Shown: positions 1 to 64,000 of the stretch, piece after piece | Layout: every line of letters begins with the position of its first letter | How positions within the stretch are numbered: position 1 is the first letter of the stretch | Source: Bilabrum cf. latius | Taxonomy: Eukaryota | Direction: 5' to 3' | Assembly: GCA_965178125.1 (NCBI GenBank) | Contig: OZ237756.1 | Coordinates: 310,001-374,000 of the forward strand | DNA length: 64,000 bases | Notes under the pieces: model-generated | Databases searched by the model: none | Told to the model about the DNA's origin: nothing | Seen by the model: only the letters and a program-made list of their open reading frames with translations | Program-made: the position numbers and the translations under genes

Positions 1-2964
1 CCGATGCTGCAATCAGGGCCAACTGGGCTGTTCCAGCACCTTGGAGATCTGACCGAGATACAACTGACCCTTGGAGCTGATTTTGCTGTCGAGAACGGGA
101 CTTGCGGATTCTTTGATGGTCTCGATCTCCTCGCTTCGCTGTCTATCGAGGCCCCAGGCGCCTACCGCATCTTTGGCAAAACCCAAGACCTGGCTCTCGA
201 TGGATTCCGTGACTGTGCATTTGCAAGCACACTGCGGTCGTTGGATCTGCAAGGCCTGGATCTGCGTCGGTCTGCATGGACCGAAGCAACGTTCGCTGGG
301 TTTTCTGAACTTGCTGCTCTCCGCGTTGTGGGATCCTCTGGTGATCAATCGTTTGATCTTGTTGACGGTGCTCTCTCGCCTCTTGTTAATGTGCAAACCG
401 TAGACTTGAGTGGCAATGGTTTTACATATCTGGCCCAGCTGTCCTTTGCTGCCAACGATGCCATGGAGCATCTGAATTTGTAGAACAACCCGATCGAGAC
501 TTCGCACGCCCAGGCATTTGCCAACCTGTTCAAGCTACAGGGAGTCAATATCTCCGAGAGTGTGGGAGCGCAGTGCAATCCCGGCACCTACAAAGCACCG
601 GTGGAGATACTCGGCAGTGCAACGACCGAAATCATGTGCGTGAAGTGCCCTGCAGGTACCTACTGCGAGGATGGCTTGCGGATGAGCGATTGTCCCAAAG
701 GCACCTACAGCGAAGCCGTGCTGGCCGCTTCGTCATCAACGTGCCTGCAGTGCCCCGATGGGACCACAACAGTCGGGACTGGAACGTCTACTGCGCTTGA
801 CTGCATTGCAGTGGTGGTCTCTTGCCCTGGTGGGATGGCAGGGCAGAACTGCGAGCCATGCTTGCCGGGCACGTCTTCTCCAGGCGGTAACGTGCAGTCC
901 TGCGAGACATGCAAGCCAGGGACTGCCTCTGTCTCCAAGCTTGGATCAATTGCGTGCTCTGAGTGTCCGTCAGGCACGTACATGCCAAGTCTTGGTGCTG
1001 CCCTCACATCCAGCTGCATTCGATGCGGGGCCGGCCTGCGCAGTGACAGTGGCTCGGCATTGTGCTCGGGGTGCCCAGGAGATGCCATTCTCGATTCAAG
1101 CACCAACGAGTGCGTTAATCATCCGCCAACATGCAGCGATCCTGGCACCATGTGCCTGCCCGGTGTGCCTGAGCCTGTGCCTGCTCTGGCTGTGATCCAG
1201 GAATCCTTGGCAGGTGTCCCCTTGCCCGGGAATGATGAAGATGCATTCGCCAGTGCTACCACCAGCAGCTACAGCTCGGGTGGATCCAGCAGGCGACTGA
1301 GAATGAATCCACAATCGGTTGTTGACCCCAAGGTCGTGGCAGCGCTCAGAGCGGGTGGGTTGGCTGCACGGCGCCTGCAAGAGCCGATGCAGAACGACTA
1401 GTCCAGTGGGGCAGAGGAGGCACCTGCAGATGAACCGGAGCCGGCCAGCGATGGAGGCACCGATGATGAGGATGGATCCGATGTCGACATTATCGCATGG
1501 ATTGTGACGACGTGCGTGCTCTGCGTGCTACTGCTCCTGTTGCTGGTTCCTGCAGCTCGACCAACGATGCATACGGGACTGCGCATGATCGACAGCATGG
1601 CGCAGGCGCACAAGCCCGTCGAGTATGCCGCTGTCAGGAGGATCACCACGGCAATGGGTGGATGGTTCACCGTCATGGCCGTGCTGGTGGCACTGACATC
1701 GTCCACTACCCTTGTACTCGATTTCGCCTATCGCAACTCCATCACCACGGATGGGCTGCAGGTGGCCACGGCGGGGGCCTCCGGTGCTGTCCGAGCTGCA
1801 TCGGCGAGAAGCAATGTGGTGCTGGATGCCGTGCTGTCTCCGACCTCCCTGGTGGCCTGCAGTGAGTCGTACCTTCTCACCGTGAGCTCTGGCCGCGCGT
1901 CGCTGTCTGCAGAGCAACTGCCAAGGGATGCCCCAGCGCATTCGATGCTGCAGCTGGCAGCCACTGCCACCGTGCAGGAACTACCATCGGATGGTCAGGA
2001 CCTAGATCGGCCCCTGTGCTGGCTTCGAGCCACGTGTGACGACTGCGGCCTGAGTGCTGTCACTGTGCTTGACCTCGACACCCACTGGGCTGTGCAGGCG
2101 ATCGGCTGGCGGCTGGCCACGCAAGACGCGGAAGGCCGCTGGTCCAGTGTGAGCGGCACTGCAGTGTCTCCATCAGCTGACCCACTCACTTCGAACACCA
2201 CAGTGCACCTGCAAGAGATGCTGGATGCTCGATCCGAGCAGGTGGCGTTCGTAGGTCACGTGCTGGATGACACGAGGGCTGGAAGCGCCAGGAGCGTGGA
2301 GGGGTTCAGGGTGCAAGACCTGCGCAGCGGAGCAACATCGACTCGATCTGTCGATGCCATCAACCCAGCCACCACAGTGACGAGGCTCAGCATTCAGGTG
2401 TCGCAAGCGGGAGTGTTTGCCACGACAAACATCACGCCAGCCTACACCTTGGCTCAGGTGGCTTCATCGATCGTGGGTCTCACTGTGGGTATCCTTGGCG
2501 GGTTCAAAGCTGTTTTCGCCATGTTTGAGAAGGTGCTTGGCCCAAAGGTGGAGTGGCTGTGTGGACGAACCGGACTGGTGGACACCGAGGAGGAGGCCAT
2601 GGAGCACCGCCGACAAGCTTCTGGCCCATTACCGGGACCAAAGAGCTCCGGCCAGGGAAGCGGCAAGATGTCTGCTGCTCCTGGCAACGCTAAGCCCATG
2701 CCAGCAGGTGTGTCTGCCCTGTAGGGACAGTCTCCCATGTGGTCTAGCCGTGGCCCAAAGGGTGAAGTTCTACAGAACAACACGATCGGCGGGCAGAGCG
2801 TCCGAGATGCAGACCGGGGATCTCAACCAGTAGAACTTGGCCGTGCCAAGACCATGACGGATATCAATGGTATGAAAGCCTCCAAGCCTACACAGAAGGC
2901 TCATGGAGTCGCCAAGCCCCTTGAGACGGGCAGCGAGTCACCTTCTGGCGGCGAACCGACGTGA
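1..2964 (+). CDS. LRR + cysteine-rich repeat transmembrane surface protein (5' truncated by window edge)
   Basis: ORFs 4-483, 562-1401, 1504-2724 and 2737-2964 share one frame and are separated only by TAG; it ends at TGA 2962-2964. It has LRR units (LRSLDLQGLDL, VQTVDLSGNGF, MEHLNL[Q]NNPI), CxxCPxGTY repeats and hydrophobic TM segments (IIAWIVTTCVLCVLLLLLLV). Confidence 0.8.
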
Positions 2965-3276
2965 GCCAAGCAGGCAGCCTACCGACGGAAACAGAGCTCC
3001 GGCTAGCGGATGGATCGCGAAGCGAGGTGACTGGATCTGTGGACCGGGACGCAGGGGCAGTGTAAATCGCCCCCCACAATCCAAGAACCATCGCTGCTTT
3101 GCAGGGGGCTGTGGGATTGCGCCTCGTTGTGATGCAGTGGGTGTGTCAACGCGTTTTACCAGCACCGACGAGCCAAGAGTTTGTCGGGAATGAGTGCTGG
3201 TTAGGGGGATGTGTTTTGTTTATTGAAGGCCCACTACTTCTAGACCACAAAGTCTCATCATGTTTGCCATGGATCC

Positions 3277-3533
3277 CTCACAGGTCGCAGGTCCCCCTCT
3301 CGTTCTACTCTACCTCCTGTCCGCCTGCGCCCGCCTCGTCTTCCGGCTCAGCTCTGACCCCCGTCGCTTCTATCTTGATCCCCAAGTACATATGACACAT
3401 ATAACGGTATCCGCTTGGCAATCGCTCTCGCACTTGGAACTAATTGATAATCTCGTGGCCTTGCTCAATGAGGCTCGCGAGGGCTTTGGCATAGTGTTTC
3501 CCCTTCTTTGTCGCGCCGTTGCGCATGTTCATG
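3277..3533 (-). CDS. possible small protein or last exon hidden by TAG codons
   Basis: With TAG=Gln the minus frame reads MNMRNGATKKGKHYAKALASLIEQGHEIINQFQVRERLP...EPEDEAGAGGQEVEQNERGTCDL-TGA and is open upstream to about 3725. No family was recognised. Confidence 0.3.
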
Positions 3534-4121
3534 GTTGAGCTGGTCTATTTGCGGTCCACTGACTGTGAAATTAAACAGTTTACTCGTTTTAATGTCTCGC
3601 GGCGGACCTTGAAGGTCCGACCTTCTCGTCGCAGTTCCGGGTTGGCTGTAAGGCGGCAGGCACTTGCCCGGGGTGTCTTGACTGCGGCGAGGCATGCATG
3701 CGTCACGCCACGCGAAACAAAACGGACTCATTCCATGACTGGAATGATTTCGGACCGAGTCTTATGTCACTCAGTGAGGCATCCTGAAAGCAGTACGCAT
3801 GGTTTGAATGCCCGTGACCGGTGGCGCTGGGCAGCTCGAACAGAACTACGCAGCCATTCGAGTAGTGTGCGCGCGCTTTCGGAACAGGATTTACAGATAG
3901 AAACAAAAAGTCACATAGAATGCGCTAGGGTCAAGTCAAGTACAGTGCAAAGGCGGCGGCGCGAACGCGCGCTCACCTACCGAGCTGACGGCACCCCCAT
4001 GCGCCAAAACGCAGGGCCTCCCCAATGCAGCAGGAAGCCACCTCGCGGCCGGGCATCGCCTGCAGACAATGCAGGCCAGGCCAAGCCACAGCGTGGTTCA
4101 TCCATCCACGGCATCAACGGC

Positions 4122-6666
4122 TCAGAGCACCATGGCCATGCCCTTGACGAACTCGGCGTAGTTGATGGAGCCGAGCCCGGTGGCGGCGTCCCAGCCCTTG
4201 GAGGCCTTGAAGCCGGTGCAGGGGCCCGAGGGGCCAGTACAAGTCTGCTCGGTGCAGGCGTTGGATCCAGTCACAACATCTGCGGTCCAAAAAGGAATAA
4301 AAAATACCGATTTATTAAAAAAAGGGTCGAGTGGCTGTTGAGGTAGAAGCAAAACGCAGCCAACAAAGCATGCAACCACGGGAAAATTATCCGCAAACAC
4401 GCATACATCGCCAGCCATAGTGTGAGATAGAGAAGGGGCAGCTGGAGATGGCCGTGGGCGAGGGATGGCACATCCTCAGGCACCGACCCGAATAGGGACA
4501 GCAACAAGCTGCTCCCAACACGACAGACAGGCGAAAGCAACAATGAAACGTATTTCCCTCACCGTTGAAAGCCTTGGGGTTGGCCTCGAACACCTTGTAG
4601 ATGGTGGGGTTGGCGAATCCGAGCTTGGCCTTGCCCTGGCGCACGAGCTCGGCGTTGATGAGGGACAGGATGCCGGCGTTCACGGGGCAGGAAGCGGAGG
4701 TGCCGTCCACGGCGACCACCTGTCCGTTGAGCTCGATGTAGTACTGGTGGCCCAGCGCGGCGATGTCGGGGAACCCGCGGCCAGAGGCGTTGAAGGCGCC
4801 GGCGGGGGGCAGGTTGGAAGACTCCTGGAGGTACTCGCTGACCACCTTGTCCTGGTACTGCATGCGGGGGGTGTACGCGGAGAAGCCGCCGCCCGAGGTG
4901 ATGAGGGCGCCGGTGGACTTGGAGCACACGGTCTCGGTGCCAGCGCCGAGGCACTGGATCTGGTTGCACACGGGGGCCTTGAAGCCTGACTGCACCTGCC
5001 CGTCGGGGACCATGGTGGCGCCCACGGCGGTCAGGTAGGGGGAGGCGGCGGGGAAGGCGGGGTGCGTCTGGGTGGTGGCGCAGCCGCCGTCAGTGCGGCC
5101 GTGGGCGCCCGAATCGCCGGTGGCCACGGTGTGGGTGATGCCCATGGCGCCGACCTTGGCGAAGTTGGCGTTGACGGCAGACACGAAGGCCTCGGAGCCG
5201 CCGGACGCGCAGGGCTTGCTGGAGGGAGAGATCTGGCACTGGTCGGTCTCGGACCAGCCGTAGCTCATGCTGTTGACTGCGAGGGCGACGTGGAGTGGAA
5301 GTGGAAGTGAGCGCAATGAAAGGGAGATAGATGCGAGCGATGCCAAGAGGTGGGGGGGGGGCAGGCAGGAAGGCAGGCAGGAATATCGCTACAGTGCTTG
5401 CCATCCGCAAACTCCACACGAATCTCTCTATCTATTCTCTCTCTTTCTCACCGTCGGGGATGTCGGCGGCCTGCTTGGACACGAGGGTCTCGGTGTAGGC
5501 GAACATCCACTGGGTCTCGGTCCAGTACCAGTTGGTGTTGCCCTGGCCCACTGCGCCCAGGAAGGACACGTCAAGCACGGACTCGGCGAAGTCCTGCTTC
5601 TCGAAGGGACCCACGGTCTTGGCGATGGTGATGGGCTGCACGGCGCAGTTGGTGGTGAACGTGTCGATGTCCTGCTGCACGAAGGCGGGCACGCCCTGGA
5701 ACTCGATGGCGGCCTGCACCACCTTGGCGTCTCCCTTGGCAGAGTCCAGGTTGTAGAACTTGGACAGCGTCTCGGGGACCACGTACAGGCTGGGGTTGCC
5801 GGCCTGTGCGTCCTCCTCCGAGAGGGCGCGGACCTGGCCGTAGCGGGCCAGGGCCTGGGGGGTGAGCCCGGCGATGAAAGAGACGTGCTCCTCCATGCCC
5901 TCGGGGAAGGTCGTGTCCTCCACGATGCGGTGCACGCGGTCGCCGGTCACGGAGTTCTCGAACTCGTGGAACTTGGTCTGCAGGGCGGCACCCACGGCCT
6001 GGGTGGTGCCGCGGCAGCGCAGGGACGAGGGCATGTCCTTGCACGCCACGCCGTGCTGGTTCATCCAGCGGCGGGCGGCGGCCCTAGACTCCTCGCGGGG
6101 GGCGGTGATGCGGTTCACCTCATCGTTGGACAGGTACTGGCCGCGGCGGGCCGAGCTGCGCGCAGGTGAGACGAGCACAATGGCATAGCGAGTCCAGGAA
6201 CGATGGACGGGAGATGTGCAAGGTGCGATCATAATTCAACGGCCTTGGAAGGAGCAAAACCGTAGGAAAACGCATAATGTCTTCAAGTTGAGCTCTTGGC
6301 TGCGGCTTGCAACGCGATCTTGTTGCCTTCTGTGCCACTGTGTGGAAGGGCGCAGGCTGCATGATCGCGATCCAAGCACCGCCATCACGTCTGCTAGCCC
6401 TCGCGGCAGGCGTTCCCCTGGCACCAATGTGCGCGCAACACATACATAAAGTCTTTATGATTGGCCGCATAGGAACACGGGTCTCACCCAGGGGTCGAGA
6501 CGGCAACGAGCACGTCGTCGATGATGTGCTGGTTCTGCTGGGGCAGAGCCACGCTGAAGTCCACGACCTCAGAGCCGGTGGAGGTGCCGCGGAGCATCCA
6601 GGTGGATGCGGGCATTGCTGAAGCAGCAGCTGCTGCGAGAGCGATGGTAGCGGCCACGGTACGCAT
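4122..6666 (-). CDS. secreted S53 sedolisin / tripeptidyl-peptidase-1-like serine protease, 4 exons
   Basis: Signal peptide MRTVAATIALAAAAASA, prodomain GQYLSNDEV, and motifs ESVLDV, SMSYG, ATGDSG, GRGFPDIAA, catalytic DGTSASCP and GWDAATGLGS. GT-AG introns at roughly 6156-6488, 5273-5451 and 4280-4562. Confidence 0.9.
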
Positions 6667-6866
6667 GGCTTGCAGGAGATAAGATAGTGCGAAGGATCGC
6701 ACGGACGCCGCGATAGTATGAATTTGTGAAACGACACGTTACCCATTTCGGAGCGACAAAAATGGAAAGATTGTCACAGGAAATGAATTGGTGCAACGGC
6801 TCGAATGAAATGGTATTCTTCTTGAAAAATGCGCTCACGGTACTGCCATCAACGAAATGATTTATA

Positions 6867-9800
6867 TCACACCCCTGCTGCGAACTGTCCCCGCCCGGCG
6901 GAGGATGGCTGCCCCACGTCCTCCTCCTCGTCCTCCTCGTGGCTCGCCTCGGTCCCTCTGCTCCTCGCAGCCGCAGTCCTGGATCGAGAGGCAGCATCAC
7001 CCGAGGAAAAAGCATCGCCAGCGTCAGACGATCCAGCCCCTGGCCCTCTCTTGCCTCCCCTCAACGCGTCACCAGATCCCCTGATGCTGGACCCCTTCCC
7101 CTGCACCATGGCCTCCACCTCCCGCATCACAGCGTCCACGTCGTCCCCGTCACCACCGGGCGCAGGACCCCCTCGGCCCCCCATCACGGGGGGGGAAGCA
7201 CCCCTGGATCCGCTGCGGGATGTAGCCCCACTCAGCACCTGAATGTGCACGTAACTATCGTCCCGCCCCGGATCCGCCGCCCTGGGAATGGAGTTGGCTC
7301 GCACGAGCACCGGGGTGCTGCTGCCACCCTCTCGAGCTCCAGCACCAGCGCCAGGCCCAGGTCCAGCTCCGGATCCCTCTCTCTGTTCCTCACGGAGGGC
7401 CGACTGCACCTCCTCGAGCAACCCGGAGCCGGAAAGATCCTCCTCCTCCGCCTCGCCGTCCTCGTCCGTCCCGTCGCTCTCCAGATCCAGCCCGACCCCC
7501 CTACGGTGTTGTTCCCTGGCATGCGCCCTAGCTTCGGCGGCCATGCGGCCTCGTTCCAGGGCGCTGAACGAGGGACCCGAGGGACCCTTCCCGTTCTCAG
7601 CCTTGCTGTGGCGGCGTTGTTCCTCGTCCTCGTCCTGCTGCTTCTGTGTGGTCTGTTGTTCCCTGACTCGGTGCATTACCTTAAGGCGGGCGGCCTCCCG
7701 CGGATCAGACTCGCTCGTCACACCACCGCTGGCCTCGCTCGCCGCGCCGTCCGAGGCCCCGTCCCCTGCGGCCGCACGCTGCCGGAGCCGTCCCTCAAGC
7801 TGCATCGCACTGCGCATCGCCTCCGTAGCGCGGCGCCGAACGGTGCCCGGGCTGTCCCCCGAGCCGCCGTTCGGCGCGGCGCCCGAGGTTCCGCTGGGCG
7901 CCACCGCCGGGGAGGCATCCGCTGCGGCTGGCTGCGCGGCTGAAGTGTCTAGTCGGGAGGGGGGGTCCGCGCGCCGGGAGCGGGGGGGCGCCGCGGCCGA
8001 TGCACTGCCGTGCGATGCACCCCGCTGGTCCGGCTTGGATGCCCGCGCCGCTGCGGCCTGCTTTGCCCTCGTCGAATCCGATCCTGCCCCCGCTGCCCCT
8101 GCAGCCCGGCTGTTCATCTCCTTGAGGGCCTTGGCGACCCGGCGCCGCGCAGCCCTGGCGCGGTCATCATGTTCCGCAACCCGTCGGCGGAGCGCCTCCA
8201 GCTTGGCGGCCCGCGCGGCGCCTCGGGCCGCGGCGCCGGACCGCAGCCGGGCCCTAAGTTCCGCATGGCGCCGCGCACCCTCGTCCAGCTCTGGAGCCTC
8301 CTGCTGGCCCGCCTTGGTGCCGCGCTTCCCTGCGGAACCGGACCGCGAGCGGCGCCGCGCGCCGCCCTGGGACTGGGCCGCCGCCGCCGCGCCTCTCTCC
8401 TTCTGCTTGGCCTGTTCCCTGGCCTGCTCCTTTTGCCACCACCTGTCCAGCGCGCCCCCCGCCTCCCCTTTGCCCTCCCGGGCCGCCTAGCCCACCCCCT
8501 CGTCCTCGCGGGCCTCTCTGGAGAAACGGACCCGCCTGTCCATGTCGTAGGCCATGCGCTTGTACTGGTCCGACAGGGTCTCCCACGCCTGGGTGATCCG
8601 CTGGAAGGCGGTCGTTGCGCGGCGCCGCGACTCTGCGGAACCTTGGTGCTTGTCGGGGTGCCACTTGAGCACGGCTTTGCGGTACGATTTCTTGAGCTGC
8701 CCCGAGGCCGTTGCCCTGCCGACACCCAGCACCTGGTAGTGGCTCAGATCCCTCAGCTGCCTCGCGTCTAGTAGCCTTCTGGCCCACTGCCTGTCCGTGG
8801 GGTCCGTCTCGAGGAGCGACTCGAAGTCCTCGGCCGCCTCCGAGAAGGCGAAGAGGGCCATGTGGCACTCGGCCCGCTGGGCGAGGGCGTTTCGATAGGA
8901 GGGGTCCTGCTTCAGCGCGCTGCCGCAGTCCTCCACGGCGCTCACGTGCCGGCCCATCCTGTAAGCTGCCCTGGCCCTGTTGTAGTGGAGCGTGGCCATG
9001 TCGCGGTGCGTGGCGGGCTGGGGCGCTTTGGGGGCTAGCCTGAGGGCATCGCCGTACGCGTCCATGGCCGCGGCATAGTCTTTCAGGTTGTACAGCCGGT
9101 TCGCGCGGACGCTCGCGTTCCAGAACAGCACGCCATCGTCGCCCAGCATCTTGCCTGCAGCCGTGCTCTTCCCCCCTCCATCGCCGCTCGCTGCAGCACG
9201 TGCAGCTTCGGAGCTAGACCCTGTCCTTGGCGCGCCCCTGTCGAAGACGTCCGCCTCATTCGATGCTCCTTGTTGCTCATTGGTGGCAGAACCGGCGCTC
9301 GAAGAAGACAGCCACGCCGGTTCCAGTGAGCCCGCTCCTGCCCCTGCACCTGCAGCCGAGTCGGAAGCAGAGGAGGGGGCAGAGGATCCCGCCGTGGTTC
9401 CCTGAGCCGCCGAACTGCCTCCCACCATGAGGGCGGGGTCATCACCCAGCGCGGCCAGGCCCTCCGAAGCGCATTGCATTGCGGTGTGGCCGAAGCAGTC
9501 CGTGGCTCGCGGGTCGGACCCGTGCAGCAGCAGGTACCTCACGGCCTGGGGAGCGTCTGCTGCCGCGGCGTAGTGCAGCGGGCTCCTCCCAAGCACGTCT
9601 CGCACGTCGAGCGAGGGCTTGCCGTCGGGGCCGATGGGGCGGGGGGCTGATCCGGAGCCTGAAACCGGGTCCTCGGGGTGGGCGTGCCGGGGTACTAAGC
9701 ACAGCCAGGGGCCAGTGGACGGCGAGGGTGACGATGCACCCGAGCTGCCGCCATCCTTTTCCGGTTTGTCGTCACCGGCCTCCAGCCCCAGGGCCCGCGC

Positions 9801-12416
9801 GGCGCCGCGCTCAAGTTCCGCATCGTGCTGCAGGCTCACGCTGCCCCTCGGCGTCTGCTGCAGCAGCAGCCGCAGCAACGACTCGGAGCCGGAAGCGGCG
9901 GCGCAGTGCACGGGTGTGACGAGTCGCCCGTCGTGCCTCGACGGCGCGTGCGGGTCCGCCCCCGCTGCCAGGAGCTCCCTGACCGCCTCTGTGTTCCCCC
10001 AGCGACAGGCCCTCCTGAGGGCCTCTGTGAGTCGGTCACGGGGAGGCAGCAGGGACAGGAGACGGGACGCACTCGTCACATCCAGGCCGGGGTTGGCACC
10101 GAGCATCCTGGGCCTGTCACTGTTCCCTGATTCGGATGTGACGAGTGCCTTCAGCGCGGCCCTGTCCCTCTTGGCCTCTGCCGACTCGGCGGCCTGGTGT
10201 CCTGCAGTTGCCGCGGCCGCCGCGGTTGACGGTGAGCTGCTGGGCAGCGGTGGCGGGGCATACTCGTCACGCGGTGGCAGCGCAGCCATGGCTCGCAGTG
10301 CCTTGACGGCCTCTGCAGTGCGCTGCACCTTTGCCTCGAAGGAGGCCGCGTCGGCACCGAGCAACCTGTCGAGGTCGGGTGCATCGCCTTGCAGCGCAGC
10401 CGCGGTGGTAGAGGTGGACGCACCCAGCGCATCGACGTGTTCCCCATCGTCCGTGGAGTCACTTTCTGACCCCGCATCCTCTCCCTGGTCCAAGCCGCCG
10501 CCGCCGTCCCGTGCCCCCGCAGCCCCCTTGCCCTTGCCCTTGCCCTTGCCCGTGCCCTCGCCGTTGTCACCCATCAGAACGGCCATCGGGTCCTCGTGCG
10601 ATGGCGCCAGTGCCTCCGAGCTCACCTCGTGCAGCCCCTCCGCCCCCGCTCCGTTGTTCCCCGAGGCAGCCAGGCAGAGCGCGATCACCGCGCGCTCAAC
10701 AGACCCTGGGGATCGGGCGGGCCCGGTTTCCGATTCCGAGTCGCCGTGCTTGTCTCCAGCACCCTCGACTGCGCGCTTGCCGTCCCCCGGGGGCCTCCGC
10801 ACCCTCGCCCTCTGCGCACTTGTCACACCGAGAAGCTCGGCAGACCCCGCCTCCGGCCCGGCGGCGGCACGCCTCGCTGCTCCAAGTGCCCGCACCAGCC
10901 ACGCCATCTCACGAGCCGATGCGCGCACAACGAAGAGACCGTCCTCCGCTTCGGGTTGGGCTGGGGCACCACCGTGCGATGCACCCGCACCCTGCGATGA
11001 TCCGATCCCTGTGCTCCGCATGGCACGCACTGCCTGGGAGAGAGACTCCTTCAGAGCGCTCGATGAGCCTGCACTGCCGTGCGCTGCACCCGCCAGCTCC
11101 AGCATGTCCCTGCCGGTGCTCGCCCTGCTTGGATCGTCATCGACGCACAGGCCGGCCCCGGCCATCGCACTGCGGATCATCTGTTTCTCCGTGGCATCAC
11201 CCCCCGTACCAGAACGGTCATCACCATCATCACCATCACCACCGATGCTGCTGCTGCTGCTGTTCCCTGACGATCGAGCCAGCGCACTCACCAGTTCCGC
11301 AGAGGCAGGCGCGATGCGGATGCCCCTCGCGGCCTGGCCCGCCCCCTCCAGGAGCGAAGCGGTTGCAACCAGCTGGCGGCGGAGCACACGGTCCGCACGG
11401 CGGAGCCGGCGCCGCGCGCGAGCCAGCCTTGCGGAACCGGTTTCGTGCGCCTGCTCCAGCGCCGCCTCGGCCGCGTCGATCCTCTGCCTCAGCCTGGCTG
11501 CCTCCCTCCCCGTCTCCTTGGCACGATCGGCAGCGTCCTCCCCCTCCCTCCTCGCCGCCTGCAGCTGGTGCTCGAGGGCTCGCAGCCTGGACTCAAGAGA
11601 GGCCTCGTGCTCGGTTGCAACCGCCAGCAGCCGGGCGCGCAGGGTGGAGCCCAGGCCGCTCGCGATGGCCTGCGCGTTGCGGTCCGCGCCCATGCCCGAG
11701 CCCGTTCCCACTGCGATGCCCCCATCGTCATCGTCATCGTCATCGTCCTCCTCTCTCGTCTTGCGGGAGGGCGAAGAGCCCAGGCCGCGGGATGCACGCG
11801 TCCGAAGGCCCTCCATCGAACCTCTCCCGTTGGTATCGTGACCCGCCGCAGCAGCAGCGGCCCTCCCCGCCTCGTGCTCGGCCTGCTTGCGCGCCATGGC
11901 GTTGCTTGCCGCTCGCCTCACGGCCTCGGGGAGCCCACGCAGGTAGTCCGCAATGTGCTCCTCGTCGCTGCTTTCCGGATCAGACACTTCCTATCCTGTG
12001 GGGTCAATCGAATACGTGTAGGCTTCCCTGCGCTGCCCCGGGGGATGGTGACCGCGAGCGAACGATTGCCTCGTTTGGGACGCCGGCTTGGACGGAATGC
12101 CGCTCGCGGCTCCTGCGCCCGCTGCACTGCTTCTGAAGGCAGCTCCACTCAAGTGCGGGTCCGTCACGCCGCGCACATAGGCTTCGTAGGCCGCGCCGTC
12201 ATCGTTCGGCCGACCAGTTTCGCTAGCCGCGGCACCACCCGCGTATCCACCTCGCCCAACGTACGCATCGTGAGCGTGAACGGTAGGCTGTACCCCCGGG
12301 ACGTCGTTGAAACCCTCTTCTTCGTCGTAGCTGCGGGAATCGTCAGAATCGTCCGAGTAGTCCCCGCCCAATCCATCAGAGTGAGGGACGCCGCGCTCGT
12401 AGTAATAGGTTGCCAT
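6867..12416 (-). CDS. large ankyrin-repeat + TPR + DnaJ (J-domain) protein, about 1849 aa
   Basis: ORFs 11991-12416, 8487-11987 and 6867-8117 are in one frame joined by TAG and end at TGA. Ankyrin motifs (TPVHCAA, GRSPLHYAA), TPR helices (LHYNRARAAYRMG) and a J-domain (HYQVLGV...YRKAVLKWHPDK). Confidence 0.85.
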
Positions 12417-13093
12417 GCGGTCGTCTGTGAGGCCTTTGTGAGTACGAAACGGGCACTAATACACTATTTATTCAAACTGTAGCAACGGAGCTTCGCCTCG
12501 TCAGTGTTTGCAAGTGACCAGAGGCCGTCTTCAAACGGAAGCAAACACATTTTTTGTAGCAAACAGCACTGTACTTCTCGCAGTTGCCGAACGGTGGAAT
12601 CTGCCTCCATTTGACTCTTCAGGTGCCTGGGACTAGCTACTATACTTTATCAATCATTGTTCACTTGCTCTCATGCGAACTAGGCTTTGTGCAGGCTTCT
12701 AATCGCTCCGGTGGTGCGCTCTACACATAGATTCGGAGCGTTGAGAACCTTGTCAGCTGTGAGTAGATGCGTTGGCTCCGCAGGTAGCGCCTTGCTATTG
12801 TATCTACGATTGACTGCAGTGTGCCTGTCAGTTTGCGAAGCTGGCTTTGTGTATCACACAGTTGGCACCATGCTGCGACCCGATTCCGTTTGTCCACGAC
12901 TCTTCTCGCCCCATGCATACTTGAAGCAATTGTGGCTTGAGGTCGATCAATTTGAATATATAATTTCAGTTTTGATCATATCCGCAGGCTCAATAGCTGC
13001 CTGGTCAATTTTGGTTTAGTGCCAATCAGTCGCATTGGAGCAGCTGCGTGGTGATCGCAACACCTGCTCTGTGGCAAATCGCGCGGACCAGCA

Positions 13094-16000
13094 ATGCCAA
13101 GGAGGAGCTAGCGAGTGCAGGGTGAAGCTTTGCACGGAGGCCGAGGCGCGAGCAGGTATAACCAAGACGCATCCAATGGCTTGCCTGCCAGCAGTCGCCG
13201 TCGAGGCGGCGGGAGCGGCAGCAGAGATGGCCGCAGCGATTCTAGTCTTGGCAATGGCAGTTTCCTGGAGGAGAAATCAGGAGGGGCACGGTCGAGGCGC
13301 ACTGGCGGGGCACTGCTGGCAGGGTCCATGGCAAGGGGAGGGATGGTGGAAAGCGGAACCAGCGGCACCGCGCGATCGCTGGCCGCCCTGCCGCCGCGCA
13401 AGCACGCACCTCTTGGTGATATTCCCGCCCACAGTGGAGGCGGGGGCAGGCACCATCGGAGCGTGGATGCACTGCACGATCGAAGCGGTGCAGGACGGGG
13501 TGCCCGCCACCCACCGGGGGGAATGCGGGGTCATAGGGGTTCATCGGGGGTCCCCCATGGTGGGGGCGGGGGCAAGATGGCGCGCATGTTCGAGGAGAAG
13601 AGGGCTAGGCACCACGGTGGGGGCGGGAGGGGACTCGGAGCCATAAATGCTCCGAGTGGCGGCGGGGGCCACAGGCACGGCACTCGTAGGAGCAGTAGGA
13701 CTGGAAACGGCTAGGGCTAGTTGGGGCGGCAGGGGCAGCAGCAGGCGCGGGGAAATCGTGGCGGTGGCAGGTCCAGCGGCCGAAGCAGTCGGAGAAGCAG
13801 CGCTGGCTCTGTCTCTGGCTCTGGCCAGCAGCACCAGCCAGCACCCCTGCCTGGTCTGATACCCTCCGCCCCGACCCCCTTGCCCGGTCTGATTCCTGCC
13901 ATGCCATCCCCCTTGCCTGGTCTCGTGCCCAGCACCACCCCCAAGGGCGGGCTGTTTAGCGGCGCAGCTGCGGAAGAGTCAATCGCACGGGGCGGCAAGG
14001 AGCAGGGGAAGAGCCGCCTTGAACATGCACCGAGCTAGGGTAGTGCGGGGGCCGGCAAGGAGCAGGGGAAGAGCCGCCTTGAACATGCACCGAGCTAGGG
14101 TAGTGCGGGGGCCGGCAAGGAGCAGGGGAAGAGCCGCCTTGAACATGCACCGAGCTAGGGTAGTGCGGGGGCCGGCAAGGAGCAGGGGAAGAGCCGCCTT
14201 GAACATGCACCGAGCTAGCGTAGTGCGGGGGCCGGCAGGGAGCAGGGGAAGAGCCGCCTTGAACATGCACCGAGCTAGGGTAGTGCGGGGGCCGGCAAGG
14301 AGCAGGGGAAGAACCGCCTTGAACATGCACCGAGCTAGCGTAGTGCGGGGGCCGGCAGGGAGCAGGGGAAGAACCGCCTTGAACATGCACCGAGCTAGGG
14401 TAGTGCGGGTGCAGGCAAGGAACCATCCAGACCCCATGGGCATGGCAGGAGGCCCAAGCTCGTCTCGCGGCTTGAGACGGATGCGCAGCAGCAGCCCAGT
14501 ACGGAGGAGGTACAACCGCACGCAGCACAACATACCAGAGCTGCAAATGGCCACAATGAAGCCAAGTCGACCGGTTCCAAGCCGAATGCCGCGGCCACTG
14601 CCACTGGCAAGCCTGCCGCACTCAGCGTGGACATCTCTGCGATTAAGGAGGGCACCAAAGCAGCCCTGGAGAAGCTGCGGCACACGCCCCTCATTCCCCC
14701 CTCCCCGAGTGCTGGAAGCAGTGGCCTCCTTGCAGGGTCGGCGAGGAAGAGCCCCACCAGCAGTCGGAGCATGGCGGCAGGCGGAAGTGGTCTCGTGGCG
14801 GGTGGTGGCAGGATGCTCGGGCAGATGACCAAGCGGCACTCGAGCCGAAACATGCTGGTTGGGTCATTTGCGGGCGCACTACAGGGCTCGCTGCAGACGT
14901 CGCGGCAGGGCAGTAGCGGGAGCAACGATGGTGTGACGAGTATTACGGCTGGGATCCTAAGCAGGGGCGATACCTCCTCATCCCCGCCCGCTGGCATTGC
15001 AGGCTCCAGATAGCCCACCACGTGCGGCGCGGTGGTGGCTCTGGCAACTGCGAGCCAGGAATCGGAGGATCGTGCTGGCGGTGTCCATGACATCAAGCAA
15101 TCAGGAAAGCCGCGTTAGATCCAGGTCAACCAGGGCGAGGAAGGTCGTCTGGCCAGTGGGGCAGGCGAGAGCCGTGCGAGAGCTGACAGGCCGCAAGACG
15201 AGCCGATCGGTAGTGCAGACAGGACCGAATTACAAGAGAAGGCACCAGCCAGGCCATCCACAGCCGCCGCAACTGCCGCTGCCCACCGTGCAGCAGCAGC
15301 CGCGCTGGCCGCCATGCTGAGCACGACCGGGGATCGGGATGGACATGCCTAGGACCAAGTAGTAGCAGGGGCAGGTGGGGTGAATGAGTGGGGCTTTGCA
15401 CGGGCAGATGGCGAAAACCAGGGTCGTGGTGACGAGGATGCCTATGCCAGTGGTGGTCAGCAGGCTGACCATACTCAGAACCATCAAGGGGGTGGATACG
15501 ACGGTTACCATTGGGACGATGCCTCCCAGCAGTGGTATGCGCAGGGGCAGGACGGGCAGTGGTACCCGGTGGATGCATCGCACGGTGGCATAGGGCGAGG
15601 AGCTGCCGCGCAGGAGGACGAGGGGGAGGACGAGGGGGAGTGGTACTACAAGGGGCACTCGTACGGGGCAACCCAGGTCCCTGCCAGCCTGTCCGACGAT
15701 CCAAGGTTCGGAGGATTCGAGGTAGTGCCTGACAAGCACCTCGCCCTTGGCGGTGATGGTGGTGGTGGTGGCGTCTCTACGAATGGGAAGGCCGTGCTGC
15801 CGGATATCGGCACCGAGTCGGGGACCATCACCGGCACCATGGTGGGGCACTCGGCCCGCGGCACGGCAGTGACTGGCGCGCTGTCAGTGGCCCGGTCGAG
15901 CGAGCACGGCAAGGTCGAGCCTTTGGGCGAGATTGGCGGGCATAGCGAAGGGCAAGACAGGGCAAGTTTTGCCAATGCAGGCGGAGGCTTCAGCCGGTCT

Positions 16001-19000
16001 AGTGACAGTGACGGTGGGGGCAGCTCGGTCGCTGACTCGAGGTCGCGGCGGTCTTCCGTGAGCAGCCATGTGACGAGTGCGTCGTCCATTGCCGGGTCCG
16101 TGTCGGGCGCGCTGTACACCGCAACTGGTCTGCGGGACGATTTCAGCGAGTATGGCGCGGACAATGATGATGATGATGATGAAGAGGACGACTGGATGGA
16201 GGCTGAGCCCGTGAGGAAGCACGGTCCATGGGGTACCTACTTGGACGAGGGCTCCGGCTAGGAGTACTACTACAACACGGATACCAAGGAGTCCACCTGG
16301 GTCGCGCCCTGTCTGGAGGTCATGGACCCGGCGAGCAGGGTGCTGCGGCAGGCAGCGCTCGTGATGACCAACCCGTACAGGCCTGGGGTGCCGCACCCGC
16401 TGAGTGCATGGACACCAGCCACTAGCCACGCAGCGTCCAAGCTCGCCGCCGGCTCTAGCCATGGAGCCTCGGGAGGCCTGGCACCCACACCCTCGGGGTC
16501 CGTCTTCCACGAGTGGCACAGGTATCTAGAGCCCAGCAGCATGGCCACTTACTACACGCAGCCAGCCCTACGGAAATCCACCTGGGACACCCCGCCTGGA
16601 TGGATGGAGGAACAGGCGGCCCAGCCTCCGTTGGCTGCATTTTGCCTGCCTCCGGATGGCGGTACAGAGGGACGGCGAGAGGGGAACAAAGCAAGGACCA
16701 CTGGACGAGATGGGACGGATGCTGGTGCCAGCACGAAGCTGCCTAGTGGAAGCAAGGGTGGATTCTTTGGTGAGGGTGAGCACCAGCTGAGGGAGGCCAT
16801 TGCGGGGCAGGCCGGGGTGGTGTGGCTGGCCTACCGCGACTTTGATAGCATGTGCCAGTACTTCGTGAGGGGGAGGGTGAAGGAATCATCCGTGCTCGCT
16901 GCGGCCGTGCTGCACCTGCTTGCGATCAGAGAGGGTGCCAGGGCATAGGTGAGGGTCAGGGAGCAGGCAGAGGCAACCGATGCGAAGAGCCTGGAGAACC
17001 CAGAGGAGCAGACCAGTGCAGAGGATACATCCAGAGCCGAGACAGATGCCGAGGCGCGGGAGGGTGAAGACAGCGGCAACGTGCATGTGGTGCTGGCCGA
17101 CGGCGAGACAGAGGCCTGCGAAGGGTGGTTCCGCAGCGGCGCCGCGATCGACGGGATGGACGTCCCTTTGCTCGCTGGACTTGGCCCTGCGCTGTGCGCT
17201 TGGCTGATGGAGCCGGTCCCGGGCGCGGAAGCGCAGTGGAGAGTACCCGAAGAAATCCAAGCGAAAGGCATGGCCAAAGCGGCTGAGGGGGCTGGTCTCA
17301 AGAGCAAGGACCAGATTGAGGAGGAGGAGCTGGCACTGGCCGCAGCAGGGGCAGGGGACGGCGAGGACATGGATGGGACGGAGGGTGCGGTAGGCATCAC
17401 CGAGGGTGAAGAGCCTGACAAAGAGGACGACGATGGGGGCAAATGCATCGCTTTCGTGTCGGGCTGGCAGGTATTCGAGCTGCAAGGGGGCCAGCTGTAC
17501 TACTAGACGGTGGATGAAACAGGCGATATCAAGAGCCAGTGGGAGGTGCCAGAGGATGTGGAGCAGGCCGGGGAGGACGAGTGGGTGCTTGAAGACGACC
17601 TGGAGGATGCCTTCGGCCAGGCAGGCAGTGTGGCGGCTGGAAGTGTTGGGCTTGGTGATGACAGCGATAGTGACGGCGAAGACGAGGGTGGCAGTGACAG
17701 CGATAGTCACGGCGAGCCTGGTCGCGACAGTGTGGGCGAGAAAGCTGCATCAGTTGGGAATGACGGCGGCAGTGTTTTGGCGGTAGACGAAGGCAATGCC
17801 GATCGGTCGACTGGCCCAGCAGGCATTGGCCAGGGTGCGCAGGCCCGCGATGGGCTAGACACGGGTACGGCCGAGCCATCTTCGCTGTAGCACGACTCAA
17901 GGGCAGGGACGGTCGCTTCGACGCCCGGATCTACAGCTCGCGAGCGGGTGTGGCACGGGCATCCAGAGGACGAGGATGCAGTAGACTAGGGCAGTGAGGG
18001 GTTCACCAGTGCAGGGGATGGCGAGGCCCGGGTTGGTGATACTGATCAGGCCTAGTCTTCTGGCGAAGCAGTTGCGAGCTAGGAGCGATCAGCAAAACCT
18101 CAGCCTGCTGCAGATCTCGGCGCTTCTGGTATCGCTGGATCAGCTGCCACTGGCAGTGGTATGACTAGCGTGCCAGCCTCGCAAGATGCTGTGATTTCCG
18201 CTTCGTCTATCGCAGCTTCTGTCGTTTCATCTGCTGCTGCAGTTGCCTCGCCTAGCAAAGGCGCGGCCAAGCCAGCGCGAGTGGGTATGCATGCCGCCGC
18301 AAACAATCCGACCGGAGTTGCCCAGTCCTTAGCATCTGAGCCAGCCGCGTCGGGTACTTCGACGGCTGGGGGAGGCAGTAGCGAGGAACAGTCTAAAGCC
18401 TAGAAGGACGAGGAACTGTCTAAAGTCTAGGAGGACGAGGTCCGGTCTCCCGAGCATCAGGCAGCTACAAGTAACCCGGGTGGGGCTCATGCAGGACTTG
18501 TAGGTGGCGGTGTGGCTGCTGTGGCCGCAGGGACATCAGCTGGCAGTGATGCTGCGTTGGATGGCGACGATGAGGCGATGGCAGTGCTGGCAGCAGCGCA
18601 CGGTGCTCTCCAGAGACATGCATCGATCAACAGTGAACCCATGAGCGCAGCCGCTGATTTGGGGGCACCTGCTGTGGAGCAGACCGAGAAGATTGACGGG
18701 CGACGTGGGGCTGGGATGGGTGGGCAAAGTGGGACTGGGACGGGAGGGCATGCGCCAAAAGGGCGAAATGCATCTTCGCCCGAGGAGCACGCCGCATCGC
18801 CCACGAATCAGGCGGCACCTTCGCCGAAGCCCAAGGAGCACGCAGCCTTATCTCCGAAGCAGGCCGATATCCGAACCGCGGAAGACAATGCAGCGCGTGC
18901 AGCACGCATCAAGGCCCGCAACGAGGCGCACGAGAAAAAGCTTGCTGCGCGGAACGCTAAAGCGCATGGACCACAAGAGGGGCGTGCCCGTGGCAACGGA

Positions 19001-21445
19001 GCCCCCAAAGGCAAAGAAAGGACCAGTCGGAATCGTGCTGCGCGGAACACGCGCAACAAGCAAAATGGAAACAACGAATCCTCGGAGCATGGCAAGGCCG
19101 AAGCAGTGACTAGTAAGGGTCGCCGCACCCAAATAAAGGATAGTGCCAACCACAAAGGCAGTCGTAAAGGAGCAGCCAAAGCTGCCAAAGCCAGCCGTGC
19201 CCCCCGGCCTCCTGCCCCGCCCTCTGGCCCGCCCCTCCCCTCTCTGGTGCCACCATCAGCAGTTGAGATAGCTGCCCAGTCACAGATGGCTGCGGCCATG
19301 CTCATGTCGCCGACACAGGGGCCTGGCACCGGCGCGAGCGCAGCTGCTGCTGAGACACCCGGCGGACACAGCGTCGGCACGGGAGGAGTGGCAGGCGGGT
19401 CCGCTGGCATCAGTACGCCAGGTACAGCCACATCAATCGTGTTCAAGGGATTTCCAGCCACTCCTGCGGGACCTCCCACCAGTCGATCCACCGGATCGAA
19501 ATCGCTCGCGAGTGCAGAGCAGCCAGGGGACAGCAGCGGTGCCGTTCCGTCCGGCTCCACCACCTCCAACCAGACTGGCACTTAGCCGGTACCAGCTGAT
19601 GCAGATGCTACATCAGATGGGCCTACTAGTACCAAGACCAAATCGAAGATTTAGGTCTCGCGTGGGAAAACGGGTGAATCGTCGGACGCAGACGGCGATC
19701 CTACCACTGACTTGTCGGCTAAGAGTGCCCTGTCGGGGCCACTGGGCATCAGCGCTGTCGGTGGCATTCGCGGAGACGCGCCATATGCTTCAAGCGGAAC
19801 TGGCGCCGCGCCATCTGCAGCGGTAGATCTGCCGGACACGTCAGCCATCCTCAAGGCGATCCAGGCGCAGCAGCAGGCCACGGCCGAGTTTGTGGCAGCA
19901 GGCGGCGAGGCACTGAATGGCGGCAAGGGGAGTGGGGACCCACGTGCAGAAGCCGGTGCAGCGGACCCGGACGCGGCCAGCAAAGCGCTCGCAGGTCTCC
20001 TAGGGGCACAGCCGGCCGCTCCGAAGCCCAAGCCGATGAGTCTGGCCGCCCGTCGTCGCATACTTAAGGAGAAGCAGAGGGCGGAACGGCGGAAGCAGCT
20101 GGAGGCGGAAGGAGGCGGGTATGCGGCGTATGGCATGCAGGCGGGGATCGGGCTGGGGCTTGGGATCATGGGGTTGGCTCCCAAGAGGAAGAGAGCGGAT
20201 TTGTCGTAGGAAGAAGAAAAGAAGGCGGAGGAAGATGGTCACGAGCATGATGCGAAGACGCAAGAGGATAAAGAGGCGAAGTCAGGTGATGCTGCAGCCG
20301 AAGAAGACAGCAAGGCTGTCGCAACCAGTCAAGAGGACGAGAGTAAGCAGGAGGACAAGAGGAAGCAGGAGGGTCTCAAGCAGCGGCTGGCCGCACTGCG
20401 TCAGAAGAAGAAGGAGCAGGAGGAGGCCCAGAGGAGCAGGCAAGGCGAATAGGATGACGAACATGCTGGAGGGGACGGGGGCAGGGGGGCCAAGCCCGCC
20501 GACAAGAAGAGGCAGCGAGCCAGCTTGGATCGACTGGCGGCCATGTGCGGGCTGTCGGTCAAGCACCTCAGAGAGCAAATCACCGGCAAGGGGGGCTCTC
20601 CTCTCAAATGGGTGCAGGCGTACCTCAAGCGGGTCAGGGCCCAGCGAGCTACGGTGCAGAGGCGATTGGCCAAAGCGAAGGAGGAAGTTTAGGAAGCGGC
20701 CGTTGCAGCACAGGGTGCATCTTCTTCTTCTATTTCTGAAGGCGGTGCAGATCCTGCTTATGACGCGCGGCGCCGTGTGGAAGAGCTGCAGGGAGCCCAC
20801 ACGCGGCTGGTTGGGATCGTGGGTGCTCTCGAGTCGTGGGAGCAGGAGGAGAGGGAGGCCATGCGGGCTGAGAGGCAGGCCATCCAGGCTGCGATGAATC
20901 GACGGGCGAGTGTCGCTGAAGACGAACAGAAGAAGAAGAGGGAGAGGATCAGGAAGGAAAGGGAACGGAGGAAGAAAGCCAAGGAGAAGAGGCAGAAGCA
21001 GAGGGGACAGGGCGGGTCTGGAGCCAGAAGCAGGGCGCCGTCGAGGAGCACCAGCCGGAGGGCGAGCATGGCGGGCGGGTCACCATCGGTGTCGCCTGCG
21101 GTGCTCAAGGCCCCGCCTGCATCAACCAAGGGGAGCAAGCTCGCCCCGCTGGCGGGCGGCTCTGGGGCACACTACTAGTAGGCTTAGGCGACTGCGACTG
21201 CTGCAGGCACGCGTAGCTACACAGGCCGAGCTGGCAGCACTGAGCTTCCCAAGGAGTCTGTCGGGACGCCAGCACTTGGGCCAGTGCGTGGATCGAAGCC
21301 TCATAATGACTTGGTGTCGGAAACTCCTACGAGACATCGCATAAATGGCATAGGAGGCGGGCAAGGCGACGAGCGGGGGGATACATTGGAGCCAGCATCG
21401 TCTGCTGAGAAAGCTCGTCGAGATGCCAGGAAGCTATTGGACTGA
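13094..21445 (+). CDS. very large low-complexity protein with WW-like modules, about 2783 aa
   Basis: Eleven track ORFs (13115, 13721, 14627, 15380, 16322, 16949, 17510, 18161, 18512, 19712, 20777) are all in one frame separated by TAG, from ATG 13094 to TGA 21443. WW-like segments include WGTYLDEGSG[Q]EYYYNTDTKESTWVAP and WHRYLEPSSMATYYTQPALRKSTWDTP; the C-terminus is coiled-coil. Confidence 0.75.
13993..14420 (+). repeat. 60-bp coding tandem repeat, about 7 copies
   Basis: Unit GGCAAGGAGCAGGGGAAGAGCCGCCTTGAACATGCACCGAGCTAGGGTAGTGCGGGGGCC encodes GKEQGKSRLEHAPS[Q]GSAGA in the long ORF frame, with one TAG per unit. Confidence 0.95.
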
Positions 21446-21682
21446 CTCGCACAACAACTAGTTATGTATTAACCATCGGTTCGATCATTGGCACCAACTC
21501 CATCCGGAACCGTTCGTCGGTTTCATGTTTCCCGGCTCCTCAACACTTAATACACACGAGCATTCAATAAATTCGCTGCTGCTCTTACGTTAGGATTCGA
21601 TCGGCCCTATCTCTTTGCTTATTCAGCTACAAACCGTGCAGGGCTTTACTGGTTGCTTGTAAAGTTGCTGCCGTGTTTAGAG

Positions 21683-22779
21683 ATGATGGACATGAACAGC
21701 ACAGGCATGATGATGGGAGGGATGGCAATGACATTTTATAGCTCTATAGACGCAACAATTCTATTCGACAATTGGAAGACTCATACCGTCGGGCAGTACA
21801 TCGGAGCGCTGGTGGCTGTGATGCTGATGGGGCTTGGAAGGCAAGCTCTCGTTTGGGCTCGGAAGCAGTTGCCAAGCTGGGTGGCAAGTGGATATTTCAC
21901 ATTATGTGGTGGCGAAGATTCGTTCTACCCGCTGGCTTCAAGGCCATTGACGTACGGCACTACGCCGAAGGCAACCGACGGCGGCGCTGAGCCGTGCTGC
22001 TGCGACGAGAGCGCCGACCACAATGTAACTGTCCGCTCTGGAGGGAGTGACGACGACAATAAATCCGATGAATCAGCCACCGGCATGCCGTCGGCGGCAG
22101 GCCGTAGCCGGGAGACATCAGTGCTCTCGATTGAAGTCTCGACGGTCAACAGCGACGGCATCGTGGCACGCGGGGTCCACAAGGGATACCGTGACGCGGA
22201 AATCACCGCGGGATAGGAGAACAAATCTGTCGGTTCCAGCTTGTAGTATGCCAACCAGGCCGGCCAAACGCAGGCCAGCCTGGGGGGTGCTCGCTGCGCG
22301 GGCGGCAGGCTCGCAAATCCCATGCAGGTGCTTCGCTCTCGGCCGCAACTGCTAGCATGGCTGCGGGCTGCGGACGCTCTGCTGCACACGATCGTGACTG
22401 CAGTTGCGTTTTTGAACATGCTGGTAGCCATGAGTGAGAGAGAGAATCGCTGCTTGCCTGCTATGCCGGTCACCTTGTGAACTGTCGCAAAGTTTGGACG
22501 TCCGCCTTCAACCCCTTTTTGCATGGATTCGTTTGCATGATTGCGCCTCAGTCTCACGCGAATGTATCCCTCATTTTACCAGTTCCATCCTTCCCCCTCT
22601 CTCGTCCTGGTCAACACAACGCAGCTTACAATGCCGGTCTGTTTACCGCCGTGTGCGTGGGGGAGGGCTTGGGGTACTACGTGTTCTCCCCTTTCGTGTT
22701 GGTGCAGTGGGACGGGAGCAAGGTGCAGCAGGCTGCGCTGGAAGAGATCGAGGACCAGGCCAGGAGCGGGTGCCACTGA
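21683..22779 (+). CDS. Ctr/SLC31 copper transporter, one intron (about 22435-22624)
   Basis: Met-rich N-terminus (MMDMNSTGMMMGGMAMTF), ILFDNW...GQYIGAL, MxxxM motif (NMLVAM|TYN) across a GT-AG intron and GEGLGY. It contains in-frame TAGs near 22214 and 22244. Confidence 0.88.
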
Positions 22780-23256
22780 GATTAGGATGGCACCATTTCG
22801 ATTGGTTTGCGCGGCTTGCATTGTTGAATCGGCTCGCTACGGCTAGCCAGCCGCATTCTGCTTGTATCTTGTATTTTTGGACTGCTTACATTTGGCGCAG
22901 CCTATTTCAAATAATTGTATATTTATAATGTGTCAACTGAGTGATTCACATCCCCAATTCACAGACGGCTGCAGCCTACCAGAATAGTTGCCGCAGGAGC
23001 TACCTATCACGAAGTTGTCAGAAAATAGAATATAATGTGTGCAGACACGTTCAACTTTTGATTGGGGAACAGCTGTTACCATAGAACGCCTGTTACCAAA
23101 CATTGACCAAGTGCAACTGCAAGTCCATGTCTTGAGATCTTACCCTGGGCATGCATGTGGGAATCACAGGCGATCAGTGGATAGTACATGCTAAGAATTA
23201 TTGTACAATCCAACTGTCATATCAATTTCATGGCAATTGAGATGCAAACCAGTCCA

Positions 23257-23676
23257 TCAAGCGAAAGCGCCGGGGTGCAGTGCGGCTGCAACCAGAAATG
23301 TACCGACACCAAACAGAATGAGAGCAGCTTCCACATGTAGTCGGCCAGATGAATTGCCGATCTGCGAGCCGGCTTCCGCGCCGTCTCCCCCGTATGGTGC
23401 GTTCCCGTAGGTAAGCATCAACCCGTCTAGAACGCTCGCAGAGCCGATAATGAGCGCGATAGAGGGCAGTACCTCGCCCTTTGACAGATTCATGCTCTTC
23501 GCTACGAGCCAAATGGTGGGGTATGTTGTGGCAGCGACTCCAGCGTATATCAGTGGCAGTTGTCGGCAGCCGGCGTGCATGCACGGCTTCAACGCCCCCA
23601 GCAAGCGGGCAACTCCGTACCAGATCGGCACACCTGCTGCTAGTGAAATAGCAGTCTTGCTTGCATCCAGCGGCAT
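23257..23676 (-). CDS. small integral membrane protein, 139 aa
   Basis: ATG-to-TGA ORF with about 4 hydrophobic segments; no family recognised with confidence. Confidence 0.55.
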   Translation of the reverse strand: MPLDASKTAISLAAGVPIWYGVARLLGALKPCMHAGCRQLPLIYAGVAATTYPTIWLVAKSMNLSKGEVLPSIALIIGSASVLDGLMLTYGNAPYGGDGAEAGSQIGNSSGRLHVEAALILFGVGTFLVAAALHPGAFA

Positions 23677-23933
23677 TTTGCTTCTGTTGCAGTGCGTGTG
23701 TGGCTTTCAAGTGTCGGGAATATTGCTTGTAGTGCCATGCGGGAATGATCGGATCAGTGATCACACGTGGATTTGGCTCCGGACCACACCGATACTTGGT
23801 CCGGACTCCGGATTCGCAAGCATATTCTTTATTGAATGGAACTAAATGTGTCAAATCAGACCAGTCGCTAATGCCCCACATCAACGTGTACCTTACTTAC
23901 GCACGCGCGCACACGCTATTGCACATCATGATG

Positions 23934-26900
23934 TCATTCTTCCTATTTGGCCTCCCCGAGCGTCGGGCTGGGCTGCAGACGGATTCGCTTGCGTAGTAGC
24001 TACGCACCTGCGCTCGCACGCAATGCTAGCAGCTCTGCTGCCGACCTGTGGTGCCAGTCGGCTTTGCGAGAGCATTCGCCCTAATGGTCGTAAATGGGCC
24101 CACCTGTTGATCCTTTGGCCCATGGGAATCCACACAGCCAACAAAAGTGCGTGTGACAGTCCATGCATGTCATGTGGTTGCATCCACTAAACCTCCAGAT
24201 GGGCTTGCTGCAATCTGGATTCGCGCACTGCCGGATATCGAGGTTGTTGGTCTGCCTGGCTTCATCCGTGGCCTTTGATAGTTCTTGGTGGCGCTGCCAC
24301 AGCTCAGCTGTTGTGCATGGTCCGACATGCAGCTTATCACCGAACGATCCGCACTTTAAGCACCAAGAAGCTGCGGGGCAGCCTTTCTTCATGCATCTGC
24401 CCTCATGCGGCTTGATCTACCCATGGGCACGTCCATCTTCACAGCAGGCAAGGGGAGGCAGGATCGAAACGCAGTCGCACCCATCAACGGGGCAGCGAAG
24501 CAGGCGCTGGCAAAACGATTGCACAGCAGTTTGTGCCGCGAGACGCTCCTCGCTATCATCTCGCGATGGTCCCGCGGCGCTTGCATGTGCAGCGCCGAAA
24601 GCACCACCGCTCGGATCCCCACCACCGTCTCCATCACCAATGTCCTGGATCAGACCCAGTGGCAGGTACGCCGTCTTGTCGTTCGTCGCAGCCGCCAGAA
24701 CGCGTGCTGCGCACTGTCCCACCGACGACGGCCCGATGCAGTCTACCAAGACACCCAACGGTATCGGCTTGCCTTGGAATCTACCTTCGAATCCAGGGAC
24801 CTCAACTGCAACCTTCGTTGCTGTGTCGAGTTCTTGAACATGTACCCCTACCTGGTTTGCGAGAACCTTCAGAGCCATGTCATTGAGGCCCGCCCGAGTT
24901 CCAAGAACGGCTGCTGCCGCTGCTCCCGTGCCCTCAGATGCCGATGAGCCCCTTGCAAGGCTGCTCACAAACACGTTCGGAGTGGTGGTCCCATCGCCAA
25001 AGACGATCAGTCGCATATCTTGCTTGCCAACAGATTCATACGATATAGCGCACATCTCCTGATCCGACTCGTCAGCAGACCCACCACTTGTTCCGGCTGC
25101 CTGCGCGGCGGCCTATTTGAGCAACAGCTCAAGGAGGGCCGCACGTGCCCGCTCCACATGCCCTCGGTCCCTATCAGTAAATGCAACGGATAGCGTGCCT
25201 CGATCGCGTATGATCTGAACACGGATCCCACTAACGTCAGGTGCGGCAGCCAAGGCATCAGCCAACGCCAACGCGGCGGGTGCTGCGGGTGCTCCTCCAG
25301 GGCGTTGGCGCGATGTATCCGGATGCCGTTTGGCTTGCCATATGCTCTTCTGACCAAGAACGAATCGAGCAGGATCCCTGTTCTCGATCTGGCTAACGAG
25401 GGCCAGGGGATGCGCTCTCGAGATTGACCTGAGCTGCGCGGCCGCCCGTGCCGGGAGTTCGCCCTCCGTCACGACCGCCCTATACGGATCCGGGGCAGTG
25501 CGCACGGCTTCGATCGCCTCTGCAGTGAACAGCAGCAGGTTATCACGAAGTCCAATCGCTGCCAATCCGCACCTGCGAGCACTCTCCGGCCCTCCCACAC
25601 CTGCGCCCCTTCTCTTATCTTCTACCACAAACACCTTGTGCTTCTTTCCAATTGCCTGAAGCTGTTGGGTCATCGCACCGCCCTGCACCTTCTGTATCAC
25701 CTATTGCATGCGGAGACTACTTGAAGTAGACAGCAACCTCGCAACGTCGATTCCTTCCGTGGCTGATTTGATCCGGGCAGCAACACGGTCTAGGCCCTGA
25801 GCACTCTGGGTGACTGCACACAGCTAGGTTTGCCCGGCCTGGTCGTTGCCCTTGAGCACCAGCGGTGTTCGGAACCAAGCGCTGAAGTGCCCCTATCGTG
25901 CAAGGCCAGGCAGCTAGCGAAATAGGGCAAGTGGTACAGGGTCAGCCTCCCTGTCGCTCTTCAACAGTGTGCATAGCACATAATGGGCGTTGTTTGATGC
26001 CTTAGTGTCCACGTTGCCGGCCAGAAGGTGGAAGGCCTGGGCTCGTAGCTGGCTGCCCGGAAGCATGGATGACAGCTGCAAGTTGCTCGACCTGGCTGAA
26101 AGCACGAGCTAGCCGGCACTAGTGGCATCTCTTAGCATTACTTCAACCGTCGATATCCCGGTGGAATCGTCTGGATGACCCCACTCAGGCTCCCCTACGA
26201 CCCCACCTGCGCTGCTGAGAATGCTCTCAAGCCGGACAAAGTCCATCAGAAGCTCATTGTTCGACTCAAGGTGAGCGCTACCCGTTGATTTGGTCGCTCC
26301 AGCTGCCCCTGCACCGCTTCGTGCTGGCAACTTGTATGCGTTCCGTACGGGTATTTTCGTAGGCTTGGCAGACCTACTCGTAGCAGCACCAACACAGCTA
26401 GACACAAAGTCTTCAAGCTAACGCCGAACATCCGCGTCCGAATACTTGGTATATTTCGCAGGGGGCGTGACTACCATTGTTCGCTTCTGGTGATCACCTT
26501 TGGGAGGCCTGTTCCCAAAGAATGTGAACTTGAATGGGCCAACGATCCTGCTTGGTTGCGCTGCTGAAGGAATGAACCTTGCGGCCACTTCCAGCGAAGT
26601 AAAGTCAACCCTGAACGCGAGCTGCTTGCCCAGCCGCTTTAGTGACGAGATATGCTGAGCTGCGCTACCTGCGCTCTCTGTCGCAGCGGACTGTTGCGGC
26701 CGTTGTGGAACCCCCAATATTCTCTGCAGCGCGACCTCAGCTGCATTGCGGATGATTTCGGGAGGAGCCAGCTCGGACGGATCCTGCACACGCCAAGCCG
26801 GTTTCATAACCACTTGCAGGCCAGTTGTATCCTTCTTGTTGGGGATGACTAAGAACCGATGCTCGCCAACACTGATTTCGAGCAAGCGAAGCAGAGCTCG

Positions 26901-29900
26901 AGCTACGGTTGTACTGCCTAGTTTGATACTGTACAATGGGGCCTTTCCCATCCGTGTAGCCTATACAACGTGCATCGCTGGCGGTAGCACTGTTGCCGGA
27001 GCACGAGCAACTGCATCGATCGAGATTCGCTCACCGTCGTCCATAGTGGCTAGATCCTTGGCAGACTGTGGTACTTCCCCGAAATGTAGCACAAGCTCCA
27101 TCACCAGGTCCATCTCACACGATGCCGCTTGCGGGCACTACGCTCGTATTGCCTGATCAATTGTGGTCGCCATGTCCAACGGGTGCATGGTTCGCGGGAA
27201 CCCCCAGGCATGGACGGCATGCCCGCCAATGTACTCGAACTGTACACTGTAACCTAGATCTATTCCGGATACTGGACGCACTGCCAGGGGCCTGGCAAGT
27301 ATTATTGGAAGCGCGGACAGCGCGTGTACACTCAGTCGAATCGTACATGCGCCATCGTGCGGCTTTCCCAACCACGACAGGAGCACTCTAGTGGAGCTGC
27401 CGGTAGTACTGCCCACAGCAGTTGCACCACCGCTGTCGAGTCCAAGATGCATGGGAGCAATGACGTCAGCGTCAATCGTACTGTTCGCAGGACTTGCGCT
27501 ATCACCCGTGACATCGCCTGCGCTGCCACCTGCGCTTGCACCCACACCTCCTGCCTTGCTGTGGTCAAGCACGAACTGCCTAAAGACTCGAGCTGCAGCA
27601 GGAGACACGGCCGTGAATACTGCCCTGCAGCGAATGCTAAAGGGGCTGTCGAGCTCCCGGTAGGACGGAACCAGGCGTTGCATGACCGGGTCTGTGCTGT
27701 ACATGTCATTGCCGGCACGGAGCGCATATCCAGGCGACCCGGCCGACATGCACCTATCCCTGAATGCCTGCAGCAATGCCATCCAGTCCATGGGTACGAT
27801 CCGCTTCTGGCGATGCACGGCACTAGCATCATTGCTACCATCGGCCGTCTTTGGCGGTTTCGCTACCGATGTCACCAGCACCTGGATATTCTCACACTCC
27901 GCCCCTGCTGCTTCGACGTCAGATTCATTTCGCCCAGCACCGCTGCTGGGACCGGTACCGCGGTCCTCAAAATGACTGTAGCCTCTCGGTGCAGCGATCG
28001 CTCTCAGGACTCTGGCACCGGGCCCTACCAGCAGAGAACCGTCACCTCCGAAATGATCCTGATTTCCGGAGGGAACGACGTCCACGGCGTGCATCTGCAT
28101 GTCGTGGTGGGCGGTCACCTGGGCCTTGAGCCAGGCTGCGCAGGCTGTTTCCCTTCCAGCTGGCACCCACAGCCGCAAGCTCCCAAGCGGAACTGAGCCG
28201 TGGCCACTGGTCCAGGGCGTTTGAAGCAGCGCCTGATGGTCTCCAAGAGGGAGACCGGGATGCATGGTGATACGCTTGATCTGGGTACATTGCGCGCCCA
28301 GCATGCTTCGGTAAGTGGCGGTGTCCATGCCCTCGACCTCGACAGCCGCCATGTCTACACCTGCAGGAAAGTCCTCGGAACGCATGCCGGCCAGTCGTAT
28401 CAAGTCTTCTTTGACCACCCTCGTGAGACTGCACATGATATAGCTGCCGAGATCCTGCACCTGCTCAAATGCAACAATATCGGGCATTGCCTGGCCATCT
28501 ACTGCACGCGAAAGGCACGAGGAATTGTGGATCTGGGCGATTCCGATCCACCGCCCATGCCGCTGCAGGCTATATCCAGCGCGAGCACCACTATTGGAAG
28601 CAGCGAGGTTGTCTTGCAGCGCCCATCCTACGAAGCACGCCACCATGCGCTCTATGGAAAGATCGGCGGAGCCACTGGTAGCTGGATGCTCCACTTCGAA
28701 TGCCACATCCAGCGGCTCGACGCAAAGCTCAATGAGTCTCGCCGCACTGGCTCCGTCTGTATCTCCGTCTACCTCGTCGTCTTCGGGGGTTTTCGATTCG
28801 TCAGCACCGGCCCCGATGGCGGCCTGTGGAGCAGCGGGTCGCAGCGCAGAGATACCTGCTTCACCTAGCGGACGAAGCGTCAGCATGGCAGGCGAGCCGA
28901 ACTCTAGGCTAGAGCACTTGAGCACATCGTCGGCAATCTAGTCCATGCGATCTGGGATTCCCTTGAAGGTGTCAATGACTCGCTCCGCGGCTTCAGAGAA
29001 CAATAGATGCACCAGCTCTGCCTGCAACTCGTTGTATCGCTCCGGTTCGCGTATTTCCTCTGCGGTTCTTGACCCTGAACGAGGGCGTGCTGCAGGTGCA
29101 TCGACTAGCCCAAGGCGCTCCCATGCAGTGTATACCCTCAACAGGGTGATCAAATCGCCCCATGGAGAGGTCGCACCCTGGAGTCGGCTTGTGATGCTGC
29201 GGTACAACGACCCCTGCAGACCTGACTGCAGCAGGGCAACTAGTCTAAGCACAATCTATGAGCCAATGGCAAGCTCTCCCGTGGCTTCTATTGCCTTGAA
29301 CAGCAGCGCTCCGTGCCAGGGCTCCATTCCAGCGGACTGGACTACATGACCTCGAAACGTGGCAGATGACACAGACGCCTGCCCCTTGCGGCCGCCGTCT
29401 TTCTTTGCAAGACCCAGCCCGCAGAGCGTATGTACAGCAGCAAGTTGGTCGTGTACCCTGGGCCTCGTGATCCACTAAAACTCGGAAGTAGATATGCCTG
29501 CGGTGAGTATGCCCAGCGTCATACGGGTGACGTCGCACCGTAGCACCCCAGGCAGGTTCTGTGGCCGCATAACGTCGAACGAGTCCTTAGAGTAGAGCCG
29601 GATGCACTTGCCCGGGCAGGTCCTCCCGGTCCTGCCCTCCCGCTGGATGGCAGCTGCCTGGGAGATGCGCTCGAGGCGGCGCTGCGAGATGCGCAGGTCA
29701 GGATCGTATACCTCCTGCCAGTCGTAGCCGCAGTCAATCACGCAGGACACGCCAGGCACAGTAATTGATGACTCAGCCACCCGTGTAGCAAAGTACACGA
29801 CCGGTGTGCCAGTATTCGACGCACGCATGGATTTCTCCAACGAGCCTGAGTCGAGAACAAGCACCTGCACGGACCTGGTATGGCCGAATTGCTCCTGCAG

Positions 29901-31385
29901 CATGCCGAGCATGGCCTGCTTGCACCTGTACGCAGCACCACGACCAGGCGCAAACGCGAGCACACCTTCGCTAGCCTTCCGCTAGACGAGCCCCATGGCC
30001 TCCCGGAAAGCAACTAGCGCAGTGCACTGCACCAGTGTCTCAATCTGGTCCTTGATTTTTGGCCTCCTGTACCTCCATGTCGGCCGAGCATTTGGCTTGC
30101 CCATTGTGTGAGGCGGTTTCTAGCGCTGTAGGCCACGGGGACCCAGAATAGACAGCCTACTCGCTGACTTTCTCTCCCGGTAGAAATCATCCACCTACCT
30201 TGACACAGCGTCAAGCTACTCAAACTGAGTCTTCGTGTCGTAGCTGAAGCCGTCGATCTGGAAGCGGGATGACCCGGGGAAGAATGCCTCAATCTCGTCG
30301 TGGTCCAGTGTCGCAGATGCCACCAGGAGGGTAGGTCTGTACGTGCACGACGGTGAGCTCCCGCCGCTCTTGCCGGGTGCGCCGTACATGATGCGCTTTA
30401 CCATGCCCAGGAGTGCATCGCACTGCACGCCCCTCTCGTGCACTTCGTCAACCATGATGATTCCGAAGCTCTCTAGCCTCATCATCTGAGCTACCCCTCC
30501 AGCGCTGGCATCAGCAGCGGCACCAGGATCAGGATCTGCGCATGAGCTGCCTCCGCCCTATTGCAGCCAGTTTCCAGCCATGATGAGCGCAGTTGCTTCG
30601 TCCACGAATACGATCGAGTTGCTTCGAGACACCAGAGGCTGGGAACCCGCGATTGCCAAGCCCACGGCCCCGCCGGCCCCCACCTTAGATCCGAGTTCCT
30701 GGGCCACCCTGTAGGCAAGGAGGGCGGCACTTTCCGGCTACGGCTCCGTGACCAGCAGTCTGCATCCATTTTTGGCCTGTGCGAGCCCTCGCTGGGCGAG
30801 CACTTGCGGGAGTTGAGTTGATTTGCCGCTGCCCGGCCTCCCGCTCACGAGCATCACAGGCATAGCTTCTGGCTCCGTCCCCCAGGCTTGCTGCACCCGT
30901 TTAACCGCCTGGTATATGCCATTCTCCTGCGTGAATACCCGTAGGCTTCTAGAAAATGCTCTGACAGCAAGGTCCAGCCGATGGAGCAGTGCTTGCATTA
31001 GCTGCAGCCGGCCGTCCAACGCTGAGTCGGAGGAGGAGGAAACGCCCAGCCCGAGGCGCCTTTTGCGCTCTCGCAGCAGCCTCTCTTCTTCCGACTCGTC
31101 CACATGTACGGTTTTTGCCTTGGCCCAGGCCTCTGCAGCTGCAAGGACGTCGCCCATCATGCGGGCAAACAGGGCATTCGATCTGGTTTGCATCTCTCTC
31201 GTCAGCTGGTTCTTGCGCTTCTGGAGCTGGTCCAGCCGCACGATGTCTTCCCGTGACAGCCCTACGCCGGTACCGTCCCCGGAAATGTCTCTAATTTCCG
31301 TGGAAATATCGCCCATGATCTGCTGCGCTCTGGTGGTCGCTCGATTCAAGTAGTCAGACGCGATCGCGTACACGACCCTGAGGCT
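23934..31385 (-). CDS. 3' part of DEAH-box RNA helicase fused to C-terminal RBR (RING-IBR-RING) ubiquitin ligase; interrupted by provirus
   Basis: A single 7452-nt frame broken only by TAG that ends at TGA 23934. Motifs GRPGSGKSTQLPQ, DEVHER, SAT, ATRVAESSITVPGV, QREGRTGR, IBR (CPAASWCLKC...HVGPC) and RING2 (CANPDC...GCNHMTCMDCHTHFCWLC). Confidence 0.9.
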
Positions 31386-31391
31386 CGAAAG

Positions 31392-32451
31392 GGGGGGACA
31401 ACAGGTGGTGGTAGGTACACCAAGCGTTTAGGACGAGGGCTACGCTACGCTCGCCCCTCCTTTAAAGGCATATTTAGCAACTCAAGTGTTTCCCCTATAA
31501 ACCTAAATGATTTCACAGGGGGTTCCCCAAGAACCCCTATAGAACCCCTCTATGTACCCATTTTCAGATATAAAATTTACTCCTACGAAGTAGGGGTAAA
31601 TTGAAGAATTCTAATATTTAACCCCCTTATAAACTCTAACAGCAAAGACAGAGATGTTTTAGTAAAGTAGGAAAAAATGAAGAAATTAACCAAGTGTCCA
31701 AAATATCTCTGTGTTTGCTGTAGGAACGGAAGGATGAATTCCCAAGAGACCAAGAGACCAACCGAGGATTTCCCCAAGAGAACAAGGTATTTTATCAAGA
31801 GACCGAGGTATGTTCCCAAGCGACAAACCGATAAACCGACCGATGAACCGACCGATGAACCGACCAAGGATTTCCCAAGGATTTCCCAAGGATTTCCCAA
31901 GGATTTCCCAAGGATTTCCCAAGGATTTCCCAAGCGACTAAATTGTTCTCCGAAGCAACCAAACCGATTACCCAAGAGATGATACATTATAAGGAAAACG
32001 AAAACGTATTTTAAGTCCCTTTGGAAAAGTCCCCCAAGATGCTCGGGCTTTGCCCTCCGCTCTTTTGATATCTTTTTCAAAGATTAAAATTGAGAGATTT
32101 TACAGGTCAATTTTAAGAGACTTAGAAAGAATAAATATATTTTCCAATTAAAATTAAATGTTGTAATTCCTATGATGCCACCATAAAAATTAAAAGGAAA
32201 ACGAAAACGTATTTTAAGTCCCTTTCGAAAAGTCCCCAAAAAACTTGTCAATTTTACAGGTCAATTATAAGAGACTTAGAAAAAATAAATTAAGTTCCCA
32301 AGATGCTCGGGCTTTGCCCTCCGCTCTTTTGATATCTTTTTCAAAGATTAAAATTAAATGTTGTAATTCCTATGATGCCACCATAAAAATTAAAAGGAAA
32401 ATAAAAAACAAATTATAATTGTTTTCCAATTAAAAACACAAAAATTGATTG
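31392..32451 (+). repeat. left terminal inverted repeat (about 1060 bp)
   Basis: Reverse complement of 56293-57116. It contains 6 copies of GGATTTCCCAA (31868-31933) and an internally duplicated block. Confidence 0.93.
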
Positions 32452-32466
32452 CCTAAAGTGGAAATG

Positions 32467-32505
32467 TCGTACCTTAAGCATAACTTACGTAGTCTATAGT
32501 ACAAC
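32467..32505 (+). promoter_or_regulatory. conserved upstream motif TCGTACCTTAAG-N9-CGTA(G/T)TCTATA (copy 1 of 3)
   Basis: The same motif occurs at 33885 and 35599, each directly upstream of an ATG. Confidence 0.75.
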
Positions 32506-32512
32506 CACATAA

Positions 32513-32752
32513 ATGGCAAAATCACAAAAGGAACTCGAGAATTACATCTTGGCGACCAAAGAATGTCTTAAATCAGTCCCGTTTATTACAACACGAGAAG
32601 CATACGATATGGCCAAAAAGTACCTTGAATTTACAAAGACTATTATTTGGATTAATTATGATGATGACGATGACCTGCTTGCTGACTTTGAGGAAGCTAA
32701 AGATTTAAGTCAAATTGTAGTTGAATGGCACGAAAGTACCAAAACCAAATGA
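32513..32752 (+). CDS. virophage hypothetical protein, 79 aa
   Basis: ATG-to-TGA ORF preceded by the conserved promoter motif. Confidence 0.7.
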   Translation: MAKSQKELENYILATKECLKSVPFITTREAYDMAKKYLEFTKTIIWINYDDDDDLLADFEEAKDLSQIVVEWHESTKTK

Positions 32753-32817
32753 TTTTTTCCCAAGAATTATTTTCCCTACTTTACAAAAGTAAGGAGAATG
32801 ATACAACTATATAGCAA

Positions 32818-33873
32818 ATGAGTAGCGCCTTTGAAAGAATATTACAATCCCTAAACATTTATCCCAACAGTCGTATTGTAAATTTAATGAAACGACCAAA
32901 ACGACCCAAAGGAGTAAATCGACCCCACGTAAATGTACCAGAACCTCACCAAGTGGTACAAATGGATTTATTATCATTACCCCACGACAATAATTATAAA
33001 TACGCATTAACTGCTATTGATTTACATACAAAGTAGGCCGATGCTGAACCGCTCAAAACCAAGCGTTAGAACGAAGTATTAAAGGCATCAAAAAAGATTT
33101 TCAATCGTGGTAATGTCCAGAAACCGCAGCACCGTTTGGAAATAGATAATGGAAAAGAATTTAACGCTTTACAAAGATATTTAGAAGAGACCGATGTATT
33201 TGTACGAAGAAATAAAGCAGGTCGCCACCGACAACAGGCATTAGTGGAAAACCTAAATAAAACGTTGGGAAAAGCCATATTTACCCTATAGAACGTTAAT
33301 GAGTTAAATACAGGTAATGAAAGCGTAGAATGGGTGGATATGCTTCCAAACATCATTGAAAACTATAATGAATATCAACTAGAAAAGTATATAGAAGAAC
33401 CACCTTTACCCCCAGAACACTTCGACTTTACGTAGTGTAAAGGAGACGCTTGTAATATATTGGAAGAGGGTACAAGAGTTCGTATACCATTAGAAGAACC
33501 CAGAAAGGCTACAAATTTACAGCAAAAATTATCCGGAAATTTTCGTGCTTCAGATTTACGCTATAATCCAGAAATCAAAACGATAACTAAAGTATTATTA
33601 AGACCGAGACAACCACCCTTATATGTTGTGGATTAGGATGATTTAGTGGCTTATCCAAAAGAGGAATTACAGATTATCGACTTTGATAATGAGGACAATA
33701 ACCGAGATGCTCAGACAATCTTTCTCCCAAAAAAAATAAAATCCGAGAACGAAACAGAATATCAAATAGAATGGAAAGATTTTCCAGAACCAGAACATTG
33801 GACGTGGGAACCAAAGAATAAAATCCAAGAAATTGCTCCTAATTTAATTTTGGAGTGGGATATAGAAAATTGA
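32818..33873 (+). CDS. retroviral-type (rve) integrase with C-terminal chromodomain, 351 aa
   Basis: Read through 5 TAGs. DDE motifs QMDLL, IDNGKEF and QQALVENLN, plus EWVDMLP. Chromo motif YQIEWKDFPEPEHWTWEP. Confidence 0.92.
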
Positions 33874-33930
33874 GATGCCCCGTATCGTACCTTAAGGATT
33901 ATTTTCGTATTCTATAGTACAACAACAAAA

Positions 33931-35592
33931 ATGTCATTCACTCTGCCGACTAAAGCGTATTCGTCAAAAAGCCTTATGGACCTATGTAATGCCGGAAAAC
34001 AAGAGGAATGTATTCAATACCTTAAACAATACTTCTACCGCACCCACGAACAAGGTGGCGGGGTGTATTTTCTAATAGCATCTGAATTAAATCGGAATAA
34101 CATAAGTGATGACGAACCCCAGAAACCAGTCTGGTAGTTCCTTACGAATAAAAATATTACTGAAAATTACCTGATTGGGGGACACTGTATTTACGCGATT
34201 GTGGGCAACAAAAGAGTAAAGACTTGGTCAGCACGAGACTGGTTCTTAAATGAGAATACCGACGTATTTACGATTGTAAGAAAATTCAATTCACCTACCG
34301 TTGATTACGACAATCAAACAATTAACGTTATGGGTTCACCTATACTTACACGGGAAAACTGTGGAAACATAGAGGATTTAACCGAAGACGCAAAAGCAGG
34401 CGCGACTATGATTTACGAACATATCCAGAAGGTGTGGACTTCAGAAGACAAAGAATAGTGTGATTTTGTGATGAAGTGGTTGGCTCACGTTATTGTGGGC
34501 GGAAAGAAGTTGGGTACAGCACTATATTTGAAATCTCCACAAGGAACTGGTAAATCGATGATTATTACCTTCCTTATGAGAAAACTACTCGGATATACCC
34601 TCACACTATAGACGCTTACACACAAGATGCTTCAACCCGACGCCTTCAACTCAATTCTGGACGGGAAACTATTAGTCAATTTTAATGAAATTCCAAAAGC
34701 CTCGCCAACTATTTGGGACGCCATGTAGGCAACACTAAGAAATCTTATTACGGAAAAACACTTTTCCTGTAATGAGAAGTTTGTCAAATCCGAAAGTCGT
34801 CCGAATACATTCAATTTAATTATTGATACGAATGATAGTCCAATCAAAATCACCGAGGAAATCCGTAGATATTGTGTTTTGGATGTGAATACATCTAAGA
34901 AAGGAGACAAAGAATACTTTACAACACTAAAACGTTTTACAGAAAATCCAGAAGTGGCTAAGGCATTTTATATGTTATTGGTTGAAATCTATGATACATC
35001 ACCAGACTTTACAGGACAATTCGCACCAAAATCAAAGAATTTTTACAAAGGAATTCTTGATGGCGCACATCCGGTTTTAAAAATTCTAAAAGAAGAGTGG
35101 CTGGACGAAGGCAGAGATTTTAAAATGACAGTCTTGGAATTCCGCAATTATCTAAAGCAGGAACTGAACGGTAGAGTGAAGAACCTTGGTACACCTATGA
35201 TTAAAACACTATTGTCAGAGGTAGGTGTTCATTCAACGATGAACAAATAGAGAAAACAAGAATTTAATGTGAAACACGCAGACTTACTAAAAGGCTTCCA
35301 ATCTAAATTTTAGGCACTTCGTCATTCTGCTGAGATGGAAAAAGCAAAATCCGAGGTAGATGTTCTTCGAGAGTAGATTAGAGAACTACAGAAACAAGTC
35401 GCATAGCAGTAGGAAACGATTGAATAGTTGGAATTAGAAAAGGAGATTACACCGACGGAACAAGTCCATAAGAAAATCCAGAAACAGCTGAGTGTTGAGA
35501 ATAGCATCGCTATTCAAAAATGGATAAAAGAGAACCCACCAAAGAACAAAAAAGGAAAACTTTCCAAATTCCTCTGTAAAATTGAGAAGTGA
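33931..35592 (+). CDS. D5-like superfamily 3 helicase, 553 aa
   Basis: One frame through TAGs to TGA 35590. Walker A LYLKSPQGTGKS, FNSILDGKLLVNFNE, NLIIDTN, RRYCVLD and a C-terminal coiled coil. Confidence 0.85.
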
Positions 35593-35649
35593 GTGAGTTC
35601 GTACCTTAAGAATAATTATCGTATTCTATAATATAATAGATACTATAGA

Positions 35650-37491
35650 ATGCCCGAAATCGATTTTACGGAACCCCAAAGAACCAAATTGCGTCTTAAT
35701 GGGAAACCAATATGGAGTATGCGATTTGAGAGCGAGGACCTTATCACCGTAAAAAATGTCTTGGAATTTATTCGTGATTACGACGATGGTGGTGAAAATC
35801 CGTTTGATGACTTTAAATTTAAGGTGAATATCAATTACCAAGATACAGGTTGGCGAACACGAAGCACTTGGATTACTACAGATGATTTAGAAAATCAAGA
35901 TAGTTTATGGGCGGGCTACGAAGACGACGATGACGACGAATATAGAAAATTGAATTCTTTTGAACTACTGCTTATTAGAAAGCCAGAACCAGAAGGCGGT
36001 GCTGACGAACATAACGATTGTTTATATAACGCTATAAAACAGGCTTTTCCTTTTTCAGTTGGTCGTAAGGTAAATGTAAAGAGCGCAAAAGGCAAATGGA
36101 AAACTACTATTAAAAGATTGTCGAAGTCCGACCTCAAAGAACTCTTGAAAATTGGACGTGATGACCCCGTTGATTACAGAAGAATACCAGAGATAGAAGA
36201 CGAACTTCAAGTACGCATTCATGTTGTAGGCGACTTTGAATACACATCTGGAAAAACTCATTTTGACCGTCTTCTAACTGTTTCATTAACAAATGGGCAT
36301 TACAAGTATGTTCCCCCCATTAGTTAGAAAGAATTATTTACACCGCCGTCTAAAGAACCGTGTACGCTAATTACCCGCTTGTATCAATCCGAGAATTCTT
36401 ATTTACTATTTGATGGAGACCGTGAGTATCAATCAGAAGGCATTACATCAGTTTCCAAGGATAAATTCATCTTTGAAGTCAAGTCCAAGGAAGAACTAAG
36501 AACAAAACACGAAGAACGGATGAAAAATGTAAGGGCATTAGCGAAGGAGACGGGTGGATATATGGATTTATCACGATTTATGTTTAGAACATCCCTATTT
36601 GTAAAGTCGTATTTCAGTAAGTTTTCCAAACTTTACCCTGCCGACCCGATTGACCAAGTTGAAGCACTATGGATTTCTAAAGCCTCGGGTGGTGGATTGA
36701 ATTGGGCAAACAAGAATACTACATTAAAAAACGCATACCAGTACGATATTAACTCATTTTATCCAAGTATTATGAAGGGTACATTTACATTTCCGGTTAG
36801 AAGGGGTAAGTTCGTAAAATTTGAAGTACCTTCAAGTGGTTTCTATCCGTACGGCATTTTTAGGGTACATATTGAAAATATCAATTCTAAATTGGTACAA
36901 AAAAGAAAAAACAATTATTATACCCAATATGACATTAACCGAGCGATTGAGACGGGCGCTTAGGTGTCTCTGATTGAAGACGGTGAAGCCAACGCTTTAC
37001 TTTACGATGAGACAACAAGGGTGAAGGCAAATGGACTGTTCAAAACGATGATTGAGCGATTGTACGGTTATAAAAAATAGGGATTGAAGTGTGCGAAGGA
37101 GATACTAAATAATATTTGGGGTTCTCTATGTTAGAAAAACACAATCACAAAAACACTCCGAGATGGTGATTGTATGAATTTTAGACAATTAAAGAACGCG
37201 TATCCTAAAGCATCTGGACGACTTGTATCGGGTATACTATATGACGAAGAGTACGATTACAAAACAGCCTACGCAAGAATGGGCCCCTTTCTGACTGGAC
37301 TTGGACGAAGTAAATTGTCCAAAATGATTGAGCCATATCTTGAAAACATTCACTATGTCAACACGGATGGTTTCATTAGTGAGAAAGAATTACCTCTAAA
37401 GTTATCAACGAACCTTGGGGGTATGAAGTTGGAGCAATCAGGTGAATGTCAAATTATTCACAGTAAGAAGAAAATTTTTAGAAAAGATTGA
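35650..37491 (+). CDS. protein-primed family B DNA polymerase with N-terminal vOTU-like domain, 613 aa
   Basis: Motifs YQYDINSFYP, KRILNNIWG and YVNTDG. The N-terminal region has GGADEHNDCLYNAI...LTNGHY. The three track ORFs are joined by TAG. Confidence 0.9.
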
Positions 37492-37492
37492 A

Positions 37493-37765
37493 TTAAATAG
37501 TCTGCTTTTCCTTTAGTCTCTAAATTTCCTATCGCAAACTATCAAGTTCATCCATAATATTAATTTGTTCCCTTTTTGTGTCTTCCTCTTTTTGAAGCCA
37601 ATCAAGGTGTTTTTTGGTTCTACAATGATGTGATTTATTGTACTTCTTATATACACCACCACAGGAACACTTTATCTATTCTCCAAGTTTTTCCTTGTTT
37701 TTCCGGTAGTATTCACGGGCATACAGCTTATCCTGTTCTTTTCTTTCTGAATGACTGAGTGTCAT
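37493..37765 (-). CDS. small zinc-ribbon/zinc-finger protein, 90 aa
   Basis: MTLSHSERK...IKCSCGGVYKKYNKSHHCRTKKH...; ends at TAA abutting the PolB stop. Confidence 0.8.
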
Positions 37766-37806
37766 TTTTGTATTCTATAGTATTATACTATAGAGTTAGA
37801 TTTAAG

Positions 37807-38448
37807 TCATACATTCTACCAAGCAATTTTTAGAGCATCACTTTTCCCATATCCTCTACCTCTTAACTACTGAGCGATTTTCATTGCTAGTTTTGCTTTT
37901 GGGTTTTTCCGACGGCGCCTCCCTTTTCCAGTTTTTTGTGGTTTAAAACTCTACTTCGCTCTTTCGTTCGAGCCCCAATCAGGCACTTCACCACCCATTC
38001 GCATTACTCTAGCCTATCTCGATGATAATAGTTCTTTCTAACTATTTCCCTTCTCTCTAGCATCAAAAAATTCACGCATAGTATCTCTCCGTTCTGACGC
38101 ATATTTTCTATGAATTGCCTAATTAAAATCATCAAGTGTTGTGTCGTGTTGCTCGTGTAGTGATGGTGATAAGAATTTTAGTATACCCACGTCATAATCA
38201 CCATCACTATCTTTGTCAATTCCTAGCGTATCAAATTCTTGTTCGGTCTTTTCGGCGAGCATTTCCATCATTTCCCTTTCCTAAGGGTTTACATATACAC
38301 GATTAGCGTACTTTTCCCCTATACTCTAGTGCTTCCTCAATCCTTTCAAAATTGCTAGTGCTTGTCTAGCGTCTTTCCCCAAACTCTGATGTGGCTAACT
38401 AGCCAGTAAATGTAGTTGTTCTTCGGTATAATCATCAACACCCGCCAT
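37807..38448 (-). CDS. virophage hypothetical (candidate core) protein, 213 aa
   Basis: MAGVDDYTEEQ... open only with TAG=Gln. Basic C-terminus KNPKAKLAMKIAQQLRGRGYGKSDALKIAW; TATAGTAAATG start context. Confidence 0.75.
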
Positions 38449-38468
38449 TTACTATACACAATCATAAA

Positions 38469-39725
38469 TTAATCATACGCAAACATTTTCCAAGCCTACT
38501 TAAGTGCTGTCTTCTTGGATATTCCTTTTCCTCTTAAAATGGACGCCATTTTCATAACTCTTGAACGTTTTGTTTCACACTGACATTGACCTCCAAATAT
38601 TTCCAGATACATACCCGATACTGGGTCATTCGTATGCGAATGGATTTCTTTCATAATTGGTCTTCCAACTGTTTTAGTTGCTAAATCCCAACCTTCCTTA
38701 AAATCTTGTCCAAAATCCCTTTCTGTGTTCTACTTATGCTTTTCCTAATTTTTTCTTAAAGCGTTTCTTACATCTTCCGGTAAATCATCTAAACCTCTCC
38801 CGAACCATTTGGAAAAATACCCAGCCACATCAGTAGCAGCATTAGCCACTCTCTTAGTAAATCCCGATACGTTCTTAGCAATACTCTCTACATCCTACAT
38901 AATAAATTGGTTTAAGGGTGGTGTCAAAAACCCATTTGTGCGTAGAACATCCTAAATGAACTTTTGACAATTCAACGAGAAAGCACGATACTAATAAAAA
39001 TTGTATTCTCCTATTTTCTGTAAAGTGGTTTCATATAATTCCCTTACTGTTTTCTAAGGTTTTCCATTAATATTTACTTCCATAGTTTGTGTTTTCTTGT
39101 TGGTGGAAAATCTTGAGGACAAATTAACCCTCTCATTCTTCTCAAGATAAATCTTTTTTCCACCTCCAAGGTTCAACTCTAAGGCTAAGTGAAAAAAATC
39201 ATTATATCCGTGTTTATTTTTTAACTTTTTCATTTTTCCAAGGGTAATCCAGTTAAGCAACCGATTAATCGCGCCACTAATGGGGGTTCTAATTACTTTC
39301 ATAGCTATAATTGTTCTATCCCCGTATTGCTGTAGTGTTCTCTGGACTTCGTTTGAATTCCCATACACTACTCCACCCTTAAGCTGTTGCGCCAGCTAAC
39401 TGCGCCGAGAGGGGGTGCTTCGCAAACCATCTTTTAAATACTAATGAAGTGTGTTGGATTGTGTGGATTTCTTCTAGGATTTCTTTTTTGGTTTTCCTTT
39501 TGTTCCCACACCATCTTTAAGCTGTTGCGCCAGCTAACTGCGCCGAGAGGGGGTGCTTCGCACACCATCTTCAAACTTAATTGCTTTTTCAAGGGCTTCT
39601 TTAGAATAAGGATGTTCACTTTTCCATGTCCTTGTTGTTTTACTCTTTGGTTCTTTGACACTAATGTACGTCTTAACAAAACCAGAATTCATTTTTCCGC
39701 CACTAAGTGTATAAAAACTATCCAT
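38469..39725 (-). CDS. virophage protein with permuted papain-like (His...Cys) domain, 418 aa
   Basis: One frame from ATG 39725 to TAA 38469. FFHLAL, LEKNE and YQYRAFSLNCQKF resemble PPPDE/LRAT-type H..NC motifs. Internal duplicated peptide DG(V/L)RSTPSRRSQLAQQLK. Confidence 0.7.
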
Positions 39726-39750
39726 TTAGTATAGGCTTGTATTAAAAAAC

Positions 39751-40368
39751 TCATAGACGACTTCCAAGACCGAAGGTTTTCCGGACGAATTCCTCCAGTT
39801 GCTAAAAGGATGAATAGACACAGTACTAACTCTAATGTAATCCAGCGATTAAATTCGTTCTTGAGCGTTCTACAGACAATAAGTCCCCCGATTTTTTCCC
39901 TTCACGGATTTCCTCAAAAAGACTGTGAGAAGGCACACACACAAAAATTGAACTTTCCTTAAATAAATCTTTCGCTAATTCCAACGAACCAACCATAACA
40001 ATTAAACGCCTGGATTTCTTTGTGAGCCAATCCGCTTTAATTTTTTCATACACTAATCTTGACTAAGAGTAATAAAAGAGACGGTGGGTGCTTTCATCAC
40101 CATCAATTAGCATTTTCTCCATTTTCTATTTTTCCTACCCTGAAATCTAACCATTTACGCATTCATCTAAGTCAATGACCAAAGTGTCTTTATCAACACT
40201 TTCTATAGAGCGACACAAAGTAGTTTTCCCAGAGCCTTTTGGAACAACCACGCAGGATTTCTGTTTCTAAGTTCCGTCTTTCGTCCACCAAGAATATAGA
40301 CACCGACTACCAGAATACATTAAAGGAGCCAAAGTCCCAGCAACCATTACAGCAGATGATACTGACAT
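39751..40368 (-). CDS. small P-loop NTPase/kinase-like protein, 205 aa
   Basis: VVVPKGSGKTTLCR followed by LVIDLDE; hydrophobic N-terminus; TGA stop. Confidence 0.75.
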
Positions 40369-40423
40369 TGTTTTGATATACTATATACCAAGACAAATAT
40401 TTATTGGTTTACCCTTTTCATAC

Positions 40424-42190
40424 TCAAGCTTGGAGCATAGCGAGTAATTGATTGCGAGAGAGAGATTTACCACCTGTTAATCCAGAACCCAACTTGGCAC
40501 CTGTTAAGCCCTTGCCTTTCTTGGTAGTTTTTCGGGGTTTCCTTTGGCGTCCCATACCAGCCATTTCACCCACCATTTTAGCGGTGTCAAATACCTACTT
40601 ACCATCCTTTAATACTTTTTTGAGATTGCCTTTCTTTACCCAATCAGCGGTTTTGTGTGCGAACTTTTTTAAGGCGTGTCTAATCTTTTTCCCAAGACCG
40701 CGACCGTGTAGTCCTGATAATTGACTTTCATATACTACGGGTAGTTTAGAGGCGGAAAGAACATCTGCCCGTGAGATGACACCCTGCTAATACTCAATCT
40801 TAGAACCATCAATCACATTCATTACTCCTTCGTACAATCCCACAACCACACACTACACATTTTGGTAATCTACAACATCATTATTCTTCACTCGTAGGGT
40901 GATAGACAATTGGTTAGAGCCGTTGCTTCCATTTGTCTAATCTACATCTAGGCTCAAATCCTTGGCGGGGTCGATGGAGAGAATTGCGCCTGATAGCACC
41001 CTATCCCCGAATTTACGCATAGCCCATTCCGCGTATTGCTATTCAAGTCCATTGCTTCTGGATAAGTCCCATAGCTACTGAGGTGAAGCATCTGCGAGTA
41101 ATCCACTTTGGTTATTCATCTCAATAGATATTCCCTCAATTCCAAGGAATGTGTTTCCCTAATCTACTGAGACGCTGGTAGGTGAGCGACGGGCAAACAC
41201 AAATAGACGAGATGGAACTGAATTGCTAAGTTTAATATTGTTGTTCGTAAGAGTTGCTGTTGTTCCTGCGCTGATTGTTGCACCATAGCTTTGAGTATAT
41301 GAAGTCATTTCAAAAATATCATAGGATACCTGTTTTGGAAGGACAAACCCTGTTTTAGGGGTAATCTATTCAAGGTATAAATAGGGGTTCTGGACATCTA
41401 CCGACTAAACGGTAGCAGTTAAGTCCTATTGTGGAATACGAGACCACACGGTTCTACTCAGTTGCGACCAATTGATATCCAAGGAAAGAGTTTCTAAACC
41501 GAAAATGGCTGGTTGTTCCTATTTACTTTCGTAATGGAAAGGTGGGCAAAGAACCGCCTCAGTACATTCAAAGACAAGAACACGATTTTGCGTTTGACCT
41601 GCGGGCACTGGAGTGTTATCCATTTGAACCAAGTTATAAAATCCACTTCCTCTTGCGGGTTGGTCCTAAAGCACGTCCTCATACGAAGCAAGAGCGTTAT
41701 TTGTAGCCTAACTCATCATCGCGTATGAAGGCACATTGTCGCGTCTATACACACTATCAAGGCAATTCACACGATGAACATCATCATCTAAACAATGGGA
41801 CACTACGTCCATTATTTCCGCGTTATTCTAAGTAAAGCGAATGTTATTGATACCAACTGTCTGTGTTGCAATGGAGCGATTAAGTGGATATGAGCGTGGA
41901 GCATCGTAATCTGGTGTAAATGGTACGAGAGCACCTGCGGTTTGATTATTCACGGAAAAGGTAATGGAAAAACGGCAAGACACGTATGCGCGGCGGCATA
42001 AACCTACACCTGAAGGCATACTAATATTCCAATTCACACCTGAATTATAATTACCGGCTGAACCAGATGGAGCGTATCTGCGAAACGTTCGGTTCTCATA
42101 ACCTTCTTGAACTTCATAAGGCTTTGGTTGTACGTCTAATGTTGCGGGAGATACTTTGACTGGCTGAAGGGCAAATGTATTCAATGACAT
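40424..42190 (-). CDS. virophage double-jelly-roll major capsid protein, 588 aa
   Basis: Resembles Sputnik-type MCP from recalled motifs (DAPRSYPLNRSIATQTVGINN, NNAL...PARGS, C-terminal GLTGGKSLSR). Many in-frame TAGs; TGA stop. Confidence 0.9.
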
Positions 42191-42295
42191 TTTTGTTTTC
42201 CTTGTATATTATATACAACGAATAAAATTCTATCACTCAGTTCTTTAGAAAAGAACGCAAACTCGTTTCTTCATAAAAGTAATACAAAACTAATT

Positions 42296-43405
42296 TCACT
42301 TCCGTTTCTTAAATAAAAACTTCACACTCACACTTCCGTGGCGTAAATAAAGAGGTCTTAGATTTGAATAATTGTCTTTCCAATATAGATTAAACTAAAT
42401 CCTATCTACTGAATGTGTATCTAAAAAATCAATTTCGTGGAGAATATGGGGCTGGTATTGAAGAACCTACTAATTAACTGTTTCAGTATCATCTAATACA
42501 CAATCCATATCCACTAATAAACTCTCGGTCCCTGAACCTGAATTTTGAACTGTATTAGTGGATTGTCCATAGGCGGATTTCTAGGATATTGCCTCACTCC
42601 TCACTGGAAGACTTGAAGATGTGAAAACTATTCCGCGAAAAATCTAAAACTACACTAAACTCCCTCGTTCCTAGGTCATCATTAATCTGTAGTCTCCCGT
42701 TGGGTTTCCCTCGAAGTATGCCTAAGGTTCATATTTTCCAACAGAAGAGCCATCATCAAATAAAACATTCGTTCCTAAGGATTTGAATAGAATGCTTGCG
42801 TATAAGTCGTCATCTTGGATATCCATTCGTTCCATAGGAAAACCCGTCATCAGTTCGTTAAGGGCTTCGTTCAACACTAATTTAAATTTCTGTCCTGAGT
42901 TTTCCTCGTCGTAATCGGGATTTGCTACTAAACTGAACTTTCCATCTTTAAAGAGTAAAACCGGAACTGATGTAATATCCGCTGATAAAGCATTCTATAT
43001 GGTTTCGTTGAATAAATCAACAAAATGCTACACGGAATACATATAATAATAAGGAACAAACTACATAGGATTGGAAAATGATGGTTGGTTTTCCCCTGTT
43101 AACTAGGGTCTCCACTGAATGCTTGAGGTCCACAAACTTACTCCGTCTTCATCTGTAATGCTTATTCTATACACCGTTTGATTAGGATTTGAAGATGGAT
43201 TTTTCACTTTATCGGTTTCTATGTGTGGAACCCATAAAGGTATTGAATTGGTGCTTATGGAAAACCGGAATACTGACATCGTATAATCACCAACATCCTT
43301 ATCTAATAATGGCTACTTGCGGGTTTCGCTATAGGTCGCTGGTTGGAAAGTATCTTCGTTATTTCGTATGTTTGCGGTAATGTAAAATCGGTCTGGAGAA
43401 CTCAT
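42296..43405 (-). CDS. virophage penton (minor capsid) protein, 369 aa
   Basis: N-terminus ATYSETRKQPLL...DYTMSVFRFSI...IPLWVP and C-terminus PLYLRHGSVSVKFLFKKRK; lies directly upstream of the MCP. Confidence 0.85.
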
Positions 43406-43461
43406 TTTACTATAGACGTTTATAATTATGGGGTGGGTTTGATTACTTTTCTAAAGTATAA

Positions 43462-43953
43462 TTAAGATGGTGTAATAAGTGAACCTGACACTAAGGATTT
43501 CCAACTAGATGTAGAAGAACTGCCAATCGCCACATAGACATCGTTGTCGCTTCCATTATACACTAAAGCGCCCTTGAACTTTCGCTCTGCTGACGTATTA
43601 ATAGGGGTAGAAGCGTCAGCCAATGTAGCTCCAGCAACCTCACTCAGCCCAACAACACCCTCTTGAGAAGTCTTGAATGAACCAACTAGTGAAATATCGC
43701 ATCTTTCTCCTTCTTCGCTCATACTGAACTGACAACCAGCAGACGCTCCGTTTTTTCCAAACCGTAGAACAGTTTCACCCCACTCCATATAAGGCTCTCC
43801 GTCTTTGAATTCAATACTTGGATTGCCTATGACTGCTCCCGTAGAGTTAGTAATTGCGGACACTTTAATTGCGTCGCTACTCACAACATTACACGTAATA
43901 GTTTGAGACATAAGGTCTAGACTGTTCTTAGATAGAAGATTTGAAACTGACAT
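43462..43953 (-). CDS. virophage hypothetical protein (possible fibre/spike), 163 aa
   Basis: ATG-to-TAA ORF MSVSNLL..., Ser/Gly-rich and beta-like, next to the penton. Confidence 0.7.
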   Translation of the reverse strand: MSVSNLLSKNSLDLMSQTITCNVVSSDAIKVSAITNSTGAVIGNPSIEFKDGEPYMEWGETVLRFGKNGASAGCQFSMSEEGERCDISLVGSFKTSQEGVVGLSEVAGATLADASTPINTSAERKFKGALVYNGSDNDVYVAIGSSSTSSWKSLVSGSLITPS

Positions 43954-44018
43954 TTTATAGTATATCCACAGAAATAATTTTTATCAGGTTGCCAAAAGAT
44001 GTAAATAAGAGGTTTTGG

Positions 44019-45200
44019 TCAATCTTTTCCTAAAAGATGTAATAGTTCCATAGCAACCTAATGATGAATATCTTTATCGGCTCCTTTTACTTTCTTGGCT
44101 ACATTCATTGCTGTATCATAGATAATCCTTTTTCCACCTCGTAATCCTTTCCCCTTTTTTGGTTTTCCACTTTCTTCTACAGTCATTGCGCGTGATGGTG
44201 GGTCTTCTAAATCAGGCTACTAAATTCCATAGGGCGGACTAAACCCCGTAAATCGCTACACAGGTCTAGTAGCACGTTTTCCAATTCCCTGCTCAATTTC
44301 TATCCTACTCGGCATATCATAGTACTCACCAGTTTCTGGGTCCCACGCCCCCGGAGTGCTTCCTTGCGGTAGTGGTCTTTCATTGCTCGCTGCGGCTAAT
44401 ATGGCATCTAAGTCTTTTGATGTTTTTGACGCATTACTACTTGAACCCTCTTGAAAATGCTAAAACATATTTGTCTGCCCCTGTGATGTTCTTTGTGAGA
44501 AATTCTTTCCCTATTCTAAATCCCACGCTATTCGTTGTTTTTCAGTTAAGGGTCTGTCTTGTTGTATTCTTTCTCTGGCTCTTTCCAATAACTATTTATA
44601 CGCACCCGAAGACCTTTTTGGAAGCTGTACTTGTGTTGGAGCGGAAAACGTGTTTCTTCTTGTTGTTCGAGCAGGTGTTTGTAAAGATGTTGGCTACTAA
44701 TCAATTCCCAACATTCCCTACGGTATTCGTTGTCCGGATGCCTCCTATATAACTTTCCCTAATTCTAAGAGTTGTTTTCTGTCTTCAGCTGGAACTCTCT
44801 GCAGTCCTTCGTAGCCTTTCCTTTGAAATCTCTCAATATTTACGTATTGACGGGCTAGTTGTTGCTTCATTTGTGGAGACATATTGATATTACCAACAAA
44901 ATCCTTCAATGCTTTCACTGCTGGACTTACATTTTTACCCTCAATAATACCTTTCATTATACCAGATATTGACTTAGATATGATTTCCTCGTTGCTTTGG
45001 TCTGCCTATTTTCTCTACGCTGGAGTTCCATACCTTCCACTTTCTTTTAATCGTTCAATTTTTGCCCTTTTCCTTATAAAATCACTATATTCTGTTTCTA
45101 AATCTACGTCGTCCCTTGCCTGTAAATCTAACATTTTAGCATTGTCCAGTTCCCTTTCTAGGGCTTGCTGAATAAGAGCATTCACTTTAGCAGTTTTCAT
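44019..45200 (-). CDS. virophage hypothetical (candidate core) protein, 393 aa
   Basis: One frame through TAGs to TGA 44019; TATAGTAAATG start context; C-terminal KGKGLRGGKR. Confidence 0.75.
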
Positions 45201-45263
45201 TTACTATAAGCTTTTATAAAAAGCTTGACCAAAAAATAAAAAAAAGTGTTTGTGTATAGTATA

Positions 45264-45503
45264 ATGGATATTGATAAGTGGATTATATAGAGAACCAAAC
45301 AACTCGCGCTATAGAAAGAACAAGACGCTTTAAATAGAGTTAAAAACAAACATATTAAAGTTGGAAAAGGCCGTAGTAAGCCTAAGCGGAAAGTGAGCGC
45401 CAAAATGAAACGCCGCAATAAACTTGTAAAAATGGTGATGTAGTAGACTGGTATGAGTTTACCTCAAGCAAGTCGGTATATACGAGAATAGAATATTATT
45501 TAA
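45264..45503 (+). CDS. small basic virophage core-like protein, 79 aa
   Basis: MDIDKWII[Q]...GKGRSKPKRKVSAKMKRRNKLVKMVM[QQ]TGMSLPQASRYIRE[Q]NII-TAA; upstream GTATAGTATAATG. Confidence 0.75.
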
Positions 45504-45532
45504 AGAAACTTTTATAACAAGTTTGACCAAAA

Positions 45533-46154
45533 TTACATAAGGTAAGCCTACTTTTCTCCTAATAAATACCTCGGGTAATTCCTGTGGACACATACCCACC
45601 TAGAAGGCATTTTTAAGACTTTAGAGATTTCTTGTTTCTCAAGTCCTATATAATTTTTTAGTAAATACCTTAGAGAATGTGCGGAAGAACACTAAGGGAA
45701 TATAACGAACTTATGACTTTCCGCAAGAATAATTCGGGTACTTTTATAGTTGGTAGATAAATGACTTGTGATTAATACAGAAGTATTCGAATGTCTTCCA
45801 ACCTACAATATTTCATCCTGTAAATGATTGAGGGCTTCCCTTAACTTCTTATCTTTGATTGTATCAATATCATCCAAGATTACTAAGGCGTCCCTTAATT
45901 CCTAATGAATATCAATCGGGTTCTCCACCAGTTCCTCATTTAAAATAATCCTTTTCAGTCCTTTCACTTCATCTAAGACTTTATCCTACTATACTCGTGA
46001 AAATAAAATAATTCTCCTGTTTGGAAACATTCTGTGATAATTCTTAGCATATTTGGAAACCCAAGTAGACTTCCCAGCACCTGATGGTGCGGTGATATAA
46101 ATGACCTCTCTTCCTTTTGGATTTGGTAATGATTGGAATTCACCCTATTTTAAT
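45533..46154 (-). CDS. packaging ATPase (A32/FtsK-HerA family), 3' part; interrupted by Ngaro
   Basis: Walker A YITAPSGAGKST, Walker B LVILDDID and GRHSNTSVLITSH; TAA stop. Confidence 0.92.
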
Positions 46155-46238
46155 TGAACTCTGCTGCGAATCAATGAGTGCTCCTTCTACATGCCCAATG
46201 GCCAAATCACGGACCCGCTCCCACAGTTGGGGCAGTTC

Positions 46239-46241
<3 letters not shown>
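46155..46241. repeat. Ngaro repeat B2 (87 bp)
   Basis: Matches 46979-47065. Confidence 0.95.

Positions 46242-46304
<63 letters not shown>
46242..46304 (+). repeat. 63-nt poly(A) tract between A2 and B2
   Basis: Homopolymer seen directly. Confidence 0.95.
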
Positions 46305-46305
<1 letters not shown>

Positions 46306-46348
46306 AGGACGTCCCTGCGCCCGTCCCGCGCCCTCTCCCCCCCACGAG

Positions 46349-47065
46349 GGACAGTCCGCCCCGAATCGACTGGTTCTCCTCAGTCGCGTCTCGCGCATGC
46401 TATACCACACTCGCCACAAATGTACACGCTACCCCAATCCTTGCATCGTCTGCGCCTCCAGGCTCGCTCCGATGCCTCCCCTTCTAGTCCTGCCCCATTC
46501 TGATCTGCTGTCTCCCTACGCACCCGTACGTCTCAGCCTTCGCCAGAAATCCTACTGCCTTGTGGTCTGGCCCCACTCGGCTGCCTCCGCTGCCCCTCCC
46601 TCCCCATGGGCCTCCACGCTCCCGAGCCCTACTGGCTTGCTCGGGCCTGTCCGTGCCCCTTCGTCGTCCCCGCCACGCGTCTGGTTAACCGCGCTCGGGG
46701 CATCCCGATCCTCCCCTTTCCTCCGTTCATCTTGGAATCCCCCTCTCCGTCGCCTCCCCCGGTGCCACCCGACCCCTTGGTGGGCCGCCGCCCGTCCACC
46801 CTGTCACCTCCGCCAAGCTCCCCCGTCTGCTCCTGTCCCCCTCTCACCTGGCCCCCTCGCTGTCACCTCCCGCCGTTGTTGTCCTCCACCTGCACGTGCG
46901 CTGCTGCTGTACCCTCCCCGTCGGAGCCCCCATCGCTGTCTCACAGCCCTCAATCCCAATGTCTGATGACACAGATAATGAACTCTGCTGCGAATCAATG
47001 AGTGCTCCTTCTACATGCCCAATGGCCAAATCACGGACCCGCTCCCACAGTTGGGGCAGTTCCAT
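46349..47065. repeat. Ngaro repeats A2 (46349-46978, 630 bp) + B1 (46979-47065)
   Basis: A2 matches 54084-54713 and B1 matches 46155-46241. The junction GATAA|TGAAC equals the joined element ends. Confidence 0.95.
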
Positions 47066-48228
47066 TACTTTCCAATACTTGCAGCAGTTGCAGCGTGGTC
47101 CAGCGCTGCCGTCCACACCCGTGTCGGCTGAGTGAGGTCAACCGAGGAGGGGAGTGGCAGGGGCCGAAGCGCGAAGATGTTCTCGTTCCGGTAGCGGCGG
47201 GCTGCCACCAGAGTCTTCCAGGCACCCGCGCGCATGATGGTGTCGTCCGAGCAGCCCTGCCTACTCAGTGTGGTGATGGCCGTCACGCGCAGGGAGTGGC
47301 CCGACAGGTGCAACTGGGGCCGACCGCAGCACCGGCGAAACTCCGCGATCACTGTAGCCGCCCCGCATCGGGCTGGTGCGAACAGGTACGCTGGTCCAGT
47401 CGATGGGCGGTGCTCGAGGAATCGGCGTAGAGCCGCCACCGATGCGATGCCATGTGCGGCGCGCAGGTACTCCAGCAAGATGCGGACACCGCAAAAGCGG
47501 GCGCCGTGGGGCTGGCCACCGACGTACCGCACCGGACGGACGCTGCTCAGCATCAGGGAGCGCGTGTCCCGCGACTTGTTGGGTCCCAGCAGGATCTCGA
47601 TGGAGCTGACGGCACCGTCCGAGTCCACGCCCACCACCAGGTGGCCCCGTGCCATCCCGCGCTGCTCGTCACCCACAGTCGCCTGGGCGATTTCGCCCAG
47701 ACGTGCGGCGCTGAAGAAGGCTACAGCCGCTGCCGTGCGAGCCGCGTGCTCCTAGGGTCCCCGTGGCCGTGCGGTGAACCACACAGCGAGCCGATGCAGG
47801 TCAGCCGGGTGCTTGCGCCCAGAGGCGGCCTTGGAGGCCACCGGGCCGCCCGGTGCCGCTGCCCTGGCCATGTGGGTGGCGAAGTACGACAGCAACGAGC
47901 GCAGACGCTTGGACTGGCCACCCGGCAGGCCGTGCAAGATCACGAACGCCCTGAACACGGTGCTGACGTATGAGCGCAGAGTCGGTCCACCGATCGTGCC
48001 CGTGCGGTCCTCGCCGCGCCACACCGCGTACCTGCAGCACGCGATGTCGAGCGCCCGTTGCGCCCTCAGTGGGTCCTCGTAGCCTGCACACGGGTCCTCG
48101 GCTTCCCCGCGGTCCCGACGGAATTGTTCGAATCCACGGAGGGCTGTAGCCCCTGAAGCCAGACCTTTAGCGCCACCGCCCGAGAGCGCCCGAACCGTTG
48201 CATACACGTCCAGATCCACGGCGGACAC
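47065..48228 (-). CDS. tyrosine recombinase (Ngaro ORF3); start uncertain
   Basis: Catalytic pattern AFFSAARLGE (R), NKSRD (K), SGHSLR (HxxR) and GAWKT...RRY (W,Y). One TAG is read through at 47752; TAA stop. Confidence 0.88.
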
Positions 48229-51200
48229 CGCGCCCGCTCCACCGTCTCGCCCCAGCGGAGGTAATGGCGAGGCGAGAAGTTCCGAGAGAGAGCGTCCGCC
48301 ACGAAGTTGGCCTTGCTGCTCACGTGCTGCGAGAAGAGCTGGAAGTCATGGCGTGTCACGGTAGTGAACAACGGCCCCAACAGTCTGTTGAGGCACAGGC
48401 GGCGTGCAGAGCCCTTGCGAAGAGAAGTACACACAGGCAGATTGTCCCCGTACACGGTCACGTTCCTGCCCGCGAGCTCCGGTGCCCACCGCTGCACGAG
48501 GAGCACCACGGCCGCCAACTCGGCTTGCGGCATCTGACTGGGGCCCACAGTGCGTGGCCAGAATCCCTGGACGAGGCGCCGGCCGCGATGACTATCGCCC
48601 GGAGTGCCGTACAGCTGCAGTGTCCCCCCGAACCCTTCCTTGCTGGCGTCCACGTACATCACTGCCCGAGGTCCCCGATGTGGGGACGTGGGGAACCGGC
48701 GTGAGCGGTTGGCCTGCACGCTGGCACGCAGGGTCCTGAGTGTGTCGAGGATCGGCCGGTCCAGCTGGTGAGGGCCCCCCCGCAGCGGCATGCGGTGCTG
48801 GGCACACTGCAGGAGCCCGAGCTGGGGCTTCAGGCACACCAATGCCCCCGCTGCAAACCCCAACTCTCCGATGACGGACTTGAACTCCAACGACGTGGAC
48901 ACCGCCCCGGCCTCGATGATGGATGTCAAGCGCTTCACCAGAGCCTCCTACTTGGCCTGCGGCAGGGCGATCCGCAGTGCGGCGAGGTCCAGCTCGTACC
49001 CGAGGTAGGTGAGCACGGAGCGGGGATGTTCCCCACGCGCCTTGGACCGTGAGATGGGGAAGCCCAGGTACTCAGCCTCGGACATGAGCTGAGCCGTCAT
49101 CCATGGGGCCCGGGGTGCGGCAGCGAGAAGCAGCTGGTCGTCGCTGAAGACGGTGGTTGCACACGGCGCGCGCGGGAGGGCGAAGCTGCAACGCTCACGG
49201 AATCTGCGGTTGAAGGCGGTGCTGGTTAGACAGGCCCACCCCGGCGAGGACGCCGAGCCCATGCTGAGGACAGCGTAGAGAGCTGCCCGGTCCCCCGTCT
49301 TGGACCACATGTGACACGCGTCCGCCAGCCGAAGCTTGAGCGAGAAGAACCACTTGGAGAAGTCAATGGCGGCACCATGCATCGCCACCCCTGCTGGAAG
49401 CTAGCGGTGGAACTTCACGGCCTCCTTCATGACCACGGTGATGTCGTCGAGCAAGCACGGCGTGTACTGCCGGTAGTCCACAAAGCCATTCACGCCCTTC
49501 CCCGTGGTGGAGCTCTCGCGGGCGGACGCGTCCACGATGGCGCGATACTGCCCTGCGGCCTTCTTGGCGATGTAGCTGGTGAACGAGATGCGAGATGGCG
49601 GCACCTCGTGCTCGGCCAGTGGCACGATCCAGCCGGCACGGACAGCGGCACCGTGCGCCAGCTCAGCATGAGTGCGCGTGGCAGCGTCTGAGTAGCGTGT
49701 CTGCTCCACCGCCGCGTCCCGTGGACTGCCCGCGCCGGGGTCAGTGCAGAGTGGGAAGCCGTAGCGGATGCCGGCCACGGCCGCCTCATACAGAGACAGC
49801 GCCTGCCAAGCCGCCGGTCCCCGAGGTTCCGTCGGGGGACAGCGCACGCCGAAGAAGGACTCCAACCGGCGCAGACGAGCGCCCGTGCAGCGGTGGCCCC
49901 GGACAGAGCCGCGGGCGATGGCCACGTCAGCCATCGGGTCGAGGAGCAGTCGGTGTCTGGCGAACTCAGCAGCCGGAGCTGAGGACACGCGGCGCAGCGG
50001 CGCGGAGGTGAAGTCGGCCAAGCGGGTGGAGGGGATGTCCTCGGCCGTCCTGGCTGTGGGAAGCGGCGGCTCCGCAGCAGCGGCGGCAGCCATGCGGTGC
50101 AGCACTCGAGGCAGCGTGGAGCGTTGCCACGTTGCCCGGTCGCGACGTGCACGGTCCTGCACAGCAGGGTCCAGCAGAGAGGGCACCGGCTTCAAGCGGC
50201 GGGAGGAGCTAGCGATCGTCGCGGAGAGGCCGGCTGCCGTCAGGTGTGCCTGGGATGAGGCAGGACCCGTCCTGGTGATGGCTAAGTCCGAGGCGAGATC
50301 CGACCGTGCTGTCTGCCCGACCGCGCGTCCCTGCCAGGGCGCCACGCGAGCCCCACCAGCATGGCTGACACCGCCCGCCATGATCTCCTGCCTGCTCTCG
50401 ACTCCGCCACCACGGCTGACACCGTCCTCCACGATCTCCTGCCTGCTCTCGACTCCACCACGGCTGACACCGCCCTCCACGATCTCCTGCCTGCTCTCGA
50501 CTCCTCCACCACGGCTGACCCCGCTCTCCACGATCTCCTGCCTGCTCTCGACTCCTCCACCACGGCTGACCCCGCTCTCCACGATCTCCTGCCTGCTCTC
50601 GACTCCTCCACCACGGCTGACACCGCCCTCCACGATCTCCTGCCTGCTCTCGACTCCTCCACCACGGCTGACACCGTCCTCCACGATCTCCTGCCTGCTC
50701 TCGACACCTCCACCACGGCTGACACCGTCCTCCACGATCTCCTGCCTGCTCTCGACTCCTCCACCACGGCTGACACCGCTCGCCACGATCGCCTGCCTGC
50801 TCTCGACTCCTCCACCACGGCTGACCCCGCCCTCCACGATCTCCTGCCTGCTCTCGACTCCTCCACCACGGCTGACACCGTCCTCCACGATCCCCTGCCT
50901 GCTCTCGACTCCTCCACCACGGCTGACACCGTCCTGCACGATCTCCTGCCTGCTCTCGACTCCTCCACCACGGCTGACACCGCCCTCCACGATCGCCGGC
51001 CTGCTCGCGACTCCTCCACCACGGCTGACACCGTCCTCCACGATCGCCTGCCTGCTCTCGACGCCGCCAGTGCCGCTGATATGGTCCGCCCCGACCGCAT
51101 CACGTGCACCCCTGCGGTTCGCCGCGGAGTTGGTGGCGGCAAGTGCACGATGGCCGGCCCGGTGGGCCCGTGACCATAACGTCGGCAATTTCCAAGATGA

Positions 51201-52094
51201 CCAGAAGCGCCCCCTGGCTTGGGGCGCCGTTGCATTGCGTGGCGGTCTGTACGACCGCCCCCGCACCTCAGCCCCTCCGTGCCGAGGTCTACAGATCTGC
51301 CCGGTGGGCAGACTGGGTCCCTCCTTCCCTCCCGCCCCATCCTCCGTTGGGGCACGAGTGAGCTTCGCCTCTCCAGTGAGGCTAGCTGCCGCAAATTGCA
51401 ACGAGGCACCCGAGGGCACCTGCTGCGCGGGAGTCGATCCTGTCACTCCCCAAGCCGCGTCCTGCAGTGCAGCATCCTCCCCGTGCTGCCCGCCGAGCCC
51501 CCAGCCCCCCGCTGTGGCCCTCCCATTCCACGTGACCGGTGCTGCCGGCCACCACGTCGATCCAAATGTCAAACTGCCCCCCCAGCCCCAGGTCTGTCCC
51601 CACGGACCCTGCCCAGGCCATCCCCCCCATCGCCAGCACCCACCGGCGCCATCCCCCGCAGGGGCTGCACCCCCCCACGGTGCACCCCACGGAGATGGCC
51701 AGCCGCGACCCCACCGGCGCGCGGCTGCACCCAGGACGGGGAGACGGCCACATGGCCGCCACCCCGCCGCCCGTGCATCCCGCGTGCGCCCTGCCACCCG
51801 CTCCACCGGCGCCCCGTCAGCGCACCCCATCATCTCGCCGTCCGCCGCCCCCCCGGCGGCCCTCCGCACCTCGCTGCCCGCCCGCACCACCACCGCTGCC
51901 GCCGGTCCCGCCGCCACCCCGGCGTCCATCCCCCCCGCCCCTGCCGCCCGCGACGCCCGCGCCCTCACCGCCACCTCCCCGGCCGCCGCCGCCACCCGGC
52001 GGATGCCAGCGCCCGTCCTACGCCGGCATCGCCTCTGGTGGCGACGGCGGAGGCCGTGCCGAGCGTGAACACCCAGCGCGGCCCCCTTGGCTAG
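48066..52094 (-). CDS. reverse transcriptase + RNase H (Ngaro ORF2) with long N-terminal repeat region
   Basis: Frame open through TAGs at 49401 and 48948. RT motifs YRAIVDAS, IDFSKWF, LSMGSASSP, FSDD and YLGYELD; RNase H motifs YVDAS, QAELAA, GDN and NFVADALSR. Confidence 0.88.
50361..51069 (-). repeat. 51-bp coding tandem repeat, about 14 copies, in Ngaro ORF2
   Basis: Encodes GGGVESRQEIVEDGVSR variants; one unit is 3 nt shorter, which keeps the frame. Confidence 0.95.
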
Positions 52095-54077
52095 TCAGTC
52101 ACCGAAGATGGACCGCCAGTCGCGATCCACATTGGGGGTGCCGTCGGCGCGGCGCCGCGACGTGTCCGGTTCCGCATCGATGTCGGCCACTCGCTGCATG
52201 CACTCGACCAGCAGTCCAGGGACACCGTTCACGGTGTCGAAGGGGGCCAGGAGCCGGGTCAGATCGGCGTGAGGCAGCGGAGAGGTGGCCGGGTCACGCC
52301 ACCAGCGGCTGCCCGCTGCCCACGCCGCGCAGCTGCGGAGGCGATCACCCGCGCGCAGCACGTTCTAGCCGGGGGTGAGCTCGGAGCCCGCCGCGGTGTC
52401 ATACACCCAGCACATCACCTGCTCCGGGACCGAGGTGGCCTGCCGGAGGGGAGTGGTGGTCCCCACCGTCGCGACCATCCTTGCCATGGAGCTCGAGCGG
52501 GCCCACAGGTCACCCACCGTGCCCAGCTCCGGCGTGGCCAGGTCACGGCTGCGAGGGGCGCCTGGCTGCGAGGCGTGCCCGATGAGCGTGCGCCGCATGG
52601 CCAGGGCTTGGCACGACCGATGCACCCAGATGCCCTGCACGACTGCTGCCAGCTTGCCCGAGCCGCTGCCTGCCCCCGCCCGGAGCAGCCCGATGGTGGC
52701 GTACGGTTCACGCCGCTGCAGGGCGGACCCCAGGGCTGTCACCGCGGTGACGAAGGAGGCCAGGGCTGCCTTGCCCGCAGATGGGGCCTTCAGGGCGCGC
52801 TCGCCGGCCTTGCCACCACACACCGCGTCCACCATGGCAGCCAGGACGTCAGCGAACTAGGCAGGGCAGCGCAGGGGCTCCAGCGTGAGCAGCCTGAGGT
52901 CGTGCTCCAGAGCCGCACGAAGGAAAGTGCGGACCCCCTCGCGCACGAGGCGGCTGTCTGGGGGCGGCGCGGCCCCCGTGGCGTCGATCAGTGCGGCCGT
53001 CGTGTGAGCCAGCGAGGTGCCTGTGGGGGAGCTAGAGGGTTCAGGGACGGAGCCAGCCGTGACCGTGTACGTGGGGGGACAAGCGTCGGTTGCAACCGTC
53101 TCACCGGGGGGTTGGGCCGCCGTGGGCCGGGGGAACGCCGCCGCCTCGCCCATAGCGACGAGGAGCGGTAAGACGGAGCCGCCCTCCAGCGGGCGCTTGC
53201 GGTACAGGTCAGTGGCCTGCTGAGCCAGCTCCTGGATGGCGTCGCGTGGGGCCATAGCTGCCAGCATGTGGAACAGACCGAGCGGGGCTGCGGGGCCGGC
53301 GGAGTACTTCAAGCCGCGCAGAATGACCTCAGCCCAGAGTGCCGGGACTCCGGTCTACAGGCGAGTCTGGAGCCGGCGGGCCGCCTCGGCGAACTCGGCA
53401 CGATGGACGTCAGGTAGCGGCGGCAGGGGCCCACTCAGGGCGGGCAGCGAGCCCACATCGATGACCAGCAGGAAATCACCCATCAGCGCCGCGGCGTTGG
53501 CCAGCACGGAACGAGCGGGCCCGCGCCCAAGTGCATGCCCCGCCGACTTGCCCAGAGCCACAGCCTCATCGTCATCCGCTTGGCCCAGCGGGATCCCATC
53601 CAAAGAGCCGGCGTCCGCGTCCGGCACGGCGTCCGCCTTGGGCAGCTGAATGTCCTCACAGATAGAGTCGAGGCGCGTGGACAGCAGCGGAAAATTTGCA
53701 TGCGTCACGGTCAGGAATGAAGTAACGTAGTCCCGAATCTCCGTCTGCAGGGCTTCGAATTCCGCGGACCCCAGGCTTTCGGGATCGATGGAGGCCAGCG
53801 CGATGGTCATGTCGCCAAGTCGGCGCGTCGCCCAGCGGTCATCCCAGAGGCAACGAGGCTCCGCGTCCCCAGACGATTTACTCGAGCGAGCAGCAGTCGA
53901 ATCAGCTGGAGCAGCTGCGTCTGGCACTGCGGTTTGCAGCCACTTCACTGTCAACGGACCGGACAAGTCTTGCAACGGGGCCAGGATTAGCCGAAATGCC
54001 TCACCAGCCCGCCCTGTGCGGAGTGCAACCTGTACAGGGGCAACATATTCAGCCATTCCCGTAGCTGCAGAAGACAT
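52095..54077 (-). CDS. Ngaro ORF1 (gag-position protein), 660 aa
   Basis: Four track ORFs in one frame joined by TAG; ATG directly after repeat A1; TGA at 52095. Confidence 0.75.
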
Positions 54078-54083
54078 AGCTGC

Positions 54084-54713
54084 GGACAGTCCGCCCCGAA
54101 TCGACTGGTTCTCCTCAGTCGCGTCTCGCGCATGCTATACCACACTCGCCACAAATGTACACGCTACCCCAATCCTTGCATCGTCTGCGCCTCCAGGCTC
54201 GCTCCGATGCCTCCCCTTCTAGTCCTGCCCCATTCTGATCTGCTGTCTCCCTACGCACCCGTACGTCTCAGCCTTCGCCAGAAATCCTACTGCCTTGTGG
54301 TCTGGCCCCACTCGGCTGCCTCCGCTGCCCCTCCCTCCCCATGGGCCTCCACGCTCCCGAGCCCTACTGGCTTGCTCGGGCCTGTCCGTGCCCCTTCGTC
54401 GTCCCCGCCACGCGTCTGGTTAACCGCGCTCGGGGCATCCCGATCCTCCCCTTTCCTCCGTTCATCTTGGAATCCCCCTCTCCGTCGCCTCCCCCGGTGC
54501 CACCCGACCCCTTGGTGGGCCGCCGCCCGTCCACCCTGTCACCTCCGCCAAGCTCCCCCGTCTGCTCCTGTCCCCCTCTCACCTGGCCCCCTCGCTGTCA
54601 CCTCCCGCCGTTGTTGTCCTCCACCTGCACGTGCGCTGCTGCTGTACCCTCCCCGTCGGAGCCCCCATCGCTGTCTCACAGCCCTCAATCCCAATGTCTG
54701 ATGACACAGATAA
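54084..54713. repeat. Ngaro repeat A1 (630 bp)
   Basis: Direct repeat of 46349-46978; both give identical 189-aa translations in the ORF track. Confidence 0.95.
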
Positions 54714-54994
54714 GTAATCTCTTTATGTTTCTTTTCCTATGCTTTTTCATACAAGTATTTGATGTCTTCGTCTAGGGGTTCGACCTGTTTGATTAAGTGT
54801 CGTGCTAATAAATCCATTTTCCTCTGCGGAAATCGTTTCCCTGTAAGTGATGATACTTGAAAATCCTAAAATGACATACTATCATCTCCAAATTGGTTGT
54901 CTGTGTTTTCCGCCGTGTATAAAATACGTTTTCCGTGAGTGTCATATGCGATGGGTGTTGATTTTGTAGTTTCCTTCCAAGAAAAATGAGCCAT
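54714..54994 (-). CDS. packaging ATPase, 5' part
   Basis: MAHFSWKETTKSTPIAY...KHKEIT joins in frame to LK[Q]GEFQSLP at 46154 when the Ngaro is removed (903 nt, 300 aa). Confidence 0.88.
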
Positions 54995-55183
54995 TTTAGT
55001 GTATTTACTATATGTTTTTATTTTTTCTAAAGTGTTTTGTCTTTTTGTTGAAAACTTATTTTGAATGATTGTCTTTTATGCTATCCACAAATTCCAAAAC
55101 GGATTTTGTAGAAATACTTCTACGCTTAAATAGTGGTTAAGAGAATTCATCTCCCCCAATATATGTTTCTATAATAAATATAT

Positions 55184-55720
55184 ATGGATTATGCTCTTAG
55201 CGATAGTGATATTCGTGTTCTCCTCCAAACTCCACCAAATATTAAGGGGTTTCTTCCTACGTCGGTAAACATCGTTCCATATACAGAATTAGGATAGTAC
55301 AATAGTATTGATGGATTATTTAGTCGTTGTAATTGTTGTATCATTCTATACCAAGAAGAAATAAATTCTGGACACTGGGTGTGCTTATTTAAGCGTAATA
55401 AAACAATATACTTCTTTGACAGTTATGGAATTCGTCCTGATAGGCAATAGCACACAATGAGTGAAAGCGTGCGGAAACGTTTTTATGAAGACCCTGAGTT
55501 AATATATTTAATGTATCATTCTCCGTATAAGATTGACTATAACCCATATTAGTTTTAGGCGGATGGAATGGATATAGCAACCTGCGGGAGACATTGTATA
55601 GTTCGTCTTTGGAATAGGGGAAAAAACGCTGATTAGTATAAAAAGTGGGTGGATAAGGTTTGTAAGAAACATACATTAAATCCTGATGAATTAGTGTATT
55701 TATTGACGTGTCATTTATGA
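55184..55720 (+). CDS. virophage maturation cysteine protease (adenain/Ulp1-like), 178 aa
   Basis: SGHWV (His), YFFDSYG (Asp) and Y[Q]F[Q]ADGMDIATCGRHC (oxyanion Gln, Cys). Confidence 0.92.
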
Positions 55721-55999
55721 ACTCCAAAGGTAAAAATGTGAGAAGAACTTTGGGGTTCTTGGTTTTACTTCGATACCGTGTCGTTTGAAGTATCTAAATT
55801 GGCGGTCCGTATCTAAATGATTTAAATGGCTGTAATACCCTATTCTATCGTAAAATTGCTAATACCGCCTATCACCAAACGATGTAATATATTCATCATT
55901 TTCGTCAAAAACATCATACTTCTTATTCTTGCGTCTTGAGGGTGCTTTAAATAGAAAATTCTCAACAACCTTTTCAAAATCGTAGGTATGTAGCTTCAT
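55715..55999 (-). CDS. small viral protein resembling DUF5754-type family, 94 aa
   Basis: KKYDV...SFGDRRY[Q]QFYD...HLDTDRQFRYFKRH...FFSHFYLW pattern, recalled from large DNA virus and virophage proteins. Confidence 0.65.
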
Positions 56000-56030
56000 A
56001 AGTACTTTATAGTATAGTCTTCTACTTATA

Positions 56031-56144
56031 TCAAAGCCCGAGCTTCTTGTATTCCTTTAGTTTTTCGTGTAATTTTTTCCAAATACGTGGATTAATTTGC
56101 TTGACAATATGCTCTATCATCAACTCCTTTAAAAATGGGTTCAT
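56031..56144 (-). CDS. 37-aa ORF
   Basis: MNPFLKELMIEHIVKQINPRIWKKLHEKLKEYKKLGL, preceded by the viral CTATAGTAAATG motif. Confidence 0.5.
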   Translation of the reverse strand: MNPFLKELMIEHIVKQINPRIWKKLHEKLKEYKKLGL

Positions 56145-56292
56145 TTACTATAGTGATATAGAATGGTCTTAATTATCATCTCTTGGGAAATCCAATCTTT
56201 GAAAAAGATATCAAAAGAGCGGAGGGCAAAGCCCGAGCATCTTGGAAAATTAATTTTAATATTTCTTTGTATCCTATATTGTCAAAATTTTT

Positions 56293-57116
56293 CAATCAAT
56301 TTTTGTGTTTTTAATTGGAAAACAATTATAATTTGTTTTTTATTTTCCTTTTAATTTTTATGGTGGCATCATAGGAATTACAACATTTAATTTTAATCTT
56401 TGAAAAAGATATCAAAAGAGCGGAGGGCAAAGCCCGAGCATCTTGGGAACTTAATTTATTTTTTCTAAGTCTCTTATAATTGACCTGTAAAATCTCTCAA
56501 TTTTTGGGGGACTTTTCCAAAGGGACTTAAAATACGTTTTCGTTTTCCTTATAATGTATCATCTCTTGGGTAATCGGTTTGGTTGCTTCGGAGAACAATT
56601 TAGTCGCTTGGGAAATCCTTGGGAAATCCTTGGGAAATCCTTGGTCGGTTCATCGGTCGGTTCATCGGTCGGTTTATCGGTTTGTCGCTTGGGAACATAC
56701 CTCGGTCTCTTGATAAAATACCTTGTTCTCTTGGGGAAATCCTCGGTTGGTCTCTTGGTCTCTTGGGAATTCATCCTTCCGTTCCTACAGCAAACACAGA
56801 GATATTTTGGACACTTGGTTAATTTCTTCATTTTTTCCTACTTTACTAAAACATCTCTGTCTTTGCTGTTAGAGTTTATAAGGGGGTTAAATATTAGAAT
56901 TCTTCAATTTACCCCTACTTCGTAGGAGTAAATTTTATATCTGAAAATGGGTACATAGAGGGGTTCTATAGGGGTTCTTGGGGAACCCCCTGTGAAATCA
57001 TTTAGGTTTATAGGGGAAACACTTGAGTTGCTAAATATGCCTTTAAAGGAGGGGCGAGCGTAGCGTAGCCCTCGTCCTAAACGCTTGGTGTACCTACCAC
57101 CACCTGTTGTCCCCCC
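56293..57116 (-). repeat. right terminal inverted repeat (about 824 bp)
   Basis: Reverse complement of the left TIR, with 3 rather than 6 copies of the 11-mer and without the extra ~200-bp block. Confidence 0.93.
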
Positions 57117-58629
57117 CGAAAGCGAACCTGGTGGGGTCTCCACCGGGACAGCATCCGCCCCGATGTCCATGCTGCTCTCTGGATCGAATCCAGCACCACT
57201 CGATGGTCCGTCACTAGTAGCACGGGAGCCGGGGCCACTGGAGGCTTCCGCAAGCAGGCGAACGTGCTCTTCTTCGAAGTAACCTGCGTTCCGCTGAATG
57301 TGCCCGGCGGCGGCGAAAGAGCCCTATGCCGCCGGGGTTGTCTGCTTGACAGAAGCGATGGCTTCGTGGCACCAAAAAGATATTGTAGATCCAGCTGCTG
57401 CAACCGATCCCGCCGCGGTGGCGTTGGCATCGTCGGCCGATCTAGATCCGCCGAGTGGCGCTGCCTGCGCGATGCCCGCCTTCTCACGCAGAGCTGCAGA
57501 TAGCAGCTCCTCTGGCCGGCCAGTTGGCTTCATTGCCATGCTACTCAGCATCTCCGCGAGGTCCGCAGGCAGCGGGTCATCCGATACTGCGCCTGGAGCA
57601 ATAGTGGAGTATCCGATGTTGTAGTATGGTGGGCCGCTGCCAGGCTCACCGATCAGCCGGATGCTCAGCCGATGACCGTACCTCTCGGTCCTCTGCAAAG
57701 CACGGTATCTTCCGCTGAGGGAATGCTTGCATGAAATCACTTCGACGTATAGTCCGCTGTCTAGCGCGTCTTGCACGAGGCGGGGGAATTGGAATACCGT
57801 GTCCTGGCTGAATCCCGATGTGTTGCCGTCACCTGTACGTACGAGGGGTAAATAATCGAAGAATGCGGATATTTACGATTCGATCTACAATTATCAATTC
57901 GAAAACGTGAGTGGATGTAGAGTGTAAACGGTACAGTGTCAACTAAGAGCTCACCAGTGCACAGCACGAGAACGAATCTGTGCTTCTCCTGCGCGTTCGC
58001 CCCAGACTCTATTTCTTTCTACACGATTGCATGCTACTTAAGCAATTCTCTCATTCCAACCTTGGCGAAGTCCCGAACTTTCAAATCGACTGTCTGTTCG
58101 CCTGATCCTGGCCTGCGAAGCTCGATTGCCACCTCGGGCCTGCAGTCGAGACTTCTGAACGCGGCTTCATCCGCACGTTTGTCATCCACGCTAGTCCGAG
58201 ACCCAAAAATACCAATCATATTTTTACCGTTGGAGTCCGCAATGATACGACGCTGTCGCATGACAGAGTGTATGAACGCCTAGATGTCGACCGTGTGTCC
58301 GGCAGTCTTTGCCGGAAGCCAAACGTTCGACCAATCGACTGCGACTGCAATAGTCTGCAACGTATCGTCATATGCATTGCCAGTTGATATGGCCCTTTTC
58401 AGTGTTGCTGCCATCATGCTGCGGTTGCCAAGCAGGTCAGTTGTGATCCAGCTAGCTTTGTTGGACAAATGGATAACACGAGAGGTAAGGTGTGTTTTGC
58501 AGCCCTGGCCAATCCATTGAGTGCCCCGACTCTTGTACTACGTCTGGTACGATACATGCGGCGAAACAAAACCGAGGTCTGAGCACGCACCACAAAAACC
58601 ATAAAGTCAGGCGCACAATCACCCATCAT
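57117..58629 (-). CDS. 5' part of the DEAH helicase-RBR gene (two predicted 44-nt introns: 58579-58622, 57833-57876)
   Basis: ...ETPPGSLS joins in frame to SLRVVYAIASDY at 31385 after removing the provirus and one TSD copy. The GT-AG introns reconcile the frames. Confidence 0.8.
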
Positions 58630-58647
58630 GAACGCTCTTACTAGCAG

Positions 58648-59805
58648 TCACTCGTCACTGTACCACGTGGTAAGGGGCACCCTGCTGAAATACACGGCAC
58701 AAGAAGGACCATCGCAACCCTCCATCCCGCCCTCCCACAGCAGTCCGGGGTCATCCGACAGTCCCTCCATCAGGCATGAATATGCCCCTGGCCCCGGCGA
58801 CACAACCATTGACTCTGGCAAAATGGATTTGAAACCATCCGCCGAGGCATGCACAGACATGTTGATCCTTCCTTGGCTGCTTGAGGGATTGGAGAACAAG
58901 GCCACCGCCTGCCCAGAGTGGGGCAGGTGAAATCCCCCCAGGGTACTCCCCTGGCAATTCGGGGTCGGCAGATCCACTGGGTGGGTCGCCTTGCTCCACG
59001 CCATGCCCCTGGCACCAGGCACTGCCCAAGCAAAGGGCCGAAGCGGAGACAGACCGTTCCCTCTCAGCGCGATGGCTGGCTCTCCGCTCGGCTGGAGGAA
59101 CAGCTGCGGCTCAGAACCACCGGGGAACAATGCAGAGGGGTCAGCCACCGCCTGCCACCGCTGCCATCCCCCGGCCTCGTCGTCTGAATACCACACGCCA
59201 GCCGCGAACTCTCCAGAGGTGCGGTTGTGCCGGTATCCTGCGAACATGACCCGGGGTCCGTCGTACTCCGAAACTGATGCAGATCTTGGTTTAGCTGCTG
59301 GCAGGTAAATCCCCCTGCCTGGGCCCAGATCCATGCTCTCGAATCGGCCAAGCTGCGCGTTGATGTCTACGGGCTTCGTCCAAGTGAGGCCCTGGTCGCT
59401 GCTGGTACTCATCCACACCGAAGAATCGGACGCATTGTTAAAGTGGAGCACGATGTCCCCGTTCGGAAGAGGAACCATGGCTGGGTTGCTGGTGCGCATG
59501 GTACCAACGATATTCAATTCTAGATCTGACCAAGATTTGCCGTAATCCAGCGATCGTCTCATGCACAGATACCGCTCGCTCTCATCAACCGCCCTTACTG
59601 AATCTAAATCATGAGGGCGGCATCCGTCGCCAATCCAGGCTCTGCACTCCGCCACCGCAACGATTACACCCTTAGAAACCACGACCGATGGGATTCGAAC
59701 ACAAGGCGTGGACGAGGTCATGTTAAAATGAAAAATCGCTTGCGGCAGTGCCGATGCCAAGCCACAAGTGACTGCAATTATCACGGTGATTATAGCAACC
59801 AACAT
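58648..59805 (-). CDS. secreted sialidase-like protein (GH33, BNR/Asp-box)
   Basis: Signal peptide, RIP motif and Asp boxes RSLDYGKSW, SSDQGLTW and YSDDEAGGW; also SEPQ and AYS. Confidence 0.85.
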   Translation of the reverse strand: MLVAIITVIIAVTCGLASALPQAIFHFNMTSSTPCVRIPSVVVSKGVIVAVAECRAWIGDGCRPHDLDSVRAVDESERYLCMRRSLDYGKSWSDLELNIVGTMRTSNPAMVPLPNGDIVLHFNNASDSSVWMSTSSDQGLTWTKPVDINAQLGRFESMDLGPGRGIYLPAAKPRSASVSEYDGPRVMFAGYRHNRTSGEFAAGVWYSDDEAGGWQRWQAVADPSALFPGGSEPQLFLQPSGEPAIALRGNGLSPLRPFAWAVPGARGMAWSKATHPVDLPTPNCQGSTLGGFHLPHSGQAVALFSNPSSSQGRINMSVHASADGFKSILPESMVVSPGPGAYSCLMEGLSDDPGLLWEGGMEGCDGPSCAVYFSRVPLTTWYSDE

Positions 59806-60044
59806 GCGGTATGGTGCTGATTGGGGCGGGATATACTTCCTTTCTCGTTCGTTTAATGCCTCACGCTGGCAAAATCAATCGGAGCGGATTGGGTTCACAG
59901 GTTCGCAATACAAACACCGGCCAACATCCCAAAACCATGCGATTCGAGCATCAAATAATTCCCGTAGGGGATACGGGTAGCACTGGATCTCAACTCGCGA
60001 CAAGCAGACCGGAGCACGCTACGAGCATGCACGATCGATTCACC

Positions 60045-60104
60045 CACATGCACCTGCACCTGCACCTGCACCTGAACCTGCACCTGCACCTGCACCTGCA
60101 CCTG
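60045..60104 (+). repeat. (CACCTG)n hexamer microsatellite, about 10 units
   Basis: Seen directly between the fucosidase stop and the sialidase start. Confidence 0.9.
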
Positions 60105-60127
60105 CCACTGGTACCCGGCCTCGCTAA

Positions 60128-62148
60128 TCACTGAGAGTTCGCCCACGGCGGAGGAAAGTTCGCTCGGTGCGTGTGCAGCGACAGGTCGTCCAGATACACG
60201 GGCTGCCCCTGGAGCACAGTGTCAAGGCACACGAAGCGGACCTCGTCGATCGTCACCGAGGGGTCGATGGGGACACCCCCCGCGGATTTGGGGCAGTCGA
60301 AGCGCCTGCTTCCGATGAAGGCGTCCCTAGGGTAGTCGGCCGAGGGCGCGTCCCCCAAACCGGAACTAGAGCGGCCCCCCAGCACCCGCTCGGTGTCTCT
60401 CTCGGCGAGTACGTGCCACCCCTCCGCCGGTGCTTCCGTGCTCTGGATGTTGCAGTTGGGAGCGTTGACGCAGTGCTTGTCCTGCCAGGGGTAGCACGTG
60501 GGGGCGGGGACCAGGGTTTTCCACTCCGGATCCCCCGTGGCCCGATACTCGATGGTGTAATTGGAGATGCGCTGGCCGCCTGTGGACAGGCCCTCTTTCG
60601 TGCTGACGTAATCCACGTCACCAAGGGTGGTACCCTTAGGCACAGACAGCCTGAAGTCATCATCGTGACCCGCACCGCAGCCCCCAGACTTCCGACCCAG
60701 AGAGGCCACCGCGCTGCCCTCGCCGAACGTTCGGTTCCTCGCGTCGCCGAACTCCTTCATCACCCCGACCATGCTCTCGTTGTAGCGGCCCGAGTCGTCC
60801 GCGGCGATGTTCAGGTTGAGCGTCTTGCCGTGGCCCACGGTGCCAAGGTAAGCCCCGAAGAGCCGAGCCGCGTCGCCGAAGCCCACCGTGTCGTGCCAGA
60901 ACCAGAAGGTCGGCAGCTTGGACGAGTGCCCGTCGGGACCCTCCTGCATGGTGACACCGTGAGACTCGAGAGCGGAAAAGTAGGGCCCTGTGGGGTCCTG
61001 GGTGACGCACTTGCCTGCGTCCGTGCTGTTGGGCCTGGGTCCCCCGGCCTTGCTGCCGTAGATGGAGGTCAGGGGCCGGTAGCAGACATCGCCGGCCTTG
61101 TACGGTCCCACGAGGGTGCCTGGGGCCATGGATCGGATCACAGGGAGGGCCTCGTCCCACAGCTCGCTGATGTTGGTGCCTGTGGGATAACCGGAAGTGC
61201 CGTCGAACCAGAGCCGGGAGGGGGTGTAGGGCGGGGTGAGCAGCTCGCGAAGCTTGTTGAGCTGCGTGTTGATGTACTCCTTGGGGGTGGCATTCTTGAC
61301 GTCAACCTCCCAATGGGCGCACTGGATGTTGAAGTAGTACCCCACTCGCATGCCCCACTTGTGCGCAGACTTGACGAATTCCATCAGGGGGTTCCTGCCG
61401 GTCGACTTGCCCCAGGGCGAGTTGGTCGCAGAGTACTCGGTCGTGTTGGTGTCCCAGAGGCACCAACCGCCCTCGTGCTGTGCTGTAACTAGAATGGATT
61501 TCATTCCCATGGCTGTGCTCGCCTCCATCCACTGGTCCGTGTCCAGGGCGAAGGGGTTCCAGGTGTCTCGGCCCATGCATGGAGCGTCCTGGTTGGCGCT
61601 CGAAGTGTTCTGCACCGTCTTGCAGTCGTGCCAGGTGATGGCCCCGACTTGTTTCAGATACTATTCATTCGAGTTAATCATAGTGTTGATGCCCCAGTGG
61701 GAGAACTACATTGAAAGGTGAGGCATACTGTGCAGGATCCTTTCGATGTGTTTATTGTGTTTCGTGAAGAACCCGAATGCTCCACTTCAATACGTAACCG
61801 ACAAATAAAACAAAGTGGTCCTTTACTTGCGTCCATAAAAGAAGACTTCAACTTAAAAGACTCGATCGTGTTCAACATCGAAGCCGTGGCACGCAAATTC
61901 AGTACGCTAAGGAAAAGCAAACAATTACCGTCAAAGGAACACCAAGCACCACAACAATATGATCTACATGTAAACAATATAATGGACCCTTTAAATCTTA
62001 CCTGGTTAAGCTCTTCAGCTAGAAACTGGAGTTGTCGCTCATCGGGCATCGGAACCGAAGTGCCCCGCAAATCATGACTTGGGGTCCATTCTTCCGCCAC
62101 AGCCAGTGAAGCTCCTGCTACTGACAATAAAGCAGCGATTGATTTCAT
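60128..62148 (-). CDS. secreted alpha-L-fucosidase (GH29), intron about 61706-62001
   Basis: Signal peptide, PDERQLQF, FSHWGINT, WNPFALDTDQW, TAQHEGGWCLW, LRELLT and LWFDG. Confidence 0.88.
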
Positions 62149-62392
62149 GCAAAGTAATCAAATAGTAGCTGGATAGGAGTGGCGCAATCTACCGAATCGT
62201 GCGTCGAACTCAATTTGGTATATCGTACAAGCACGCAACAGTCCAAGCCAAGCGTCGAGAGGTCGAATCGAGGATTCGACAGGCAGAGTCTCTCAGAATG
62301 CAAGTTTATCTGTCGCTCCCTGTCTGAATCGTGCAGCGCGATTCAGGCCTAGACCCCACAGCCCCCCCTCCCAAATCACCCCCCTCACCAAA

Positions 62393-63698
62393 TCAGCCCC
62401 TGCTGCTCCTCCTCCTCCCGCTCGATCGCCTCCGGCCACTGCCTGTGGAACCCTTGGAGGACGCCGCGGTGGAACTCGGCGAACGTTCGCTGCCCCCCTT
62501 CGCCCCTTTGCTTCCCACCACCACCTCCTCCACCTCACTGTCCTCGTCCTCATCCTCACCGCCAGCAGCAGCATCAGCAGCATCAGCAGCGAACGGGTCC
62601 TCCTCGTCCCCCTAAGCACCTGCCCCGTGCTCGCCCAAAGCAGCCACCGCTGCCTTCATGGCCCCCACATCCACGCCACCCCCTGCCGCAGAGTCCGCAT
62701 CGAAAGCCGCCTGCATGCGGCCAAAGGCCCCACCGACAGACGACCGCCGTGCCGTCGCGGCCGCGATGCTCCTCCTTCTGCTCACCTCCTCCTCGCTCTC
62801 AACGCGGGCAGCGAGCGCCACGCACAGGCCCTGCAGGCGATGTGCCTGCTCCACCACGCCCTCCACCTCCTGCGCGGCGCCCTTGGGATCGGTTCCGCAG
62901 AAGTCCTCGGTCGCTTTCGAGATGGAATCGCTCGCAGACTCGAACTGGGGAAGCCGCTTCTGGTACAGCCGCCTGACGTGCTTAAGGGCACGGCGGCGGC
63001 GCTTCTCCTTGAGAATGGCCTGGTGCTCCTCCGCGATCTGCTGCCGAAGTTCCGCAAGCGCGGCGTCGGTCGCAGCCTCCTCCTCCTCCTTCTCCTCGTC
63101 ACCCTCCTTGCCTCTGGCCTGGTCAGCATCGTCTTGCTCGCCCAAGTCCAGGGTCGGGGGGATATCGAATATGTTTCGCATGACGTACATTTCAAATTTG
63201 TCCATATTCTGGTCGAAGTGCCGACGCAGGTCCTCCACCAGGCTGTCGCAGCCGTGCGCGATTTCGGCGCGCACCTCGCTATCGCTAGGTAGGCGGCGCG
63301 ACTTAGAAGATGTCGGTGCCTTTGGCAGGGCCTGCAAATTATGTTGAGACAGTAACTTCACCATGATAGTAGGCGGGCTGGTCCGCTAAAGCAAGCTTGG
63401 CAACACTACACGTGCAAATGTGTGACTGCAGCCCAATGCAACATTCTCTCACGCTGTCCAGGCCTTCTTCCATTTTATCAAGACCATCGCATATATAATC
63501 ATCAGCAGCATTATAGACTGCGCGGGTGGTAGAGTAGTATTGAGGGATAGCGGCAATACATAGGTCTTAGGCAAATTTCACAGGACCGGCAAGCAAGCAC
63601 GCAAAATAAAGGCCCTCACTGTCCTCGACGAATCGCATCGGATCGAAGCCAAAGTATTGAACGACCCTAGGGTCGGAACTGCTGCCTGCGGCAGCCAT
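62393..63698 (-). CDS. MIS12: Mis12 kinetochore protein (multi-exon)
   Basis: N-terminal QYFGFDPMRFVED and FDQNMDKFEMYVMRNIFDIP followed by a coiled coil. It reads through TAG 62612 to TGA 62393. Middle exon boundaries are uncertain. Confidence 0.75.
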
Positions 63699-64000
63699 GT
63701 TGAACGTGAATGGCAGTCTGCGTTTTTCGAACAAACGTCTCCGAATCGGCGCCGCGCTTTGCTTAACGGAACCAAACTTGATGCCGGTCCGGCATTGCCG
63801 GACAGGACCCGTGATCCAACGTGCAACGATGCGTTCATATATCATTCTAAACCGAATCACAACCCAAGGAAATACGCGTGCCCCCCAGCGTTCTGAATCG
63901 GGGTGGCAACGGGCGAAGCCAGCGCCCACTCGTACCACGTCTTGGTGGCGCTGCTGCACCGCCACAGGTGCACCTCCACCAGCTCGCCCTTCTTGACAGG

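Follow-up and report, generated by a model that had tools for sequence, protein, structure and literature searches.

UAG probably encodes glutamine, with UGA and UAA as stops, in host, virophage and Ngaro genes of a 64-kb locus

Introduction

Which codons still terminate translation at a locus where long host reading frames are interrupted by TAG? UAG and UAA normally change meaning together, and a split between them is rare. The stretch of 64,000 nucleotides analysed here (the window) carries host genes, an integrated mavirus-style virophage and a Ngaro retrotransposon. The original prediction was that UAG means glutamine in this DNA while UAA is kept as a stop, a code that it ascribed to few lineages such as Iotanema; the sources describe it for Iotanema (PMC5304391), but also for the ciliates Hartmannula sinica and Trochilia petrani (PMC11687900). 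No report of such a code for this kind of organism was found in the open-access literature. Our analysis, made on sequences, leads us to consider it very probable that in cytoplasmic translation here UAG is glutamine and UGA and UAA form the stop set. The same code would apply to everything translated in the host cytoplasm, namely host genes, virophage and Ngaro element.

Results

Organization of the locus

The features of the window are listed in Table 1; neither rRNA nor tRNA was found within its 64 kb. Host DNA has a GC content of 61%, the virophage 38% (Ngaro insert excluded) and the Ngaro element 68%. The outer 511 nt of the virophage inverted repeats are 100% complementary, and GAAA is present at both virophage flanks. 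The virophage frames tile positions 32725-46684 and align over their full length with Pfam models or homologues. The Ngaro element, of about 8.3 kb, sits within the virophage ATPase gene and splits it. The conserved gene at 55178..55720 has no Pfam match; we take it to be probably the cysteine protease of the virophage core-gene set. In the low-complexity host protein, seven of the 30 TAG codons occupy one fixed place of a 20-amino-acid tandem repeat.

Table 1. Features of the window, with in-frame TAG codons and stop codons
Feature	Positions	Strand	Basis and remarks	In-frame TAG	Stop
LRR and ephrin-receptor-like cysteine-rich protein gene, host	1..2964	+	Pfam LRR_8, Ephrin_rec_like; 5' end beyond window	3	TGA
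Sedolisin (pro-kumamolisin and S8/S53), host	4122..6235	-	Pfam Pro-kuma_activ, Peptidase_S8; introns spread exons over frames		TGA (4122-4124)
Ankyrin-TPR-DnaJ gene, host (5.6 kb)	6867..12467	-	Pfam, codon counts	3	TGA
Low-complexity protein with WW-like motifs, host (8.4 kb; P0001)	13055..21445	+		30	TGA
Ctr copper transporter frame, host	21551..22480	+	Exon structure putative	2	TGA
DEAH-type helicase and IBR/RBR gene, host (7.5 kb; P0002)	23934..31427	-	Pfam Helicase_C, AAA_22, IBR	22	TGA
Integrated virophage	31391..57117	.	Terminal inverted repeats 31391-32451 and 56194-57117; core genes		
rve integrase with chromodomain, virophage	32725..33873	+		6	TGA
Primase-helicase (DUF5906), virophage	33874..35592	+		10	TGA
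Protein-primed family B DNA polymerase (PolB), virophage	35632..37491	+	TAA stop in L003 homologue	4	TGA
418-aa frame, virophage	38469..39725	-		11	TAA
Major capsid protein (MCP), virophage	40424..42208	-	Pfam Sputnik_MCP_1st, MCP_V20_C; 0 TAA, 0 TGA in-frame	14	TGA
Penton (minor capsid) protein, virophage	42296..43555	-	Pfam V18-19	15	TGA
Packaging ATPase, C-terminal half, virophage	45533..46160	-	blastp to L002/L003, C-terminal gap 0/0; weak AAA Pfam matches		TAA
Ngaro-type tyrosine-recombinase retrotransposon	46155..54419	-	A1-[ORFs]-B1-A2-B2 direct repeats (A, 54084-54383 and 46349-46648; B, 46979-47065 and 46155-46241); RVT_1, RT_RNaseH, Phage_integrase		
Tyrosine recombinase frame, Ngaro	47065..48345	-	Stop abuts repeat B1	1	TAA
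Packaging ATPase, N-terminal half, virophage	54539..55075	-	Matches residues 24-121 of L002/L003 ATPase; parted from C-terminal half by Ngaro insertion		
Conserved virophage gene	55178..55720	+	Homologues in 34 virophage loci	5	TGA
BNR/sialidase-like gene, host	58648..59874	-		0	TGA
Alpha-L-fucosidase frame, host	60128..61786	-	TAGs shortly before Pfam match	2	TGA
Mis12 frame, host	62393..63448	-		2	TGA

UAG appears to be a sense codon

The original prediction started from host frames of 5.5, 7.5 and 8.4 kb broken only by TAG. We recovered them at 5.6, 7.5 and 8.4 kb; with TAG read as sense, they run from stop to stop over 1866, 2497 and 2796 amino acids, and none contains a TAA or a TGA. The longest frames of the window reach 1168 amino acids in the standard code, 2797, 2498 and 1867 with TAG as sense, 1168 with TAA as sense, and 1168, 1003 and 988 with TGA as sense. 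Frames of at least 300 amino acids add up to more when TGA is sense (34,726) than when TAG is (30,551), but this is six-frame noise of GC-rich DNA, in which no genes are merged. In the low-complexity gene, TAG, TAA and TGA occur 30, 0 and 0 times in frame, against 15, 4 and 25 times and 30, 13 and 67 times in the other two frames; for the helicase-RBR gene the figures are 22, 0 and 0, against 30, 7 and 30 and 28, 7 and 60. TGA is thus frequent off frame (25-67 per long gene), and at the off-frame density the Poisson probability that TAA and TGA are both absent is 2e-24 and 3e-23, respectively.

In-frame TAG, TAA and TGA number 58, 0 and 0 in four host frames, 101, 0 and 0 in 11 virophage frames and 7, 0 and 0 in the two largest Ngaro frames; the zero for TAA is partly by construction, as frames were cut at TAA, except in spans anchored by homology or Pfam. 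One such span, residues 191-2441 of the helicase-RBR protein with Pfam matches at both ends, holds 19 TAG and no TAA or TGA. TAA as frequent as TAG would have contradicted the original prediction; 166 TAG stand against no TAA. That virophage frames hold 0-15 TAG each, and that Ngaro frames contain TAG as well, was absent from that prediction.

The sequence of the window is correct, as comparison shows: three runs of one study each contain a contig of 15,240 nt and one run of a second study contains a contig of 9,186 nt, all of which agree with the window with no differing letter and no gap. The code is also found, as far as sequences tell, in a related organism and in a small clade of metagenomic virophages, four of which (L001-L004) share the TAG recoding; in L003 the summed ORF length is 4845 amino acids with TAG as sense and 1151 in the standard code. 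Among 160 virophage MCP loci, in-frame TAG occurs only in these four, and one other locus has a single TAA. Recoding therefore appears to be clade-specific among virophages.

UAG sites point to glutamine

The best HSP of each virophage gene against L001-L003, relatives about 55% identical, covers 69 TAG sites, 10 of which face TAG and 59 a sense residue: Q 18, K 7, E 7, S 6, T 4, R 3, A 3, Y 2, M 2, V 2, D 2, G 1, N 1 and H 1. Leucine, an assignment that would have told against the original prediction, is found at none. Log-likelihoods are -143.1 for Q, -176.6 for E and -182.8 for K. The share of Q at TAG sites (0.31) is close to the self-conservation of CAA- or CAG-coded glutamine in the same comparison (0.34). 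Genuine E and K columns of these alignments show about 50% self-conservation, whereas only 12% of TAG sites face either residue. L004 has a sense-coded Q at a position where L001-L003 carry TAG. Against distant standard-code virophages (42 columns) the log-likelihood is -118.6 for Q and -120.6 for E, with Q preferred in 765 of 1000 bootstraps and E in 232; in one MCP TAG column, six of nine homologues have Y. The comparison proteins P0006 and P0007 also carry Q at TAG sites, and they are not independent because they were probably predicted with TAG as Q.

For the host, ORF pieces of a helicase-RBR relative, 76-87% identical, have Q at TAG positions 651, 1773, 1838 and 1845, K at 1430 and S at 1489, in contexts that are kept in the relative (for example ALFR-LPGLAR-GHF). 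The pieces end exactly at TAG 230, 724, 830 and 2337 of the window's gene, and because they break at these sites we infer that they are standard-code calls. Over nine TAG columns of the helicase domain the likelihood favoured R, owing to the residue-230 column alone. This residue is the first Arg position of motif Ib in 130 of 134 homologues; the motif, whose consensus we take to be TQPRRVAA, is degenerate in the window (TEP-TAG-PESAA). The glutamine assignment of the original prediction thus finds support in the virophage relatives and in four of six host helicase-RBR sites, and UAG appears to be read as glutamine.

UAA appears to be kept as a stop

As predicted, host genes end in TGA (9/9), and none ends in TAA. 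TAA and TGA both appear to terminate genes, with the evidence for TAA coming from virophage and Ngaro genes. The ATPase TAA falls at the same C-terminal residue as in L002 and L003, and a virophage frame of 241 amino acids has TGA at the residue where its relatives carry TAA. PolB and the protease-like gene also have TGA where relatives have TAA, with ends that agree only within 3 and 15 residues. TAA is also the stop of most L001-L003 genes. Virophage A-ending codons exceed G-ending ones by about 2:1 (CAA 105, CAG 48); a TAA synonymous with TAG should appear in frame there about 220 times, but it was not seen once. On the plus strand the letters are TTA (TAA on the minus strand) at 37493, 38469, 43462, 45533, 47065 and 55715, and TAA at 45501. 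These positions had been proposed as viral or Ngaro stops, and 38469, 43462, 45533, 47065 and 55715 could be tied to frames, while 37493 and 45501 have no supported gene. For the host, whose nine genes all end in TGA, retention of UAA as a stop is presumed from the absence of in-frame TAA; had TAA and TAG been synonymous and used at the CAA:CAG ratio, about 17 would have been expected.

Discussion

Four other readings have to be weighed. In the common code where UAA and UAG are both glutamine, TAA would just be rare in a GC-rich host. TAA is scarce off frame in host genes (0-13 per gene) and TGA is the stop of all of them, therefore the host part alone discriminates weakly; moreover, only about 6.6 TAA are expected in the anchored helicase-RBR span. 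However, TAA is equally missing from the AT-rich virophage frames despite their A-ending codons, it ends the ATPase where the homologues end, it alternates with TGA in the 241-aa frame and it terminates most genes of L001-L003, while reading through it barely extends the long frames (2797 to 2797, 2498 to 2516 and 1867 to 1878 amino acids), which makes this reading extremely unlikely. It is very unlikely indeed that UAG is sense but specifies Glu, Lys, Leu, Tyr or Arg: E comes a close second against distant homologues, R and Y have the motif Ib and MCP columns, and K and S occupy two of six host sites, but the close-relative likelihoods, the rarity of L, Y and R among the 59 sites, the low share of E and K and the Q at the other four host sites all argue for glutamine.

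Context-dependent stop codes exist in some ciliates, and UAG could likewise be ambiguous, sense within genes but terminating close to the ends of transcripts. A terminal TAG would stay hidden in frames delimited by TAA and TGA alone, and the helicase-RBR frame has TAG 3, 22 and 49 codons ahead of its TGA, past the last Pfam domain; nevertheless, the MCP, ATPase, 241-aa, penton and primase-helicase frames of the virophage terminate at TGA or TAA 0-3 residues away from where their homologues end, and in none of the five was an extension beyond a TAG found, so that we consider such ambiguity very unlikely. That the TAGs are untranslated, through assembly errors, pseudogenes, in-frame introns or RNA editing, is hardly credible. 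The host does have introns (sedolisin), and one fucosidase TAG, directly ahead of the Pfam match, could be an intron 3' end. Against this, contigs of two studies reproduce the window without a difference, decay would also have brought TGA and TAA, the peptides around the TAG sites are conserved, with Q opposite TAG in relatives, and introns are unexpected in virophage genes, the study of EMALEs reporting none (PMC8547959).

UAG read as glutamine, with UAA and UGA as stops, has counterparts elsewhere. As described for Iotanema spirale, a non-ciliate protist, UAG alone is glutamine and UAA and UGA are stops, but UAA is its primary terminator (PMC5304391), whereas here TGA ends all nine host genes and TAA is found only on virophage and Ngaro genes; the present genome also differs in being GC-rich, with virophage and Ngaro. 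The phyllopharyngean ciliates H. sinica and T. petrani likewise combine UAG-only glutamine with UAA as a fixed stop, which is their preferred one (PMC11687900). In our judgement, long GC-rich genes, introns and an integrated virophage are unlike a ciliate macronucleus. The likeness to Cafeteria proposed originally holds for the element architecture: the account of Cafeteria burkhardae EMALEs (PMC8547959) describes low-GC virophages in a high-GC host, with terminal inverted repeats of about 1 kb, the same MCP, penton, ATPase, protease, rve integrase, pPolB and primase-helicase genes, and GC-rich Ngaro elements with A1-[ORFs]-B1A2B2 repeats inserted in them. It does not extend to host GC, reported as 70% in C. 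burkhardae, nor to the 8.3-kb Ngaro that splits the ATPase gene here, and a term search of that paper, in which genes were called with standard tools, gave no mention of a variant code. Among relatives of the MCP, no close one bearing a name was found. The PLV-like elements of Streblomastix strix offer another integrated virus of the virophage/polinton group that uses its host's variant stop-codon code, with UAA and UAG both glutamine (PMC10120064), while here UAG alone is recoded and free-standing metagenomic relatives are recoded alike. TAG-recoded crAss-like phages (NCBI translation table 15) have TAG as glutamine and TAA and TGA as stops, but these bacteriophages recode against their hosts' code (PMC9523058), whereas the virus here matches its own host.

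By analogy with other UAG-only codes (PMC5304391, PMC11687900), UAG would be decoded by a CUA-anticodon tRNA-Gln that does not wobble to UAA, and eRF1 would have lost UAG recognition while keeping UAA and UGA. C-to-T drift in AT-rich DNA would turn CAG into the synonymous TAG, which would explain why TAG makes up 40% of glutamine codons in the virophage and 15% in the host. If true, the code would restrict the virophage, together with any giant virus on which it depends, to hosts that share it.

Long host frames broken by TAG

When TAG is read as sense, the GC-rich host DNA of the window (61% GC) opens into three frames of 1866, 2497 and 2796 codons, with 3, 22 and 30 in-frame TAG respectively and neither TAA nor TGA. 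The original prediction had described host frames of 5.5, 7.5 and 8.4 kb interrupted by TAG alone and host genes terminating in TGA; both statements hold, the second for 9/9 genes. Four host frames contain 58 in-frame TAG. Within P0002, the 7.5 kb helicase-IBR/RBR frame, the region from amino acid 191 to 2441, which has Pfam matches at both ends (helicase to IBR), contains 19 TAG, no TAA and no TGA. Conserved coding parts of nuclear genes thus contain in-frame UAG, as in the Iotanema-type code (formally table 15). The other two frames of the long host genes have frequent TGA (25–67 per gene), and at this off-frame density the chance of a clean frame is 2e-24 for P0001, the 8.4 kb frame, and 3e-23 for P0002.

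The other stop codons were read as sense as controls. No frame exceeds 1168 aa under the standard code, and none does when TAA is taken as sense; taking TGA as sense gives 1168, 1003 and 988 aa for the longest ones. Frames of at least 300 aa add up to more in the TGA reading than in the TAG reading (34,726 and 30,551, respectively), a gain that is spread over the six frames of GC-rich DNA. TGA as a sense codon is rejected: its longest frames stay around 1000 aa, every supported gene ends in TGA, and no supported gene is joined. The window sequence is no assembly artefact, because DNA contigs of two studies match it without difference: three runs of one study each contain a 15,240-nt contig, and one run of a second study contains a 9,186-nt contig, all of which align with 0 other letters and 0 gaps.

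The host frames have some further features. The seven tandem 20-aa repeats of P0001 (residues 328–448) carry TAG at the same position in each, and TAG was therefore in the unit before amplification. In contigs of the sequencing runs X2–X4, window position 20426 is followed, after 17 other letters, by a return to 16784; this join could reflect a repeat-mediated variant or an artefact of the assembly graph in low-complexity P0001. The sedolisin gene changes frame twice, hence the host has spliceosomal introns; its recognisable exons are without TAG. The sedolisin, fucosidase, Ctr, Mis12, LRR and sialidase genes have few or zero TAG inside their domain matches, and therefore provide no residue test.

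Features of the window (coordinates in nt of the forward strand; strand where given)
Feature	Coordinates	Remarks
LRR/ephrin-receptor-like gene		host, Pfam
Ankyrin-TPR-DnaJ gene (third long host frame)		host, Pfam
Sialidase-like gene		host, Pfam
Fucosidase gene		host, Pfam
Mis12 gene		host, Pfam
Ctr transporter gene		host, Pfam
Sedolisin gene	4122–6235	host, Pfam; with introns
Third long host frame	6867–12467 (-)
P0001	13055–21445 (+)	8.4 kb host frame
Tandem 20-aa repeats in P0001	14030–14450
P0002, DEAH helicase with IBR/RBR	23934–31427 (-)	host, Pfam; 7.5 kb frame
AT-rich block	31391–57117	38% GC, within GC-rich host DNA
Virophage terminal inverted repeats	31391–32451 and 56194–57117	outer 511 nt 100% complementary
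Eleven virophage frames	32725–46684	tiled by the frames together
Virophage ATPase gene, N-half	54539–55075
Virophage ATPase gene, C-half	45533–46160
Protease-like virophage gene	55178–55720 (+)
Ngaro-type retrotransposon	46155–54419	68% GC, inside AT-rich virophage block
Ngaro 300-nt repeat pair	at 54084 and 46349	100% identical
Ngaro 87-nt repeat pair	at 46979 and 46155	100% identical
Tandem 51-nt units in Ngaro RT-bearing frame	50300–51211	17-aa repeat
A run between Ngaro repeats A2 and B2	46242–46302 (+)	about 60 A

An integrated virophage and its Ngaro insert

The AT-rich block is an integrated virophage of the mavirus/EMALE style. GAAA is present on both flanks, which are GC-rich. The capsid genes are recognised by Pfam (Sputnik_MCP_1st, 2e-22; MCP_V20_C, 2e-27; V18-19 penton, 2e-10), and the element also encodes an rve integrase (rve and Chromo matches), a primase-helicase (DUF5906) and a protein-primed PolB, whose DNA_pol_B_2 score of 24.7 is slightly below the cut-off of 25.8. 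An rve integrase, a protein-primed PolB, terminal inverted repeats and integration into host DNA thus occur together, as in mavirus and EMALEs, along with MCP and penton genes. The ATPase, with weak AAA Pfam matches only and its gene split by the Ngaro, recurs in 32 other virophage loci, and the protease-like gene, which has no Pfam match, in 34.

The retrotransposon has RVT_1 and RT_RNaseH matches, both under Pfam cut-offs, and a tyrosine recombinase scoring 29.2 bits with Phage_integrase (cut-off 27.1); it therefore combines RT/RNase H with a tyrosine recombinase in place of an rve integrase. Its direct repeats are split in the order A1-[ORFs]-B1-A2-B2, the structure described for Ngaro elements in Cafeteria EMALEs in the accessible text of PMC8547959. 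Because the insertion splits the packaging ATPase gene, this copy of the virophage has probably lost the ability to package. The Ngaro insertions listed in the accessible text on EMALEs lie in other genes, not in the ATPase (PMC8547959). In the RT-bearing frame, a 51-nt unit is repeated in tandem at least 13 times, which accounts for part of the unusual 8.3 kb length of the element.

Over the outer virophage TIR (31392–32000), contig word depths in runs X2–X4 are 882–2413, compared with 19–43 on the adjoining host gene; these depths, which are not copy numbers, point to a multi-copy sequence. Most virophage frames (32700–56000) are preceded, within about 25 nt of the first ATG, by a motif around TATAGTA / TATACTA, often TCTATAGTA. 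Exact TATAGTA occurs in 7/14 upstream stretches of virophage frames. The motif appears promoter-like, as expected for transcription by the machinery of a giant virus.

The residue encoded by UAG

The eleven virophage frames contain 101 in-frame TAG (0–15 per frame), no TAA and no TGA, and the two large Ngaro frames contain 7 in-frame TAG. Among virophage Gln codons, TAG (101) amounts to 40%, with 105 CAA and 48 CAG; among those of the host (CAA 77, CAG 255, TAG 58) it amounts to 15%. Once TAG had become synonymous, CAG codons in the AT-rich DNA could have drifted C-to-T, raising the virophage share. Four metagenomic virophage contigs (L001–L004) encode MCPs about 60% identical to the window MCP, with 6, 6, 6 and 3 in-frame TAG and neither TAA nor TGA ahead of the TGA that ends each frame. 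For the residue test on the virophage genes, window TAG were masked as X, the single best HSP per gene was used, and substitution profiles were taken from the same alignments. Ten of the 69 TAG sites face TAG in the relatives and 59 a sense residue (Q 18, K 7, E 7, S 6, T 4, R 3, A 3, Y 2, M 2, V 2, D 2, G 1, N 1, H 1). Leucine, named in the original prediction as an outcome contrary to it, faces none of them. Glutamine is best by 33 units (lnL -143.1, with -176.6 for E and -182.8 for K); it faces TAG at 31% of sites, and the self-conservation of Gln at CAA/CAG is 34%, that of E and K about 50%. A position that is TAG in L001–L003 is an ordinary Q codon in L004. Against distant standard-code virophages, with 42 TAG columns counted once each, the lead of Q is narrow: lnL is -118.6 versus -120.6 for E, and of 1000 bootstraps 765 favour Q and 232 favour E.

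For the host, ORF pieces of the helicase-RBR gene of a related organism (76–87% identical) were taken as standard-code calls because they break at window TAG sites. These pieces end exactly at P0002 TAG 230, 724, 830 and 2337; at the TAG sites that they read through, within conserved flanks, they have Q at 651, 1773, 1838 and 1845, K at 1430 and S at 1489, that is, Q at 4/6 sites. Since the pieces end at P0002 TAG and show Q elsewhere, the related organism would therefore share the UAG code, its stops being deduced from the ends of the pieces. UAG columns aligned with glutamine in homologues are again as in the Iotanema-type code, and the claim that UAG encodes Gln is sustained by these virophage and host sites, the lead of Gln being narrow against distant homologues and one helicase column favouring R.

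Two sites count against Gln. P0002 TAG 230 (30738–30740) aligns with the first Arg of motif Ib, a residue present in 130 of 134 helicases. This motif is degenerate in P0002, in which the next Arg is Pro, and the catalytic activity of the helicase may therefore differ. Residue 230 is a stop-like codon in the related organism as well. The other site is one MCP TAG column, which is Tyr in 6/9 homologues. The named helicase relatives (Mastigella, Gefionella, crustaceans) are distant only. P0006 and P0007, database proteins with Q at TAG sites, were left out as independent evidence, as they were seemingly predicted with TAG = Q.

UAA as a terminator

In the virophage, A-ending and G-ending codons stand at about 2:1 (GAA 199/GAG 79, AAA 245/AAG 115). 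If TAA were synonymous with TAG, about 220 in-frame TAA would be expected; none is observed, a zero that is partly by construction since frames are cut at TAA, although the frames are full length against Pfam and L002/L003. The virophage ATPase has TAA at the same residue at which those of L002 and L003 end, and a 241-aa virophage frame has TGA at the very residue at which TAA stands in the relatives. TGA likewise replaces the TAA of the relatives in PolB and in the protease-like gene, whose ends match only to within 3 residues for one and 15 for the other. TAA terminates most genes of L001–L003, and the Ngaro recombinase has a TAA stop directly at repeat B1. The TAA positions listed in the original prediction for viral and Ngaro genes (37493, 38469, 43462, 45501, 45533, 47065 and 55715) are correct as sequence. 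For the host, about 17 in-frame TAA are expected from the CAA:CAG ratio and 0 are seen, and 0/9 genes end in TAA. The claim that UAA is a stop therefore stands directly for virophage and Ngaro genes, whose frames lack internal UAA and in part end with it, and only indirectly for host genes.

These alignments and codon counts lead us to conclude that the host, the virophage and the retrotransposon all have their genes translated with UAG as Gln, and that UGA and UAA terminate. The virophage lineage and the retrotransposon have the same code as the host, a result that adds to the original prediction. By analogy with known UAG-only codes (accessible text of PMC5304391 and PMC11687900), a tRNA-Gln with anticodon CUA would read UAG and not UAA, and eRF1 would have lost UAG recognition. 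No tRNA gene was found in the window or in L001–L004, and the window has no Rfam match and does not include eRF1.

Relation to known systems

According to the accessible text of PMC5304391 and PMC11687900, UAG alone encodes Gln in Iotanema spirale and in the ciliates Hartmannula sinica and Trochilia petrani, a code formally identical to that found here, and UAG encodes Leu in a rhizarian and other ciliates. The idea that UAG-only Gln is confined to few lineages such as Iotanema is thus right for Iotanema, and the two ciliates are to be added. The likeness to Cafeteria that had been suggested holds for the virophage and Ngaro arrangement, which matches that of Cafeteria burkhardae, but not for base composition (70% GC in that host versus 61% here). 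The accessible text of its paper makes no mention of a variant code, and the EMALE genes were called with standard tools (PMC8547959). Given its 70% GC and EMALE genes from standard gene calling, C. burkhardae is judged an unlikely source. Halocafeteria is rejected as a source, its host having 47% GC and no Ngaro. A precedent is the endogenous virus of Streblomastix strix, which, in the accessible text of PMC10120064, follows the variant code of its host, with UAA and UAG both Gln.

Full-text searches of open-access papers yielded no report of a recoded virophage, nor of a UAG = Gln code in Cafeteria, a bicosoecid, a stramenopile, a heterotrophic flagellate or a protist that carries virophages. 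Among 160 fetched loci, L001–L004 are the only ones with in-frame TAG in the MCP. The MCP of another fetched virophage locus, L068, has a single in-frame TAA. L001–L004 are 40–52% GC throughout, without GC-rich flanks, and may represent free virophage genomes or else fragments of integrated copies. No close virophage relative was found in IMG/VR by protein; by alignment, the best of the best 80 matches is 27% identical. An MCP tblastn search of the phage collection gave no match.

Significance

There is about an even chance, in our estimate, that a UAG = Gln code was adopted together by the host, the virophage lineage (the window copy and four metagenomic contigs), the Ngaro and, necessarily, the giant virus on which the virophage depends. 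If so, a virophage in which 40% of Gln codons are TAG cannot be expressed in a standard-code cell, and the code change would therefore be a host-range wall. Recoded eukaryotic viruses would, in the same case, be largely invisible to catalogues built by standard gene calling; the recoded virophage clade has 0 members among the best 80 IMG/VR MCP matches. Standard-code gene calls on this genome and its mobile elements will fragment, as database fragments from the related organism already show.

The meanings of UAA and UAG almost always change jointly. Each lineage that splits them shows that this coupling is no hard mechanistic constraint, and provides a natural eRF1/tRNA pair that distinguishes the two codons. 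If the organism lies outside ciliates and fornicates, the split would have arisen independently once more, here in a GC-rich genome with UGA as the preferred stop. The AT-rich virophage in the same cytoplasm is a built-in test, in which the UAA/UAG split becomes visible as it would not from GC-rich host genes alone. The existence of a recoded virophage clade suggests that giant-virus/virophage systems may track code changes of their hosts, and that virus catalogues may miss such systems.

Follow-up and report, generated by a model that had tools for sequence, protein, structure and literature searches.

The window, a 64,000-nucleotide stretch of the assembly of Bilabrum cf. latius (GCA_965178125.1, contig OZ237756.1, positions 310,001 to 374,000), contains a host gene on the minus strand whose second exon is interrupted by an endogenous virophage, which itself carries a Ngaro-type retrotransposon (Table 1). 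The host is a single-celled flagellate, and virophages are small viruses parasitic on giant viruses. The virophage is a low-GC element with a Sputnik-like capsid, an integrase and a pPolB. Its terminal inverted repeats (TIRs) extend over 511 nt with 100% complementarity, a CGAAAG hexamer lies on either side, and its length without the Ngaro is similar to that of the sister copies (n = 12, 16.5–17.5 kb).

Table 1. Features of the interrupted locus (positions in the window)
Feature	Positions	Strand	Remarks
Host exon 2 after insertion	23934..31391	-	DEAH helicase, then a weak OB fold, a long middle region and IBR/RING2 (GCNH)
Left target-site duplication	31386..31391		CGAAAG
Endogenous virophage	31392..57116		25,725 bp including Ngaro; ~17.2 kb without Ngaro
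Left TIR region	31392..32451		G run at terminus; tandem units of 11 and 12 nt
rve integrase with chromodomain, 382 aa	32725..33873	+	PF00665 1.7e-9; PF00385 6.7e-6
D5/SF3-like primase-helicase, 553 aa	33931..35592	+	PF19263 3.3e-15; TIGR01613 2.6e-6
Viral ORF	35650..37491	+	PF03175 1.3e-5, just below cut-off
Three conserved viral ORFs, no assigned function (213, 418, 205 aa)	37807..40368	-	205-aa ORF: weak P-loop match
Virophage major capsid protein, 588 aa, 14 TAG	40424..42190	-	PF22031 2e-27; PF21915 2e-22
Penton (minor capsid protein), 369 aa, 13 TAG	42296..43405	-	PF21507 1e-10
Two viral ORFs, no assigned function (163, 393 aa)	43462..45200	-	
Packaging ATPase, C-terminal piece	45533..46154	-	AAA-type matches; 68–69% identity to C-terminal part of intact metagenomic ATPases
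Ngaro-type tyrosine-recombinase retrotransposon	46155..54713	-	Gag-like, RT/RNase H and YR ORFs; GC ~68%
Ngaro B repeats	46155-46241 and 46979-47065		
Ngaro A repeats	46349-46978 and 54084-54713		
Packaging ATPase, N-terminal piece	54714..54994	-	41–43% identity to the N-termini of those metagenomic homologs
Probable virophage cysteine protease, 178 aa	55184..55720	+	His and Cys motifs by eye
Right TIR region	56194..57116		
Right target-site duplication	57117..57122		CGAAAG; probably 5 bp thereof
Host exon 2 before insertion	57123..57832	-	End of NYN-like domain and low-complexity linker
Predicted host intron, 122 nt, GT-AG	57833..57954	-	Position LCTG|DGN, same in three paralogs
Host exon 1	57955..58417	-	ATG 58417 (predicted start); first two thirds of NYN/PIN-type RNase fold; DWSN, VD, LCTG motifs

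An earlier note on this DNA had proposed that a provirus interrupts the coding exon of a DEAH helicase-RBR gene, and this reading was supported. The host gene belongs to a family of five paralogs including the interrupted one. A search for homologs with both halves found them in three of the four other paralogs, in which the 5' part of exon 2 and the helicase lie in one open frame (2,516–3,089 aa), so that the lack of any such homolog, named in the note as a refuting condition, did not apply. As these three join both halves in a single frame and have the same intron, the gene is considered real. The empty site was in frame on the minus strand, as the note had quoted it, with 2,722 codons from the start of exon 2 to a TGA at 23934-36, and its sequence was identical under every reading of the target duplication. 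Removal of the element was not sufficient, however, as the gene would also require splicing of a predicted intron (57954-57833). The claim that neither half holds a TAA, a TGA or a frameshift held for the left half, which has 22 in-frame TAG and is open only if UAG is a sense codon, but failed for the right half, where the frame contains TAA, TAA and TGA at 57875-57896 and the intron also shifts the frame. A start at 58629 and a length of about 2958 aa could not be reproduced; the simplest model of the gene begins at a predicted ATG at 58417 and encodes 2,876 aa. The note had overlooked the intron, the N-terminal domain of NYN type, the four other paralogs, the Ngaro, 16 sister TIR pairs and the published counts by which exon insertions are ordinary.

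The intact protein is predicted to consist of an NYN-type RNase fold, followed by a DEAH helicase and then IBR/RING2. Helicase motifs I, II, III and VI of the DEAH/RHA type (GxxGSGKS, DEVH as motif II, SAT and QREGRTGR) and Helicase_C were all found. Assignment to the RBR E3 ligases was based on an IBR match (PF01485, 1e-8), of which paralog C9a has two stretches, and on the GCNH of RING2/Rcat, the Cys of which is catalytic in RBR ligases. For the E2-binding RING1, no RING match was found in Pfam at E ≤ 1, and a partial Cys motif was seen by eye.

The NYN-like domain was recognized from structure. A partial model of exon 1, built from 4 sequences (pLDDT 78.9), was compared with 48,161 chains, and for exon 1 alone VIA-align gave a PIN-like fold as in the NYN domain (PF01936). 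The top two matches were PIN-fold RNases of the NYN/LabA-DUF88 type, VPA0982 (2qip; Z 8.6, rmsd 3.9, 107 aligned) and the MARF1 NYN domain (5yaa; Z 7.0, rmsd 3.1, 98 aligned), both with middling Z values, followed by a match at 5.9; Foldseek gave no match to the model at E ≤ 0.001. The host copies differ from these RNases in that no sequence-level match was found: Pfam NYN reached E 0.12 on one paralog and did not match the window protein, its search of the genome returned only an unrelated locus on C7, and exon 1 had 0 relatives among 1.84 billion representative sequences and no match among PDB sequences. They differ also at the presumed active site, where three Asp are conserved (DWSN, VD and GDG motifs) and the fourth acidic position is Asn, so that all four copies read GDGN, compared with GDGD in the genome's own Pfam-positive NYN protein.

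The top matches of the host protein included 'DEAH11-like' proteins with IBR from Arabidopsis and Gigantopelta, and DEAH11/DEAH12-like fusions of plants, molluscs, nematodes and protists have the same DEAH helicase, long middle and C-terminal IBR/RING2. In contrast, the host protein is far longer than these fusions (1,560–2,120 aa), its N-terminal domain was not found in any of the 120 homologs listed, and accessory Pfam domains of plant DEAH11/12 (PF24471 and others) were not detected in the window protein. Judged by its domains, the intact protein would most likely unwind and cut RNA and ubiquitylate bound proteins in RNA surveillance.

The virophage identity of the element is seen in its genes. 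Its major capsid protein scored above the cut-off in both PF21915 and PF22031, which agrees with the virophage-like capsid criterion of Roux et al. (2023, PMC9952930) for Maveriviricetes, as judged here by Pfam profiles and PDB matches. The expected penton was present, and the 25.7-kb genome falls within the 15–45 kb of dsDNA expected of virophages. The packaging P-loop ATPase, in two pieces around the Ngaro, gave generic AAA profile matches only, and its homologs adjoin capsid genes in metagenomic relatives. The protease candidate had no Pfam, NCBIfam or meaningful PDB match (WD40 repeats matched by chance only), and its homologs occur at four metagenomic loci and in four further elements of this assembly. 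An NCLDV capsid search of the assembly gave no match, and its control was also silent.

The rve integrase, primase-helicase and pPolB together form the module of Maviroviridae and EMALEs. The capsid, however, fell outside the mavirus clade by PDB matches, with 104 bits to Sputnik V20 (3j26, 5e-29) and 37 bits to 6g45 (1.6e-8), which we take to be the mavirus capsid; this is a comparison of match scores. As described by Hackl et al. (2021, PMC8547959), the EMALEs of Cafeteria burkhardae are likewise low-GC endogenous virophages with TIRs, share with the element the rve integrase, primase-helicase, pPolB, MCP and penton and probably the ATPase and protease, have 3–5-bp duplications and frequent exon insertions, and contain nested GC-rich Ngaro elements with split direct repeats. 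Unlike them, the present element has about 13 ORFs rather than 17–21, a capsid nearer to Sputnik than to 6g45, a gene order that does not follow that of mavirus, and genes that all need UAG as a sense codon; its host, with an eRF1 67% identical, is a species other than C. burkhardae. The element works like an EMALE but is not classed as a strict Maviroviridae/EMALE member.

The nested element showed the Ngaro arrangement of split direct repeats, A-[ORFs]-B-A-B, and ORFs for RT, RNase H and a tyrosine recombinase, with PF00589 (9e-7) above and PF00078 (5e-4) and PF17917 (3e-3) below the cut-off. It splits the viral packaging ATPase gene, and the copies of its repeats are identical to each other. 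Because the Ngaro is absent from the other 16 TIR pairs, it most likely entered the ATPase gene after the virophage had integrated.

TIR matches in the assembly numbered 36 at 97–100% identity, corresponding to 17 pairs and 2 singles. Over 4,491 bp, the capsid region had 100% identity with 2 of the 14 other copies compared, and this multi-copy virophage family is young. The identical capsid regions and Ngaro repeats agree with the proposal that the insertion is very recent. The note had removed one CGAAAG copy with the element, but an exact 6-bp duplication was compatible with just 3 of the 14 copies examined and an exact 5-bp duplication with 14 of 14; a 5-bp duplication (GAAAG or CGAAA) with G6–8 termini is probably correct, and 6 bp was rejected. 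The rve integrase would have inserted a member of the family with no evident sequence preference, leaving this duplication behind. Multi-copy TIRs are known to trouble assembly, according to the EMALE study (PMC8547959), and a repeat could have been joined into the gene by mistake. This is extremely improbable, given the exact duplication, the canonical termini, an in-frame empty site that matches the paralogs, and the recovery of the right junction in sequencing run X3.

In run X3, one contig passed unbroken from inside the TIR (57089) to 60037 and covered the right junction without differences, with 28–29 letters on the TIR side, fewer than the 31-letter bridging rule demands; X3 may also be the source of the assembly. 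Host flanks were not covered in runs X1, X6 and X7. No empty-allele loose end was found among those listed for the right junction in X3 (28–29 letters on the TIR side), and the suggestion that the insertion likely affects one allele was therefore not borne out. A heterozygous or subclonal insertion, with an intact allele missing from the assembly, is unlikely, even though Logan contigs lose rare variants and putative heterozygosity of EMALE insertions in Cafeteria is mentioned by Hackl et al. (PMC8547959): each host flank matched once in the assembly, and an empty allele, if common, would be expected to split the graph where the X3 contig runs on from TIR to flank.

On the interrupted allele, the insertion in exon 2 parts the RNase domain from the helicase. 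A message made from the host promoter would meet a stop after 70 codons of TIR sequence, at aa 464, the full-length protein would be lost, and a null phenotype would be expected for this copy. The insertion lies in the linker at aa ~393, after the NYN-like domain and ahead of the P-loop at aa 575, the 3' part retains all helicase motifs and an early Met, and paralog C23 has no match to the N-terminal domain, which implies that a form lacking it may work. Each of these points would suit a gene split with changed function, into an NYN-only RNase of 464 aa and/or a helicase-RBR protein started inside the TIR. We consider such a split quite improbable, as the young age of the insertion accounts for the intact halves without selection, and a stop would be expected with 95% probability only after about 170 substitutions (2%). 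Under the preferred reading of a simple knockout, the cell probably tolerates loss of the protein through its remaining paralogs. These four could compensate for it, and this redundancy would be partial because one of them lacks the IBR/RING2 motif and another lacks GCNH.

Among the 11 host-flanked copies, three cut a long host frame (this gene, a Patched-like and a HisKA-like gene), and one further copy sits in a retrotransposon ORF. In the site data given by Hackl et al. (PMC8547959), 15 of 29 Cafeteria EMALE sites are in genes and 13 of 29 in exons. Because of these counts (13/29 and 3/11), exon insertion is regarded as ordinary for such viruses, and the knockout as clean but ordinary virophage insertional mutagenesis. 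A selected or targeted knockout would be expected if the protein restricted virophage or giant-virus RNA and losers were favoured. RNase, RNA helicase and E3 ligase are combined in one chain, and antiviral and RNA-silencing enzymes resemble this combination. The gene family is also expanded, with three copies clustered on C9 at 40–52% identity, and the virophages show some site preference, two of them being inserted 1 bp apart in repeats of a single AT-rich target. Nevertheless, just one of the five paralogs is interrupted, other virophage copies interrupt unrelated genes, exon insertion is the published norm (PMC8547959), and a literature search for the NYN-DEAH-RBR architecture gave no relevant paper; antiviral selection is thus very unlikely. 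We hold with good confidence the account as a whole, in which a virophage integrated, interrupted the gene, later received a Ngaro and shares a UAG=Gln code with its host.

Both genomes use TAG as a sense codon, and UAG is predicted to be read as Gln, with UAA and UGA as stops. In-frame UAG occurred at conserved Gln positions, and the genome has a tRNA with the CTA (CUA) anticodon, labelled 'Pyl(cta)' by ARAGORN, which presumably resembles tRNA-Gln; a search gave no DNA paralog of it. In eRF1, one TAG stands where all 104 homologs in which the motif was found have Gln (13 of 117 were not parsed). Opposite TAG, Gln was the most frequent residue in the capsid copies (74/168) and led narrowly among the divergent host paralogs (16/112). 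Residue 69 of eRF1 is itself encoded by TAG, and the GTS motif is intact. In the virophage family, TAG makes up 41% of Gln codons, and all 11 virophage genes counted have in-frame UAG. Host and virus would thus both be translated with UAG as Gln by the CUA-anticodon tRNA, and this shared code is the unusual feature of the insertion. Metagenomic relatives of the family also use TAG; TAG-free virophages coexist in the same genome and have a TAG-using close relative. TAG was enriched in structural over replication genes (80/169 vs 20/74, p 0.003), and this pattern, suggestive of timing control, was set aside because it did not recur consistently in metagenomic relatives.

The same code (UAG=Gln, UAA/UGA stops, a predicted CUA tRNA) is described for Iotanema spirale, Protocruzia tuzeti and two phyllopharyngean ciliate lineages in PMC5304391 and PMC11687900. 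In this host eRF1 position 69 differs from Leu, as it does in rhizarian exLh (L69A). Compared with those cases (PMC5304391, PMC11687900), the host has an intact GTS motif, unlike Iotanema (T32G), is probably a bicosoecid stramenopile, and has residue 69 encoded by TAG. In a quick eRF1 tree, the host joined Cafeteria and Bicosoecida (SH-aLRT 84) on a long branch. The endogenous viruses of Streblomastix strix, as outlined in Bellas et al. (2023, PMC10120064), are likewise integrated DNA viruses on a host's stop-to-Gln code. They differ in being Metamonada-group elements in a host with TAA and TAG as Gln; here a virophage is involved, the reassignment is confined to UAG, and recoded virophages occur in the same genome as TAG-free ones. 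A literature search found no report of UAG-only reassignment in bicosoecids, nor of a virophage using that code.

We lean slightly towards a joint reading, in which a bicosoecid lineage not yet described, with UAG=Gln as the only reassignment in its nuclear code, hosts a code-adopted virophage clade that would be untranslatable in standard-code hosts, beside TAG-free virophages that would work under either code. The genome would then preserve stages of adaptation to the code and a host barrier based on it, in a system of host, virophage and giant virus, together with a TAG-encoded eRF1 residue 69. The interrupted gene would belong to a new NYN-DEAH-RBR family with a possible role in RNA defence. 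Only a handful of nuclear genomes are known to reassign UAG alone, and UAG in all virophage genes counted ties the viral host range to the host code. A helper giant virus is predicted not to terminate its genes with UAG. Gene callers set to the standard code may miss some recoded virophages, as relatives were found at 0 loci from IMG/VR (two scans, in which records close to this genome may be missing) vs 7 from metagenome contigs. For the host, the natural knockout provides a handle on an uncharacterised family of RNase-helicase-ligase proteins.

Contig C22 of the assembly (G000; 48.6 Mb in 111 contigs) contains the window. GC content fell from ~58% in the surroundings to 32-43% across 31.4-57.1 kb, with an island of 67-74% at 46-54.7 kb inside this low-GC block, which was bounded by inverted repeats of 511 nt (100% identity) and had a CGAAAG hexamer on each side. 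The in-frame empty site quoted in the earlier note was reproduced, and a single frame of 2,722 codons ends in TGA at 23934. Both halves of the host gene had been described as free of TAA and TGA; this was true of the left half, which holds 22 in-frame TAG, but not of the right half, with TAA, TAA and TGA at 57875-57896. A predicted GT-AG intron (57954-57833) removes these stops, giving a gene model of 2,876 aa from the ATG at 58417 instead of the claimed 2,958 aa, which could not be reproduced; the insertion point follows residue 393. Each host flank had one match in the assembly. The virophage insertion in the host gene is real.

Four paralogs of the interrupted gene were found in the assembly (40-52% identity), three of them clustered on C9. 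These three carry the exon-2 5' part and the helicase in a single frame of 2,516-3,089 aa, a homologous exon 1, and an intron of 89-116 nt at the position found in the window gene. The proposal of one gene uniting both halves was tested by looking for homologs with both, whose absence the earlier note had named as refuting it, and it held, since the three paralogs have them. The protein of the interrupted gene has all of helicase motifs I, II, III and VI in intact form and a C-terminal IBR/RING2 with GCNH; RING1 was not detected in it, and its best database matches included DEAH11/12-like helicase-IBR proteins. The IBR/RING2 motifs are missing from one paralog, and GCNH is missing from another.

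The structure of exon 1 was predicted from a four-sequence alignment (pLDDT 78.9). Among 48,161 chains, two NYN proteins led the structural matches, 2qip at Z 8.6 and MARF1 at Z 7.0, with all others at or below 5.9. A Foldseek search with the model gave no significant match, sequence searches with the domain returned nothing, and Pfam NYN reached at best E 0.12, on one paralog only; the fourth acidic position is Asn. The NYN-like domain was present in 0 of 120 helicase homologs among the matches listed, and none of the papers listed in the literature search concerned an NYN-like, DEAH and IBR/RING2 architecture. A separate Pfam-positive NYN protein with a GDGDF motif is encoded at G000:C7:609961-611772 (loci L070 and L099).

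The element encodes an rve integrase with chromodomain, a D5-like primase-helicase, pPolB, virophage capsid protein, penton and, probably, a cysteine protease, a candidate with no library match. The capsid is closer to Sputnik V20 (E 5e-29) than to 6g45 (1.6e-8), and the element was therefore not assigned to Maviroviridae. A TCTATA-containing motif, which resembles giant-virus late promoters, is conserved upstream of the integrase, helicase, polymerase and capsid genes (32467-32518, 33885-33936, 35599-35650; inverted at 42183-42213). An 8.6-kb Ngaro retrotransposon with identical A and B repeats splits the ATPase gene into two pieces, both of which match intact metagenomic homologs. Near-identical A repeats were found in 0 of 16 other pairs of terminal inverted repeats (TIRs), which suggests that Ngaro came in after virophage integration. 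In C. burkhardae, according to the accessible text of PMC10945749, Ngaro-carrying elements are not necessarily inactive. The Ngaro RT ORF also contains an in-frame 51-nt tandem array (50300-51211).

The assembly has 36 TIR matches at 97-100% identity, arranged as 17 pairs plus 2 singles. Of the 17 pairs, 14 were checked: each is compatible with a duplication of 5 bp and G6-8 termini, and only 3 are compatible with one of 6 bp. When the capsid region was compared with that of 14 other copies, 2 of them matched it at 100% identity across 4,491 bp. Frames of at least 600 aa were cut by 4 of 11 host-flanked copies examined: the window gene, a Patched-like gene, a HisKA-like gene and a retrotransposon ORF. 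The window element works like an endogenous virophage of Cafeteria burkhardae (EMALE); the accessible text of Hackl et al. (PMC8547959) places 15 of 29 EMALE sites within host genes, 13 of them in exons, with target duplications mostly of 3-5 bp. Insertion of a virophage in a host exon is an ordinary event. Two copies of the virophage (G000:C4:1242362 and C12:297152) are inserted in opposite orientations, at points that differ by 1 bp, within two copies of one AT-rich viral element that uses TAG; the site may be a hot spot. A 3.6-kb element with both TIRs (G000:C41:392335-395968) is probably a non-autonomous derivative, and longer TIR-bounded elements (23-44 kb) occur on C11, C16 and C22.

The left half was present in five sequencing runs from two studies, none recorded as RNA, and four of the seven runs listed were compared over 56700-64000, on the right junction side. 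In run X3, one contig spanned 57089-60037 with zero differences; it reaches only 28-29 letters into the TIR side, and bridging requires 31. Among the loose ends listed for X3, none belonged to an empty allele, with a further 10 loose ends and 46 pieces beyond the listing; the assembly may have been made from the X3 sample, and contigs drop rare variants. For the right junction, these data lean against an insertion on one allele, which the earlier note had considered likely, without settling it. TIR depth in X3 (56700-57116) was ~50-60x the flank depth versus 36 TIR matches in the assembly, depth not being copy number. X1 and X6 contain TIR junctions that match none of the loci retrieved here. 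Further insertions may exist.

TAG occurred in every one of the 18 frames examined, 4 of them from the host, 11 from the virus and 3 from the Ngaro, and each frame ended in TAA or TGA. A CTA-anticodon tRNA on C23, one of four pattern matches and with no close DNA paralog found, is likely the UAG decoder. The eRF1 gene has two in-frame TAG. One falls where Gln is present in all 104 homologs in which the motif was found (13 of 117 were unparsed), and the other is at residue 69, where 109 of 117 have Leu; the accessible text of Panek et al. (PMC5304391) links an L69A change to UAG read-through. The protein has TAVNIKS instead of TASNIKS and YMCDSHF instead of the usual NK/NR, with GTS intact, and its in-frame TAG could possibly act as feedback on its own synthesis. 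Among capsid copies, which are related, Gln was the commonest residue opposite TAG (74/168, from 27 of 28 matches, one fragment being dropped); among divergent host paralogs it was found in only 16 of 112. The best single-domain eRF1 match was Cafeteria (67%), with Bicosoecida sp. close behind and three longer multi-domain records ranking higher, and a quick tree grouped the host with Cafeteria and Bicosoecida (SH-aLRT 84). The 1,700-nt 18S probably resembles that of Cafeteria. A second eukaryotic 18S (1,802 nt; G000:C95:6099-7900), on a small contig, is possibly from another organism, and C111 is a probable organellar contig.

UAG=Gln-only codes are recorded for Iotanema, Protocruzia and two ciliate lineages in the accessible part of PMC11687900. 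No bicosoecid UAG=Gln case or recoded virophage was among the papers listed in the literature searched, whose coverage does not extend to most subscription papers or to supplements, and a prior report is possible. Paez-Espino et al. described an ochre tRNA only, in one clade, and the part of Bellas et al. available (PMC10120064) describes code-matched elements in Streblomastix.

In the virus, 100 of the 243 codons for Gln were TAG, versus 57 of 388 in host genes, a difference for which low GC accounts in part. Seven metagenomic relatives of the virophage shared 56-65% capsid identity; six had TAG within the aligned stretches, three of these being near-identical. The genome also contains five capsids that lack TAG and end in TAA. 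In the surroundings of three of these, TAG is absent from 22 of the 23 low-GC ORFs of at least 150 aa, while a relative with 75% capsid identity uses TAG in 8 of 11 ORFs. Recoded and code-neutral virophages thus coexist in this genome. A mid-GC group (~60% identity) has 1-7 TAG.

Features in the window and on other contigs (C, contigs of G000; L, single loci from it)
Feature	Location	Strand
LRR/ephrin-like	1-2964	+
Subtilase	~4390-6235	-
Ankyrin-TPR-DnaJ	6867-12467	-
WW protein, 2,800 aa, 60-nt tandem repeats	13055-21445	+
Ctr copper transporter	21551-22480	+
BNR protein	58648-59874	-
Alpha-L-fucosidase	60128-61786	-
Mis12	62393-63448	-
Single tRNA gene, CTA anticodon	G000:C23:907606-907680 (L065 1485-1559)	-
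eRF1 with two in-frame TAG	L067 ~1405-1900 (G000:C35)	
Other virophage groups (five TAG-free capsids, TAG-using relative, mid-GC group)	L055-L060; G000 C1, C9, C21, C36, C37, C40	

Most likely, integrase-driven insertion, with no evident sequence preference, split exon 2 so that the RNase-like domain lies on one side and the helicase on the other, and translation of a host-promoter transcript would end within the TIR, at residue 464. The interrupted allele is probably a null, for which the paralogs would partly compensate. The intact halves can be explained without selection, as the chance of a stop would reach 95% only after ~170 substitutions. Judged from its domains, the most likely function of the intact host protein is to link the unwinding and cutting of RNA to ubiquitylation; an antiviral role would be speculative. 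The UAG=Gln host, its clade of recoded virophages and the NYN-DEAH-RBR family deserve further attention.

What the first reader, a model, noticed from the sequence alone, without database searches (positions are those of the whole stretch)
31392..57116. Endogenous virophage written in a reassigned genetic code (TAG=Gln) matching its host
Seen: almost every viral gene (integrase, helicase, PolB, MCP, penton, ATPase, protease) is an intact ORF only if TAG is read through. No in-frame TAA/TGA was met in the segments translated, despite AT-richness. TAG falls at the oxyanion-hole Gln position of the protease (55556-55558) and in Gln-type coiled coil (VA**ETIE* near 35400). Established: virophages rely on host translation. 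Inference: this lineage is code-locked to TAG=Gln hosts and would be missed or called a pseudogene by standard-code annotation. I am not aware of a described recoded virophage but cannot check the literature.
Basis: partly seen in the sequence, partly recalled or inferred. Interest (0 to 1): 0.95.

Follow-up and report, generated by a model that had tools for sequence, protein, structure and literature searches.

The report
Integrated virophage that reads TAG as glutamine
A small virus that parasitises giant viruses sits inside a protist chromosome, and its genes make sense only if the stop codon TAG is read as glutamine, as the host's own genes also seem to require; related TAG-recoded virophages occur in environmental DNA, so standard annotation probably misses this lineage.

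Summary
Window 31391-57117 is a 25.7-kb endogenous virophage. It has about 1-kb terminal inverted repeats (outer 511 nt identical) and a GAAA target-site duplication. It encodes a Sputnik-type major capsid protein, penton, packaging ATPase, cysteine protease, rve-chromo integrase, helicase and PolB.

In 4,373 codons the reading frame holds 102 TAG, 0 TAA and 0 TGA. The other two frames hold 99/144 TAA and 82/168 TGA. Genes end in TGA (9) or TAA (3).

Against a syntenic metagenome relative, 22 of 68 TAG sites that face sense codons align to Gln, and Gln is the best-scoring residue. Canonical Gln codons are conserved at a similar rate (35%). Two near-identical metagenome variants differ by TAG/CAG at one codon.

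The relatives (7 metagenome contigs) also carry in-frame TAG, so this is a recoded lineage rather than decay. Flanking host genes (30 and 22 in-frame TAG) and a retrotransposon also need TAG read as sense.

New here: an 8,559-bp Ngaro-like retrotransposon splits the ATPase gene in this copy. Public run contigs hold the uninterrupted form at much higher depth.

Precedent exists: polinton-type elements of Streblomastix strix use code 6 (Bellas 2023). I rate this a new variant of a known kind.

The parts
31387..31390 (.). Left copy of the target-site duplication GAAA
   Evidence: GAAA directly flanks both inverted-repeat ends.
31391..32451 (.). Left terminal inverted repeat. The outer 511 nt are 100% identical to the right arm. 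The inner part is 97-100% identical with internal 11-nt and about 200-nt sub-repeats.
   Evidence: I1-I12, D4, D9-D12; first mismatch at offset 511.
32513..32752 (+). Small 79-codon ORF preceded by the 52-nt upstream motif. It overlaps the integrase start in another frame.
   Evidence: (D5).
32725..33873 (+). rve integrase with C-terminal chromodomain, 382 aa, 6 in-frame TAG
   Evidence: PF00665 E 1.7e-9; PF00385 E 6.7e-6.
33931..35592 (+). DUF5906/VapE-type helicase (primase-helicase class), 553 aa, 10 TAG
   Evidence: 56% identical to the L004 ORF.
35650..37491 (+). Family-B DNA polymerase (organellar/viral type), 613 aa, 4 TAG
   Evidence: PF03175 at 24.7 bits, just below the 25.8 cut-off. 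61% identical to a 626-codon ORF of L004.
37807..38448 (-). orf213, unknown function, 9 TAG
   Evidence: The start abuts the TATAGTAAA motif.
38469..39725 (-). orf418, unknown function, 11 TAG. Conserved in L002-L004 (43% identity).
39751..40368 (-). orf240 (likely start at Met36), P-loop protein, conserved in relatives (54% identity)
40424..42190 (-). Major capsid protein, 588 aa, 14 TAG
   Evidence: PF21915, PF22031. Sputnik V20 3j26 E 3.3e-30; mavirus 6g45 E 2.1e-8..
42296..43405 (-). Penton (minor capsid) protein. The likely start is the ATG at 43405.
   Evidence: PF21507 E 1.4e-10. (54% identical to L004). (motif at 43406-43414).
43462..43953 (-). orf163, unknown function. The only listed viral ORF without TAG.
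44019..45200 (-). orf393, unknown function, 13 TAG. Conserved in L003/L004 (38% identity).
45264..45503 (+). 79-codon ORF with 5 TAG. Its start abuts the motif at 45255-45263.
45533..46154 (-). C-terminal part of the packaging ATPase (Walker A APSGAGKST)
46155..54713 (-). Ngaro-like tyrosine-recombinase retrotransposon, 8,559 bp, 62-71% GC, inserted in the ATPase gene. ORFs: gag-like 52095-54311, RT/RNase H 48066-51995, tyrosine recombinase 47065-48228. Split direct repeats: A (630 nt) at 54084-54713 = 46349-46978; B (87 nt) at 46979-47065 = 46155-46241.
   Evidence: contigs join 46154 to 54714.
54714..54994 (-). N-terminal part of the packaging ATPase
   Evidence: joined with 45533-46154 it gives a 300-codon open frame, 61% identical over its full length to the L004 ATPase.
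55184..55720 (+). CE-clan (adenain/Ulp1-like) cysteine protease, 178 aa, 5 TAG. His64, Asp79, TAG125 and Cys134 are invariant in the 3-sequence alignment.
55715..55999 (-). 94-codon ORF, 1 TAG. The motif lies 9 nt upstream.
56194..57117 (.). Right terminal inverted repeat
57118..57121 (.). Right copy of the target-site duplication GAAA
23934..31390 (-). Host gene interrupted by the insertion: DEAH-type helicase plus IBR/RBR domains, 22 in-frame TAG. The upstream part continues at 57122-57776.
   Evidence: removing the element and one GAAA gives a 2,735-codon open frame.

Best explanation
This is a virophage of the Sputnik/mavirus kind, integrated by its own rve integrase into the coding region of a host gene in a GC-rich eukaryote. 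TAG is a sense codon in that host's nuclear genes, while TAA and TGA remain stops (the pattern of NCBI table 15). In the viral genes TAG encodes glutamine and makes up about 40% of Gln codons. The proteins can therefore be made only by a translation system that reads TAG as Gln, which this host appears to supply. The element belongs to a multi-copy family in the organism. It also belongs to a wider recoded virophage lineage seen in environmental metagenomes. The copy in this window was later hit by a Ngaro-like retrotransposon that splits its packaging ATPase gene. Other copies lack that insertion and keep an intact ATPase frame.

Shown: virophage gene content; TAG in frame while TAA and TGA are not; Gln as the best reading in the viral genes; TAG as sense in host and retrotransposon ORFs; recoded relatives; the retrotransposon-free form in other assemblies.

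Inferred: Gln in host genes; translation by a host suppressor tRNA-Gln(CUA) and an altered release factor; dependence on a giant virus that is also TAG-compatible; activity of the intact copies.
For: 1. Virophage identity:
- MCP matches PF21915 and PF22031; penton matches PF21507; rve, chromodomain and DUF5906 are also found.
- The MCP matches Sputnik V20 (E 3.3e-30) and the mavirus MCP (E 2.1e-8).
- All six matches to the protease model at E <= 0.001 are CE-clan cysteine proteases.
- There are 1-kb inverted repeats with 511 identical outer bases and a GAAA duplication.

2. TAG is sense and TAA/TGA are stops:
- The reading frame holds 102 TAG, 0 TAA and 0 TGA in 4,373 codons. The other frames hold 99-144 TAA and 82-168 TGA.
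- Terminators are TGA 9 and TAA 3.

3. TAG means Gln:
- Against the syntenic relative L004, 68 of our TAG sites face sense codons: Gln 22, Lys 7, Glu 7, Ser 7, Arg 4, others 21.
- The BLOSUM62 sum is Gln 118, Glu 66, Lys 46.
- Canonical CAA/CAG codons align to Gln at 35%; TAG aligns to Gln (counting TAG) at 42%.
- Against the standard-code virophage L001, 7 of 34 sites are Gln, and Gln scores best (21 vs 10).
- L003 and L005 differ at 7 of 363 MCP codons. The only difference involving TAG is TAG/CAG at codon 252.
- Protease TAG125 aligns to an invariant Gln.

4. It is a lineage, not decay:
- All 7 metagenome contigs returned (MCP 55-62% identical) hold in-frame TAG in their viral genes and no in-frame TAA or TGA in the MCP stretch; the 157-codon MCP piece of L008 itself has no TAG.
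- L004 carries 9 syntenic genes, all with TAG.
- Of the 30 variant positions between copies that were printed (208 reported), 27 lie in ORFs: 18 synonymous and 9 not.

5. Host:
- ORFs of 2,783 and 2,479 codons hold 30 and 22 TAG. Helicase and IBR domains lie at opposite ends of one frame.
- 7 of 7 host ORFs end in TGA, and the three retrotransposon ORFs also hold TAG.

6. Other copies:
- Contigs of 3 runs from 2 studies join 46154 directly to 54714.
- In run X2 that contig has depth 404.6, against about 80-90 for the retrotransposon interior and 21.6 for the host flank.
- The joined frame is open for 300 codons.
Against: - No peptide, tRNA or release-factor evidence is available. ARAGORN finds no tRNA gene in the window, and no genome is held for it.
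- The reverse tally is not decisive. The 30 TAG sites of L004 that face our sense codons align to Lys 8 and Gln 7, with BLOSUM sums Lys 38 vs Gln 35.
- Protease TAG123 aligns to Lys in both relatives.
- Two host TAGs inside conserved DEAH-helicase motifs align to Arg and Asp in solved helicases. Gln in host genes is therefore not shown directly.
- The 13 of 13 Gln in the 90%-identical protein P0001 may only reflect how that database translated TAG.
- No run is on record as RNA.
- Contig depths are not copy numbers, by the tool's own caveat.
- This copy's ATPase gene is broken, so this copy alone could probably not package DNA.
Confidence: 0.9

Rival explanations
1. The element is a decayed provirus. 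The TAGs would be nonsense mutations, for example from C-to-T hypermutation of CAG or G-to-A of TGG, and the genes would be pseudogenes.
For: Endogenous viral genes with many stops are often reported (PMC10120064, passages). One gene here, the ATPase, really is disrupted.
Against: - Only TAG occurs in frame (102), never TAA or TGA, although 106 CAA codons could mutate to TAA by the same change.
- TAG aligns to Gln as often as canonical Gln codons do, and Trp is never aligned to Gln or TAG.
- Relatives at 55-62% identity have their own TAG sites.
- The inverted repeats are identical over 511 nt.
- Differences between copies are mostly synonymous (18 of 27).
Confidence: 0.02
2. TAG is a sense codon but encodes another residue (Lys or Glu), or it is ambiguous or context-dependent.
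For: In the reverse tally, L004 TAG sites face Lys 8 times and Gln 7 times. Protease TAG123 faces Lys in two relatives. Host helicase TAGs face Arg and Asp.
Against: - The forward tally (n=68) gives Gln 22, against 7 each for Lys, Glu and Ser. BLOSUM sums are 118 vs 66 and 46.
- Gln is also best against the standard-code virophage.
- The one TAG change between near-identical variants is TAG/CAG.
- Lys, Glu and Arg are the usual replacements of Gln (established substitution patterns).
- TAG is never the terminator of any of the 12 viral, 7 host or 3 retrotransposon ORFs.
Confidence: 0.05
3. The host uses the standard code. TAG in the virophage would be suppressed only during giant-virus infection, by a virus-supplied suppressor tRNA, as in late-gene recoding of some phages.
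For: A virophage clade carrying a suppressor-type tRNA (ochre) has been reported (PMC6905037, passage). Giant-virus genomes that annotate better under alternative codes have also been reported (PMC13524828, passages).
Against: Host genes of about 60% GC and a 62-71% GC retrotransposon, which do not depend on infection, also need TAG read through: 30, 22, 3, 3, 2 and 2 TAG in host ORFs and 1, 2 and 5 in retrotransposon ORFs.
Confidence: 0.02
4. The virophage is not integrated. On this reading, a free or contaminating virophage genome was joined to host DNA by misassembly.
For: Virophage contigs have much higher depth than the host flank. The X2 contig that reaches the right junction has only 29 bases on the virophage side, under the tool's 31-base rule.
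Against: - A 4-nt duplication flanks perfect inverted repeats.
- Removing the element and one GAAA fuses two host ORFs into one 2,735-codon frame.
- A host-type GC-rich retrotransposon lies inside the element.
- Loose ends at 57117 with other flanking sequence suggest further insertion sites.
Confidence: 0.03

Closest known systems
Endogenous polinton-type viral elements of Streblomastix strix that use the host's code 6 (Bellas et al. 2023, PMC10120064; passages read)
   Same: An integrated small dsDNA virus of the polinton/virophage supergroup whose genes are written in the host's reassigned stop-codon code. That paper took this as a sign of long association.
   Different: Those elements fall in a 'Metamonada' MCP group with parabasalid polinton-like MCPs and use TAA and TAG = Gln. 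Here the MCP is of Sputnik virophage type, only TAG is reassigned, and TAA is still a terminator. The paper's supplementary tables could not be opened, so further recoded hosts listed there cannot be excluded.
EMALEs (endogenous mavirus-like elements) with Ngaro retrotransposon insertions in Cafeteria burkhardae (Hackl et al. 2021, PMC8547959; abstract start and one passage seen)
   Same: An AT-rich virophage with long inverted repeats and an rve integrase in a GC-rich protist genome. It is multi-copy and is itself invaded by a GC-rich tyrosine-recombinase retrotransposon.
   Different: That paper's main text holds no mention of 'genetic code', UAG, TAG, amber or glutamine. Here every gene but one holds TAG. 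The MCP is closer to Sputnik V20 than to mavirus. The retrotransposon RT region found no database relative.
Sputnik virophage (capsid protein V20, PDB 3j26) and mavirus (MCP, PDB 6g45)
   Same: Double jelly-roll MCP, penton, CE-clan protease and packaging ATPase. With mavirus it also shares the rve integrase and PolB.
   Different: It uses a recoded genetic code, is integrated in a host gene, and carries both a helicase and a PolB.
Nuclear codes in which UAG and UAA differ in meaning (Panek et al. 2017, PMC5304391; title and start of abstract seen; that one lineage reads UAG as Gln with UAA as stop is my recollection)
   Same: The same pattern: TAG is sense and TAA and TGA remain stops.
   Different: That work concerns host genes only, with no virus. 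Whether this host belongs to such a lineage is unknown, because host proteins had no close relatives.
Stop-codon-recoded bacteriophages such as Crassvirales (TAG=Q gene calling is mentioned in PMC11502894, passage; the rest is recalled)
   Same: Viral genes with in-frame TAG read as Gln that standard gene callers miss.
   Different: In those phages the code differs from the host's and is thought to be switched on by the phage. Here the host's own genes share the code.

Membership tests
Virophage (Sputnik/mavirus kind) | Virophage-type double jelly-roll major capsid protein | tested here: met
   PF21915 E 1.9e-22 and PF22031 E 2.2e-27, both above cut-off. Sputnik V20 3j26 E 3.3e-30 and mavirus 6g45 E 2.1e-8.
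Virophage (Sputnik/mavirus kind) | Penton (minor capsid) protein | tested here: met
   PF21507 Sputnik V18/19, 41 bits vs cut-off 27.
Virophage (Sputnik/mavirus kind) | Packaging ATPase | tested here: inconclusive
   A P-loop is present, but Pfam gives only generic AAA hits below cut-offs. It is 38% identical to the ATPase-position ORF of the standard-code virophage contig L001 and 61% identical to that of L004. The gene is split in this copy.
Virophage (Sputnik/mavirus kind) | Adenain-like (CE-clan) cysteine protease | tested here: met
   There is no Pfam or PDB sequence hit. The AlphaFold model (pLDDT 68) matches only CE-clan proteases at E <= 1e-3 (OtDUB, Cdu1, ASFV pS273R, Ulp1) at low TM of 0.30-0.39. 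His, Asp, Gln(TAG) and Cys are invariant in the alignment.
Virophage (Sputnik/mavirus kind) | Replication depends on a co-infecting giant virus | not testable with these tools
   No giant-virus sequence is in the window. A conserved motif abutting gene starts may be a promoter, but its reader is unknown.
Integrated mavirus-like element / polinton-like integration | rve integrase, terminal inverted repeats and a short target-site duplication | tested here: met
   PF00665 at 38.3 bits. Inverted repeats of about 1 kb. GAAA on both sides.
Integrated mavirus-like element / polinton-like integration | Protein-primed family-B DNA polymerase | tested here: inconclusive
   PF03175 at 24.7 bits, under the 25.8 cut-off. 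The full-length homologue in L004 is 61% identical.
Genetic code with TAG = Gln and TAA, TGA = stop (pattern of NCBI table 15) | TAG occurs in frame in conserved genes; TAA and TGA do not and serve as terminators | tested here: met
   102 TAG, 0 TAA and 0 TGA in frame over 4,373 codons. Terminators are 9 TGA and 3 TAA. Host ORFs: 7 of 7 end in TGA.
Genetic code with TAG = Gln and TAA, TGA = stop (pattern of NCBI table 15) | TAG columns align to Gln in homologues | tested here: met
   Viral genes: 22 of 68 vs L004 and 7 of 34 vs L001, with Gln the best BLOSUM fit. The reverse tally ties Lys and Gln. One TAG/CAG exchange is seen between near-identical variants. Host genes: not shown.
Genetic code with TAG = Gln and TAA, TGA = stop (pattern of NCBI table 15) | Cognate tRNA-Gln(CUA) and a release factor that no longer reads UAG | not testable with these tools
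   There is no tRNA in the window and no genome is held.
Ngaro-type tyrosine-recombinase retrotransposon (DIRS order) | Reverse transcriptase/RNase H plus tyrosine recombinase instead of a DDE integrase | tested here: met
   PF00589 at 29.7 bits vs cut-off 27.1. RVT_1 and RT_RNaseH hits are weak, below their cut-offs.
Ngaro-type tyrosine-recombinase retrotransposon (DIRS order) | Split direct repeats in the order A1-ORFs-B1-A2-B2 (the definition is recalled, not from a call) | tested here: met
   A: 54084-54713 = 46349-46978 (630 nt, identical). B: 46979-47065 = 46155-46241 (87 nt, identical). On the minus strand the order is A1, ORFs, B1, A2, B2.

The most novel reading that the evidence does not exclude
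A whole host, giant-virus and virophage system may run on a UAG=Gln code. The virophage family appears active rather than fossil. Supporting points are intact retrotransposon-free copies at roughly 20-fold the contig depth of the host flank, mostly synonymous differences between copies, identical terminal repeats, and free-living recoded relatives in environmental metagenomes. If so, an undiscovered giant virus that tolerates or uses TAG=Gln must exist. A stop-codon reassignment would then not have isolated its bearer from the virophage/giant-virus world. Instead, it would have produced a code-locked viral lineage that standard pipelines do not see.
Probability: 0.5. Interest if true: 0.8.

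Novelty: new variant of a known kind. Interest (0 to 1): 0.68.

Why it matters
Three points follow.

1. It bears on whether a changed genetic code works as a barrier against viruses and gene transfer. Here a virophage has followed its host into a rare UAG-only reassignment. About 40% of its Gln codons are now TAG, so it can no longer be expressed in standard-code cells.

2. Virophages need a giant virus. The finding therefore predicts a giant virus compatible with this code.

3. Related recoded contigs exist in metagenomes. Surveys of virophage diversity that call genes with the standard code, or back-translate Gln only to CAA/CAG, will break or miss this lineage.

The Ngaro insertion repeats, in an unrelated code context, the virophage-retrotransposon association described in Cafeteria.

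Tried and rejected
- Whole genome of the window: none is held.
- Viral-contig scans. A single-protein scan with the MCP found no relative. The 9-sequence alignment was too diverse to scan with. The 5-sequence alignment found one standard-code virophage contig. These scans back-translate Gln to standard codons, so recoded contigs can be missed.
- PDB sequence searches with the protease, alone and as a 3-sequence profile, gave only spurious WD40/Apaf-1 matches. The oxyanion-hole assignment of TAG125 therefore rests on alignment to relatives, the residue order His-Asp-Gln-Cys, and a fold match, not on residue-level superposition.
- Host code tests:
  - Alignments of the host fucosidase to solved structures did not cover its two TAG sites.
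  - Host helicase relatives in the 5.8-billion-protein set are at most 24-25% identical over most of the region; local matches reach 46% over 16% of it. The host lineage could not be named and gave no useful TAG columns.
- The retrotransposon RT region found no relative at E <= 0.001.
- No tRNA gene is in the window.
- Sequencing runs: no RNA holder is listed. Run X7, another sample labelled with the same organism as X1, held next to none of the sampled words and only short low-likeness pieces. This is no evidence of absence.
- An empty-site allele could not be looked for, because the element is longer than the 20-kb limit of read laying.
- The L006 comparisons were misregistered (offset not found) and are disregarded.
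- Literature searches for a recoded virophage found none. The hits concerned phages and host code prediction only.
- Supplementary files of the papers were not available.

Full report
**What is there**

The window is about 58-70% GC, except for 32-46 kb and 54.7-57 kb, which are 34-46% GC. Under the bacterial/standard stops the AT-rich part holds only short ORFs. With TAG read through it resolves into 12 long ORFs.

Pfam identifies these proteins:
- An rve integrase with chromodomain.
- A DUF5906/VapE-type helicase.
- A family-B polymerase, 24.7 bits against a cut-off of 25.8.
- A major capsid protein with both Sputnik MCP domains (E 1.9e-22 and 2.2e-27).
- A Sputnik V18/19-type penton (E 1.4e-10).
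- A P-loop ATPase.

The MCP matches the solved Sputnik V20 capsid protein (E 3.3e-30) better than the mavirus MCP (E 2.1e-8).

The 178-residue protein at 55184-55720 has no Pfam or PDB sequence match. A structure model built on three sequences (pLDDT 68) matches only CE-clan cysteine proteases at E <= 0.001. These are OtDUB, Cdu1, ASFV pS273R and Ulp1, with adenain, poxvirus I7L and SENPs just below. The TM-scores are low, 0.30-0.39.

**Boundaries and integration**

The element is bounded by inverted repeats at 31391-32451 and 56194-57117. Their outer 511 nt are identical. GAAA lies on both sides.

Removing the element and one GAAA fuses the 290-codon ORF at the right flank with the 2,479-codon helicase/IBR ORF at the left flank. 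The result is one 2,735-codon open frame. The virophage therefore sits inside a host coding region. A frame match has a one-in-three chance by itself.

**Is the TAG pattern real and non-random?**

Yes. The 12 ORFs as listed hold 105 in-frame TAG and no internal TAA or TGA. They end in TGA (9) or TAA (3). With starts trimmed to the likely ATGs, frame 1 has 102 TAG, 0 TAA and 0 TGA in 4,373 codons. Frames 2 and 3 have 99 and 144 TAA and 82 and 168 TGA. TAG supplies 105 putative Gln codons, against 106 CAA and 46 CAG. Because CAA is so common and TAA never appears in frame, a CpA-to-TpA type of hypermutation cannot explain the pattern.

**What does TAG encode?**

A scan of JGI metagenome contigs with a 5-sequence MCP alignment returned seven contigs whose MCP is 55-62% identical. 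In the MCP stretches of six of them there are 2-6 in-frame TAG. In the 157-codon piece of L008 there are none, though its ORFs hold TAG elsewhere. None of the seven has in-frame TAA or TGA in that stretch.

The longest contig, L004 (13.8 kb), is syntenic for nine genes: helicase, PolB, ATPase, protease, penton, MCP and three unknowns. Every one contains TAG.

Forward tally, over 3,410 aligned codon pairs between the window and L004:
- 79 of our TAG sites are aligned; 11 face TAG and 68 face sense codons.
- The 68 are Gln 22, Lys 7, Glu 7, Ser 7, Arg 4, Thr 3, Ala 3, Met 3, Asp 3 and nine others.
- The BLOSUM62 sum is highest for Gln (118), then Glu (66) and Lys (46).
- Our canonical CAA/CAG codons align to Gln in 35% of cases; TAG aligns to Gln or TAG in 42%.
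- Our Glu, Lys, Trp, Tyr and Leu codons align to Gln in 0-8% of cases.

Against the one standard-code virophage contig found in IMG/VR (L001, 23-38% identity), 7 of 34 TAG sites face Gln, and Gln again scores best (21 vs 10 for Glu).

Two near-identical metagenome variants (L003 and L005) differ at 7 of 363 MCP codons. The only difference involving TAG is TAG versus CAG.

The reverse tally is weaker. The 30 TAG sites of L004 that face our sense codons are Lys 8, Gln 7, Thr 3, Ser 3, His 3 and others. Lys (38) and Gln (35) are nearly tied.

The 90%-identical database protein P0001 has Gln at 13 of 13 aligned TAG positions. I cannot see its DNA, and the database may simply have translated TAG as Gln, so I give it no weight.

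The TAG at 55556-55558 is protease residue 125. It aligns to Gln in both L004 and the standard-code L001, and is one of 36 invariant columns along with His64, Asp79 and Cys134. That order (His, Asp, Gln, Cys) is the one I recall for CE-clan proteases, where the Gln forms the oxyanion hole. No residue-level superposition was possible. The neighbouring TAG123 aligns to Lys in both relatives. The coiled-coil string is VAXQXETIEX, not VA**ETIE*.

**The host**

Flanking GC-rich ORFs also need TAG read through:
- 13094-21445: 2,783 codons, 30 TAG, WW domain.
- 23934-31373: 2,479 codons, 22 TAG. P-loop and Helicase_C domains are near the N-terminus and IBR domains near the C-terminus, in the same frame.
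- 6867-12464: 3 TAG, with Ank, TPR and DnaJ domains.
- 4-2964: 3 TAG, with LRR and ephrin-receptor-like domains.
- A Ctr copper transporter and a GH29 fucosidase with 2 TAG each.

All seven host ORFs examined end in TGA. So TAG is a sense codon in the nuclear genes.

That it is Gln there is inferred. Two TAGs in conserved DEAH motifs face Arg (TQPRR) and Asp in solved helicases, in a protein that is divergent at neighbouring motif positions too. Host proteins had no relatives closer than 24-25% identity over most of the searched region. I could not name the host lineage and did not try to trace records.

**The retrotransposon**

The 62-71% GC block inside the element is a tyrosine-recombinase retrotransposon. 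Its parts are:
- A tyrosine recombinase ORF (PF00589, above cut-off).
- An RT/RNase H ORF (weak hits).
- A gag-like ORF.
- Identical split direct repeats ordered A1-ORFs-B1-A2-B2: A is 630 nt and B is 87 nt.

Its ORFs hold 1, 2 and 5 TAG. It interrupts the packaging ATPase gene.

Contigs of three public runs from two studies join 46154 directly to 54714, skipping 8,559 bases. The joined frame is open for 300 codons. It aligns over its full length, at 61% identity, to the intact ATPase of L004.

In run X2 the bridging contig has depth 404.6. Other virophage contigs are at about 380-650, the retrotransposon interior at about 78-115, and the host flank at 21.6. The tool warns that such depths are not copy numbers. 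Still, many copies, most without the insertion, is the simplest reading.

Loose ends at 57117 with different flanking letters suggest other insertion sites. Of the 30 variant positions printed (208 reported), 27 fall in ORFs and 18 of those are synonymous under TAG=Gln. That fits divergence under selection rather than decay.

**Literature**

- Bellas et al. 2023 (PMC10120064, passages) reported that endogenous viral elements of Streblomastix strix use that host's code (TAA and TAG = Gln). They read this as long-term association. Those MCPs group with parabasalid polinton-like elements.
- Paez-Espino et al. 2019 (PMC6905037, passage) noted an ochre-suppressor-type tRNA in one virophage clade and suggested stop-codon reassignment in its hosts.
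- A 2026 giant-virus catalogue (PMC13524828, passages) reports genomes that annotate better under alternative codes.
- Hackl et al. 2021 (PMC8547959) described Ngaro insertions in endogenous virophages of Cafeteria burkhardae. Its main text does not contain 'genetic code', UAG, TAG, amber or glutamine.
- The Halocafeteria preprint (10.64898/2026.07.28.741278; abstract and passages) mentions neither a code change nor Ngaro in that host.
- Seven full-text searches combining virophage with code or stop-codon terms found no description of a recoded virophage. Supplementary files could not be read.

**Verdict**

The element is a virophage written in a TAG=Gln code that its host shares. It belongs to a multi-copy family and to a wider recoded environmental lineage. 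This copy carries a retrotransposon in its ATPase gene.

The principle has a precedent in a different virus group and a different code, so I rate it a new variant of a known kind. It is of good but not extreme interest.

Still open are direct evidence of translation, the amino acid in host genes, the host's identity and the giant-virus partner.

Noticed in passing
window 37233-56152 (13 distinct sites), e.g. 38448-38456, 39725-39733, 43406-43414, 45200-45208, 45255-45263, 55004-55012, 56144-56152: The motif TATA[C/G]TA[A/T]A occurs 19 times (both strands counted), all inside the virophage, against 0.3 expected from whole-window shuffles. Most sites abut or lie within about 10 nt of a start codon, and they predicted three extra small ORFs. 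It is probably the element's promoter with almost no leader. The shuffles mix GC-rich and AT-rich DNA, so the expectation is too low for the AT-rich part.
   Followed up: partly
window 32467-32518, 33885-33936, 35599-35650: A conserved 52-nt block begins with TCGTACCTTAAG (3 matches, 0.04 expected). It lies immediately upstream of the three plus-strand replication-module genes only: the small ORF before the integrase, the helicase and PolB. This may be a second promoter class, distinct from that of the capsid-module genes.
   Followed up: partly
window 32513-32752 and 32725-33873: A 79-codon ORF carrying the upstream block overlaps the integrase start in another frame. It could be a separate small gene, or the integrase N-terminus cut off by a frameshift in this copy. 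No relative with an integrase was available to decide.
   Followed up: no
window 37807-38448, 38469-39725, 40424-42190, 44019-45200, 45264-45503 (C-terminal ends): Several otherwise unrelated viral proteins (orf213, orf418, MCP, orf393 and the 79-aa ORF) end in similar basic, Gly/Lys-rich tails followed by a short amphipathic stretch. This could be a shared packaging or protease-processing signal.
   Followed up: no
window 46242-46303: A run of about 62 A (plus strand) lies between repeats A2 and B2 of the retrotransposon. Contigs of run X1 appear cut there (46233-46314).
   Followed up: no
window 50300-51211: Thirteen tandem copies of a 51-nt unit lie inside the retrotransposon RT ORF's N-terminal region. 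They encode repeats of GVSRGGGVESRQEIVE.
   Followed up: no
window 13994-14380 approx. (host ORF 13094-21445, residues 301-430): Seven tandem copies of a 21-residue unit in a host protein each carry TAG at the same position. The codon was therefore already in place when the repeat expanded.
   Followed up: no
window 58648-59805 and 60128-61726: A BNR/sialidase-like gene and a GH29 alpha-L-fucosidase lie next to each other in the host flank. The sialidase-like ORF has no TAG.
   Followed up: no
L004 (metagenome contig) 61-13411: The recoded environmental relative has the same gene set in a different order (helicase, PolB, two unknowns, ATPase, protease, penton, MCP, two unknowns). No integrase lies on the part held.
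   Followed up: partly

Follow-up and report, generated by a model that had tools for sequence, protein, structure and literature searches.

A candidate UGA readthrough signal between ORF1 and the polymerase frame of a Ngaro-type retrotransposon

Introduction

How might a retrotransposon produce its polymerase when the frame that encodes reverse transcriptase (RT) and RNase H lies directly beyond the stop codon of the preceding gene, and in the same frame? This question is raised by a mobile element in the 64-kb window examined here, which is the whole stretch of DNA that was analysed. Its ORF1 ends with a UGA codon that is followed immediately by CUAG, and the original prediction proposed that readthrough of this UGA fuses ORF1 to the polymerase. 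From the evidence presented below, we consider it probable that programmed readthrough of the ORF1 UGA makes the polymerase.

Results

An intact Ngaro-type element resides in a virophage gene

The element is encoded on the minus strand and is bounded by two pairs of repeats:

54713-46155, minus strand: intact Ngaro-type retrotransposon, 8.56 kb, with split direct repeats
54084-54713, minus strand: repeat A1, 630 nt long and 100% identical to 46349-46978, forming the 5′ end of the element
46979-47065, minus strand: repeat B1, 87 nt, 100% identical to 46155-46241
46349-46978, minus strand: repeat A2, the 100% identical partner of A1
46242-46348, minus strand: 107-nt segment separating A2 from B2, with a 63-nt T run at its end (A on the plus strand)
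46155-46241, minus strand: repeat B2 at the 3′ end of the element, the 100% identical partner of B1

The resulting order, A1...B1A2-(107 nt)-B2, is that of the Ngaro split direct repeats, A1-[ORFs]-B1A2B2. The 107-nt insert between A2 and B2, with its T63 run, is a departure from the textbook Ngaro layout. The element is of the tyrosine recombinase type, as evident by the presence of a Phage_integrase match and by the lack of any rve match in the element ORFs (Pfam). A methyltransferase-like domain is found in DIRS1 and PAT-like elements. Neither for such a domain nor for a protease was any Pfam family recovered at E ≤ 0.1 in proteins P0001-P0004, an absence that amounts to weak evidence.

The insertion site is within the packaging ATPase gene of an AT-rich integrated virophage, and the element is a recent insertion of an intact Ngaro-type tyrosine-recombinase retrotransposon. 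This copy is judged not to be decayed because both repeat pairs are 100% identical, because differences in ORF1 fall mostly at third codon positions, and because the stop codon is kept elsewhere. No relatives of the RT protein were found in viral_contigs or in a first metagenome scan.

The host reads TAG as a sense codon

Long ORFs of the window carry up to 30 in-frame TAG codons, and the 15 ORFs whose stops were examined end with TGA (12/15) or TAA (3/15). That TAG is read as sense by the host is well supported by these data. Because TAG is a sense codon, readthrough of a UAG stop is unavailable to the element, as had been correctly pointed out in the original prediction. Of 13 TAG positions in the virophage capsid protein, most are matched by polar residues of Sputnik V20 in the alignment, and one is matched by Q in mavirus. 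Host WW-domain and helicase motifs, compared from recall, give conflicting hints as to the amino acid; Q is used as a placeholder for TAG in our translations. In the literature searched, we found nothing that joins an endogenous virophage with a UAG-variant genetic code.

ORF1 and the polymerase frame are in register across a UGA codon

Four features define the junction:

52098-54077, minus strand: ORF1, 660 codons, in the 'Gag' position, with its ATG at 54077
52095-52097, minus strand: the UGA that ends ORF1 and is proposed to be read through, kept in identical contigs and in P0005
52087-52094, minus strand: 8-nt spacer CUAGCCAA, which starts with the CUAG readthrough context
48069-52094, minus strand: readthrough frame (ORF2), 1342 codons in the frame of ORF1, ending at TGA 48068-48066

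Within ORF1 there are three in-frame TAGs and no TGA or TAA, compared to 21 and 14 TGAs in the other two minus-strand frames, and codon periodicity is clear (GC3 0.78, GC2 0.57). When ORF1 is compared to a 97-98% identical copy, 13 of the 19 differences listed are at third codon positions; as judged from such sequence comparisons, purifying selection acts on ORF1. The encoded protein has no Pfam match, protein searches recovered no homologue except near-identical copies and nothing at all with the whole-length query, and an AlphaFold model built from the single sequence is all-helical with a pLDDT of 39.1, and is unusable. Its designation as a putative Gag is positional only. Some distant RT relatives, including P0142, have long N-terminal extensions in which no Gag domain is recognisable, one of them with a NADAR domain, and these proved uninformative.

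Positions 52103-52086 of the minus strand read GGT GAC TGA CTA GCC AAG, with the TGA at 52097-52095 and CTAG at 52094-52091. The RT frame is in frame with ORF1 and is open from 52094 to the TGA at 48068, a distance of 4026 nt. It contains only two in-frame TAGs (49403 and 48950), and is open throughout because TAG is a sense codon. The sequence, the coordinates and the shared frame are therefore as originally predicted. The accompanying statement that no ATG is nearby was mistaken, as evident by in-frame ATGs at 51929, 51833, 51830, 50381, 50093 and 49934. The first three are 56, 88 and 89 codons past the UGA, and therefore ORF2 could have a start of its own.

The heptamer TGACTAG has only three occurrences in the 64-kb window, both strands counted. 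Ordinary genes also tolerate a C directly after the stop, which is present at 4 of the 14 TGA stops listed. UGA-CUA(G) had been called an established readthrough context, and this is borne out by published accounts of viral and vertebrate sites (Firth et al., 2011, PMC3159437; Loughran et al., 2014, PMC4132726).

ORF2 encodes RT and RNase H and overlaps the recombinase ORF

The distal part of the element carries the following:

49389-50315, minus strand: conserved pre-RT region of ORF2, with coding-like codon periodicity and homologous to relatives
48990-49388, minus strand: reverse transcriptase core (RVT_1, residues 903-1035, E 4.9e-4, below gathering score)
48408-48662, minus strand: RNase H domain (RT_RNaseH, residues 1145-1229, E 0.0032, below gathering score)
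47067-48345, minus strand: tyrosine recombinase ORF, in the −1 frame relative to ORF2, ending with TAA, with an overlap of ~280 nt

RT is followed by RNase H within the single ORF2. There are 996 RT relatives at E ≤ 0.001, and the DD and DAS columns are invariant in the RT alignment (A1). The pre-RT region starts upstream of the in-frame ATGs at 50093 and 49934. When 50354-48069 is used as the query, P0011 (45% identical) aligns from residue 14, and P0016 and P0017 align from residues 70-76.

The recombinase is recognised by a Phage_integrase match to ORF 48345-47070 (29.3 bits, cut-off 27.1), and the protein (P0003) contains HSLR and, farther downstream, RY. In its frame, ATG first occurs at 47871. 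The overlap with ORF2 contains no X XXY YYZ heptamer that might serve as a −1 frameshift site. It had been suggested that UGA readthrough, instead of the overlapping ORFs typical of DIRS/Ngaro elements, sets the stoichiometry of the products. The readthrough proposal is supported at the sequence level, but the contrast with overlapping ORFs holds only for ORF1 and ORF2, since ORF2 and the recombinase ORF do overlap.

The linker between the UGA and RT has properties of a translated region

Between the UGA and the pre-RT region is a linker of 2 kb with two distinctive parts:

51450-51794, minus strand: Trp-Gly-rich linker stretch, with 16 W and 13 GW/WG in 115 codons
50356-51069, minus strand: tandem array of 14 x 51 nt, encoding the 17-residue unit GVSRGGGVESRQEIVED, with one unit 3 nt short

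If the 2 kb past the UGA were a spacer that is not translated and that contains a satellite-like array, ORF2 would be translated from the ATG at 50381, 50093 or 49934, and the open frame would be a by-product of a G-rich, stop-poor composition. Several observations agree with this possibility. Codon periodicity is absent from the first ~600 nt past the UGA (GC 0.745/0.745/0.739) and from 52094-51072 as a whole, codon-usage scores are poor in all six frames over 52100-51500, and a plus-strand frame is open as well. Furthermore, an ORF2 that begins at ATG 50093 would have 675 codons, which is an ordinary size for an RT-RNaseH ORF.

However, in-frame TGA and TAA are absent from the linker, compared to 6 and 3 in the other minus-strand frames. 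This is seen in 4.6% of dinucleotide shuffles of the first 1023 nt and in 1.8% of shuffles of the 1284 nt that remain when the tandem array is removed (P 0.018-0.046). The Trp-Gly stretch contains 16 in-frame TGG codons versus 1 and 6 in the other frames, and its 13 GW/WG motifs were matched by 0 of 2000 dinucleotide shuffles. The array has a period of 51 nt, and its single shortened unit lacks exactly 3 nt, such that the frame is kept. In-frame repeats are present at the same place in P0017, P0161 and the distant family L001 described below, where copy number changes by whole units, and the indels of a divergent copy are likewise multiples of three. Finally, the homology with P0011 extends well upstream of ATG 50093. 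An untranslated spacer is thus very improbable. The linker before RT is also Arg-rich and of low complexity, and the coding signature extends from ~51800 downward but is absent in the first 300-600 nt of ORF2.

A query made from the translation spanning the junction returned nothing that scored in a protein search, which was swamped by low-complexity words. The open plus-strand frame (49768-52068) was also considered as an antisense gene. This candidate was rejected: it has no Pfam match, it scores below the minus-strand frame over the array, and the third codon positions that it has in common with the minus frame are expected of a shadow frame.

A stable hairpin is predicted 8 nt past the stop

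The original prediction also guessed that the GC-rich 3′ sequence could form a stem, and such a stem is present in the predicted fold:

52049-52086, minus strand: predicted hairpin (−29.6 kcal/mol) of 8+8 bp, each arm with a 1-nt bulge, capped by a UUCA loop
51985-52048, minus strand: predicted second, extended stem adjoining the hairpin, in a 148-nt fold

As predicted from the single sequence, the hairpin comprises 38 nt and 16 bp and begins 8 nt past the UGA. Its stability is equalled in only 4 of the 8522 38-nt windows of the element, at two places (the hairpin itself and ~51771), and it therefore ties for the most stable local fold of the 8.5-kb element. The site is a local GC peak, where strong hairpins are likelier, and this counts against its interpretation as a readthrough signal. 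Even among element windows with GC ≥ 0.74, 4 of 1514 fold as well. The 148-nt fold has a predicted energy of −97.2 kcal/mol (z = −4.19), was equalled by 0 of 200 shuffles, and has MFE and centroid structures that agree.

The stop codon is kept in identical and near-identical copies

Contigs were compared over 51110-54083 in four runs, with the tandem array, the 630-nt repeat and the linker below 51110 left out. Contigs that are identical across the stop (X2 record 4 and X5 record 13) come from runs with two organism labels, and a 99%-identical ORF1 fragment from another assembly (P0005) ends at the same ...SIFGD. A divergent copy (X2 record 5, ~81-84% identical) differs by indels of −33 and +81 nt, both multiples of three, and the anchors that bracket these indels span the stop. 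The +81-nt difference is within 51766-52020, an interval that includes ATG 51929, and the frame is kept. Over 51392-51524 the same copy has 21 listed differences, 7/8/5 of which are on codon positions 1/2/3, with no third-position excess. Contig ends at 52094/52096 in X8 and X6, and parts that have no cover, carry no meaning. The runs listed as containing the element include no RNA run.

These copies bear on the possibility that the element is dead and that its TGA arose by nonsense mutation, as might be entertained for an element present as a single copy in the window. The same stop is found in the identical contigs under both labels and in P0005, both split repeats remain 100% identical, and ORF1 appears to be under purifying selection. 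In addition, a specialised context and a hairpin flank the TGA, and a stop also occupies this junction in a distant family. A nonsense mutation is therefore an extremely improbable explanation.

Other means of bypassing the stop, namely an intron, editing or a dedicated UGA tRNA (Sec-like or Trp-like), are quite improbable. The termination machinery of the host must be regarded as unusual because the meaning of TAG has already been changed, and strong structures adjoining UGA are used by some dedicated decoding systems. However, a UGA-specific tRNA is a misfit with the TAA found at the same junction in L001, and the long uninterrupted ORFs of the host suggest that introns are few. Furthermore, no contig in the four runs joins across the site, although these contigs are mostly or wholly DNA. 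The contig joints that were listed are those of the divergent copy, where sequence is replaced, not removed.

A distant family has the same layout with a different stop signal

The L001 family is related to the element through RT-RNaseH (34% identical over 618 residues, E 4e-74), and its ORF1 has no detectable similarity to the ORF1 described here. An RG-rich tail closes the L001 ORF1 and is absent from ours. L001 has a 638-codon ORF1 that ends with a single in-frame TAA followed by C (UAA-CAUG), and the frame continues past this TAA for 1177 codons, via six 63-nt repeats, into RT-RNaseH. This interval has no in-frame stops, compared to 2 and 14 in the other frames. In two further members from other samples (L003 and L004) the TAA is kept and the number of repeats varies in frame. 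The two most stable 40-nt folds of the 6.7-kb L001 contig begin 9 and 41 nt after the first base of the stop; the spacer to the first stem is 9 nt, and the stems are not alignable with those predicted here. L005 and L006 were set aside as junction evidence, since their contact with the L001 family is confined to a contig end and is uninformative. Conservation of the signal is mixed: the stop is kept in identical copies and in P0005, and the same-frame layout recurs in L001, but TGACTAG does not, given that the CUAG motif is not common to both families.

The distant family is also relevant to whether ORF2 has its own start at ATG 51929 (or 51833/51830), reached by reinitiation, internal entry or an internal promoter. 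If so, the shared frame, the CUAG and the hairpin would be coincidences or would serve another purpose. The three in-frame ATGs are suitably placed, and the first in-frame Met of L001 is ~50 codons past its stop. Moreover, the phased GW motifs, the repeats and the indel of −33 nt are all downstream of 51929, and the 55 codons from the UGA to this ATG are too short for a frame test because only one TGA is present there in the other two frames. Set against this, two families with unrelated ORF1 genes would share the frame by chance (1/9), the position of CUAG directly after the UGA would be a coincidence, and the strongest or second-strongest hairpin is 8-9 nt past the ORF1 stop in both families. 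The +81-nt difference, which keeps the frame in the interval that includes ATG 51929, likewise speaks against a start at this codon. We therefore regard an independent start as unlikely.

Discussion

If programmed readthrough operates as we propose, most ribosomes on the element RNA would terminate at the ORF1 UGA (52097-52095), and a minority would decode the UGA with a near-cognate tRNA. The anatomy of the element, the shared open frame, the sequence and predicted fold of the signal, and the matching layout of a distant family are shown by the sequence analysis; that readthrough takes place, how often and with which amino acid, and that ORF1 serves as a Gag, are inferred. Decoding would be aided by the CUAG 3′ context and by the stem-loop 8 nt downstream, which would be located at the mRNA entrance of the ribosome. 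Ribosomes that read through would generate an in-frame ORF1-ORF2 fusion of ~2000 residues, whose readthrough part would comprise an Arg/Trp-Gly-rich linker, fourteen 17-residue repeats, the pre-RT region, and RT plus RNase H. Termination at this codon would thereby fix how much ORF1 protein is made relative to polymerase, in the manner of gammaretroviruses and alphaviruses. In-frame stop readthrough for Gag-Pol is also used by some LTR retrotransposons.

A broader but doubtful speculation is that, in a protist lineage where UAG has become sense, Ngaros of at least two families with unrelated ORF1 genes need readthrough (of UGA here and UAA in L001) for an ORF1-polymerase fusion, and that the 700-residue part made only by readthrough is a functional module. 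If true, this would be the first recoding signal of such a kind in tyrosine-recombinase retrotransposons. This part would have 13 GW/WG motifs in 115 residues and fourteen 17-residue repeats, and a GW/WG-rich composition is that of Argonaute-binding 'hooks'. It could bind or decoy the small-RNA silencing machinery of the host, or could steer insertion into virophage DNA.

In the literature searched, we did not find a readthrough mechanism for the DIRS order or the Ngaro class, nor a description of how DIRS/Ngaro polymerases are translated from polycistronic RNA (the primary Ngaro papers of 2004-2005 were outside this search). A readthrough signal with textbook features would provide this class with a definite means of expression that lends itself to tests. 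The known range of the UGA-CUAG/stem-loop signal, which comprises animal and plant viruses as well as vertebrate genes, would then include a retrotransposon of a protist. Because UAG is reassigned in this host, the element would show which stops are still usable for recoding, and it would be a natural reporter of termination fidelity in a variant-code eukaryote.

Comparison with known systems

The closest parallel for the element itself is provided by Cafeteria burkhardae, whose Ngaros insert into endogenous virophages (EMALEs) (Hackl et al., 2021, eLife, PMC8547959). Both are GC-rich tyrosine-recombinase elements with A1-[ORFs]-B1A2B2 repeats, a positional 'Gag-like' ORF1, an ORF2 encoding RT-RNaseH and an ORF3 encoding the recombinase, and both are inserted in AT-rich virophages (PMC8547959). 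With its retrotransposon in a virophage ATPase gene, the present case repeats the three-layer parasitism of Cafeteria in an apparently different host. The Cafeteria elements are typically ~6 kb (6-7 kb in the methods of PMC8547959), whereas the element described here is 8.56 kb and is larger because of its 2-kb linker with repeats. TAG is sense in the present host, whereas the text of PMC8547959 mentions neither 'genetic code' nor 'UAG'; 'readthrough' is likewise absent from it and the mode of ORF2 translation is not addressed.

The proposed signal resembles the one in which UGA-CUA or UGA-CGG is followed by an extended 3′ stem-loop, as described for alphaviruses, for tobra-, furo- and pomoviruses and for Drosophila headcase, where spacers of 7-12 nt, mostly 8-9 nt, precede the stem (Firth et al., 2011, PMC3159437). 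As at those sites, a UGA is followed by CUA, an 8-9 nt spacer, a stem of at least 10 bp and an in-frame downstream polymerase (PMC3159437). The stems described in PMC3159437 enclose loops of 100-270 nt, and both covariation and reporter assays support them, whereas our structure, a prediction from a single sequence, consists of a compact 38-nt hairpin and a further stem. The carrier also differs from the systems of PMC3159437, in that it is a DNA-integrated protist retrotransposon.

UGA-CUAG readthrough is also described for the vertebrate genes OPRK1, OPRL1, AQP4, MAPK10 and MDH1 (Loughran et al., 2014, PMC4132726), which share all seven letters of UGACUAG with the element. In these genes the 12 nt past the stop are sufficient for readthrough, and short peptides are added (PMC4132726), unlike the 1342-codon polymerase frame and the strong predicted hairpin that follow the stop here.

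A similar gene arrangement is that of the gammaretrovirus MuLV, where Gag-Pol is made by readthrough of a UAG followed by an 8-nt spacer and a pseudoknot (summarised in PMC3159437). In both cases structural and polymerase genes (the former by position only in our element) are in one frame, separated by a single stop with a structure 8 nt on (PMC3159437). Unlike gammaretroviruses, the element has no recognised protease or DDE integrase, and its predicted structure is a hairpin where that of MuLV is a pseudoknot (PMC3159437). Its stop is UGA instead of UAG because UAG is a sense codon in this host.

Ngaro element and its virophage setting

The retrotransposon (54713-46155, minus strand) belongs to the Ngaro group, agreeing with it in all four structural features tested. 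Self-comparison reveals two repeat pairs, each of which is perfectly conserved.

Repeats and first ORF of the element
Repeat pair A: 54713-54084 and 46978-46349, minus strand, 630 nt, 100% identical
Repeat pair B: 47065-46979 and 46241-46155, minus strand, 87 nt, 100% identical
ORF1: ATG 54077 to 52098, minus strand, 660 codons

Read along the minus strand, the parts follow one another as A1-[ORFs]-B1-A2-(107 nt ending in T63)-B2, and the arrangement A1-[ORFs]-B1-A2-B2 is the Ngaro layout. The 107-nt insert (46242-46348) between A2 and B2, whose last 63 nt form an uninterrupted homopolymer (T on the element strand), is unusual for a textbook B1A2B2 junction. The long frame following ORF1 carries Pfam matches to RVT_1 and RT_RNaseH that are weak (both below gathering scores), and a HMMER scan of 1.84 billion representatives recovered 996 relatives of the RT at E <= 0.001. 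Phage_integrase matches above the Pfam cut-off in a third ORF (48345-47070, minus). No Pfam match was obtained for ORF1, whose designation as Gag is an assumption from position only. Relative to ORF2, the recombinase ORF (47067-48345, minus) is read in the -1 frame, and the two share ~280 nt at the end of ORF2; the first ATG of the recombinase ORF (47871) is downstream of the ORF2 stop, and the overlap has no canonical slippery heptamer.

The element is 70% GC and the surrounding block 37% GC. This AT-rich block (about 37-45% GC) spans 32700-46154 and 54714-about 56900 and carries genes for major and minor capsid proteins of the Sputnik type, an rve-chromo integrase, a DUF5906/VapE helicase, a protein-primed polymerase B and a packaging ATPase. 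This gene set identifies the block as an integrated virophage. Its ATPase gene is split by the retrotransposon; joined side by side, the flanks form one continuous ORF. The same arrangement is on record in Cafeteria burkhardae, whose endogenous virophages are insertion sites of Ngaros (PMC8547959); neither readthrough nor a variant code is mentioned there.

Genetic code and the ORF1 junction

This organism reads TAG as sense. With that code the window contains ORFs of 2783 and 2460 codons, in which TAG occurs in frame 30 and 22 times, respectively, and among 15 ORFs examined the terminator is TGA in 12 and TAA in three. Window-wide, stops are usually TGA and only rarely TAA. Host genes carry up to 30 sense TAGs per ORF, and a 60-nt tandem repeat of at least seven units (13929-14481, plus strand) within the 2783-codon host ORF has an in-frame TAG in every unit. 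Virophage genes are richer still (4-14 per gene, up to 3.5% of codons), and capsid alignments for the virophage hint at a polar amino acid as the one that TAG may encode. The virophage must be adapted to this code, and so, presumably, must its giant-virus helper.

The extent assigned to ORF1 follows from TAG being sense. The minus strand at the junction reads TTC GGT GAC TGA CTA GCC AAG GGG, from GGT to AAG as the original prediction had it, with the TGA at 52097-52095. The complete list of stop triplets in this frame from 54137 to 48068 comprises TAG at 53357, 52859, 52367, 49403 and 48950, and TGA at 52097 and 48068; within ORF1 alone, the remaining two minus frames hold 21 and 14 TGAs. The frame of ORF1 does continue past its stop as predicted, for 1342 further codons. 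The accompanying statement that no ATG lies nearby was inexact, given in-frame ATGs at 51929, 51833, 51830, 50381, 50093 and 49934. The sequence TGACTGACTAG at 52091-52101 (minus) has TGA, TGA and TAG covering three frames in 11 nt, of which TAG is sense in the host. The in-frame ORF1 TAG at 52859 (52857-52859, minus) is TCG in two other copies from two sequencing runs (X2 record 5 and X8 record 26), a plus-strand T>G at 52858.

That the ORF1 TGA is simply a nonsense lesion is barely credible. Several observations argue against it, beginning with the identity of both repeat pairs. The stop was also sought in other copies, as had been proposed, and contigs identical across the site were found in runs X2 (record 4) and X5 (record 13), which bear two organism labels, although X2 may be the window's own source. 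Furthermore, ORF1 has the same last residue in a 99%-identical fragment from another assembly, and 13 of the 19 differences shown between ORF1 and a 97-98% copy (run X8) fall at third codon positions.

Readthrough context and predicted hairpin

The ORF1 UGA is followed by CUAG. The UGA-CUAG context has been shown to drive efficient readthrough in vertebrate genes (PMC4132726), and UGA-CUA is one of two consensus contexts in alphaviruses and in several genera of plant viruses (PMC3159437). The suggestion that a stem could form in the 3′ sequence is borne out as a predicted fold: a hairpin at 52086-52049 (-29.6 kcal/mol), 8 nt past the stop, with 8+8 bp, single-nucleotide bulges and a UUCA loop, and with a second extended stem predicted directly after it. 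Spacers before stems at readthrough sites are given as 7-12 nt, mostly 8-9, and the MuLV pseudoknot is cited as having an 8-nt spacer (PMC3159437).

Compared with 200 dinucleotide shuffles, the 148-nt post-stop fold scores z = -4.19. When all 8522 windows of 38 nt on the element sense strand were scanned, four were as stable as the post-stop hairpin (4 of 1514 among those with GC >= 0.74), and stability at this level occurs at only two places in the element, 52086-52049 and about 51771. The latter lies inside the linker between the ORF1 stop and the RT region, where the sole other matching local fold (51725-51780, minus) reaches -38.5 kcal/mol over its 56 nt.

Evidence for and against translation of the linker

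Over the first ~600 nt after the stop, the evidence for translation points both ways; beyond that it is good. Codon periodicity is absent in 52094-51072 (GC 0.745/0.745/0.739, versus 0.72/0.57/0.78 in ORF1), codon-usage scores are poor in all six frames of 52100-51500, the differences from a divergent copy visible in 51392-51524 number 7/8/5 at codon positions 1/2/3, and a plus-strand frame (49768-52068) is also open. These observations speak against translation. An untranslated spacer followed by a late ORF2 start is nonetheless highly improbable. In favour of translation, the linker has no in-frame TGA or TAA, versus six and three in the other minus frames (chance of no stop by shuffles, 0.046 for the first 1023 nt and 0.018 for 1284 nt without the tandem array). 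A second copy about 81-84% identical to the window (X2 record 5) has 73 versus 106 nt and 336 versus 255 nt between ungapped anchors spanning the stop, length differences (-33 and +81 nt) that are both multiples of three. The linker also contains a tandem array with a 51-nt period, one unit of which is short by exactly 3 nt.

Within 51794-51450, TGG occurs 16 times in frame, versus one and six times in the other frames, and the 115 in-frame codons specify 13 GW/WG dipeptides (3.3 expected), a count reached by none of 2000 shuffles. This GW-rich composition of 51450-51794 (minus) resembles that of Argonaute-binding GW 'hooks'; the linkers of the metagenome contig L001 and the protein relative P0011 do not share it. 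The frame shows homology to the proteins of relatives from 50315 downward, and therefore an ORF2 start at ATG 50093 or 49934 is impossible. P0011 (45% identical) aligns from query residue 14, and two other relatives (P0016 and P0017) from residues 70-76. In three relatives (P0017, P0159 and P0161) the corresponding position is occupied by 3 or 6 copies of in-frame 21-residue repeats of their own.

An independent family with the same layout

A metagenome scan with P0161 yielded L001, a 6679-nt contig carrying a whole related element. Its RT-RNaseH is 34% identical to that of the window element over 618 residues (E 4e-74), similarity between the two ORF1s was undetectable in the comparison, and TAG is sense here too (10 in 1539 codons). 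The layout matches that of the window element. ORF1 (336-2249, 638 codons) is terminated by a single in-frame TAA at 2250, followed by C, and the frame past it stays open over 1177 codons, which take in an Arg-rich stretch, six 63-nt repeats and then RT-RNaseH. No in-frame stop lies between the TAA and the start of RT homology, versus 2 and 14 in the other frames. Among all 40-nt windows of the contig, the one with the greatest stability begins 41 nt past the T of TAA, and the next distinct window in rank begins 8-9 nt past that T; a 9-nt spacer separates TAA from the first stem. L003 and L004, contigs from other samples that are 99% identical to L001, retain the TAA. At 2250-2256 the ORF1 stop reads TAACATGA, and the ATG one base past the stop, in the +1 frame, opens a 70-codon ORF only.

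TAA itself might be sense in L001's host, in which case L001 would be a true fusion. The codons counted include one TAA versus 10 TAGs, where two to eight TAAs would be expected by a rough estimate from analogous NNA/NNG codon pairs. If true, such a fusion would still mark the joined ORF1-polymerase as the functional product.

Candidate mechanism and comparison with known systems

Recoding would be unnecessary if ORF2 started independently at ATG 51929, the main competing explanation. It seems unlikely, as it makes coincidences of the frame shared in two families, of CUAG after the UGA, and of the position of the strongest hairpin in both elements. The best reading of the sequence evidence is that the ORF1 UGA probably undergoes programmed readthrough, which CUAG and the 3′ hairpin would stimulate, and that the product would be a minority ORF1-linker-RT-RNaseH fusion. 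That the stop is bypassed in some other way, for instance by splicing, by editing or by a dedicated tRNA, is quite improbable.

A literature search for Ngaro or DIRS elements with readthrough or a stop codon returned nothing relevant; the original Ngaro descriptions were outside its scope, so an earlier mention of readthrough is possible. The putative mechanism resembles both that of the UGA-CUA plus stem-loop sites in alphaviruses and plant viruses and the Gag-Pol readthrough of gammaretroviruses. Unlike those viral sites, the carrier here is a tyrosine-recombinase retrotransposon, the host is a protist with a variant code, and the linker is long and of low complexity.
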